DNA of 36,134 nt from an uncultured Clostridia bacterium (GCA_947624455.1 CANQKL010000002.1:1-36134); one strand, 5' to 3'; positions 1 to 36,134 are shown, counted from the first letter of the stretch. Translations and numbers: made by a program. Notes: generated by a model from the letters alone, not told the origin.

Positions 1-453
1 ACCGGCCCGGCCACCAATGAGGACGTGTTCTGGAACTGCTTTGCCCAGCTGTTTGGGGAGCGGGTCCGGGAGGACTTGCCGGTTTTCGAATCCTTTTACC
101 GGGAGGAGTTTCAGGAGGTCCGCACCGTGTGCGGCTATGACCCGGCGGCGGCCGCCGCCGTCCATCGGATCCGGGATTTGGGCCTCCGGCTGGTGCTGGC
201 CACCAACCCCATTTTTCCCGCCATTGCCACCCGCAGCCGGGTCCGCTGGGCGGGGCTGGTCCCGGAGGACTTTGAGTACATCACCACCTATGAAAATTCC
301 CACAGCAGCAAGCCCAACCTGGCCTACTACCGGGAGATCCTGGCGGAACGGGCCTTGGCGCCGGAGACGTGCCTGATGGTGGGCAACGACGTGTCCGAGG
401 ACATGGTGGCCCGGGAGCTGGGTGTGACCTACCGCATCCGGCCCTTGGAGTGA
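1..453 (+). CDS. HAD-superfamily hydrolase, 5'-partial (N-terminus upstream of window)
   Basis: Frame 1 is open from base 1 (TGPATNEDVFWNC...). HAD-like motifs: LVLATNP (motif II), SSKPNLAYY (motif III Lys), MVGNDVSEDM (motif IV acidic residues). Stop TGA at 451-453. Confidence 0.7.
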   Translation, partial: TGPATNEDVFWNCFAQLFGERVREDLPVFESFYREEFQEVRTVCGYDPAAAAAVHRIRDLGLRLVLATNPIFPAIATRSRVRWAGLVPEDFEYITTYENSHSSKPNLAYYREILAERALAPETCLMVGNDVSEDMVARELGVTYRIRPLE

Positions 454-459
454 AAGAAC

Positions 460-489
460 TTGACATTCGACTGCGTTTTGTGGTATAAT
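460..489 (+). promoter_or_regulatory. sigma-70-type promoter candidate for 597..3050
   Basis: TTGACA 460-465, 18-nt spacer, extended -10 TGgTATAAT 481-489. A second TGgTATAAT copy sits at 529-537 with a poorly spaced TTGCAA (506-511), so tandem promoters are possible. Confidence 0.45.
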
Positions 490-596
490 GTTTTTGTAGA
501 TTCCATTGCAAGCAAGGATTTTTGCTCATGGTATAATATCTATGTAAATTTGCTGCGCCGCCTAAGTTTAAGCCAGATACTCTGAGGAGTGATAAA

Positions 597-3050
597 ATGA
601 AAAAAGCTGTTTCGATCTTGCTGGCCCTAACCCTGCTTTTTGCCTGTCTGCCCGCTTTCGCGGAGGATGAGGAAGTCCTAAAGGTGACGGTCAACGGCAC
701 GGCTGTGTATTTTGCCGACGCCCTGCCCTACGACTCCGACGGCACGGTAATGGCGGCCATATCGCCTATCGCCGAAGCTATGGGCCTGAACTACAGTTGG
801 TACCCGACTCTGGAAAAGGCCGTTCTTTCCGACAACAAGCTCAGGGTGGAGCTGGTTGCCGGTCAGATAAGCGTAAAGCTCAGCGGCTCCACCTTCATTG
901 CCGATTCCCCGCTGTCCCTGGACGAATGGGACAGGCTTTACGCCAGCGTGGCGACCATCCAGCGGCTGGCTCAGTACTTCGGCTGGGAGCCGACCGTGTA
1001 CGGCAACGCTCTGCGGCTTCGCCGGGACGGGGGCTTCGCGGTGTTCGTCAACGGCGCGAGGCTGTCCTTCAACGACTTTGCTCCGGTAGTCAGGAACGGA
1101 GAGGACTATATTCCGCTCCAGGCCGCGGCCCAAGCCATGGGGCTGGACTTCGACTGGTCGAGGGAACGGCTGAGCGCGGAACTCGTCCAGGAGGAGACCG
1201 GCCGCCGCATGAACATTAACATCAGCGACGGCTTCGCCAACGGAGCCACGTCTCAGACCGAGGGCGCGCTATACGAGGACAACCGGCTCTTTGTGAGCGC
1301 GGAAAAGCTGATATCCATTGCGGAATATTTCGGCGGGACAGGCTCGTACAACCTTTACCAAAACGGCATGGCCTTTTCTGTTGGCCAGCCCTGCGCGGTC
1401 ACTGTGAACGGCATCCTCGTCGTCTTTCCCGACGTCCAACCGGCTGACGGCGGCGGCCTGCTCATCCCCGCCCGGCCCGTGTTTGAGGCAATGGGCCTAA
1501 AATTTGTCTGGGACAGGGAGGGCGAAAAGGCGGAGATCGTAAAGACCGCCCGCAAGAAAGCTATCCTGACCCCCGGCGTTCCCGAACTCGGAGAGGTCAA
1601 CGCCCGTTCGGAAAAGACCGCCACGCTTGACCGAGCGCCTGAGTTCATGGATAACAGGCTGATGATAAGTTCCCAGACACTGGCCCGGGCGGCGGACTTC
1701 TTCGACATGGATATCACCGTGAGCGGCGGTCTTATAGAGGTGACCGACCCGGAGGCCGAGGCTTATACCCCCGTCCGCGAGGCCGAGCCGGAGGAGCCTC
1801 GGGAGCAGGGGATCCGCGTGGAGCTGGACGGTCGGGAAATAAGCTTTCCCGACGTTAAGCCCTTTTCCCAGGGCGGGCGCACTCTCGTGCCTATCCGGGC
1901 CGTGGCCGAGGAAATGGGGCTTGATGTGTACTGGGACGGCGGCGACGGCGTGGAGATATATGACGGCGGCGACTACCTGGAAATGACCCTTGGCAGCGAC
2001 GTCCTGACCGGTCGGCGCGGCGGCGTCAAGGTGGAGTCGCGGCTGGACGTTCCCGCCATGTCCTACCAGGGCCGAACCTGCATACCCATAAGGGCGGTAA
2101 TGGAATTTTTCGGCGCGGCGGTGCGTTGGAACGGCGAGGCCTCGCTGGTGAGCATCGCGTCCTCCCGTGAAAGCCGGGAATCCTCTGTGCGGGAGGTCGG
2201 AAGCAAAGAGGATTTCGGCGTGGAGCTTGGCTTTACCATAAACGCGCCCCTGACCGGCAGCGACGTCAGCTTTTCCATAGTAAACGGCAACACCGCCAGA
2301 GTCGCATACAACAGCGGCGGCGCGGCCTTCGTATTCAACGCTTCCAGCGAGAGCGGCGGGGCGGCGCTAAAAAGCAGCGATTTTGACGGTCCGGTCATAA
2401 GCCAGAAGGCTTTGGTCAACGGGGTCGAAACTCAGATATACAGCGGCAGCACGGTCTTTTCCACCAAAGCCGCCTACTGGAAAATCGGCTCGTACAGCTT
2501 TAGTCTTGAAACTGAGGACGCCGTCAGCTCCTCGTTCCTGACCCTGGCCGAGGCGGCGGCCCGCACCTTCGTTATTGTGAAGGAGGTCGAACCCGAGAAC
2601 AACGGGATCAAATTTTCTCCCAATATGAGCGCGGTCACGGTGGACGGCTCCTCCTTCTTCACGGATCTCGGCATTTCCATGACCGTACCCGAGGGGGCCG
2701 AAAACATGAGCTTCAAAATATACGACGGCGTTATAGCTGAAATAACCTTTACCTTCGAGGATTACGACTACGTCCTGCGGGCGGCGGTAAATGGCGGCGA
2801 CCTGTGGGACATGGGCGACGGGGCCAGCTTTACGGCGGAGAATTTCCAGGTGTCGGGCCTTTACGGCATGGGCATAGCCATGGTAACGATAAATTTGTTT
2901 CCTGATGTTGGCAGGGCCGCCTCATGGAGCTGGGGAGACGTAAAATTTTTCCTGAGCTGTCATGACGCGGATATCCCGTCGGCCGTTTTCCGCCAGGTCT
3001 GCGAGGACTGCGGCGAGATGAGTTCGAAAACTCTGACGCTGGGACTGTAA
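597..3050 (+). CDS. secreted protein with four CAO_N-like repeats and a C-terminal tandem DUF4367-like region
   Basis: ATG 597 lies 7 nt after GAGGAG (584-589). Signal peptide MKKAVSILLALTLLFACLPAFA. Four repeats of the pattern VxVNGxxxxF...P(I/L)RxxxExxGxxxxW: VTVNGTAVYF..PIAEAMGLNYSW; VFVNGARLSF..PLQAAAQAMGLDFDW; VTVNGILVVF..PARPVFEAMGLKFVW; VELDGREISF..PIRAVAEEMGLDVYW plus PIRAVMEFFGAAVRW. The C-terminal ~270 aa holds two similar modules (AAYWKIGSYSFSLETEDAVSSSFLTLAEAA and AASWSWGDVKFFLSCHDADIPSAVFRQVCE). Confidence 0.75.
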   Translation: MKKAVSILLALTLLFACLPAFAEDEEVLKVTVNGTAVYFADALPYDSDGTVMAAISPIAEAMGLNYSWYPTLEKAVLSDNKLRVELVAGQISVKLSGSTFIADSPLSLDEWDRLYASVATIQRLAQYFGWEPTVYGNALRLRRDGGFAVFVNGARLSFNDFAPVVRNGEDYIPLQAAAQAMGLDFDWSRERLSAELVQEETGRRMNINISDGFANGATSQTEGALYEDNRLFVSAEKLISIAEYFGGTGSYNLYQNGMAFSVGQPCAVTVNGILVVFPDVQPADGGGLLIPARPVFEAMGLKFVWDREGEKAEIVKTARKKAILTPGVPELGEVNARSEKTATLDRAPEFMDNRLMISSQTLARAADFFDMDITVSGGLIEVTDPEAEAYTPVREAEPEEPREQGIRVELDGREISFPDVKPFSQGGRTLVPIRAVAEEMGLDVYWDGGDGVEIYDGGDYLEMTLGSDVLTGRRGGVKVESRLDVPAMSYQGRTCIPIRAVMEFFGAAVRWNGEASLVSIASSRESRESSVREVGSKEDFGVELGFTINAPLTGSDVSFSIVNGNTARVAYNSGGAAFVFNASSESGGAALKSSDFDGPVISQKALVNGVETQIYSGSTVFSTKAAYWKIGSYSFSLETEDAVSSSFLTLAEAAARTFVIVKEVEPENNGIKFSPNMSAVTVDGSSFFTDLGISMTVPEGAENMSFKIYDGVIAEITFTFEDYDYVLRAAVNGGDLWDMGDGASFTAENFQVSGLYGMGIAMVTINLFPDVGRAASWSWGDVKFFLSCHDADIPSAVFRQVCEDCGEMSSKTLTLGL

Positions 3051-3100
3051 AAAACGGGGGTGGGGGAACGGCGGCATTGCAAAATGTTTGCTCCTCCTTT

Positions 3101-3140
3101 CCCACAAGCAACTTCGTTGCTTGTGGGGGCCATTGTTTTC
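3101..3140 (+). terminator. Rho-independent terminator candidate after 597..3050
   Basis: Perfect 12-bp stem CCCACAAGCAAC (3101-3112) / GTTGCTTGTGGG (3117-3128) with loop TTCG, followed by a T-containing tail (ggccattgttttc). Confidence 0.6.
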
Positions 3141-3196
3141 CCGCGAAACCCTTTAAATTTGTGTCCAGCGTCACGCTGGCGGGCGCTTTCGCTTAC

Positions 3197-3220
3197 GAAA
3201 AATCAATAAATTGATTTTTC
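3197..3220. repeat. perfect 11-bp AT-rich inverted repeat (candidate operator or hairpin)
   Basis: GAAAAATCAAT (3197-3207), AA, ATTGATTTTTC (3210-3220). The arms are exact reverse complements. Confidence 0.8.
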
Positions 3221-3233
3221 TACCCCGATTATG

Positions 3234-3275
3234 ATATACAATCCCGGGTACACGCCCCGGGATTGTATATTTTTT
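3234..3275 (+). terminator. strong hairpin plus T-run with no obvious upstream gene
   Basis: 15-bp perfect stem ATATACAATCCCGGG (3234-3248) / CCCGGGATTGTATAT (3256-3270), loop TACACGC, then TTTTT (3271-3275). Confidence 0.5.
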
Positions 3276-3324
3276 ATCGTTCTTTTTAAAATAATTTGTT
3301 CTTCGGCGCAGCAATACGCCGGTC

Positions 3325-3350
3325 TGAAACGTATTATTGGTGTATCGATA
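3325..3350 (+). promoter_or_regulatory. ECF-type (autoregulatory) promoter candidate
   Basis: TGAAAC (3325-3330), 15 nt, CGATA (3346-3350), about 27 nt upstream of the GTG start at 3377. It resembles the TGAAAC-N16-CGTA class of ECF promoters but is not an exact match. Confidence 0.3.
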
Positions 3351-3376
3351 CAAAAAGCGCACAGGAGGCGACCGAT

Positions 3377-3865
3377 GTGAACGACGAGGATCGCGAATAC
3401 TTTTCCGCCGTCTATGACAAATACGCGGACACAGTGTACCGGCTGGGGCTGGTGTGGCTGAACAACAGGGCCGACGCCGAGGATCTGACCGCCGATCTGT
3501 TTGTGAAGCTGATGAGCCGGCCCCGGCGGGGCTTTGAAAGCGGCGAACACGAAAAGGCCTTTGTCATCCGCTCGGCCATAAACCTCTGCAAAGACAGGCT
3601 CCGGCGGAGGAAATTCCGGCAGGAAAGCTATGACGACGTTCTCGGATATATGAGTACTCCGGAGGAGATCGGGCTGATGGAAGAGATCCTCGCCCTGCCG
3701 CCCAAATACCGGGCGGTCATATATCTCCACCACTGTCAGGGCTACTCCACCGCCGAGGTGGCAAGGCTGCTGGGGCTTAGGGAAAGCACCGTCCGCTCAC
3801 AGCTCGCCCGGGGACGGGAAAAGCTTAGAACCCAGCTCAACGAGGGAGGTTTTAACTGTGTATAA
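3377..3865 (+). CDS. ECF-family RNA polymerase sigma-70 factor
   Basis: GTG 3377 lies 7 nt after AGGAGG (3364-3369); the ORF-track start at 3296 has no RBS. Region 2-like DAEDLTADLFVKL. Region 4 HTH YRAVIYLHHCQGYSTAEVARLLGLRESTVRSQLARGREKLR. Confidence 0.85.
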   Translation: MNDEDREYFSAVYDKYADTVYRLGLVWLNNRADAEDLTADLFVKLMSRPRRGFESGEHEKAFVIRSAINLCKDRLRRRKFRQESYDDVLGYMSTPEEIGLMEEILALPPKYRAVIYLHHCQGYSTAEVARLLGLRESTVRSQLARGREKLRTQLNEGGFNCV

Positions 3866-4742
3866 TAATCTGTTTGACAAAATAAAACCGGAGGAGTCCC
3901 TCCGGCGGAAAATCGAGGAAAGGATCGATGCTAACATGAAAACAAAAAAGAGTTTCCCCATTAAAATTACGGTTCTGGCGGCCTGTTTAGTCCTGGCCCT
4001 GTCGGCGGGGGCTTTAGCGGCCTACCGTTTTCTCTCCGCCGGTCAGGCGGCCAGGGAGCTGGGCGACAACAAACTGGCAGTCAGCTTTGAGGACGGGCAG
4101 GCCATGGACGCTGCCGCTCAAGAGGATCCCTACCGCGCCACTCTTTTGGGAGTTTGCAGCGGCGAAAACCTCAGCGACTTTGGGCAAACGGGCGAGGACA
4201 TATTCCCTGAACGCACCTATGCGGTGATGGCGATTGAGCGCACCGATGGGCGGGAAATGACCCTCGACGACGGCATAACGGTTTCGCCGCTTATCCAGGG
4301 TCTCGACCCTATGCGCTACAACATCTTTTCTCTTGAAGGCAGCATGACGGGCAAAATAATCGACGGGACGCTGTACCGCATTGTGGAGTGCGACAGCATC
4401 GAGTGTTTGGCCGACCGGCAGATTTATCTGGCCGTTTACGACGGATTGGCCCCCAACAGCGCATACTCCATGGACGCGGACACCGGCGAAATAAGTCCCA
4501 AGGCTGATTATGACGGGGTAAATATGCTGCTGGAGCTGAACCTTGACCCCGAAAAAGCCGACCCTGTCAAGGCCCAGGCCCTTATAGACAGAGTGGAGGA
4601 GCGAATGGGCGGGGAAGCCTACGACGAGACCGACGAAGCTCCGAAGCTTACGGCGAAGGGAGAAGATGAAAAAATCATCCTCACCGAGACCGGCAGCGAG
4701 GATGAAAAGAACTTTATAGTCGAATATCAAAACAACAAGTAA
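3858..4742 (+). CDS. single-pass membrane protein, putative atypical anti-sigma factor
   Basis: GTG 3858 lies 8 nt after GGAGG and overlaps the sigma gene stop (3863-3865) by 8 nt. A ~30-aa cytoplasmic N-terminus is followed by one TM helix (ITVLAACLVLALSAGALAAY) and a ~235-aa extracytoplasmic domain with an acidic tail. No HxxxCxxC zinc motif. Confidence 0.5.
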   Translation: MYNNLFDKIKPEESLRRKIEERIDANMKTKKSFPIKITVLAACLVLALSAGALAAYRFLSAGQAARELGDNKLAVSFEDGQAMDAAAQEDPYRATLLGVCSGENLSDFGQTGEDIFPERTYAVMAIERTDGREMTLDDGITVSPLIQGLDPMRYNIFSLEGSMTGKIIDGTLYRIVECDSIECLADRQIYLAVYDGLAPNSAYSMDADTGEISPKADYDGVNMLLELNLDPEKADPVKAQALIDRVEERMGGEAYDETDEAPKLTAKGEDEKIILTETGSEDEKNFIVEYQNNK

Positions 4743-4760
4743 TTGTCCAAAGATACCTAA

Positions 4761-4787
4761 GTGGAACCCGCACCGGGTTCCACTTTT
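4761..4787. terminator. bidirectional terminator between convergent genes
   Basis: GTGGAACCCG (4761-4770), loop CAC, CGGGTTCCAC (4774-4783), then TTTT. It sits between the + strand gene ending at 4742 and the - strand gene ending at 4801. Confidence 0.7.
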
Positions 4788-4800
4788 AACATAAAAATGA

Positions 4801-6063
4801 TTAAAATTCTATACTTATTCCCAGCAAAGCCGCCGTGTTGGGGTTGACGCTCACCGTCAGCTCATCGGCGGAAAGGCTTTCCACAGGCATCGCGCCCAGA
4901 CTGGCAACCTCGCCCTTTAGATAGCGGACGGCCATCCGACCGGCCCGATAGCCTAAGTTGTAATAGTTCACCGTTGCGGATACAAGGGCTCCCCGCTCAA
5001 CAAGACTTTCATTAAAGGCCATAGTCGGTATTTTGGCGGCATTGGCTGCGGCTATCATTTCCTCGGTCGCGCCCGCAAAGTATATGGCTCTCCCCTCGCC
5101 CGCGCAGGCCCTTACCTGGGCCGCGCCGTCGGCGGACGCAGCAACTATGTCGGACTCAAGTCCCGCGGCTTTGGCAGCGTTGGAAACCGCCTCGGCCAAA
5201 CGGTCAAGTTGCATATCTCCGTCGCAGATCACCGTCACGGCTTTAAGGCCGGGAACCATATTCTTGAGAGTCTCTATCTCACCGGCTGGGTCGGCCACAT
5301 CCTTCACGCCGGACACATTGCCGCCGGGAGCGGCCTCCGAAGCCACTAACCCCGCCTCCACAGGCTGACTGACAGCTCCGAACAGCACGGGCTGACCGGA
5401 ATAATTTGCCGCCGTGACCGCCGCCGTGCCAAGGGCAAAGACCAGGTCCTTGCCGTCGTCCTTAAAGTTCTGAGCAATGCTGGCGCAGACTGAGCCGTTG
5501 CCGTAGCCGCATTTTTCCTCGATATACACCTTCAGCCCGCTGTCCTTCAAAGCGTCGGCAAAGCCGATACTGGCCTGGTCGAGGGCGGGATGATCGGCGG
5601 CGCTGATAACGCCTATCTTAACGGTGTCAGCGTCGTTGATGATAACCGAGTTACTGTCGCCGTCCCACTCCACATCGCAGCCGAAAGCCTCGCTGAGGGC
5701 GCGAACCGGCACAAGGGTGCGGCCGTTGATGGCCTGGGGTACAACGTCGAACTGACCGGAAGCGGCGACCGCGCCGCCAACGCGCTTTTCATAGCGGTCA
5801 TTTCCCAGCCAGCAGACCACCTGCTCGCCGCCCTTGTCGATAGTCACCTGCTGACTGGCGGCCTCGTAGCTCACCTGACAGCCCATCGCCTCGAACACGG
5901 CGCGGATGGGTACAAGTGTGCGGCCGTCCAACGCCACCGGCGGCTGGTCGAAGTACACCGCGTCCCCGTTCACCGTGACGCCTATATCCGCCGCCTCCGC
6001 CGCTGCCGCGCTCAGTCCCACAAGGGCGGCCAGAGCTATTGATACAAGCTTTATCTTTTTCAT
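4801..6063 (-). CDS. secreted fusion: two CAO_N-like repeats plus an ABC_sub_bind-type (PF04392-like) substrate-binding domain
   Basis: ATG 6063 lies 8 nt after GGGGAG; the track start 6069 is a GTG only 2 nt from the RBS. Signal peptide MKKIKLVSIALAALVGLSAAAAEA. Repeats VTVNGDAVYF..PIRAVFEAMGCQVSY and GQFDVVPQAINGRTLVPVRALSEAFGCDVEW. The remainder (KIGVISAADHPALDQASIGFADALKDSG...) looks like a type-I periplasmic binding fold of the ABC_sub_bind family. Confidence 0.75.
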   Translation of the reverse strand: MKKIKLVSIALAALVGLSAAAAEAADIGVTVNGDAVYFDQPPVALDGRTLVPIRAVFEAMGCQVSYEAASQQVTIDKGGEQVVCWLGNDRYEKRVGGAVAASGQFDVVPQAINGRTLVPVRALSEAFGCDVEWDGDSNSVIINDADTVKIGVISAADHPALDQASIGFADALKDSGLKVYIEEKCGYGNGSVCASIAQNFKDDGKDLVFALGTAAVTAANYSGQPVLFGAVSQPVEAGLVASEAAPGGNVSGVKDVADPAGEIETLKNMVPGLKAVTVICDGDMQLDRLAEAVSNAAKAAGLESDIVAASADGAAQVRACAGEGRAIYFAGATEEMIAAANAAKIPTMAFNESLVERGALVSATVNYYNLGYRAGRMAVRYLKGEVASLGAMPVESLSADELTVSVNPNTAALLGISIEF

Positions 6064-6092
6064 TTTCACAACTCCCCGTACTTTTTTCTTTT

Positions 6093-6121
6093 ATTATACA
6101 ACATAACTCACGATTTTGCAA
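6093..6121 (-). promoter_or_regulatory. sigma-70-type promoter candidate for 4801..6063
   Basis: On the minus strand: TTGCAA (6121-6116), 17-nt spacer, TATAAT (6098-6093). Confidence 0.5.
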
Positions 6122-6124
6122 TAG

Positions 6125-6170
6125 CAAAAACAAAAAAACTGTCCCCGCCAAGAGCTCCGGCTGGAACAGT
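6125..6170 (-). terminator. Rho-independent terminator of the decarboxylase operon
   Basis: Imperfect 12-bp stem (6138-6149 / 6159-6170, two mismatches). On the minus strand it is followed by TTTTTTTGTTTTTG (plus-strand A-run 6125-6137). Confidence 0.6.
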
Positions 6171-6187
6171 TTTTGTTATAGGGTTCT

Positions 6188-7588
6188 TTAGATGGGGTGT
6201 ACCTTGTCGGCCTTATCCGCCAGCTCGGCGTCCACCTTATACTTGCCCGCCTGACGGAACTGGAAGTACTTTACGGCCACCTGACCGAAGAGAGCGTAGC
6301 TGAGAACGTCCTCCTCCTGCTCGATGTACTCCTTTATCTCGCCGCGGAACTTGTCAAGCTCATTGGGGATGCTGTCGGCGGGACGGCCAGCGATCTGCTT
6401 TTCGTTGCCGATGATCTTTTTGACGAACTCGGGCTTGATGGGTACGGGAGTCTTGCCGTACTCGCCCTTTACCAGGCCCCGGAACTCCTTAGTGACATTC
6501 TTGTAGCGTTCGCCCAGAACCACGTTGAACACGGCCTGAGAGCCGACTATCTGGCTGGTGGGGGTAACAAGCGGAGGATATCCGGCGTCCTCACGGACGC
6601 GGGGAACCTCCTTGAGTACCTCCTGGAACTTATCCTCGGCCCCAAGCTGCTTGAGCTGGGAAAGCAGATTGCTGAGCATACCGCCGGGAACCTGATACTT
6701 GAGGGTGTTAACGTCCACAGCCAAGGACTTGGGGTTGAGCAGGCCGTCCTTAATGTACTTCTCGCGAAGGGGACGGAAATAGTCGGCCAGATCGCTGAGC
6801 AGGTTAAGGTCATAGCCCGTGTCGTACTCGGTACCCTTGAGAGTGGCCACAAGGGACTCCGTGGGAGGCTGAGAGGTACCCATTGCCAAAGGCGACAGAG
6901 CGCAGTCCACAATGTCCACGCCCGCCTCGATGGCCTTTAGGTAGGTCATGGAAGCCATACCGCTGGTGTAGTGGGTATGCAGCTCGATAGGTATTTTTAC
7001 GGCCTTTTTCATCTCGGACACCAGGTCATAGGCGTTGTAGGGGGTCAGCAGACCGGCCATGTCCTTGATGCAGATGGAATTCGCGCCCATATCCTCAAGC
7101 TGCTTCGCCAGCTTAACGAAGGACTCGTTGTTGTGGACGGGGCTGATGGTGTAGGAAATGGCGGCCTGAACGTGGCCCTTTTCCTTGATAGCGGCGTTGA
7201 TGGCCGTTTTGAGATTGCGAACGTCGTTGAGAGCGTCGAAAATACGGATTATGTCAATGCCGTTGGCGATGGACTTCTGAACGAAGTACTCCACCACGTC
7301 GTCGGCATAGTGGCGGTAGCCCAGGATGTTCTGGCCCCGGAACAGCATTTGGAGCGGGGTCTTTTTGGCCTTGGCCTTTATCTTCCTCAGCCGCTCCCAG
7401 GGATCCTCGTTCAGGAACCGAAGGCAGCTGTCAAAGGTGGCGCCGCCCCAGGCCTCCAGGGCGTTATAGCCCACGTTGTCCAGCATTTCCACCGCGCCCA
7501 GGATCTCGTCGGTGGTCATGCGGGTGGCGATAAGGGACTGGTGGGCGTCGCGCAAAATTGTTTCAGTTATTTTAACAGGTTTTGCCAT
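6188..7588 (-). CDS. 5S/OadA-type carboxyltransferase subunit (oxaloacetate decarboxylase alpha or transcarboxylase 5S-like) without a biotinyl domain
   Basis: ATG 7588 follows AAGGAGGA. N-terminus ITETILRDAHQSLIATRMTT is typical of the HMGL-like/PYC_OADA carboxyltransferase family. The 466-aa protein ends ...DKADKVHPI with no AMKM biotinylation motif. Confidence 0.9.
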   Translation of the reverse strand: MAKPVKITETILRDAHQSLIATRMTTDEILGAVEMLDNVGYNALEAWGGATFDSCLRFLNEDPWERLRKIKAKAKKTPLQMLFRGQNILGYRHYADDVVEYFVQKSIANGIDIIRIFDALNDVRNLKTAINAAIKEKGHVQAAISYTISPVHNNESFVKLAKQLEDMGANSICIKDMAGLLTPYNAYDLVSEMKKAVKIPIELHTHYTSGMASMTYLKAIEAGVDIVDCALSPLAMGTSQPPTESLVATLKGTEYDTGYDLNLLSDLADYFRPLREKYIKDGLLNPKSLAVDVNTLKYQVPGGMLSNLLSQLKQLGAEDKFQEVLKEVPRVREDAGYPPLVTPTSQIVGSQAVFNVVLGERYKNVTKEFRGLVKGEYGKTPVPIKPEFVKKIIGNEKQIAGRPADSIPNELDKFRGEIKEYIEQEEDVLSYALFGQVAVKYFQFRQAGKYKVDAELADKADKVHPI

Positions 7589-7603
7589 AGTAATTTCCTC
7601 CTT

Positions 7604-8869
7604 TTATGCAAACAAAGCTAAGAACACACCCGCCGCCACTGCGCTGCCGATAACTCCGGCGACGTTGGGGCCCATGGCGTGCATGAGCAGGAAGTTGGCG
7701 GGGTGCTCGTCCTGCCCCACCTTTTGGGAGACACGGGCGGCCATGGGTACGGCGCTTACGCCCGCGCTGCCGATAAGGGGATTGACCTTGCCGCCGGTGA
7801 CCTTGCACATGATCTTGCCGAAAAGTACGCCGCCGATGGTGCTAATGCAGAAGGCCGCCAGACCCAGCGCGATAATAAGGATGGTCTTGGCAGTCAGGAA
7901 GGTGTCGGCCTTAGCGGTGGCGCCTACGGTGATGCCTAAGAATATGGTGACTATGTTCATCAGCTCGTTCTGAGCGGTCTTGCACAGGCGGTCGGCGACG
8001 CCGCTCTCCTTGATGAGGTTGCCCAGCATGAGCATACCTACCAGCGGAGCCGCGTCCGGCACGATGAGTACCACCACCAGAGTTACGATTATGGGGAAAA
8101 GTATCTTCTCTCTCTTTGTCACGGGGCGAAGCTGCTCCATGACTATCTGCCGCTCAGCCTTGGTGGTGAGCATTTTCATAAAGGGGGGCTGGATTATGGG
8201 GATAAGGGCCATATAGGAATAGGCCGCGATGGCTATGGCGCTCAAGAGGCCGGGGGCCAGGGTCTTTGTGACGTAAATGGCCGTGGGGCCGTCCGCGCCG
8301 CCGATAATGCCGATGGAGGCGGCTTCCTTGAATATAGTCTCGGCGGTACCGTCAGCGCCGAAGCCGCCGATGCCCAGCACGCCGAGGATTATCGCGCCGA
8401 TGAAGGTTATGAATACGCCCAGCTGCGCCGCCGCGCCCAAAAGTATGCTCTTCGGGTTGGAGATCAGCGGCCCAAAGTCCGTCATGCAGCCGATGCCCAG
8501 GAAGATAAGGGGCGGATATATGCCCAGCTTGACTCCCAGATACAAAAGATCCAAAAGACCGCCCTTGTGGAAGATCAAATTCATATCCAGATCGTGGCCG
8601 TCAATGAGATATTCGGGGTCTATGAAATACTGGGGGTGCATCACCTCGCCCAGCGGCAGGTTTGCGATAAGCATACCAAAGGCTATGGGCAGGAGCAGCA
8701 AAGGTTCAAATTTCTTAACAATGGCAAGGTAGAGGAGCACACAGGCGATGGCCAGCATTACCAGGGTCTTGAGGCCGTAAAAGTCGTCGGCCACAAGCTT
8801 GGTCAGTATTTCGTACACGCCGGTCTTGGCAAAAAACGCTCCGAACCCTTCCAGCAAATTATTCAGCAA
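7604..8869 (-). CDS. Na+-translocating decarboxylase beta subunit (OadB/MmdB/GcdB family)
   Basis: Polytopic membrane protein with KKFEPLLLLPIAFGMLIANLP, IGIIGGADGPTAIY and a C-terminus typical of the OAD_beta family. Start is TTG 8869, 10 nt after GGAG. Confidence 0.9.
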   Translation of the reverse strand: MLNNLLEGFGAFFAKTGVYEILTKLVADDFYGLKTLVMLAIACVLLYLAIVKKFEPLLLLPIAFGMLIANLPLGEVMHPQYFIDPEYLIDGHDLDMNLIFHKGGLLDLLYLGVKLGIYPPLIFLGIGCMTDFGPLISNPKSILLGAAAQLGVFITFIGAIILGVLGIGGFGADGTAETIFKEAASIGIIGGADGPTAIYVTKTLAPGLLSAIAIAAYSYMALIPIIQPPFMKMLTTKAERQIVMEQLRPVTKREKILFPIIVTLVVVLIVPDAAPLVGMLMLGNLIKESGVADRLCKTAQNELMNIVTIFLGITVGATAKADTFLTAKTILIIALGLAAFCISTIGGVLFGKIMCKVTGGKVNPLIGSAGVSAVPMAARVSQKVGQDEHPANFLLMHAMGPNVAGVIGSAVAAGVFLALFA

Positions 8870-8908
8870 CTTGATTCAACTCCTTTACAATGTTCTTGTC
8901 CGGACAGG

Positions 8909-9262
8909 TTACGCTATAGTGACAAGAACATCGCCGGTGTTGACGGTGGAGCCCTTGGAGGCAACGACGGTCACAACTCCGGCCTGGGGAGCCTTGATCT
9001 CGTTTTCCATCTTCATAGCCTCAAGTATCACCAGAGTATCTCCGGCCTTGACGCTGGCGCCGTTGGCCACCTTGACGTCCAGCACGTTGCCGGGCATGGG
9101 AGCCTTTACGGGAGTGCCTTTGCCCACAGGGGCGGCCTTCTTGGGAGCGGGAGCGGCGGCGGGAGCGGCCTTGGGTGCGGCGGGAGCGGCGGAGCCGGCC
9201 TCCACTTCCTCGACCTCAACCTCGTAGGAATTACCGTTAACGTTTACAATAAATTTTCTCAT
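8909..9262 (-). CDS. biotin carboxyl carrier subunit (1.3S / MmdC-like)
   Basis: ATG 9262 follows AAGGAGGA. Ala/Pro-rich linker AAPAAPKAAPAAAPAPKKAAP, then a biotinyl domain with the EAMKMENEI motif. Confidence 0.9.
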   Translation of the reverse strand: MRKFIVNVNGNSYEVEVEEVEAGSAAPAAPKAAPAAAPAPKKAAPVGKGTPVKAPMPGNVLDVKVANGASVKAGDTLVILEAMKMENEIKAPQAGVVTVVASKGSTVNTGDVLVTIA

Positions 9263-9277
9263 GATTTTATATCCTCC

Positions 9278-9631
9278 TTAAAATCTGTTGTCGAGAGCGT
9301 CCCGGCGACCGGCCTTGTTCCAGGCTTCGCCGTCCAGCTTTTTATAAGACCGCACCTGAATGGACGAGGTTCCGGCGCCAATGGCGGCGGCAACGGCGGC
9401 GGTTATGACCGCTATCAGCTCAAGGCTGTCCTCCTCGGGTTCGGGCGCGGCTTCAACGGGAGCCGCGGGAGCGGGTTCCTGAGGCGTTTTCTCAGCGGAA
9501 AACAGGGCCATGGCCTTAATAACGAACATTATGATTATCAGGATAAGGAACACTATACATATTCCCATGATTGTGTAGGCAATACCCTCGCCGATCAGCT
9601 CGGCGGGTTCAAAATCTACGTATCTCGTCAT
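9278..9631 (-). CDS. OadG-family small membrane subunit (decarboxylase gamma/delta)
   Basis: ATG 9631 lies 6 nt after GAGGTG; the track start 9640 is a GTG inside the RBS. One TM helix (IAYTIMGICIVFLILIIIMFVI), an Ala/Pro linker and the conserved tail AVITAAVAAAIG...IQVRSYKK. Confidence 0.75.
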   Translation of the reverse strand: MTRYVDFEPAELIGEGIAYTIMGICIVFLILIIIMFVIKAMALFSAEKTPQEPAPAAPVEAAPEPEEDSLELIAVITAAVAAAIGAGTSSIQVRSYKKLDGEAWNKAGRRDALDNRF

Positions 9632-9643
9632 ACCGCTCACCTC

Positions 9644-11125
9644 TTACAGGGGCATATTGTCATGCTTGCGTGCCACGGCGCAAACGCGCTTGCTCGCCAG
9701 CATTTCCAGGGCGGCGGCCAATCGGGGCCGAGTCTCGGACGGCTCGATAACGTCGTCGATAACTCCGGCGGCGGCGGCCATCAACGGCGAAGCGTCAGTC
9801 TCCTTATATGCCTTCTCCAGCTCCTCCCGGCTCTTTCCCTCGTGGAGCTTATCCTCATAGAGGAGCTGCACGCCCGTCTTAGAGGACAGGGGCGCTATCT
9901 CGGCCTGGGGCCAGGCATAAACCAGGTCAGCTCCCAGCTCTTTGGAGTTCATGGCGCTGTAGCTGCTGCCGCAGGCTTTTCCAACAATGATATTTACCTT
10001 GGGAACGGTGGCCTCGGCAAAGGCGTAAAGGAGCTTGGCGCCCTTTCTCGCAAGACCCCATTCCTCCTCGGAGGCGGCGATGGCGAAGCCGTCCACGTCG
10101 GTGAAGGTCACCACCGGAATATTGAAGCAGTCGCAGAACCGCACGAACCGAGCCAGCTTTTCCGCGGCCTGACCGGTGATCACGCCCCCGTCCACGGAGG
10201 GCTGATTCGCGGCGACGCCCACGGTCGCGCCGTTTACTCTCGCAAAACCGGCAACCGCGCTCTTTGCATAGGCCGACTGTACCTCAAAGAAAGCCTTGTC
10301 GTCCACAGCCTCGGCTATGACGGTCCGAACGTCGTACTCGCCGTCAAGATCCTCCAGTTCCGCGCTGGTGCGGTTGAGGTCGTCGGCGCAGTCAAGAACC
10401 GCCGGATCGGCCAGATTGTTGGAGGGCAGATAGCTCAGCAGCAGTCTCGCCGTCTCCACGCACAGCTCGTCGCTTTCGGCGGCAAAGTGAGCCATACCGC
10501 TGACGGCAAAGCTGCCCTTGCCGTCCACAGCGGCCTTCTTGCCGGTGGAAGCCTGAATGACCGAGGGGCCGTTTACGAATATGCGCCCGGTCTTTTCATT
10601 TATAATCACAAAGTCGCTCATTTCGGCAGCCAGCGCGGCGCCGCCAGCGCAGTTGCCCAGGACGAGGCTGATGTTGGGGACTAAGCCGCTCACGGCGGCG
10701 GCGGCGGCAAAGAGCTTACCGGCGGCGGCCTGAGCGGCCACGCCCTCCCCTATTCTCGCCCCGCAGGAGTCCAGGAACCCCACAATGGGAGCGCCCATTT
10801 TCGCGGCCATGGCGAAAACGGCGCAGACCTTATCCACGTTCATTTCGCCTATGGCTCCGCCCATGACGGTGGGATCCTGGGAATAAACGTAAACCAGTCT
10901 GCCGTCCACAGTGCCGTAGCCGGTCACAACTCCGTCGGCGGGCGTATAGCCGTTACGTGCGCTGACCAGCGCGCCCAGCTCCACGAAGCTGCCGCCGTCC
11001 AGTAGAGCCTGGATACGCTCCCTGGCGGTGAGGCCGCCGGACTTATTCTGCTTTTCTGCTCCGCCGCCTTGGGCCGCCTTAGCCTTGGCCTGGCGAAGGA
11101 GCGTAAGCTTTTCCATAGTGTCCAT
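9644..11125 (-). CDS. 12S-type acyl-CoA carboxyltransferase (methylmalonyl-CoA decarboxylase alpha / propionyl-CoA carboxylase beta family)
   Basis: ATG 11125 lies 7 nt after AGGAGG. The Carboxyl_trans family is recognisable throughout (GGLTARERIQALLDGGSFVELG, VTGYGTVDGRLVYVYSQDPTVMGGA, VTFTDVDGF...). Substrate cannot be assigned by eye. Confidence 0.88.
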   Translation of the reverse strand: MDTMEKLTLLRQAKAKAAQGGGAEKQNKSGGLTARERIQALLDGGSFVELGALVSARNGYTPADGVVTGYGTVDGRLVYVYSQDPTVMGGAIGEMNVDKVCAVFAMAAKMGAPIVGFLDSCGARIGEGVAAQAAAGKLFAAAAAVSGLVPNISLVLGNCAGGAALAAEMSDFVIINEKTGRIFVNGPSVIQASTGKKAAVDGKGSFAVSGMAHFAAESDELCVETARLLLSYLPSNNLADPAVLDCADDLNRTSAELEDLDGEYDVRTVIAEAVDDKAFFEVQSAYAKSAVAGFARVNGATVGVAANQPSVDGGVITGQAAEKLARFVRFCDCFNIPVVTFTDVDGFAIAASEEEWGLARKGAKLLYAFAEATVPKVNIIVGKACGSSYSAMNSKELGADLVYAWPQAEIAPLSSKTGVQLLYEDKLHEGKSREELEKAYKETDASPLMAAAAGVIDDVIEPSETRPRLAAALEMLASKRVCAVARKHDNMPL

Positions 11126-11174
11126 GTATTTACCTCCTTATAAGTTAAAAACCATTTTAAGCCATTATACCAAT

Positions 11175-11203
11175 AGTATACATTAAAACCCACCGCAATG
11201 CAA
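11175..11203 (-). promoter_or_regulatory. sigma-70-type promoter candidate for the decarboxylase operon
   Basis: On the minus strand: TTGCAT (11203-11198), 17-nt spacer, TATACT (11180-11175). A TATAAT also lies at 11169-11164. Confidence 0.45.
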
Positions 11204-11220
11204 GTGTTATTTTTGCTGTA

Positions 11221-11256
11221 TAATAAAAAAATCTGACAAGTTTTTTTGTCAGATTT
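11221..11256 (-). terminator. Rho-independent terminator after the BMP gene
   Basis: AAATCTGACAA (11229-11239) / TTGTCAGATTT (11246-11256). On the minus strand it is followed by TTTTTATTA. A second perfect 12-bp hairpin GAGCGCGGCGAA/TTCGCCGCGCTC at 11289-11316 lies just after the stop codon. Confidence 0.6.
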
Positions 11257-11322
11257 ATAGAATGTCCGTCGGCCCCTATATCTATAACGAGCGCGGCGAA
11301 AAGATTCGCCGCGCTCGAACGG

Positions 11323-12570
11323 TCACGCCGACAGTTCGGTTTCCGCTTCTTCAATAATAATGGGCGGCACCGGAGCCATGTCCACGGCCCACTCAACGAT
11401 GTTCTGGTTATACCAGGACATCCCGCCGGATATATCGGCGTCTGACAGGGCCTCCCCCTCGGGGCAGATCACCTGACCGCTATTGTCATATATAGGGCCG
11501 GTGAAAATATGCCGGCCGGCAAAAAACTCGTTCTTGGCCTCATTGACGGCGGCGGTAGTACCCCGGGCGCAGTTGTGATTTACCGGCGAAAGGGCCACAA
11601 GGCCATCAGCCAGCCCGCCGACAACGTCGTTGCTCTCGGGCGAGACTTGTATCTCCCCGTTCACCTCTTTCGCGCTGTAACCGCCCCAGATTCCCTCGAT
11701 GTTTTCCTTGACGGCCTTAGTGTAGAATATGCCCCAGTTCACCACGGGAGCCTGGAGATGGGCTTTGGGAGCCGCCTCGCCCATGTCCGTCAAAAAGCCT
11801 ATCCCCCACGCTTCACTCTGAGCGGCGGCAAGCTGCCCAGCGGTGGAATAGGTGTTCTGGGCAATAACATCGCAGCCAAGGTTCAGCAGCGACTGGGCGG
11901 CCTCGCCCTCGGCTGCGGGGTCACAGCGTTCTTCCACAGTGCGCAAAATCACCCTCATCTCCGGAGCCACCCTTTGAACCCCCAGAGCAAAGGCGTTTAT
12001 GCCGACCACAGCGTCCTTTGAGCCGACGTAGCCCACAAAGCCTATAACGCCGGTTTTGGTACGGCTGGCGGCGACTATGCCGCTGAGATACTGGGCCTCG
12101 TACATATTCGCGCTGTAACCGCTGAAATTGGCGGGGGAGTTGTCCTCCTTAACGAGGGCGTTGCAGAAGATTATCTCAGGATTGTTCTTTGCCGCGGCGA
12201 GCATAGCGCGGGCATACTCTTTCTCAGTGCCGAAAATTATTTTACAGCCGTCGTCCACGCAGGTCTGCACGGCCTCATTTATTTTATCCCTGTCGTCCAC
12301 CCGAACGTCGGACACCCGCTTTATTTGCTCCTGGGAAAGTCCCAACGCCCGGCGCATAGCCTCAATGCCCTGAAAATGGGACTGGACGTAGGCATTGTCG
12401 CTTTCCTCATTGCCGCTGAGTATAACGCCCACGCGGATCTCGCTTTCGGCGGCCACGTCTACCACAGGCGTAATACCCGACTCGGGAGGCTTCGTTTTTA
12501 TGCAGGCGGTCATAGATATCATCGCAAGTATCAGCACAAGCGTCAACGCACGTTTCTTCACCTTTGGCAC
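11323..12570 (-). CDS. BMP-family (PnrA/Med-like) ABC substrate-binding lipoprotein, orphan
   Basis: Lipobox ISMTAC after a basic n-region. BMP-like body (RVGVILSGNEESDNAY..., GVIGFVGYVGSKDAVVGINAF...). The start is ambiguous: GTG 12570 is 1 nt from AGGAG and GTG 12561 is 10 nt from it. Confidence 0.8.
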   Translation of the reverse strand: MPKVKKRALTLVLILAMISMTACIKTKPPESGITPVVDVAAESEIRVGVILSGNEESDNAYVQSHFQGIEAMRRALGLSQEQIKRVSDVRVDDRDKINEAVQTCVDDGCKIIFGTEKEYARAMLAAAKNNPEIIFCNALVKEDNSPANFSGYSANMYEAQYLSGIVAASRTKTGVIGFVGYVGSKDAVVGINAFALGVQRVAPEMRVILRTVEERCDPAAEGEAAQSLLNLGCDVIAQNTYSTAGQLAAAQSEAWGIGFLTDMGEAAPKAHLQAPVVNWGIFYTKAVKENIEGIWGGYSAKEVNGEIQVSPESNDVVGGLADGLVALSPVNHNCARGTTAAVNEAKNEFFAGRHIFTGPIYDNSGQVICPEGEALSDADISGGMSWYNQNIVEWAVDMAPVPPIIIEEAETELSA

Positions 12571-12596
12571 ACTCCTTTGTTAAATCCTTTTTCTTT

Positions 12597-12625
12597 ATTT
12601 TACAACATTATCTCCAATTTTACAA
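12597..12625 (-). promoter_or_regulatory. sigma-70-type promoter candidate for the BMP gene
   Basis: On the minus strand: TTGTAA (12625-12620), 17-nt spacer, TAAAAT (12602-12597). Confidence 0.4.
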
Positions 12626-12658
12626 GGGCTTTACAAAAAATTCACAAAAAATGGGCTG

Positions 12659-12692
12659 TAAAAAAATAAAAAGAGAACCGCCGAAACGGTTC
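12659..12692 (-). terminator. Rho-independent terminator at the end of the 14-kb operon
   Basis: GAACCG (12675-12680) / CGGTTC (12687-12692). On the minus strand it is followed by CTCTTTTTATTTTTTT (plus-strand A-run 12659-12672). Confidence 0.5.
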
Positions 12693-12726
12693 CCTTTTTC
12701 ATTGTTTTTAATTCGAGCTGTCAACA

Positions 12727-12789
12727 GCTCAAGCGCCGCGCAATGCGGCTCAAGCGGCACGCAATTAGGCTCAAGCGCCGCGCTTGTTA
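12727..12789. repeat. three tandem 21-bp direct repeats overlapping the stop codon of 12787..13830
   Basis: GCTCAAGCGCCGCGCAATGCG (12727-12747), GCTCAAGCGGCACGCAATTAG (12748-12768), GCTCAAGCGCCGCGCTTGTTA (12769-12789). GCTCAAGCG recurs with an exact period of 21. Copy 3 contains the palindrome CAAGCGC-c-GCGCTTG. A GAGCTG-tcaa-CAGCTC palindrome lies at 12715-12730. Confidence 0.85.
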
Positions 12790-13830
12790 GCCAACCAGAC
12801 CGGACTGCTCCATGTTCTCAACCAGGCTCCTCTGTACGCAGAAGTATACGATAAGTAGGGGAACCAGGAAGATGAGTACCGCCGCCTGCTTGACCGCGTC
12901 AAAGGCAAAGCCGGATGCCGCGGGCTTGTCGAACCAGGTCTGCACCGCCGTAACAACGGTGTCGGACTGAGACGCGGCAAACCTCTGGGACAGCTTAACC
13001 GCCGCGAAGGGGCCTTCCGGATAGAAGTAACCGGTGTAATAGGTGTCGCCGTAGTTCCACACGAAGGACAGTATAGCCACCGTCATTATAGTGGGAGTGG
13101 CGTTGGGCAGAGCGATCCTGAAATACGTCTTGTAGAAGCCGCAGCCGTCGATAAGGGCGGCCTCCTCCAGTTCCTTGGGCAGGCCCATAAAGAACTGACG
13201 GAACAGGTAAATGAACATACTCTGCTTAAGACCAAAGCCGAACAGCGACAGAAGATACAGCGTGACGGGCTTGTTGATAAGGTCGATCGGGCCGCCGGTA
13301 AGGGCCGTAAAGATTCCAAAGATGTCAAAATTCTTGAAGCGCAGGTACTGGGAAATCAGCAGCGCCTGATCGGGAACCACGAAGGTGACGATTATCAAGA
13401 AGAATATCAATGTGCCTCCGGGAACCTTGATCCTGCCCAGAACATAACCGGCCATAGCGCTGATGAACACCTGGATAACAGCGATACTGGCGGCGTAGAG
13501 CAACGACCAGAGGATAATGGAGAAATTGCCGTAAACCAACCGGATGGCGGCCTTAAAGCTCACCAGCGAAAAAGTCTTGGGTACCCATACGATATCGGGG
13601 TTGCCCAGGTCCTCAACATCGTTGAGTACCATGGGGAACAGCTTTATGATGGGATAGAGGATGGTGAAGCACATTCCTATGATAAGAGATACCGCAAAGA
13701 TCTTGAAAACCAGATTCTGGAGGTAACGGGTCCTGTGCAGGGGATCGGTGATGGAGTTATCGTTCCACTTTTCCTTGAGCCATGCGCCGAAGCCGGGGCC
13801 CTTGACTTTATTTTTAGTCTTACTTGCCAT
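12787..13830 (-). CDS. carbohydrate ABC transporter permease (MalG/CUT1 type), pair 2
   Basis: Polytopic membrane protein. EAA loop LEEAALIDGCGFYKTYFRIALPNATP. The start overlaps the upstream permease gene by 11 nt. Confidence 0.9.
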   Translation of the reverse strand: MASKTKNKVKGPGFGAWLKEKWNDNSITDPLHRTRYLQNLVFKIFAVSLIIGMCFTILYPIIKLFPMVLNDVEDLGNPDIVWVPKTFSLVSFKAAIRLVYGNFSIILWSLLYAASIAVIQVFISAMAGYVLGRIKVPGGTLIFFLIIVTFVVPDQALLISQYLRFKNFDIFGIFTALTGGPIDLINKPVTLYLLSLFGFGLKQSMFIYLFRQFFMGLPKELEEAALIDGCGFYKTYFRIALPNATPTIMTVAILSFVWNYGDTYYTGYFYPEGPFAAVKLSQRFAASQSDTVVTAVQTWFDKPAASGFAFDAVKQAAVLIFLVPLLIVYFCVQRSLVENMEQSGLVG

Positions 13831-14764
13831 AATCTAATTTCACCACCTTTGTCAGAATTAAAACCAGGATCACCAGGGCTATCAGCACGTTCAGCAGGAA
13901 GCATACCGACAGGGCGCTTCCGACGCCGATCTTGTTGCTCTGGAAAGCGAAAGCGTATATCTCCTGAGACATCTTGGAGGCCAGGAACAGGTCTACCAAT
14001 GTGTACACGAAGATAAACAGCGTCGTGTTGCCAACCATTGGGAAGGTGATCTTCCAGAAGGTTTCATAGGTCGTGCAGCCCTCGATCTTGGCAACCTCAT
14101 AAAGAGAGGGGTTGATGGACTGGAGGGCGGCAAGGTACATCAGCGTTTGAACGCCGGCCTTGGAAACGATACCGAAGATATCGCTGATGACTCCCACGAT
14201 GAAGGAGATCACACTCTCGGGCAGGAAGCCTACCCGCGTGAACAGGCTCATCAGGAAGCCGGATTCCTCCGTGGCCGTGGTCGCCACCGCCGTAACGTCT
14301 CCGCCGGTGGACACGGTGATAAGATCCGTTACGATCGTAAGACCGAGTACTATCGGCAGGAAGAAGATTACGCGGACCACGCCCCGCCCCTTGTACTTCG
14401 CGTTGACAAGCAGCGCGCAGAACAAGCTGAATATAACGATCAACGGGGTGTTGAGCAGAACGTTAGAGTTCTCGTCGGTGAAAACCCGGATGAACTGCTG
14501 AGACTGGGTGGAAACCTCGGTGTTGAACAGGTCAAAGTAGTTATTGGTGCCTACAAACTCCATGGCCATACCGCCGGTGTCGCCAACCTCAACCTTGTTA
14601 AAGGAATAGATGACCGTATTTATAATCGGGATCATAAAGAACAAGAGGAAACCTATGATCCACGGCGCCAGGAAAACGTAACCGTTTATCTTCTGAGTGG
14701 TGGCGAAGGTAAGTGGCTTTCTTGTCTTTTTGGGTTTATTTTCCACATTCGCTTCTTGTTTCAT
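13820..14764 (-). CDS. sugar ABC transporter permease (MalF/CUT1 type), pair 2
   Basis: Polytopic membrane protein. EAA loop LYEVAKIEGCTTYETFWKITFPMV. ATG 14764 overlaps the upstream stop (TAATG). Confidence 0.9.
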   Translation of the reverse strand: MKQEANVENKPKKTRKPLTFATTQKINGYVFLAPWIIGFLLFFMIPIINTVIYSFNKVEVGDTGGMAMEFVGTNNYFDLFNTEVSTQSQQFIRVFTDENSNVLLNTPLIVIFSLFCALLVNAKYKGRGVVRVIFFLPIVLGLTIVTDLITVSTGGDVTAVATTATEESGFLMSLFTRVGFLPESVISFIVGVISDIFGIVSKAGVQTLMYLAALQSINPSLYEVAKIEGCTTYETFWKITFPMVGNTTLFIFVYTLVDLFLASKMSQEIYAFAFQSNKIGVGSALSVCFLLNVLIALVILVLILTKVVKLDYGK

Positions 14765-17667
14765 TACTTATCCCCTCCTTCCTTAATGACATAGCTCTGG
14801 GCTCCGAGAGTCTCGCCATTGACAGTCACGCTGAAGGTGTTGTAGTTAGTTATCACCTTAACGCCCGTCTCATAGGTGGTCTCGAAAACCTTGTCGTCCA
14901 GCACGCGGTGAGATATGATCCTCGTGGTGCCGATCTTGGCAAACTCATCCTTGATGGTCTGGTCCATTTCCTTTATCTCATCGGCAAAGAGCTTATACTC
15001 TGTGGCAAAGAGCTCGTTGTAGTTGTTCTGCTTAAGCTCGGCCACACCCTTAGCGGTTATGGTGAACTTGGGGAACGCGGCAAGCTCCATCGCCTGAAGC
15101 AGGAAGTAAGCCTTGTTGGAGGACGCGGTATTTATGCTGAGCGTGGTGTAATCGGTAAGTCCGTTGAGTACCAACTGACGGAAGGGAACGTTCTCCTTGA
15201 TAAGACCGTAATCGCTGCTCTCCCTGGAAACGTCCGCCGCTATGGCCGCATAGCCTATGCGGTTGGCGTTGGGATTGTAGAGTACGAGCTTTCTGTCCTG
15301 AGACAGGGTCTGGAGGGCGTTCTGGATAACCTGCTCGCCCTGATAAGGCGTACACTGTTTGCCGTCGCGCTGATCCTCATAGTACAGGCTGCCCAGATCC
15401 TCAAGGCTGAGGTTCTTGTACTCAGCGGCCGCCGAGGAGAACTTATTAACAACATTGGGAAGATATCTGGGAGATACGGTGTAATAGCCGTTGCCGTGCA
15501 TATTGAACTCGCCGGTGGGGATGTCGTAATCGTAAGTCACAAGGGGTTCGCCGTTAAAGTTCACAAGAGAATGTTTCGTCTTAAAGGAGGACGAGGTCTT
15601 GTAAACCTGAGTGGGATTCACGTTGAGATAAAGGCTATCCCAATGATCCCTGAGCAGGGCGTCCAGATCGGACTTGCTGCCGTTGCTGGAGGTGAGCTTC
15701 GCGGAGGAATTTACTTTGTTGTAAATGCCGCCGTTGAAAGCGCCCTTGTAGCTTACTATGGGATTGACCGCCTTGAGATCCTCGTAGATCTCGGCCAGCT
15801 CCTTGTAAGTGGTCATGGACACCGTCCTGTCATAAGGAACGCCCATGATTCGAGCGTCTATAGTCAGAGAGGATATAACGTCCAGGAATACTCTGGGAGC
15901 GGTCATTTCCTCGGCTGTCTTTTCCTTAAGATTATAGGCCGAAATTATGTAATCCCGGTAGGACTGGCTCATGGTGTAGTAATTGGCGTTGTCAGTGTAA
16001 AGCTTGTAACGCACGCGGCAATCCATGTTGAATTGGTCGGTCATGGCGATAAAGCGAGCGTCGTTGTCGCTGTAGGGGCCAAACACCTTAACGCTGCTGA
16101 GCTGCATTAAGTCAAAGGAGGGATAAACCTTGTTGAAGGGAGCGTCCGCCGCAACGTCGCCGGTAGCGGCCAGCTTAACGTTGATGGAGGCGGTGGGATC
16201 GCCGCTCTCGATTATGCCCATGAAGCCGTTGTAAGGCTTTACTACAGGCTCCTCGACGATCTCGGTGGCCTCGGCTTCCTCACCCTCGGCGGCTTCACCC
16301 TCGGCGGCTTCACCTTCGGCGGGTTCCTCCGCGGGTTCTTCGGCAGGCTCCTCAGCAGGCTCCTCTGCCTCGGCGGCTTCTTCGCCTTCAGCAGGCTCTT
16401 CGCCCTCTGCGGCCTCCTCACCCTCGGCAGCCTCCTCGCCTTCGGCGGCTTCGCCTTCGGCAGGCTCCTCGGGCTTCTCTGTCTCGACTATCCTGTCAGC
16501 GTCGCTGCCCATGCCAAAGACGGGCATCGTGATATTCTCACGGAACTCGCTCTGATTGTAGAGCTGATCGTAATAGGTGTTGTTGTAAACGGGACGGGAG
16601 TACTCGGCATAACCGCTGTCGTAGCTGTTGATGTCGAAGATAGCGCCGCTGCCGTCGGGAACAAAGATGAATCCGTTGTCTGTCTCATCGGACTTTATCA
16701 GGCCGAAGTTGGGCAGGATCTGGATGGCCTTGAGCTGGTACTCCTTCTCGTGCTGCTCATTTTCCTGGCTCTCATTCACGATCTTGTCGGTGGGGATATT
16801 GACCACAAGGTCGCCGTCGTCAAGGGTGAACTCCACAGGAATAATAAAGCGGGGATTCTCGGTTACATTAAAGGTAAAGTCGAACTCCTGGCTGTCGATA
16901 CGGATCTCGTCAACAGTGTAGTTTACCTTTTTGCTCAGGTCGATAAGGATTCTGGTGGCGGATACGGGAGGCGTGCCGGCCAGCTTGTTGTAGTAATGGG
17001 TCCCGTCATCGGAAAGAGCGTAGATCTTATCAAGGGCGTTATCGTAGCTGGCCTGAGTCTCAGCTGTAATAGTGCCATTATCGACGAGCTGCTGTACCTT
17101 GTCCTTGAAGAACTCGTTAAAGCGCTCGACGCTCACCATCTTGGGCATATATTCCTCCAGATTGGTGGACTCCTCGCTGGCGAAGGTCATATTGGCCCTG
17201 AAGCCATTGGGGATGCGCTCGATGGTGTACTTCTTCTCAACTTCCTCGCCGGTGAGGGACTCGCCCTCGTCCTCGACGCAGTAGCTGTAACCGCTCCAGG
17301 TCTTTTCGGCGCCCGCGCCGTCAATATAGGTTATTGAAATGGGGCCGCCGGGAGTGGAGCTGGATTCCTCGGTGTTGCTGACGGACTCCCAATATGTATT
17401 GGTGGCCGTGTCAACAACTCTGATGTCCAGTGTGACGGGGTTGACCATCAACTGCTTGCCGCCGTTCTCCGCGACTGTCGTCCAGCCATCGGAAGTGGTG
17501 TCGACCGTGTTGAGCGATGGCGTCAGATCGCCGGAGCTTATTGGGGGAAGGGCGGTGGCCTTCATCCCAAGCTGAGGCAGCCATGATACGAACTGAACTA
17601 CCAAGAATATTACCAAGGCAATGCAGAGTATTTTCAGCACGCTTAAATTCTTTAAAAAGTTTTTCAT
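14764..17667 (-). CDS. large N-terminally membrane-anchored extracytoplasmic protein, DUF5696-like (function unknown)
   Basis: ATG 17667 lies 9 nt after GAGGTGGTG; the track start 17679 is a GTG inside the RBS. One N-terminal TM helix (ILCIALVIFLVVQFVSWL). The remaining ~940 aa are soluble-looking, with a ~70-aa Glu/Ala/Pro low-complexity insertion. The family call rests on my recollection of DUF5696 proteins next to Yip1 and sugar-permease genes and needs an HMM check. Confidence 0.65.
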   Translation of the reverse strand: MKNFLKNLSVLKILCIALVIFLVVQFVSWLPQLGMKATALPPISSGDLTPSLNTVDTTSDGWTTVAENGGKQLMVNPVTLDIRVVDTATNTYWESVSNTEESSSTPGGPISITYIDGAGAEKTWSGYSYCVEDEGESLTGEEVEKKYTIERIPNGFRANMTFASEESTNLEEYMPKMVSVERFNEFFKDKVQQLVDNGTITAETQASYDNALDKIYALSDDGTHYYNKLAGTPPVSATRILIDLSKKVNYTVDEIRIDSQEFDFTFNVTENPRFIIPVEFTLDDGDLVVNIPTDKIVNESQENEQHEKEYQLKAIQILPNFGLIKSDETDNGFIFVPDGSGAIFDINSYDSGYAEYSRPVYNNTYYDQLYNQSEFRENITMPVFGMGSDADRIVETEKPEEPAEGEAAEGEEAAEGEEAAEGEEPAEGEEAAEAEEPAEEPAEEPAEEPAEGEAAEGEAAEGEEAEATEIVEEPVVKPYNGFMGIIESGDPTASINVKLAATGDVAADAPFNKVYPSFDLMQLSSVKVFGPYSDNDARFIAMTDQFNMDCRVRYKLYTDNANYYTMSQSYRDYIISAYNLKEKTAEEMTAPRVFLDVISSLTIDARIMGVPYDRTVSMTTYKELAEIYEDLKAVNPIVSYKGAFNGGIYNKVNSSAKLTSSNGSKSDLDALLRDHWDSLYLNVNPTQVYKTSSSFKTKHSLVNFNGEPLVTYDYDIPTGEFNMHGNGYYTVSPRYLPNVVNKFSSAAAEYKNLSLEDLGSLYYEDQRDGKQCTPYQGEQVIQNALQTLSQDRKLVLYNPNANRIGYAAIAADVSRESSDYGLIKENVPFRQLVLNGLTDYTTLSINTASSNKAYFLLQAMELAAFPKFTITAKGVAELKQNNYNELFATEYKLFADEIKEMDQTIKDEFAKIGTTRIISHRVLDDKVFETTYETGVKVITNYNTFSVTVNGETLGAQSYVIKEGGDK
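16262..16478 (-). repeat. degenerate 12-18-nt tandem repeats encoding an acidic (P/A)AEGE(E/A) tract inside 14764..17667
   Basis: Protein tract EKPEEPAEGEAAEGEEAAEGEEAAEGEEPAEGEEAAEAEEPAEEPAEEPAEEPAEGEAAEGEAAEGEEAEATE. The DNA shows reiterated GGCTTCACCCTCGGC / AGGCTCCTC units. Confidence 0.85.
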
Positions 17668-17672
17668 ATCAA

Positions 17673-18302
17673 TCACCACCTCTTCATAAATTCAGTCACG
17701 AAGGTGTAACCGAAGGATACCGCCTTCTGTATAAGCGTAATGTACAGTATGGCCAGGAATATTATTATTATTGCCGCGACAAAGGTAGCGACGATCATGG
17801 CAACGTTCGTTCCGGCGGTATACTCGTGAGCCACGCACAGGCCGGCGAATACCAGGAAAGCGAAGAATACGCTGCCCGCGACGCTGATGGCCGAAAGAAT
17901 GGCGGCCTCCTCAGCGGTTACCACATTACTGAAAAGTACGACTACCGCGTCCAGAACCAGCTTCGGAAACAGAGCGTAGGTCAGCACCGTGTAGATGTCG
18001 CTGAACTTACCGCTGCCCTCAAATATGGCCGTAACGCTCCAGTTGCTTATGCAGAAGAGCAGGAACGGGAATATGCCAAAGATGAACGTCGTGACGCTGT
18101 TCATGGCGAACAGGGGATTGTCGTTCATTATAAAGCCGGTGTACTGATACTTTACTATGGCCAGCAGACCGTAGAGTATCAAAATTATCGTACCCAGGGC
18201 CAGATTACCCTTGCCTCTGAAGCGCACCTCATAGAAGCCATCAAATGGATGGAAAATGACGTACGTCAGATATTTGAAATCTTCTAATAACTTTTTCATC
18301 AT
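17673..18302 (-). CDS. Yip1-domain-like polytopic membrane protein
   Basis: ATG 18302 (or 18299) follows GAGGTG; the track start 18308 is a GTG inside the RBS. N-terminal FHPFDGFYEVRF box followed by five predicted TM helices, as in bacterial Yip1/DUF1282-type proteins. Confidence 0.65.
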   Translation of the reverse strand: MMKKLLEDFKYLTYVIFHPFDGFYEVRFRGKGNLALGTIILILYGLLAIVKYQYTGFIMNDNPLFAMNSVTTFIFGIFPFLLFCISNWSVTAIFEGSGKFSDIYTVLTYALFPKLVLDAVVVLFSNVVTAEEAAILSAISVAGSVFFAFLVFAGLCVAHEYTAGTNVAMIVATFVAAIIIIFLAILYITLIQKAVSFGYTFVTEFMKRW

Positions 18303-18312
18303 TTTCACCTCA

Positions 18313-19800
18313 TTATAACTCTTCTAACTTCTTCTGCTTCCGGCTGTAGGCTATCTCTGTCCAGAGTACCCAAGTCACGAAGGCAAGGAACACGATGGCG
18401 AAAATCCAGAAATACTTCTGAATGAGCAGGTTGCGGTAACCGCCAAAGGCCGTGGAGTAATAGGTCTTGTCGTTACCGAGCCTGAAATTGTCCATAGCGG
18501 CCTTGTAGTTGTCCCGCATGAGCTGGTTCTTGCCGATGGATACGTAGGCGTGGTCATAGTTGGCGTTCATGTCTACTATCTGCTGGTTCTTAACGGCCGC
18601 TCCGTCGAAGTCGCCGTTGAAGTACATTTCCTCCGCGTCAAGCACCAGCGCGCCGAAGTCGGTGGGGTTGAACACGAAAGCGCTGGCCAGCTTGCTGTCG
18701 CCCACTATAAGGGAGTTGCCCATCCAGCAGATGGAGGACGGAGTGTTGAACTTGCCCTTTGTGTCGCCCTTGCCGCCAAAAACGGTCAGCAGGTTGCCGT
18801 CAAAGTTATAGAGGAACACTCTGTTCTTGGAGGTATCCAGCAGGGCGTAAACGCCGTAGTCGGAAACCGCCACATCCGCAAAGGTACTCTTGGAGCTGTC
18901 GGTGGCGCTTGTGGGCAGGTCGCCCAAAATTTTGCTATAACCAAACTTACGCAGCACGTTTTCGCCCTTAGCGTTGAAACGGAAAGCCATTTCCTCAGAG
19001 GCCGTATCGGTGGTTACCGCGTATACGAAGCCGTCGGAGTCAGTCTCAACGTTAGTGAAGGCGGGAGCGTAAACCTTGCTCATCTTTGCCTTCTGTTCGT
19101 CAGAGGCGATGGATTTCCAGAAGAAATCAATCAGGTTTACCGTGGGAGAGTTAACGCCGAAGTAGCGGGAGAAGCTGCCGTCGGTGTTAAGCTCGATGAT
19201 ACCCTCGGTGCTGTTCTTTACCACAACGAAGATTCTGTCCGCGTTGTCGACAGCCACCTTGGAGGGGATGAACTCGGTGGAACCTACCATGTTATCGGGC
19301 TTGTTGATAACCATAGACATGGGGTAGGAGTTTTCGCCGGTCTCGTCAACAGCGTTAATATCCAACACAAAGATACGGTTGTTGCCAGTGTCGGCGATGT
19401 AGAGGTTACGGTCGTTGGCAAACACGCCCTCGGGAGCGTTAAGGATAGCCTGCTTGTTGCTGTCCTCGTCAACGACGATCTTGCCCTCGGTGTCGCGTAT
19501 AATCTTTATCTGCTTTACCAGATTAAAGTTCGTATCCAGCACATCTACCGCATTGGAGGCCGCATCGGCAATGTAGATCTTGTCGCCGTGAACGTACACG
19601 TCGTCAACGCTGCCCAAGGTCAAGCCCTCGACGCTGTCGCTGTTGATAACGGTAGAAAGCTCAAAGGCGTTCAAGCTCTGGTTGGCGCTGGACCAATAGT
19701 CGTAAATGTAGCTGCTGTCGTCGGTATGCTCGGCATAAGCGGTTGCAAATGTGAAGCATAAAAGTACCAGCGTAATAAGGCTTATAATTCTTTTCGTCAT
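18313..19800 (-). CDS. NHL-repeat beta-propeller protein with signal peptide and C-terminal TM anchor
   Basis: ATG 19800 lies 7 nt after GGGGGTG. Signal peptide IISLITLVLLCFTFATAYA. NHL-type blades (VYVHGDKIYIADAASNAVDVLD; PEGVFANDRNLYIADTGNNRIFVLD; PSKVAVDNADRIFVV; PSSICWMGNSLIVGDSKLASAFVF). C-terminal TM helix YFWIFAIVFLAFVTWVLW followed by a basic tail. Confidence 0.75.
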   Translation of the reverse strand: MTKRIISLITLVLLCFTFATAYAEHTDDSSYIYDYWSSANQSLNAFELSTVINSDSVEGLTLGSVDDVYVHGDKIYIADAASNAVDVLDTNFNLVKQIKIIRDTEGKIVVDEDSNKQAILNAPEGVFANDRNLYIADTGNNRIFVLDINAVDETGENSYPMSMVINKPDNMVGSTEFIPSKVAVDNADRIFVVVKNSTEGIIELNTDGSFSRYFGVNSPTVNLIDFFWKSIASDEQKAKMSKVYAPAFTNVETDSDGFVYAVTTDTASEEMAFRFNAKGENVLRKFGYSKILGDLPTSATDSSKSTFADVAVSDYGVYALLDTSKNRVFLYNFDGNLLTVFGGKGDTKGKFNTPSSICWMGNSLIVGDSKLASAFVFNPTDFGALVLDAEEMYFNGDFDGAAVKNQQIVDMNANYDHAYVSIGKNQLMRDNYKAAMDNFRLGNDKTYYSTAFGGYRNLLIQKYFWIFAIVFLAFVTWVLWTEIAYSRKQKKLEEL

Positions 19801-19814
19801 CACTGTGCACCCCC

Positions 19815-20705
19815 TTAATCTTTCATACCGGAGCTGGCCATCGTCTCGATAACGTTACTCTGGGAGAATACGAATACCGCGATAGGAACTGCCAGCATGA
19901 TCAGGTTTACCGCCGACGACACACCTGTACGCACGATACCGGCGCTGATGATCTGGCTCAGAGCGTAGGTGATGGGCTTCAACTTTTCGGTATAGATGAA
20001 GTTACCGCCGGTGGCGCCCCACAGGGACTGGAAGGAAAGGATGATGGCCGTGATCCAGGCGGGCTTCGCCAGCGGCATTACTACCTTCCAATATATTCCG
20101 AATTCGCTGGAGCCGTCGATCTTGGCGGACTCGAGAAGCGAGGTTGGAATGTGAACCATGTTGTTCTTCATCAGGTACAGGCACAGGGTCGAGCCTATGG
20201 CCGGAATAACTACCGCCCAATATGTATCTACAAGGTGAAGCTTGCTCATGATAATATAGTTGGGGATAGCGGTTACGGTGCCGTTGAACATCAGAGAGTA
20301 GGTGATGATGCTGCTCATGGCGCCGCTGCCCGGGAACTTGTACTTAGCCAGGGGATAAGCGGCCATGGAGCCGAAAACTACCGTACCGGCCGTGCCCAGG
20401 AAGGTGATGAAGAAGGTGTTGAAGATGTACCGGCTGAATGGTACCCAGCTGTTGCCCACTATCTGGAACAGGTCGCGGAAGTTGTCGAGGGTGGGGTTGG
20501 ATACGTAAAACCGGGGCGGGAACAGGAATATCTCGTTCAAAGGCTTGAAAGCGTTGATTATAATGAGCCAAAGGGGCAGTATCGAGAACAGGCCGAAAGC
20601 CCCCAGGAACACCGTCAGCGCAATGTCCACGCCGAGAGAACGGTTCCGGCGGGTTATTTTGCGATGATCAAGGTATTGCTTAAACTTCTTGATAGGATTG
20701 ATCAT
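19815..20705 (-). CDS. carbohydrate ABC transporter permease (MalG/CUT1 type), pair 1
   Basis: EAA loop LLESAKIDGSSEFGIYWKVVMPLAKP; six predicted TM segments; 3-nt gap to the upstream gene. Confidence 0.9.
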   Translation of the reverse strand: MINPIKKFKQYLDHRKITRRNRSLGVDIALTVFLGAFGLFSILPLWLIIINAFKPLNEIFLFPPRFYVSNPTLDNFRDLFQIVGNSWVPFSRYIFNTFFITFLGTAGTVVFGSMAAYPLAKYKFPGSGAMSSIITYSLMFNGTVTAIPNYIIMSKLHLVDTYWAVVIPAIGSTLCLYLMKNNMVHIPTSLLESAKIDGSSEFGIYWKVVMPLAKPAWITAIILSFQSLWGATGGNFIYTEKLKPITYALSQIISAGIVRTGVSSAVNLIMLAVPIAVFVFSQSNVIETMASSGMKD

Positions 20706-20708
20706 GCT

Positions 20709-21656
20709 TTATTCACCCACCCTTCTCAAAATCTTTTGAACTACGATGTTAGCGAAAATCATTATGAAGAACAGCACGGTAGCTATCGCGGACGCGTAAC
20801 CCATTTCGTAACGGGTGCTGCCGTAGTCGTTCAAGTGGGTCAAAATCGTATGACCCGCATAGTCCACCGACGGGAAGCCCGCCAGCTCTGTAGAAATGTT
20901 GGAAACGGAAAGCGAAGACGTGATCTGCATTACCGCGCCGAACATCAGCTGAGGCTTCATGGCGGGCAGGGTGATGTACCACAGCTCCTGCCAGCGGTTC
21001 TTGATACCGTCGATAGCGCCAGCCTCGTACATGGTCTTGTCAACGGACTGGAGTCCGGCGATGAACGACAGGAATGATACGCCCAAGCTCAGCCACAGCT
21101 GAACTATGATCAGTATGGGCATGATGTATTCCGCCGTTTCAAACCATAGTATGGGACTGTCGATTACCCCCATATTCAGCAGCCAGGCGTTGGCGTAACC
21201 GTACATATCGGAGCTGAATATCAGCTTCCAGATAACGAAAGCGTTACCGGAAATGGACGGCGCGTAGAACACCAGTGTCAGGAACGCGCGGGGCAGCGGG
21301 GGCAGTTCGTTGATGAGCCAGGCGAAAACGAAGCACATCAAGTAACTGATAGGACCTGTAACCAGGGCGAAGAGCATAGTGTTCTTCATGGCTATCAGGA
21401 ATATGTCGTCGAATACGATAAGGTTTATGTAGTTATCAAGCGCTACGAAATCAGGAGTTTGCAGCATATTGAAGTTCGTAAAGCTCATAACTATGGAAAC
21501 CAGTACCGGGATAGCGGTGAAGCATATGAAGATAATGGCAAACGGAAGTATCATCAGGTATTTTTCCTTATGAAGTTTCCAGGCGTTTGACCACTTCATA
21601 GCCTCGAGCTTTTTCTTTTTTGGCTTGTCGGCGGCGGGCGCTTGCGCCTTACTCAT
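20709..21656 (-). CDS. sugar ABC transporter permease (MalF/CUT1 type), pair 1
   Basis: EAA loop MYEAGAIDGIKNRWQELWYITLPAMKP. ATG 21656 overlaps the upstream gene end by 8 nt. Confidence 0.9.
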   Translation of the reverse strand: MSKAQAPAADKPKKKKLEAMKWSNAWKLHKEKYLMILPFAIIFICFTAIPVLVSIVMSFTNFNMLQTPDFVALDNYINLIVFDDIFLIAMKNTMLFALVTGPISYLMCFVFAWLINELPPLPRAFLTLVFYAPSISGNAFVIWKLIFSSDMYGYANAWLLNMGVIDSPILWFETAEYIMPILIIVQLWLSLGVSFLSFIAGLQSVDKTMYEAGAIDGIKNRWQELWYITLPAMKPQLMFGAVMQITSSLSVSNISTELAGFPSVDYAGHTILTHLNDYGSTRYEMGYASAIATVLFFIMIFANIVVQKILRRVGE

Positions 21657-24171
21657 TTACCTCACTCCCTTCCTCATAATATGTGCCATCCTCGATGTAG
21701 GAAAGGTCAAATTCCTTTCTCTTCTTTGTGAGCTCATCGTTGATATCCTTAACATTAAGGTAGAGAGCCTCACGGGGATTCTGACCGTCGGTAACTACGT
21801 TCTTATAAGCCATGTCAACCATACGGGTCGTCATGTAGTATCCGGGAACATCGGGAATACCTACTGTGTTATCGAACTGATCCAACAGTGTGTCGGCCTG
21901 GGTCGCGGACCAGGGAAGGCTGCGCAGAACGTTCTTGTTAGCAGTAGCGTAACGGGCGCCGCTGCCCATGATAGCCTCGATGGTCGTGGCAAAGCTGGCC
22001 TGGACGTCGTCGGACAGCCACCACTTCATGAAGTTCCAGCCGTCGTCGTAACGGTCGCTGCTCTCAAGGATGGTGGTGTGTACCGAGGTGGCAACAGCGG
22101 TATTGTTGATGTTGCCGTTCTCGTCCTGGAAACCGGGCAGGGGAGCGAAGCTCCACAGACCCTTGATCTCGGGAGCGAATACCTCCAGAGTATTGTAGGT
22201 GGTGTAGTCTGCTATGCCAATGGGTATCTCGCCGGTACGGAAACGGTTGGAGAAGTCGGCGGATACGGGCAGGTCATAAGCGGTGAAGAATTCGCACAGA
22301 CGCTTGAAGGCGATCATGGCTTCCTCATCTCTTAAGCCGGACTCTATGCCGTAGTCAGTGGATTTGCCCACGGCCTGAACGTCGGAGGCGTCCTTGACGG
22401 GATCGCCGTCTCTGTCGTAATAAGTCTCGCCCTCGCTGCCGTGGTAGAGGTCGCCGCCGTTCTGATAAACCATGGTGTTTATCATAAGGCTGGAGGGCAT
22501 ATAGAAGTCATAGTTGTTGATGTGGAGGTCGGATATCATCTCGCCCACCTCGTCCCAGGTCTTGGGAACGGAAAGGCCCAGCTCGTTGAGGATATCCTCA
22601 CGGTAGAACATCATGCTGAAGTTCTCAGTCTCGGGGAGGCCGTAAACTCCGCCGTGATAGGTGACGGTCTGGAGCGCGCTGTTGTAGAAACGGCTGGCCT
22701 GCTCCTCAAAGTCGGGGAACTGAGTGAGGTCGTGCAAAGCTCCTCTGTAAGCGAAGTTCATGATATTGGACTGACCCATGTTCAGCGCCACGTCGGGGCC
22801 GTTGCCCGCCAAGGTAGCGGGAAGGATAACGGACGCGGGAATGAGCTGAAGGTTTACCGGTATGCCGTTGTTGGGAGCGAAATCGCTGTCTATAAGGTTC
22901 TTGATGACGTTAGACTGGTCGCGGCCGGTCTGGGTCCAAACCTTAAGAGCGCCCTTGTTGTTGCCGGAGTCGTCCAGCTGAGTCTCGTCAACAAAGAAGG
23001 TGGCGAAGAAGCGGATAGCCTCGTGGAAAGCGGCCTTAAGACCGTTAGGCTCGGCGTTCTTAAGCTTCGCGCCAGGAGCGCTGAGGGTGAGGCTGTCGAT
23101 CTCAAGAGGCATCTCGGAAATCGTCAGCATCCAGGTGGACAGGGCGGAGATGTTGCTCTTGAAATCGCTTATTTCCTTAACTACTCTTTCGGGGTCCTCG
23201 GCAAAGCGCTCGGCCTGCTGAGCAACCTTTTCCAGATTAGTGGTGTTGGAGCCTTTTTCTCCGGTTATCTCTACCATCTCGTCAACAATGGCGTTCAGGT
23301 TCTTAGCCTGCTGGCGCATGGTAGACTTGAAGCCGTCGATCTTGTCCTCGATCTCGTAGTCGATATGAGCGTCGGGAACGGTACCGGTGATCTTAACTAT
23401 TCTCAGATAGAAGTTGTTAAGATCCTGCACGCTCTGGCTGATCTTGGTGTAAGCGTTGGCAAAGTCGCCCAGGCATACGTCAAGACCGATGGTGTTCTCA
23501 CCGGCGTTCAGATAGAAAAGAGCGGGTTCCTTGTCATTGGACACAACGTAGTTCTGGAAGGAGCCGGAGAAGTCGAAGCCGACCTTCTTAGCCTCCTCAA
23601 AGGGAACCACGCCGTTGATGGTCAGGCGGCGGTAGCTCTTTACGCCGCGGTTGGTAGCCTGACGTCCGCGGAAGGTAAGCTGATAATAACCGGCCTCGGG
23701 AACGTTCACTACCCACTTGACGCTGTCGCCGGGAGTCTGCCAGCTTGTGCCGCCCATGGTGTTCAGCAGAACGTTCCAGTGGTGGTAAGGTACCGTGTAG
23801 GAGCTGGAATAGTCAGAGGACATACCGATGGAGGGAGAAGACTTGATTATCTTCGTCACCACGTCGTCGGTACGCTCGGCCTGACCGGTCAGATTTTCAC
23901 CGGCGTAAGAGGGGCCGGGGTTCTTGGCCAGATATTCCTCGTATGTAGGCGGCTCCTCAGCCTGGCAAAGGGTGATGCCCGCTATCTTGACAGGCTCCTT
24001 GGCCTCGACCAGCGTCAGCGTGTGCGGGCCGGCGCTGAAATAGAAGGCGTAAGGCTCAAGGGAGCGGTAGTTCTCATCGGAATAGAAGAACTCGTAGTCG
24101 TCGGGATCATATATCTCAATTGGCGATCTCGCCGTCGTTATTGAGCCAGGCTCTCTGGAAAGAGATCTGCT
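21649..24171 (-). CDS. C-terminal part of a frameshift-split giant SBP: end of CBM-like module 1, CBM-like module 2, helical linker, family-1 extracellular solute-binding domain
   Basis: The frame is open up to 24171, but the only in-frame start is GTG 23862, which has no RBS. The stretch upstream of that GTG reads as good protein (EIYDPDDYEFFYSDENYRSLEPYAFYFSAGPHTLTLVEAKEP...). CBM-like module GDSVKWVVNVPEAGYYQLTFRG..RRLTINGVVPF..PALFYLNAGENTIGLDV. SBP core GALKVWTQTGRDQSNVIKNLIDSDF... Confidence 0.7.
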   Translation of the reverse strand, partial: SRSLSREPGSITTARSPIEIYDPDDYEFFYSDENYRSLEPYAFYFSAGPHTLTLVEAKEPVKIAGITLCQAEEPPTYEEYLAKNPGPSYAGENLTGQAERTDDVVTKIIKSSPSIGMSSDYSSSYTVPYHHWNVLLNTMGGTSWQTPGDSVKWVVNVPEAGYYQLTFRGRQATNRGVKSYRRLTINGVVPFEEAKKVGFDFSGSFQNYVVSNDKEPALFYLNAGENTIGLDVCLGDFANAYTKISQSVQDLNNFYLRIVKITGTVPDAHIDYEIEDKIDGFKSTMRQQAKNLNAIVDEMVEITGEKGSNTTNLEKVAQQAERFAEDPERVVKEISDFKSNISALSTWMLTISEMPLEIDSLTLSAPGAKLKNAEPNGLKAAFHEAIRFFATFFVDETQLDDSGNNKGALKVWTQTGRDQSNVIKNLIDSDFAPNNGIPVNLQLIPASVILPATLAGNGPDVALNMGQSNIMNFAYRGALHDLTQFPDFEEQASRFYNSALQTVTYHGGVYGLPETENFSMMFYREDILNELGLSVPKTWDEVGEMISDLHINNYDFYMPSSLMINTMVYQNGGDLYHGSEGETYYDRDGDPVKDASDVQAVGKSTDYGIESGLRDEEAMIAFKRLCEFFTAYDLPVSADFSNRFRTGEIPIGIADYTTYNTLEVFAPEIKGLWSFAPLPGFQDENGNINNTAVATSVHTTILESSDRYDDGWNFMKWWLSDDVQASFATTIEAIMGSGARYATANKNVLRSLPWSATQADTLLDQFDNTVGIPDVPGYYMTTRMVDMAYKNVVTDGQNPREALYLNVKDINDELTKKRKEFDLSYIEDGTYYEEGSEVNE

Positions 24172-24601
24172 TCATACCGTCGAACAATGTCTCGCCGTCG
24201 ATCTGTACGCTTCTCTGAGGAGTGGCGTTTGTGCCCTCCAGGGAGTAGTACTTAAACTTGATGTTGTAAAAACCGGCCTGGGCAACATCAAAATTCCAGG
24301 TGATGTCGCCGCGTTCGCCGATGGTCACGCCCTGGGAATCCAGCGCCGCGCCAGCTTCGGGATCCGCCGTAAAGTTCGCTATGTCAACCTCGACAGGGGT
24401 CGCGGGGCCGGCCTTTGACGAGTCATAGTTGTGGTCCTCGAGATAGGACTGATACGATTCGTCCATAAACCGACCGGACACGCCAAAGTTGGCCACAGTG
24501 TCCTTTGAACCGGGGAGCACGAATGCAAGGAGCACCAGGAGCGCGATGACCGCAATGATAACGCCTACAACGATAAGGCGCTTTTTGGTTTTTGCCTCCA
24601 T
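24116..24601 (-). CDS. N-terminal part of the same split gene: TM anchor plus first two thirds of CBM-like module 1
   Basis: ATG 24601 lies 9 nt after GGAGGG. TM anchor LIVVGVIIAVIALLVLLAFVL. Module start GDITWNFDVAQAGFYNIKFKYY..RSVQIDGETLFDGMKQISFQRAW. Stop TGA at 24116-24118 falls in the middle of the module. Confidence 0.7.
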   Translation of the reverse strand: MEAKTKKRLIVVGVIIAVIALLVLLAFVLPGSKDTVANFGVSGRFMDESYQSYLEDHNYDSSKAGPATPVEVDIANFTADPEAGAALDSQGVTIGERGDITWNFDVAQAGFYNIKFKYYSLEGTNATPQRSVQIDGETLFDGMKQISFQRAWLNNDGEIAN

Positions 24602-24621
24602 GTTTTAAATCCCTCCGTTCA

Positions 24622-26760
24622 TTATTCTACCGTAAGTTCCGTTGCCACTCTTGTTACGTTGTGAGCGAAGTCTTCCACATAGATCTCGACCGGGTAAGTT
24701 CCGGGAACGGTAACGTCCAGGTCGGTCACAACGGCGGAAACTCTCGACTTGAGGTTAATGCCGTTGACATCCTCCGCTGTCTCGACGCAGTTGTCGCCCC
24801 AGTTGTAGCTGGAGGTGTCGGTGCCGACGCCGATCTTGGGAAGTTCTTCCTTGAGTACCAGAGTGGGAGGCTCAGTGCTTTGATCGTCGTATACAAAGGC
24901 CTCGAACTTTTGCTCGTTTTTATTTCCGGCATAGTCGGTAGTGGTAACTACTATACCGTCGGTATACTGGCCGGGGGTGTTGAAGTCAACGCCGGAATAA
25001 TCCACGGTCATCTTACCGTCGAGCCACTCCTCCTGGGGGATGGGTTCGCCGTCGTCGTCGACCGCGCCCTCGTCCACGTGCTTTCTGAGCTGGATCTTCG
25101 AGCCGTCCATCTGGATGTCGTAATCGCCGTCAACATTGTCGTTGGCCTTGATCCGATCAGCCCAATTTATGTCGGCGGGGTTTGTATCACGCTCAAAAAT
25201 GAAGGAGTTATTTTCCTTAGAGCTGGCGGAGGGGGCGATATCGTCCACAACCTCGCCCTTTCTGAGGGCCTTAGACATATTGTCCAGCTTCTCGTACACG
25301 GTATTCTTATTGGCCTCCACGGCGGTAGCGTACTTGGGCATTCCCCCAAAGCCGTAGATGGACTTGCCCGCGATATCGGTCCAGGTCCAGAACACGCCGA
25401 TAGCCTCGGAATAGTCGTTTACCTTAGTGCGGCCCATAAGCTCAAATATCTTCAGAATATCGTCGCCGGTCTCGGGGTGGAGGATATCCACGCCGAAGGA
25501 CAGGGCCTCGGGTCCGGCCTGCCTTTCCATATACTCGTCTATGCTGTCCACGCCGCCGTAAGCCTTGTAGTACTCGCTCTTATAGGTGGCGTAAGCCTCC
25601 AGGGCCAGCTTGCTGCGCTCGGCGTCGTGTCCCTTCATCAGGCCCACGCTGTCGGCCGCCGCGCTGAGTATCCGGTACTGGGAGGAGTTATTCATTATTT
25701 CCTCGTCAGTGGGAGCGGGAACATTGTCAGGACGGGGGAAGGGGATGATGCCCATGCTCTCGCCCCGGCCAGCCAAAGCGCTGCCCGCGTTATCCATCTG
25801 CCAGCGGGCCACGTTGGTGAACACCGTCTCGCCGTTGCAGAAAGCGTCCGTCTCGGTAAGCCAGCCGGAGTCGATAGAGGTATCGCTTACAGTGGAGCAG
25901 GAGATAAGACCGGAGTTTATCATTCTGTCCATATACTCGATAGCCGTCTTAGCCTCGGCGGTATCAAAGCTCATGTTCGCGCCGTCGTAAACGGCCTGAC
26001 CGTTGGAAGCGATGGCCATAAGCACCGCGTAGCTGTAGTTCGTATTGAAGGGAACGATGTCGTTGGAAGAATTGACAGGCCCCTTTTTGCCGTTGTAATA
26101 GGCTTTTATCTTGGCGAGGTAATCCTCGAACCTGCTCCAGGTCCACTCTCCGCGCAGATACAGGTCGGAGGGATAAACCGTCCGTCCGTTCTCTTTAAGG
26201 GCGGGGACAGCCTCTATGTAATCAATATTGTAGCAAATTGGCCATGTGTTCACAAACAGCAGGTCACGGTTCATCAGGTAATAGCTGCCGAATGTCTTTC
26301 CTATGGGAATCCAGGCCTTATCCGCATCGTCCTCACCGAAGAAAACATCGTCAACATACGGATCCAGAGGCTGGAGTATGTTCTGGTTCATAATGTTTCC
26401 CTGGACGCCGTTCCACAGAACGGCCAGGTCGCAGTAGGGATCGCCCGCCAGCACCGTCTGAAGCAGAAGCTGCTGAAGGTCGCTGGAATACTGGGACCAG
26501 GTGATCTCAACGTTGAGCTTATCCTTCACGATGGAAAGGGCTTTTTCAGCCGCCCGAAGATAATCCGGGTTCATCGTGGACTCGCCGGTGATCTCATCCA
26601 CCCAGTTGGGGTCGTCCTCCTGCTGAGCGTGAGTGCCAATGACGATGGTGGTCAACGCATTGGCTCCACCCTGACCGGTGGGTTTACAACCCGCAAGGGA
26701 GACCGCCGCCAAAGCGACCGCGGACGTTACGGCAAGCAAAGCTTTTAACCTTACGCGCAT
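24622..26760 (-). CDS. extracellular solute-binding lipoprotein (family 1) with a C-terminal tandem Ig-like extension
   Basis: ATG 26760 follows AAGGATGTGG; the track start 26838 lies inside the promoter region. Lipobox AVSLAGC. SBP core of ~500 aa. The C-terminal ~190 aa shows two Ig-like motifs of the type VDxxxPGxYxVxY.......GN (VDFNTPGQYTDGIVVTTTDYAGN and LDVTVPGTYPVEIYVEDFAHN). Confidence 0.85.
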   Translation of the reverse strand: MRVRLKALLAVTSAVALAAVSLAGCKPTGQGGANALTTIVIGTHAQQEDDPNWVDEITGESTMNPDYLRAAEKALSIVKDKLNVEITWSQYSSDLQQLLLQTVLAGDPYCDLAVLWNGVQGNIMNQNILQPLDPYVDDVFFGEDDADKAWIPIGKTFGSYYLMNRDLLFVNTWPICYNIDYIEAVPALKENGRTVYPSDLYLRGEWTWSRFEDYLAKIKAYYNGKKGPVNSSNDIVPFNTNYSYAVLMAIASNGQAVYDGANMSFDTAEAKTAIEYMDRMINSGLISCSTVSDTSIDSGWLTETDAFCNGETVFTNVARWQMDNAGSALAGRGESMGIIPFPRPDNVPAPTDEEIMNNSSQYRILSAAADSVGLMKGHDAERSKLALEAYATYKSEYYKAYGGVDSIDEYMERQAGPEALSFGVDILHPETGDDILKIFELMGRTKVNDYSEAIGVFWTWTDIAGKSIYGFGGMPKYATAVEANKNTVYEKLDNMSKALRKGEVVDDIAPSASSKENNSFIFERDTNPADINWADRIKANDNVDGDYDIQMDGSKIQLRKHVDEGAVDDDGEPIPQEEWLDGKMTVDYSGVDFNTPGQYTDGIVVTTTDYAGNKNEQKFEAFVYDDQSTEPPTLVLKEELPKIGVGTDTSSYNWGDNCVETAEDVNGINLKSRVSAVVTDLDVTVPGTYPVEIYVEDFAHNVTRVATELTVE

Positions 26761-26809
26761 TTTTTCCACATCCTTTTTTAGTAATTTTGCACACTGCTTG
26801 CATACTACT

Positions 26810-26838
26810 ATTATACACAAAAACTCTAAAAACTGCAA
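26810..26838 (-). promoter_or_regulatory. sigma-70-type promoter candidate for the 14-kb operon
   Basis: On the minus strand: TTGCAG (26838-26833), 17-nt spacer, TATAAT (26815-26810). Phased A/T tracts lie immediately upstream (26839-26890), UP-element-like. Confidence 0.5.
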
Positions 26839-26884
26839 GTGTTTTTTGTAGATTTTTTATAAAAATTTTAAATTTTTTATGTAT

Positions 26885-26923
26885 AAAATAAAAATGGGCT
26901 GAAAACATAATGTTTCTTGCCCA
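26885..26923 (-). terminator. Rho-independent terminator candidate of pheST (bidirectional shape)
   Basis: ATGGGC (26894-26899) ... GCCCAT (26918-26923) with an inner GAAAACAT/ATGTTTC pairing. Flanked by an A-run (26885-26893) and a T-run (26924-26929). Confidence 0.5.
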
Positions 26924-27035
26924 TTTTTTATTGTAATTTATTAACAAAAGCAGGATTCGTTAAAATCTCACAAATTTCGACGGCTCCGGTCATAAATTTC
27001 CGACACCGCGCGGCGCCGGAGCCGAACCGCCTGTG

Positions 27036-29417
27036 CTATCTGAGCGCGGCGCCCAGGTTGTGTTCCAGGCTACGAAGGACCTTGTTCCAAATTTTATTGA
27101 CCTCCTCCTCCTTGAGGGTCTTGTCGGCCCGGAAGGTGACGCTGTAAGCGACGCTCTTTTTGCCCTCGGGTATCTGACTGCCCTTGTACACGTCAAACAG
27201 CTCCATATCCTCCAAAAGGTTCCCGGCGGCGCGGCGTATAACTCCGTCTATGTCGGCGGCCTTTACCGCGTCGTCCACCAGCATAGCCAGATCCCTTGTG
27301 ACGGCGGGGTATCGGGACAGGGGCTTGTAAACCGTGTCGTTACCGGAACACTTGAGTACGTATTCCAGGTCTATCTCCGCCAGGAAAGCCTCGCCGACGC
27401 CGTAATTGCCGCAGACGTCCGGATGCACCTCCCCTACCGTTCCGACTTTCTTCTTATTAATATATATGTCCGCGCTCTTGCCCGGGTGGTAGATGGGGTT
27501 GGGTTCGGCGGCGTCGAAGGCGACGTTGGTAACGCCCATAACGTCAAACAGCTCCTCTACCGCGCCCTTGATGTCATAGAAATCCATATCCCCATAGCCG
27601 CCCAGAGTGATTATCTCCTTTTCCTTGGGAAGACGGGTCAGAGGCAGCTCCTTGGCGATATATACGGTAGCCAGCTCAAAGAGGCGGGCGTTCTTGTTTT
27701 TGTGGTTATAGTTCCTTGCCAGCACCTCAAGCATACCGGTGACGGGGGTGGTGCGCATAACGCTGGTATCCTCGCCCAGAGGATTGAGGATGCGGATGCA
27801 GCCGCGCAGGTCGTCGCCGGCGTTTATCATGTCAAGGGTGCGGGGGCTGGTGAAGCTGTAGGTCATTATCTCGTAATAGCCCTGGCCCACCAGAGTGTTC
27901 TTCACCTTCGCGCGCAGGGTCTGGGCCTTAGTAAGGCCGCCGCTGGTGGCCTGTCCGCTCATGAGAGTAGAGGGTATCCTGTCATAGCCGTAGAGCCGCG
28001 CCACTTCCTCGGCCACATCGGCCTCGCCCTCGATATCCATGCGGTAGGTGGGTGGAGTAACGGTCATTTTTTCGCCGTCCACCTCCATATCCAGCCGCTT
28101 GAGAGCGTCCAGCATAAAGGCGTCGTCGATGTCCGCGCCTATGAAAGACCTGATCCAGTCGGGCCGGAAGGGTATCACTACCTTGGAGTGGTCGGTGTTA
28201 TCCACATCTATCATGCCGCCGACCACCTTGCCCGCTCCCAGCTCCTCAACGAGCTGGCAGGCCCGGTTGATGGCCTTCACGACCATATTGGGATCAAGTC
28301 CCTTTTCATAGCGGGAGGAGGATTCGGTGCGCAGGCCCAGCTTGCGGGCGGTGGCCCGAACGCTGCCCCTGAGGAAGTTTGCGCACTCGAAGAGTACGGC
28401 CTTGGTGTCGTCCTTTATCTCAGAATTGGCGCCGCCCATAACTCCCGCCACGCAGACGGGCTTTTTGCCGTCGCAGATCATGAGCATGGAGTCGTCCAGG
28501 ACGTGGGACTGCCCGTCGAGGGTGATTATCTCCTCGCCGTTTTTGGCCCGGCGAACGATTATCTCATGCCCCTCCAGGAAGTCCAGATCGAAAGCGTGCA
28601 TGGGCTGGCCATACTCCAGCATAACATAGTTCGTTATGTCAACGATATTGCTGATGGGCCGAACTCCGGCGGCCTTGAGCCGCTTCTGCATCCAATCGGG
28701 GGAGGGGGCGATCTTGATGTCCTTTACCAGGCGGCAGGCGTAGCGGGGGCAGAGGTCGGGAGCCTCCACGGTGACCTTGGCGATGCTGTTGACGTCGCCG
28801 CCAGCCAGCGCCTTTACCTCCACAGGCGGAACGGCGAAGGGTACGTTAAAGGTGGCCGCCGTCTCCCGGGCCAGACCAATGACGCTCAGGCAGTCGGGGC
28901 GGTTGGGAGTTATCTCAAATTCGACCACGGTCTCCTTTTCCCCAAGGGCCTTCATAACGTCGGCGCCCAAGGGATAGTCCCGCTGGAATATGAGTATGCC
29001 GTTGGGATCGCTGCCGGGGATGACTCCGTCCTCAAAGCCCAGCTCATAGTGGGAGCAGAGCATACCGTTGCTGACCTCGCCCCGGAGCTTGCCGCTCTTG
29101 ATGGTGACGCCGCCGGGTAGCTTGGCGCCGTTGGTAGCCACGGGGACAAGCTGCCCCACCTCTATATTCTGAGCGCCGGTGACAATCTGGACCGGCTCGC
29201 CGGAGCCAATGTCAACGGTGGTTATCCACATATGGTCGGAGTTGGTGTGCCGGGTCTTGGTGAGGATACGGCCAAAGACCACGCCTTCCGTCTCGCTGCC
29301 CTCATAGGCCCAGCCCTCCACCTTGCTGCCGGAGAGGGTCATAGCGTCGCAGTACTCCTTTACGTCCACGCCCTCCAGCTTTAAATAGTCGTTCAGCCAA
29401 CTAAGGGGTAATTTCAT
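27036..29417 (-). CDS. pheT: phenylalanine--tRNA ligase beta subunit
   Basis: 793 aa starting MKLPLSWLNDYL. N-terminal tRNA-binding domain, B3/4 and B5 regions and a C-terminal anticodon-binding-like domain are recognisable. Lies directly downstream of pheS. Confidence 0.95.
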   Translation of the reverse strand: MKLPLSWLNDYLKLEGVDVKEYCDAMTLSGSKVEGWAYEGSETEGVVFGRILTKTRHTNSDHMWITTVDIGSGEPVQIVTGAQNIEVGQLVPVATNGAKLPGGVTIKSGKLRGEVSNGMLCSHYELGFEDGVIPGSDPNGILIFQRDYPLGADVMKALGEKETVVEFEITPNRPDCLSVIGLARETAATFNVPFAVPPVEVKALAGGDVNSIAKVTVEAPDLCPRYACRLVKDIKIAPSPDWMQKRLKAAGVRPISNIVDITNYVMLEYGQPMHAFDLDFLEGHEIIVRRAKNGEEIITLDGQSHVLDDSMLMICDGKKPVCVAGVMGGANSEIKDDTKAVLFECANFLRGSVRATARKLGLRTESSSRYEKGLDPNMVVKAINRACQLVEELGAGKVVGGMIDVDNTDHSKVVIPFRPDWIRSFIGADIDDAFMLDALKRLDMEVDGEKMTVTPPTYRMDIEGEADVAEEVARLYGYDRIPSTLMSGQATSGGLTKAQTLRAKVKNTLVGQGYYEIMTYSFTSPRTLDMINAGDDLRGCIRILNPLGEDTSVMRTTPVTGMLEVLARNYNHKNKNARLFELATVYIAKELPLTRLPKEKEIITLGGYGDMDFYDIKGAVEELFDVMGVTNVAFDAAEPNPIYHPGKSADIYINKKKVGTVGEVHPDVCGNYGVGEAFLAEIDLEYVLKCSGNDTVYKPLSRYPAVTRDLAMLVDDAVKAADIDGVIRRAAGNLLEDMELFDVYKGSQIPEGKKSVAYSVTFRADKTLKEEEVNKIWNKVLRSLEHNLGAALR

Positions 29418-29446
29418 CTATATCAATCCTTTCGTCATAACCTGAT

Positions 29447-30466
29447 TTAAAACTGTTTGAGGAAGCGCAGATCGTTCTCGAAGAACAACCGCAGGTCGTC
29501 GATGCCGTACTTGAACATGGCTATGCGCTCAAGGCCGAGGCCGAAGGCGAAGCCGCTGTATTCCTCGGGGTCTATGCCGCCCACCCGCAGCACCTTGGGG
29601 TGAACCATGCCCGCGCCCAGTATCTCTATCCAGCCCTCGCCCTTGCACATACCGCAGCCCTTGCCCCCGCAGGCGAAGCAGGACACGTCCACCTCGGCCG
29701 AGGGTTCGGTAAAGGGGAAGTGATGGGGCCGCAGACGTATCTTGGCATCGGGGCCGTAAAGGCCCTTGACCACCGCCTCGAGAGTACCCTTGAGGTCGGC
29801 CATGGTGATGCCCTTGTCGATGACGAGGCCCTCTATCTGGTGGAAAACCGGGGAATGGGTGGCGTCCACGGCGTCGCTGCGGAACACCCGTCCGGGGGCT
29901 ATCATGCGTATGGGGGGCTTGGTCTGCTCCATGACCCTTATCTGCACGGGAGAGGTCTGGGTGCGGAGGATTATGTTGTCATTAATATAAAAGGTATCCT
30001 GAGTGTCCCGGGCGGGATGGTCGGCGGGAATGTTCAGGGCCTCGAAGTTGTAGTAATCGGTCTCAATATCCGGGCCCTCCGCCACAGAAAAGCCCATGCC
30101 GGTGAAGATAGCGGTTATCTCGTCAAGCACCTGATTGAGGGGGTGGAGCCGACCGGTGGCCTTGCGCCTGCCGGGGATGGTGACGTCGATGACCTCGTTT
30201 TTCAGCTTCGCCTCCCGTTCTCTGGCGGCAACGGCGGCCTTTTTCTCCTCGATCTTGCCCTCGATATAGGCCCGGGCCTCATTGGCAAGCTGGCCTATGA
30301 CGGGCCTCTCCTGGGGAGAGAGGTTCCCCATGCCCCTGAGCACGGCGGTAAGCTCACCCTTTTTGCCCAAAAATTTGACCCTGACCGCTTCAAGGGCCTC
30401 GCCGTTCTCCACGGCGTTCAGCGCCTCCTCCGCCGCCTGACGGATCTTTTCAAGCTGTTCCTTCAT
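29447..30466 (-). CDS. pheS: phenylalanine--tRNA ligase alpha subunit
   Basis: ATG 30466 lies 7 nt after AAAGGAAG; the track start 30469 is TTG. Class II motifs include [30 protein letters not shown] and [13 protein letters not shown]. Confidence 0.95.
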
Positions 30467-30510
30467 CAATGATCTTCCTTTCGGTTAAATATGTGAAAAA
30501 ATAATAAACA

Positions 30511-30772
30511 AACAAAAAACCCCGGCGCTCACGCACCAGGGGCGAATTTCTCCGCGGTACCACCCTGATTTATAACTCGTCAAGCAAACGCTGGGTCTGC
30601 TTATGGGAACTGACGCGCCCATGCGGCCCCGCCTACTGACAGTCAAGGCTGTCCCGTTCAACAGGGCGGCTCCGCGGTGAACTTCAGCATTTTCCAGCGC
30701 ACGGTGCTTCCAGCCGCCGACACCGATTCTCTGCCCGCCGGGCCAATGCCTACTCTCCGCTTCATTGCCGTT
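30511..30772 (-). promoter_or_regulatory. T-box riboswitch leader, Phe-specific (UUC specifier)
   Basis: The minus strand carries the conserved T-box AATCAGGGTGGTACCGCGGAG (plus 30549-30569, core GGGTGGTACCGCG at 30552-30564). Stem I has GGAGAGTAGG (AGAGA box). The specifier context is GAAGUUCACC, with UUC at 30681-30679 followed by a purine. Terminator helix at 30520-30542 followed by UUUUUUGUU. Confidence 0.85.
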
Positions 30773-30779
30773 AGATGTC

Positions 30780-30808
30780 ATTTTATCACAACTGTATAAA
30801 ATTTGCAA
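30780..30808 (-). promoter_or_regulatory. sigma-70-type promoter of the pheST T-box leader
   Basis: On the minus strand: TTGCAA (30808-30803), 17-nt spacer, extended -10 TGaTAAAAT (TAAAAT at 30785-30780). Confidence 0.6.
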
Positions 30809-30888
30809 GGGGTTTTGAAAAAATTATCAAAAAAATTTTGCAGGCTCCGCCGCCCCGCCTGGCAGGGTCCAAGGGGCGAAAGGGCCAT

Positions 30889-31422
30889 TCAGTTGGAGCT
30901 TACGCCCTTAACTTCTCCCGGCGGGTCGGTATGGGGGCCAATGCGCTTTTCCAGCCAGACTATGCCAAGCCAGCGTCCCAGCTTATAGCCGCACTCCCGA
31001 AAGCCGCCCCTCGGCTCGTAGCCGAGCTTTTCATGAAAGGCTATGCTTTGGGAGTTGGAGTCGGTCACGCAGGCGTAAAGGTTCAAAACGCCCATCTCCC
31101 TCAGCTCCTCCTCCAGGGCGAGGCACAGGGCTTTACCGATCCCGCCGCCCCGCCGGTCACGGCGGACATAGACCGTCGTTTCCGCCGACCAGGCAAAGGC
31201 CGCCCGGGGCCGGAACTCGTGGGCGTAGGCGTATCCGACAAGCTCCTCCCCCTCCACGGCCGCTATAAAGGGGTAAAATTCGGTTATGGCCCGTATCTTT
31301 TCCTCGAACCACTCCGCCGTGGGCCTTTCAGTGTCGAAGGTCACATCCGTTTCAAGCACGTAGGGGGCGTAAATTTCCGCCAGAGCGGCGGCGTCGGCAG
31401 TCCTCACAGGACGAATTTCCAC
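30889..31422 (-). CDS. GNAT-family N-acetyltransferase (phosphinothricin/amino-acid N-acetyltransferase-like)
   Basis: GTG 31422 lies 4 nt after GAGGTGG. N-terminus IRPVRTADAAALAEIYAPYVLETDVTFDTERPT. Acetyl-CoA motif A RRGGGIGKAL. Confidence 0.85.
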   Translation of the reverse strand: MEIRPVRTADAAALAEIYAPYVLETDVTFDTERPTAEWFEEKIRAITEFYPFIAAVEGEELVGYAYAHEFRPRAAFAWSAETTVYVRRDRRGGGIGKALCLALEEELREMGVLNLYACVTDSNSQSIAFHEKLGYEPRGGFRECGYKLGRWLGIVWLEKRIGPHTDPPGEVKGVSSN

Positions 31423-31431
31423 AGTACCACC

Positions 31432-32406
31432 TCAGAATTCGAGAAGATATTTTCCATTTACCAGGGGTCTCTCCCCCTCCGTCAGCGTAAGCCCGACGCC
31501 ATTTCCCAGGAAATATTCGGCGTTACAGCGTCTAAGGCCGAGTATCTTGCTGAAATATTTTTTTGGAGCCTCTATGTCCAGCCTGCCATTTTCTACCATT
31601 TTTTCCAACTGTCCGCGAACAAAGCGGCTGACCACCGCCTCGCCCATGGCCGGGTGATAGGGGCCTGCAACGCAGCCGCCCTTCAGCTCTGCGCTGTCGC
31701 TGAGGCCGATCCGCAGGACTTTCACTCCGGCGGCCCGGAATTTTCCGTAAAGCCTCGCCCCAAGCTCCGTGGCTTCCTCAAGGGTCTGGGGGGAATAGGC
31801 CCCGGCCCGGTACATATCGGCCAGGCGGGTGTTTTCCATCACGAGGGTGGGATATATCCTCGTTTCCTCCGCCCCGAGGGCGATAAATTCTTCCGCCGTG
31901 GCCATGGACTTTTCCGGTGAGTCCAGGGGCAGTCCCGTCATCATCTGGAGTCCCAGCGTAAAGCCCCTCTCCCGCACAAGGGCCGAAGCCCGCCGTACGG
32001 CGGCGGAATCGTGGCCCCGGCCCGAAGCCGCCAGCACGGCGTCGTCCATAGACTGGGCGCCCAGCTCGATGTTGGTCACGCCGTATTCCTCCAAAAGATC
32101 CAGCTGCTCCGGGCCGATGTAGTCCGGCCTGGTGGAAAGGCGTATGCCCGATATTCTGCCGGAGTCCAGGTATTTCTTCGCCTGGGCCAAATATCCGCGC
32201 TGGAGACGGGGTTCTATTCCGGTGAAGCTGCCGCCGAAGAAGGCGATGGTGTGGGGGCCGGTTCTCCCGCCGGAAAGATACTCGTCGGCTATGAGGCCCA
32301 CGGATTCGGGGGCGGGGGCCTCGGTAACGCCCGTTATCGACCGCTGATTACAAAAGGCGCAGTCGTTTGGGCAGCCCACATGGGGTACAAAGATGGGGAT
32401 GTTCAC
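31432..32406 (-). CDS. radical SAM protein (ELP3/MiaB-like core, function unknown)
   Basis: CPNDCAFC (CxxxCxxC) near the N-terminus. The preferred start is GTG 32406, 7 nt after GGAGGA, which forms a GTGA overlap with the rnc stop. The track start 32424 is a TTG without an RBS. Confidence 0.8.
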   Translation of the reverse strand: MNIPIFVPHVGCPNDCAFCNQRSITGVTEAPAPESVGLIADEYLSGGRTGPHTIAFFGGSFTGIEPRLQRGYLAQAKKYLDSGRISGIRLSTRPDYIGPEQLDLLEEYGVTNIELGAQSMDDAVLAASGRGHDSAAVRRASALVRERGFTLGLQMMTGLPLDSPEKSMATAEEFIALGAEETRIYPTLVMENTRLADMYRAGAYSPQTLEEATELGARLYGKFRAAGVKVLRIGLSDSAELKGGCVAGPYHPAMGEAVVSRFVRGQLEKMVENGRLDIEAPKKYFSKILGLRRCNAEYFLGNGVGLTLTEGERPLVNGKYLLEF

Positions 32407-33173
32407 CGCCGTTCCTCCCCGCAAAGCTCCCGCAGAATGGAATCGTTGTCAGTGGGAAGCCCCCGTTCCATCCGGCTTTTCTCCACGGCGGCTATCCTTT
32501 CCAGCGCGGCGTGGGCCGCAAGCTGCTGGGCCTTTTTCTTGCTGTTGGACACTCCCTCGCCTATGGCGCGGCCGTCGATGACCGCCGCCACGGTAAAAAC
32601 GCAGTCGTGGATGGGGCCTTCCTCGCTGACGACCTCATAGGTCACGTTGCGGCCCTTGCTCTGGAGCCTTTCCTGGAGCCGGCTCTTGTAGTCGCTGTCG
32701 ATAAAATGTCCCTCGGTTATGATATTTTTTATCCTGTCGCCGTACACGCCCAGCACATAGCTCCGAGTCCGCTCCATTCCAGCTTCCAGGTACAGAGCGG
32801 CCACATGGGCCTCGAACATATCCGCCAGTATCGACTTGCGGTGCCGCTCGCCGCAGTTCTCCGCGCCGGTACCCAGCAAGGCGAACTCGTCGATGCCTAT
32901 TTCCCCGGCGAGCTGGGCCAGCGTGTCCTCGCAGACCAGGGCCGCCCTAATGCGGGTAGACATACCCTCGGGAAATTTTTTGTCCAGATAAAGCTCTTGG
33001 GCGATGATAAAGCCAAGTATAGCATCGCCCAAGAACTCTAACCGTTCATAGCTCTCCACCCCGAACTGGTGGGCGTAGGAGGTGTGGGTCAGAGCTGTCC
33101 GCAGAAGCTGGTGATTTTTGAAGCGGAAGTCCATCCGCTTTTCCAGTTGTTGGATGTCAGGTGTTTTTCTCAT
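32403..33173 (-). CDS. rnc: ribonuclease III
   Basis: ATG 33173 lies 5 nt after GGAGGA. RNase III signature ERLEFLGDAILGFIIAQELY. C-terminal dsRBD (KSRLQERLQ...GEGVSNSKKKAQQLAAHAAL). Confidence 0.95.
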   Translation of the reverse strand: MRKTPDIQQLEKRMDFRFKNHQLLRTALTHTSYAHQFGVESYERLEFLGDAILGFIIAQELYLDKKFPEGMSTRIRAALVCEDTLAQLAGEIGIDEFALLGTGAENCGERHRKSILADMFEAHVAALYLEAGMERTRSYVLGVYGDRIKNIITEGHFIDSDYKSRLQERLQSKGRNVTYEVVSEEGPIHDCVFTVAAVIDGRAIGEGVSNSKKKAQQLAAHAALERIAAVEKSRMERGLPTDNDSILRELCGEERR

Positions 33174-33241
33174 ACGCTTCCTCCTCTGTCAGCATTATTC
33201 CAAAGTTCCCGGCGGTTTTTCACCGAATACCATTATAAGGC

Positions 33242-33272
33242 ATAAAATCCCGGGTGCGCCCCGGGATTTTAT
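33242..33272. terminator. bidirectional-type terminator hairpin after the SLH gene
   Basis: 13-bp perfect stem ATAAAATCCCGGG (33242-33254) / CCCGGGATTTTAT (33260-33272), loop TGCGC. The A/T tracts form the outer stem. A second imperfect hairpin around GGGAC-gcgga-GTCCC (33291-33305) lies nearer the stop codon. Confidence 0.55.
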
Positions 33273-33325
33273 ACTTCCGCCGGTCGGGAAAGGGACGCGG
33301 AGTCCCTCTCCCTGCCGGATATTTT

Positions 33326-36134
33326 TTAGTGGATGATATAAACCATCTTGAAGTAGCCGGCCGAATTCGTGCTGTCGCCGGAGGTGTAGGTCACTACAAC
33401 GCTGCCGTCGCTGCCGTCCTCGTAAGCCTGAAGCTCTTCTATCGCGTCCGCATCGCTGAGATACTCGGCGCCGTTGCGTCCGTTGTATACGAATACCTTT
33501 GTGTTGCTGCCATAGAGGTGAGCTACCACGCCGGTGCCGCTGTCGGCCATTTCAACGTCGTCCTCCACAAGGGTGGGCGAAACGGTCACGCTCTTGATAT
33601 CCGGCTCAATGCGCAGCACAGTACCGTAAGCCAGACGGAACGCCGCGTTATAAACGTCGGTATCCGCGGGAGTGGGTGAGCTGCTCCTGATAGCCAGGAT
33701 ACGGTTGCGGTCTCTTACAGCCTCGGAAACGCTGCTCGCAGGCTCATCCTGAACAGGATCGGAAGCATCGAGCCACAGCTCCATATCGGAGATCTTGCCT
33801 TCGGAAACCAGGTAACGGATGATATCGCCCTTACCCAGCTTGTTATAGGCGTTCCTGGCCGCGGTGTCCATCTTGCTGTAGTTGAGTACAAGAGTGGTGT
33901 TGGGGCTGGTGGAAACGCTGGCGTCGCCGTTCTTGTTAAATACATAGCCGGTAACGGTGTCGTCGCCGTTGTCGTTCTGGCCGTAGCTGTCAACTATCAT
34001 GAAGGGCGACTTGTAATTGAATACCATGGAGTCGTCCTGCTTGTAAACCAGTACAAAGTCGGCTCTCTTAGTGGCGGTAGTGCCAACGTTGAAGGCCTCC
34101 ACATAGTAGCTGTTGCCAGCGGTGAAGGAGGAGGTCGTGCGCCTCTCGTACTTGCTGCCCTGGGCTCTGTTGTCAGGAACAAACATTATCTTGGTGGCGG
34201 AGCTGATATTGAAGTGATCCTCGTCGCCGTCACCGGTGATATATGGGAAGCCGCTGGACCGGCTGTAGGGACGCAGACCGTCTTCAGCCGCCTCGTCGTC
34301 GATGCGGGCGGAAAGGGTCAGGTCGTTGCCGTCGATATTGGACTCGGCCAAGGTGTCGATAGCGGTTACAAGCTTCTTGCTGTTGGTCTTGAATCTGATG
34401 GGCTGAGCGTAAGTGGCGTTTTGCAGCTCGTCGCCAGCGCTGGTGTTCAGGTAGGATTCGTTGGCGATACGCGCGCTGTCCTCAAGAATGTCAAGGATGT
34501 CGTTATCGTCGTCGTTATATTTCTTATCGTCTATCTGGATCTTATCAGCCGCGCCGTAAACGGTGTCCTTGACGGAGCTGCTGTTTACGTCCACAATGTA
34601 GAGCTGGAGATCGTATCCGCTGTCCTCGTCACCCTGGAGAGCCTCGACCAGGTAGCCGTAAGCGAAGGAGCCTTCGCTGTCGCCGGTGGCGGAGGTGGTA
34701 ACGGCGGCAATCTGGCCTATATTGTCAACATAGATGTTGACGTTCATGCCGCGCTGCAGCTCGGGAATGTCATTGCTGCCGTCCAAGGCGAAGTTTCTGA
34801 GAGCGGAGTTGAACTGATAGTAACGGCCGCCTATCATGTACATATACTCGTCCTCGGAGTTGATGGAGGCAATGCGCTGAGAGGTGTAGCTCTTTCTCGT
34901 AACGTCTACCATCATGATGCTCGCGCCCTCGGCGTCCTCAGGCGAACGAAGTATGCTGACAACGTCATAGAGCTTTATGTCGCTCTTGTTGCTGTCCTTG
35001 CCGGAGAGATCCGTGGAGCCGCGGCGGAACACGAAGTAATCGGCGTCGTTCTTGTTGGGCATCGGGATCCTGTTGTCGCCGTTGACGTTGATATCCTCGG
35101 GGTAATTGTACTTAAGGGTGATATATTCCATGTTGCTGCGGGTGGTAGTGCCGTTGGCAACATAGGTGTCGTAGTTAGATACCTTGATAAAGTCGTACTT
35201 GCCGCTCTGGCAAATACTGATAACGCCGTTCTCAAAGTAATAGGGGCTGTCGGGATCCCCAAGATCGTCGATGTCGAAGTCCTCCATTACCTTGCCGTTG
35301 TATATTACGACGCCTTTGGGGGAAATCGTGGAGGTTCTAAAGGTATCGGGATCAGTGGCGTACTCGATCTTGCCGTTTTCAATGCCAATCAGGAATTTGC
35401 TCTTATCTCCCACATATCCGGAATAAATGTCGGTAGAGCTGTAATCTGTGGCGCTGATGCCGACGATGTACTCGTCGTCGCCGTCATCGTGGGTCATCCT
35501 GACCTTCATGCCCAGCAGGTCGTAGATATCGACCTTGGAAAGAGCGTCGTCGCTGAGGGTATAAACGTCGTCGTCCACCATGATCTCGTTGCTGCTAAGC
35601 TCATAGCGAGGCTCCTCAAGGTAAGCGAGATAGGTGGCGGTAACGGTACCGGTGATAACGTCGGTGTCCTCCTTTTTGTTGGAGCCGGAGTTGCCGCTGG
35701 AGCCGGAGTTGCCGCTGGAGCTGCCGCTATCACGCTGCCAGCTCACCTCGCCGGTCACCCGGTCGGTCACCGCGCGCATATCCACAAGGGTGCGGGAGTT
35801 GTTGGCCAGTATGGCTACTGTGCCTCGGGTAGTGGCCTGGGCGGGATTGGAGCGGCCCGCAAAGGCGTTCTTGGTAAGGCCCTCGCGGTCGGCATACTTC
35901 AGGTACGGGGCGGACCATCCGGAGTTGGGATCGGCCTCGTACTCAAGCTGGCAGACAGTACCCCAGTTGTGCATACGCATAAGCACGGCTACTACCTGCT
36001 CATAGGTGACAGGGTCTCCTGCGCCGAAAGTGCCGTCGGCGTAGCCGTTCATCAGGCCAAGGGCCTTTGCCACGCTGATATAGGGGCGGGCCCATTTATA
36101 AGTATCGTCGGCGTCCAGATCGGTAAAGCCGGTA
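33326..36134 (-). CDS. SLH-domain cell-surface protein, large and acidic; 5'-partial (N-terminus beyond the window end)
   Basis: The frame is open to the window edge (TGFTDLDADDTYKWARPYISVAKALGLMNGYADGTFGAGDPVTYEQVVAVLMR is an SLH repeat). Then a Ser/Gly/Asn linker SSSGNSGSSGNSGSNKKED, then ~790 aa of Asp/Ser/Thr/Tyr-rich sequence with no enzyme motif I recognise. Confidence 0.8.
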   Translation of the reverse strand, partial: TGFTDLDADDTYKWARPYISVAKALGLMNGYADGTFGAGDPVTYEQVVAVLMRMHNWGTVCQLEYEADPNSGWSAPYLKYADREGLTKNAFAGRSNPAQATTRGTVAILANNSRTLVDMRAVTDRVTGEVSWQRDSGSSSGNSGSSGNSGSNKKEDTDVITGTVTATYLAYLEEPRYELSSNEIMVDDDVYTLSDDALSKVDIYDLLGMKVRMTHDDGDDEYIVGISATDYSSTDIYSGYVGDKSKFLIGIENGKIEYATDPDTFRTSTISPKGVVIYNGKVMEDFDIDDLGDPDSPYYFENGVISICQSGKYDFIKVSNYDTYVANGTTTRSNMEYITLKYNYPEDINVNGDNRIPMPNKNDADYFVFRRGSTDLSGKDSNKSDIKLYDVVSILRSPEDAEGASIMMVDVTRKSYTSQRIASINSEDEYMYMIGGRYYQFNSALRNFALDGSNDIPELQRGMNVNIYVDNIGQIAAVTTSATGDSEGSFAYGYLVEALQGDEDSGYDLQLYIVDVNSSSVKDTVYGAADKIQIDDKKYNDDDNDILDILEDSARIANESYLNTSAGDELQNATYAQPIRFKTNSKKLVTAIDTLAESNIDGNDLTLSARIDDEAAEDGLRPYSRSSGFPYITGDGDEDHFNISSATKIMFVPDNRAQGSKYERRTTSSFTAGNSYYVEAFNVGTTATKRADFVLVYKQDDSMVFNYKSPFMIVDSYGQNDNGDDTVTGYVFNKNGDASVSTSPNTTLVLNYSKMDTAARNAYNKLGKGDIIRYLVSEGKISDMELWLDASDPVQDEPASSVSEAVRDRNRILAIRSSSPTPADTDVYNAAFRLAYGTVLRIEPDIKSVTVSPTLVEDDVEMADSGTGVVAHLYGSNTKVFVYNGRNGAEYLSDADAIEELQAYEDGSDGSVVVTYTSGDSTNSAGYFKMVYIIH
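35681..35728 (-). repeat. 18-bp tandem repeat (about 2.7 copies) encoding the SSGNSG linker
   Basis: GGAGCCGGAGTTGCCGCT at 35681-35698 and 35699-35716, then GGAGCTGCCGCT at 35717-35728. Confidence 0.85.

Follow-up and report, generated by a model that had tools for sequence, protein, structure and literature searches.

A conserved, putative sugar-uptake cassette with a DUF5696 protein remotely homologous to GH129 and GH101 glycosidases

The occurrence of two permease pairs and two binding proteins in a single operon, together with an NHL, a Yip1-family and a DUF5696 protein, raises the question of what such a locus is built to do. It lies in a stretch of 36,134 nt from an uncultured Clostridia bacterium, the whole of which is referred to here as the window, and an earlier note made from the DNA alone had read it as an integrated machine for capture, processing and import of a polymeric substrate. 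Nine co-directional genes, present as ten ORF pieces, occupy the minus strand between 26760 and 12787, and their junctions lie between -11 and +20 nt: in order, a 20-nt gap, an 8-nt overlap, gaps of 3, 14, 10 and 5 nt, a TAATG overlap and an 11-nt overlap. All ORFs were found where that note had placed them, and its junction list, TAATG included, matched ours, so that its claim of tight coupling stands. The features are, in the direction of transcription:

26890..26928, minus strand: hairpin and T-run, terminator of the pheST operon (ends pheT); inverted repeat I11 with 19-nt arms, 84% complementary, then TTTTTATTTT
26810..26838, minus strand: promoter-like site TTGCAG-17 nt-TATAAT, found by direct reading and preceded by an A/T-rich stretch
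24622..26760, minus strand: SBP1, lipoprotein of 712 aa whose lipobox reads LAGC; divergent solute-binding fold (Pfam SBP_bac_1, 25 bits)
24116..24601, minus strand: N-terminal fragment of SBP2, with a TM anchor and the first CBM35-like beta-sandwich; premature TGA at its end
24117..24119, minus strand: disruption site of SBP2, where a single T stands in place of 33 nt of the homologue in locus L004 (RNGNEIRPNAT), shifting the frame by a net -32 nt
21649..24117, minus strand: C-terminal part of SBP2 in another frame, with the second CBM35-like module, a helical spacer and SBP_bac_8 (Pfam, comparison with L004)
20709..21656, minus strand: PermA1, MalF/UgpA-like ABC importer membrane subunit of module I (Pfam BPD_transp_1; NCBIfam UgpA, PotB)
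19815..20705, minus strand: PermB1, MalG/UgpE-like ABC importer membrane subunit of module I (Pfam BPD_transp_1, E 3e-9; NCBIfam UgpE, E 9e-20)
18313..19800, minus strand: NHL protein, with a signal peptide, a six-bladed NHL beta-propeller, TPR-like helices and a C-terminal TM helix (Pfam NHL, AF2)
17673..18302, minus strand: Yip1-family membrane protein with about five TM helices (Pfam Yip1, E 4.8e-13)
14764..17667, minus strand: DUF5696 protein, 967 aa (Pfam PF18952, E 9.2e-126)
16265..16485, minus strand: acidic low-complexity insert with PAEGE-type repeats (direct repeats D1-D3), residues ~395-470, a loop of the DUF5696 N-domain
13820..14764, minus strand: PermA2, divergent MalF/UgpA-like membrane subunit of module II (NCBIfam UgpA, E 2e-12)
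12787..13830, minus strand: PermB2, MalG/UgpE-like membrane subunit of module II (Pfam BPD_transp_1, E 4.5e-11)
12668..12699, minus strand: intrinsic terminator after PermB2, a 14-bp stem, then ATTTTTTT

The gene types that the earlier note had assigned, DUF5696 included, were borne out by Pfam, and its topologies, among them the tethering of all non-permease products at the surface, agree with hydropathy and with the helices of the AF2 models. The predicted hairpin at 26890..26928 insulates the cassette from the upstream pheST operon, and the terminator expected after the last gene was found as a strong one, read from 12699 to 12668. The promoter-like site matches the consensus at 6/6 positions of the -10 and 3/6 positions of the -35 element, and it is due to the latter that it is missing from the consensus scan list. 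As that scan placed further minus-strand promoter-like sites within the operon, e.g. at 22220-22192 and 20585-20557, transcription from a single promoter is no more than plausible. Genes flanking the cassette in the window and in its closest relatives are housekeeping or unrelated genes. Within the window, neither a recognised CAZyme nor a regulator was found in or near the locus (Pfam, NCBIfam), and Pfam returned no signalling domain in the cassette.

All 51 loci that could be evaluated, from Clostridia, Bacilli and Treponema, keep the gene order: 37 have all nine genes in sequence, 12 carry an ordinary SBP in place of SBP1, and in 2 NHL and Yip1 form one fused gene. The order recurs in five of five very distant loci whose DUF5696 proteins are just 21-27% identical to the one in the window. 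Since the same order is seen in every evaluable locus, the arrangement is far beyond chance. The neighbourhood of Yip1, DUF5696 and sugar permeases that the earlier note had named for other Firmicutes is thus real, family-wide and found across phyla, and the synteny check proposed at the time came out in its favour. The hosts are Oscillospiraceae, Lachnospiraceae, Paenibacillus, Cohnella, Lederbergia and Treponema; abundant gut Clostridia of the first two families and soil Paenibacillus carry the eight- or nine-gene form, and Paenibacillus nanensis, Anaerocolumna sp. and Niameybacter massiliensis are cultured carriers. At all loci examined NHL and Yip1 lie upstream and PermA2/PermB2 downstream of DUF5696, and median gaps across loci are 1 nt for DUF5696-PermA2, -11 nt for PermA2-PermB2 and -4 nt for NHL-Yip1.

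As a working hypothesis we divide the cassette into two modules, module I comprising SBP2 with PermA1/PermB1 and module II comprising SBP1, NHL, Yip1 and DUF5696 with PermA2/PermB2. One locus (L058) reads SBP-LamG-NHL~Yip1-DUF5696-PermA2-PermB2 and is devoid of module I, a second (L055) reads NHL~Yip1-DUF5696-PermA2-PermB2 with no module I downstream on a contig that begins 258 nt before the NHL gene, and in a third (L073) the two modules stand in opposite order. The integrated machine of the earlier note is therefore upheld in part: tight coupling and NHL-Yip1 fusions speak in its favour, but the whole appears to be a composite of two modules.

In module I, the two ORF pieces of SBP2 are due to a real net deletion of 32 nt, called by DNA and protein comparison with the 92%-identical homologue in L004. 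The N-terminal fragment, with a TM helix at residues 3-37 (hydropathy), is 89% identical to residues 1-161 of that intact 994-aa protein, and the C-terminal part, whose first in-frame start codon is at 23862, is 92% identical to residues 173-994. Pfam assigned SBP_bac_8 with an E value of 7e-15 and, weakly, CBM_35 with 2e-4, and the closest solved binding protein to the L004 orthologue in the PDB is Lin1841 (E 1e-23). With its SBP2 frameshifted, module I is probably impaired in this genome, and the SBP2 copy itself may be partly defective. The score of SBP1 against SBP_bac_1 is weak, just below the cut-off, and no match to it was obtained among PDB sequences; its homologue in L007 bears a C-terminal Bact_surface_Ig-like domain (E 2.9e-10). 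SBP1 is present in 37 of the 51 evaluable loci, and an ordinary SBP of ~450 aa takes its slot in the distant clade. A binding protein of the SBP_bac_1/8 type, as expected of a CUT1 importer, is hence provided by SBP2, in frameshifted form in the window, with SBP1 as a weak candidate.

BPD_transp_1 was recognised in all four permeases, in two of them below the Pfam cut-off, and each retains the EAA loop, the conservation of which was assessed over 65-71 orthologues per permease. The loop reads YEAGAIDG...ITLP in PermA1, kept in 65 orthologues, and YEVAKIEG in PermA2, kept in 71; it is likewise conserved in PermB1 and, as EEAALIDG, in PermB2. PermA2, with a Pfam score of 16.5 bits under the cut-off, starts within the stop codon of DUF5696 and overlaps PermB2 by 11 nt. 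The two pairs are distant paralogues, PermA2 being 22.5% identical to PermA1 and PermB2 25% to PermB1. No ABC_tran domain, and hence no ATP-binding subunit of the MalK/MsmX type, was detected among the Pfam-scanned ORFs of the window, and no MalK-type ATPase adjoins the cassette in the flanks of 79 related loci; the earlier statement that the locus encodes no ATPase or regulator holds for the window. With all four EAA loops intact, the permeases would need an ATPase supplied in trans.

The NHL protein scores 27.6 bits against a Pfam cut-off of 20. Its AF2 model (pLDDT 84.7) shows a six-bladed propeller of generic type and, after it, TPR-like helices; Foldseek ranked the NHL domains found in Thin, TRIM71 and TRIM2 highest (E 3e-15, TM 0.8), with no enzyme-like match ahead of binding modules. 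Its neighbour belongs to the Yip1 family (PF04893; 49.8 bits, cut-off 28.6), has some five hydrophobic segments in its hydropathy profile and either directly follows the NHL gene or is fused to it. Such fusions, observed in L055, L066, L068, L073, P0199, L081, L087 and L088, argue for a physically integrated unit, and because they arise in several lineages we hypothesize that NHL and Yip1 act as one.

The DUF5696 protein is a clear member of PF18952 (421 bits, cut-off 25.6), a family that forms 3,908 clusters when grouped at 50% identity (E<=1e-30) and occupies 555 loci or more in species-representative genomes, for which we found no paper and no assigned function. Its AF2 model (pLDDT 85.2, pTM 0.83) consists of an N-terminal TM anchor, a beta-sandwich with a helical insert, a (beta/alpha)8 barrel and a C-terminal beta-sandwich; the acidic insert has a pLDDT of <50 for residues 407-468 and by alignment is not found in GH129. 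Foldseek retrieved the GH129-like 5opq (E 4e-26), NagBb (5wzn, ~1e-18) and GH101 (~1e-13), with TM values of 0.67-0.72 on the target. A profile search against the PDB gave an E value of 3e-7, and hhalign yielded probabilities of 98.0% in local and 99.4% in global mode over 646 columns. By profile and modelled fold alike, DUF5696 is a remote homologue of the GH129, GH129-like and GH101 glycosidases, with their three-domain architecture and detectable homology.

In other genomes, a GH30 lipoprotein is encoded near the cassette in 30 loci, GH35 in 23 and a LacI regulator in 22, joined by GH36, GH2, GH10 and GH1, and roughly every second locus has catabolic CAZymes and regulators of the LacI or AraC type next to the cassette. 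The neighbouring enzymes, none of which occurs in this window, vary by clade, from beta-helix proteins and esterases to GH10 or GH1/GH2, and the substrate may for this reason not be uniform across clades.

The explanation we favour, to which we would give about an even chance, is that of a self-contained, widespread two-module sugar-uptake cassette with DUF5696 as a glycan-engaging subunit docked on PermA2/PermB2. Module I would be a conventional CUT1-type importer of PermA1/PermB1 with the giant, membrane-anchored SBP2, its two CBM35-like modules set on a helical stalk. Module II would be a second importer of this type, with PermA2/PermB2, SBP1 as its binding protein and three accessory proteins always alongside, and both would draw on an ATPase of the MsmX/MsmK type from elsewhere in the genome. 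DUF5696 would present a type-II-anchored ectodomain of GH129/GH101-type alpha-glycosidase ancestry that retains a conserved sugar-binding pocket and either holds and hands over the substrate or cleaves it by a non-canonical mechanism, while NHL-Yip1 could form a membrane scaffold that assembles this subunit, as YknW does for an ABC exporter. A GH129-like ectodomain that is non-canonical or inactive is probably among the accessory subunits. That DUF5696 and NHL-Yip1 associate with PermA2/PermB2 we infer from gene order, overlaps and fusions. The cargo may be an oligosaccharide from a galactose-containing glycan, as suggested by the GH30, GH35, GH36 and GH2 genes that adjoin the cassette in other genomes.

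The catalytic columns of DUF5696 were compared with the residue roles published for NagBb and ZGAL_3152 (PMC5698469). The nucleophile Asp of GH129 is not kept in the profile alignment of 61 DUF5696 sequences. Its column (Zg D486, equivalent to NagBb D435, after strand beta4) aligns with S760 of the window protein and is occupied by Asn in 31, Ser in 11 and Thr in 8 sequences, with an acidic residue in 3 of 61. This alignment was identical in six hhalign runs (three profiles at two settings, posterior ~0.7); NagBb places D435 at 760/761, and D757 aligns with the non-catalytic D483. For the acid/base, NagBb E478 and Zg E517 fall on Y797/N798, Zg E531 on A811 and Zg D202 on R358, without a conserved carboxylate within one residue, at a low alignment confidence of 0.2-0.5. 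Conserved carboxylates do exist in the family, namely D338 (60/61), E377 (56/61), D757 (43/61) and E816 (42/61), and (near-)invariant residues gather at the C-terminal strand ends of the barrel and in the N-domain stretch 338-385, the most conserved motif, which aligns with the active-site-lining N-domain segment of ZGAL_3152/DagB. With carboxylates conserved in this way, DUF5696 could still be catalytically active, its centre having moved elsewhere. Our hypothesis is that the family arose from GH129/GH101 ancestors and no longer has their catalytic residues. The earlier view of uncharacterised families without a hydrolase is thereby modified: DUF5696 does have glycosidase relatives, but as the catalytic carboxylates appear to be missing, this kinship does not by itself account for the locus. 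The structural comparison suggested at the time led to GH129/GH101 matches for DUF5696, which seems to lack their catalytic residues, and to binding-type propellers for NHL.

The same data bear on a possible though rather unlikely alternative, according to which the locus is an ordinary Gram-positive polysaccharide-utilisation locus. DUF5696 would then be an active surface glycoside hydrolase of a new GH129/GH101-related family with a shifted dyad (e.g. D757/E816 or D338/E377), cutting a polymer whose products are taken up by the two importers, and NHL a binding module only. The full glycosidase architecture with its high-confidence homology, the conserved pocket at the strand ends and the presence of both D757 and E816 in 21 of 22 main-clade sequences, besides the nearly invariant D338, all fit this reading. 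A moved acid/base would have a precedent, the residue already differing between NagBb and ZGAL_3152 (PMC5698469). Large CBM-like and propeller modules moreover suggest polymers, which need cutting before ABC import, and the window holds no other candidate enzyme nearby. However, the nucleophile column, the sole catalytic position common to GH129 and GH129-like enzymes, has been given over to Asn, Ser or Thr, a large part of the distant clade has neither kept D757 and E816 nor given up any of the cassette, and a rigid order with stop-start overlap to PermA2 across phyla would be unusual for a free-standing surface hydrolase.

A non-nutritional cassette, serving in the recycling or remodelling of the cell's own wall, capsule or extracellular glycans or as a glycan sensor ('transceptor'), would suit the surface tethering of all non-permease products, the want of a regulator or recognised hydrolase in the cassette and the unrelated flanks in this genome and its closest relatives. 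We judge it improbable, given importer-type permeases with EAA loops and solute-binding proteins, the lack of a signalling domain in the Pfam scan and the catabolic CAZymes and LacI/AraC regulators, typical of sugar catabolism, at about half of the loci. Mere adjacency of two unrelated transporters and unrelated surface proteins without functional integration is a very remote prospect, as modules that occur separately or in reverse order and promoter-like sites inside the operon weigh little against an order unbroken in two phyla, NHL-Yip1 fusions in several lineages, overlapping stop and start codons and the constant company of DUF5696.

Returning to the uptake cassette, a bolder and doubtful version would make module II a new class of ABC importer, the permeases of which work solely in a supercomplex with a catalytically disabled DUF5696 and an NHL-TPR-Yip1 scaffold. 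Such a supercomplex would provide a first role for bacterial Yip1 proteins and for several thousand DUF5696 proteins, and if the accessory proteins are real transporter subunits, the coupling of glycan capture to ABC import in Gram-positive bacteria would have to be seen anew. Should DUF5696 instead be an active enzyme, its family would count as a new one among the glycoside hydrolases, and its catalytic centre as unusual.

We take the locus to be an undescribed, widespread variant of the Gram-positive sugar-uptake locus. The CUT1 importers of Firmicutes that are served by one common orphan ATPase (MsmX of Bacillus subtilis, MsmK of streptococci) resemble the cassette in their MalF/MalG-type pairs with EAA loops, tethered SBPs and the lack of an ATPase gene in the locus. 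They differ in that here two paralogous permease pairs (22-25% identical) share one operon, two permeases score below the Pfam cut-off, the SBPs, 712 and ~980 aa long, are extended by Ig-like and CBM-like parts and by a TM anchor, and three accessory membrane or surface proteins are always interposed. Gram-positive polysaccharide-utilisation loci of the Roseburia/Eubacterium type likewise co-locate ABC importer genes with surface glycan-binding or -processing proteins, in fluid composition. The cassette shares importers and surface proteins with them and in many genomes abuts GH30, GH35, GH36, GH2 and LacI genes, whereas its core, as in the window, is free of regulators and recognised CAZymes and its order is fixed across phyla.

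With GH129, GH129-like and GH101 enzymes, DUF5696 has in common an N-terminal beta-sandwich, a (beta/alpha)8 barrel and a C-terminal beta-sandwich, homology being collinear over the full length, but identity is merely ~10-18%. DUF5696 further stands apart by the TM anchor at its N-terminus, by the helical subdomain inserted into it, by an acidic linker seen in this clade and by the position of its gene, invariably flanked by Yip1 on one side and an ABC permease pair on the other. For the Yip1 protein the nearest parallel is YknW of the Bacillus YknWXYZ system, a Yip1-family accessory protein required for assembly of the ABC transporter complex (PMC4887032). Both are polytopic Yip1-family proteins encoded with an ABC transporter in Firmicutes, but YknYZ is an exporter, of the MacB type and equipped with a membrane-fusion protein, while the permease pair here is of the importer type and the Yip1 protein accompanies, or is fused to, an NHL-TPR module outside the cell; the likeness to YknW is one at family level.

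The eukaryotic heteromeric amino-acid transporters combine an SLC3 heavy chain (4F2hc/rBAT) with an SLC7 light chain. SLC3 is a single-pass type II protein with a glycosidase-fold-related ectodomain, which in 4F2hc has lost its catalytic residues, and is the obligate partner of a polytopic transporter. There is no homology between the two systems, the transporter class is another one, and the association proposed here is drawn from gene order alone; by analogy, DUF5696 would be the bacterial counterpart of the heavy chain in a 'heavy chain plus transporter' design.

The order and orientation of the cassette genes are the same in all 51 related loci that hold enough sequence to be evaluated, and the conserved neighbourhood proposed in an earlier, sequence-only note is thus borne out by synteny. 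These loci belong to the 79 that were fetched, and onto which the nine window proteins were mapped by phmmer, from a one-genome-per-species scan that returned at least 555 loci with a DUF5696 relative. All nine genes are present in 37 of the 51; in 12 an ordinary SBP of ~450 aa replaces SBP1, and in two NHL and Yip1 form one ORF. Distant DUF5696 proteins with 21-27% identity sit in the same cassette in five of five cases. Hosts include Oscillospiraceae, Lachnospiraceae, Paenibacillus, Cohnella, Lederbergia, Tissierellaceae and Treponema, and the DUF5696 family profile collects 3,908 clusters at 50% identity (E≤1e-30). Literature searches for DUF5696, PF18952, Yip1 with NHL and permease, and 'YIP1 family protein' with glycoside hydrolase returned no relevant paper.

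Within the window, the ORF table agrees exactly with the layout claimed before: nine genes, split into ten ORF pieces, all run on the minus strand from 26760 to 12787. In gene order, a gap of 20 nt is followed by an overlap of 8 nt, by four gaps of 3, 14, 10 and 5 nt, by a TAATG in which stop and start codon share one base, and by an overlap of 11 nt. The following signals lie around the cassette:

27036: end of pheS/pheT, upstream of the cassette
26928-26890, minus strand: hairpin with T-run, 3' of pheT
26838-26810, minus strand: promoter-like TTGCAG-17-TATAAT, with a perfect -10 and 3/6 at -35
12699-12668, minus strand: terminator with a 14-bp stem, after PermB2, the last cassette gene

The promoter-like element was not listed by the consensus promoter scan because of its poor -35 box. 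As the scan did list minus-strand promoter-like sites within the operon, at 22220-22192 and 20585-20557, the single promoter of the earlier note is, judged from the sequence, only likely. Terminator-like sites within the operon numbered 15, against 16.9 in shuffled sequence, and hence show no excess. Note that three tandem copies of a ~21-nt motif (GCGCTTGAGC core) occupy the 3' untranslated stretch at 12737-12783, between the PermB2 stop and the terminator. Recent horizontal acquisition finds no support in composition: the cassette has a GC content of 0.53 versus 0.58 in the flanks, yet at GC3 the two ranges overlap (0.67-0.74 in the cassette, 0.69-0.80 in the flanking genes).

Besides pheST and its T-box leader, the flanks encode a Bmp lipoprotein, a decarboxylase and a carboxyltransferase. 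The leader (Rfam RF00230, 97 bits; 30535-30774, minus strand) precedes pheS/pheT, whose operon is the next one upstream of the cassette. The minus strand at 6188-11125 encodes both the alpha and the beta subunit of a Na+-translocating decarboxylase, together with a carboxyltransferase; a 705-aa plus-strand ORF without family match (8567-10684) is probably a spurious antisense ORF. Two proteins with stalk-like copper-amine-oxidase N-terminal domains, one fused to ABC_sub_bind, are encoded at 597-6069 and flank an ECF sigma factor and, downstream of it, a 294-aa protein without Pfam match that may be an anti-sigma factor. The 915-aa product of 33326-36073 (minus strand) has a weak N-terminal SLH domain as its sole family match; its listed start is close to the window end, and the ORF may continue upstream beyond it.

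In Pfam searches SBP1, which has an LAGC lipobox, matched SBP_bac_1 weakly (25 bits) and SBP2 matched SBP_bac_8 (E 7e-15); the weak CBM_35-like modules of SBP2 are internal repeats of one another. The four BPD_transp_1 permeases are of the UgpA/MalF and UgpE/MalG types (Pfam, NCBIfam), and the Yip1 (E 4.8e-13), DUF5696 (E 9.2e-126) and NHL proteins were likewise identified. Hydropathy and AF2 models agree with the prediction that every non-permease product is tethered at the surface. SBP2 is interrupted in the window:

24116-24119, minus strand: SBP2 disruption between two GAGAT(C/A) repeats

Compared with the 92%-identical SBP2 of the related locus L004, 33 nt (encoding RNGNEIRPNAT in L004) are replaced at ~24118 by a single T, a net loss of 32 nt that leads to a premature TGA and leaves the downstream piece without a membrane anchor. 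This is either a true inactivation or an assembly error; the contig of the nearest relative, L089, does not include the site.

The arrangement of three loci from other genomes reveals how the cassette is built. L058 contains only SBP-LamG-NHL~Yip1-DUF5696-PermA2-PermB2. L055 has NHL~Yip1-DUF5696-PermA2-PermB2 with no SBP2, PermA1 or PermB1 downstream, on a contig that begins 258 nt upstream of the NHL gene, and in L073 the order is SBP, NHL~Yip1, DUF5696, PermA2, PermB2, followed by SBP2, PermA1, PermB1. The cassette therefore comprises two importers, module I with SBP2 and PermA1/B1, and module II with SBP1 or its substitute, NHL, Yip1, DUF5696 and PermA2/B2. The paralogous permeases are merely 22-25% identical, and the intergenic distance over all loci has a median of 1 nt at DUF5696-PermA2, -11 nt at PermA2-PermB2 and -4 nt at NHL-Yip1. 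On one contig (P0078) a single 588-aa BPD_transp_1 product, which may be these two permeases fused, takes the position of PermA1/PermB1. The EAA loop, the docking site for the ATPase, is kept in all four permeases, and no MalK-type ATPase adjoins the cassette in any of the 79 loci, which fits supply in trans. In 14 loci DrrA-type ABC ATPases lie 2-5 kb away; these are of a different transporter class and were dismissed as the missing component. We favor, with confidence evenly balanced against doubt, a two-module sugar-uptake cassette: module II would be an ABC importer equipped with accessory subunits of its own, and the ATPase for the permeases would come in trans.

Queried as a single sequence, DUF5696 matched no PDB sequence; its relationship to GH129 emerged only from the profile of the family and from the fold prediction. 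In the AF2 model (61 sequences, pLDDT 85.2, pTM 0.83) an N-terminal TM helix is followed by a beta-sandwich into which a helical subdomain is inserted, a (beta/alpha)8 barrel and a C-terminal beta-sandwich; residues 407-468 form an acidic linker that is disordered. The corresponding feature of the gene is:

16265-16485: acidic low-complexity insert of ~75 aa with PAEGE/AAEGE repeats in the DUF5696 N-domain, variable among close homologues

The best Foldseek match in the PDB was DagB (ZGAL_3152), a GH129-like 3,6-anhydro-D-galactosidase (5opq/8rzk; E 4e-26, target TM 0.67), ahead of the GH129 enzyme NagBb (~1e-18, TM 0.70), GH101 (~1e-13) and, lower, GH36 and GH31. The family profile retrieved DagB collinearly from the PDB (E 3e-7), and hhalign against DagB-like sequences taken from a metagenome scan reached 98.0% in local mode (E 2e-13) and 99.4% in global mode, over 646 columns. 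No homologue was found with a 65-aa ZgGH129 fragment as query, and a barrel-only profile (A3) returned pentatricopeptide-repeat matches from the PDB that were judged spurious and dropped. The fold, profile and hhalign matches thus place DUF5696, as a remote member, in the GH129/GH101 glycosidase superfamily. The earlier note had recorded no ATPase, hydrolase or regulator in the operon; the window has no ATPase, no regulator and no annotated CAZyme, but this membership qualifies the statement for the hydrolase.

In DagB, Asp486, Glu517, Glu531 and Asp202 are each required for activity, and Asp486 corresponds to the nucleophile Asp435 of NagBb (PMC5698469). In six of six hhalign runs (three profiles, two settings) D483 maps to D757 and D486 to S760 with a posterior of ~0.7, and column 760 contains asparagine (31), serine (11) or threonine (8) and is acidic in only 3 of 61 sequences. 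A separate alignment places NagBb D435 at 760/761 and E478 at N798. DagB E517, E531 and D202 align with low confidence to Y797/N798, A811 and R358, and no conserved carboxylate was found near these low-confidence positions. The pocket nevertheless looks functional. D/E596, Y640, N645, D757, N798-P799, S817-S818, N846 and E861 are conserved at the C-terminal ends of barrel strands, and the most conserved motif (FVPDGSG, N347, Y356, R358, Y361 and E377 to P382) aligns with DagB residues 179-228, the N-domain segment that supplies Cys198, Asp202, Lys208 and Asn218 to the active site (PMC5698469). By this mapping, made through alignment and not from model coordinates, DUF5696 does not appear to be a canonical retaining GH129/GH101 enzyme, so that its match to characterized enzyme families, a possibility raised in the earlier note, extends to remote kinship and not to the catalytic Asp486 column. 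It may be a pseudo-enzyme that binds glycans, or else an enzyme whose catalytic center has moved. The main rival to our model, an active hydrolase of a new family in a fairly ordinary Gram-positive PUL, draws on the conserved pocket but has to accommodate the substituted column, and we regard it as possible though rather doubtful. In the two-module model, the GH129-derived ectodomain would instead be a glycan-engaging accessory subunit of the module II importer.

The genomic surroundings of the related loci, where 401 flanking ORFs were clustered and Pfam-scanned, support a catabolic, glycan-related role. A GH30 lipoprotein directly follows the cassette in 30 loci; it gives no clue to the substrate, as the solved structure closest to it (3clw) is likewise uncharacterized. 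Further recurrent neighbors are GH35 beta-galactosidase (23 loci), LacI (22), AraC/REC (11), a GH36-like protein (7), GH36 (6), GH2 (5) and GH10 (5), which hints at galactosides, not uniformly across loci: minimal-module loci have beta-helix and esterase genes in their place, and in the window's own clade the flanks vary between genomes. Given the catabolic genes among these neighbors, a role in envelope glycans or sensing is improbable, and mere co-location of the genes is most improbable given the invariant order; both are minor alternatives.

For the NHL protein the model (pLDDT 84.7) shows a six-bladed propeller; TPR-like helices come next, at residues 381-441, and then a long TM helix at 464-494. 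Generic NHL binding domains lead the Foldseek matches (E 3e-15, TM 0.8), and an enzymatic, PAL- or streptogramin-lyase-like function was rejected as unsupported, since lyase-type propellers rank below them. NHL and Yip1 form a single polypeptide of 685-746 aa in loci L055, L066, L068, L073, L081, L087 and L088 and in P0199, for example:

L055, 259-2385: NHL~Yip1 fusion
L066, 7917-9974: NHL~Yip1 fusion
L068, 7443-9560: NHL~Yip1 fusion
L073, 6979-9168: NHL~Yip1 fusion

Such fusions in several lineages suggest that the two proteins act together, hypothetically as one unit, and the predicted topology, in which the C-terminal NHL helix leads to a cytoplasmic Yip1 N-terminus, is consistent with this. 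In the favored model NHL-TPR-Yip1 would be the scaffold of the module II importer.

The building blocks are known: CUT1 permeases with SBPs, the GH129/GH101 fold, the NHL propeller and Yip1. Their invariant combination, the loss of catalytic residues in DUF5696 as seen by alignment, and the putative NHL-Yip1 unit are undescribed. In the literature searched, YknW was the only bacterial Yip1 protein found to be described; as an accessory subunit, it modulates how the ABC exporter YknXYZ is assembled (PMC4887032). In a single case, a Ruminococcus MAG (L080, 15155-19204), a YknX-like membrane-fusion protein and a 981-aa FtsX-type permease directly follow the cassette, with ABC ATPases upstream, a neighbor worth noting as YknW is the Yip1 partner of YknXYZ. 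While YknW partners an exporter, the Yip1 protein of the cassette is found with importer-type permeases.
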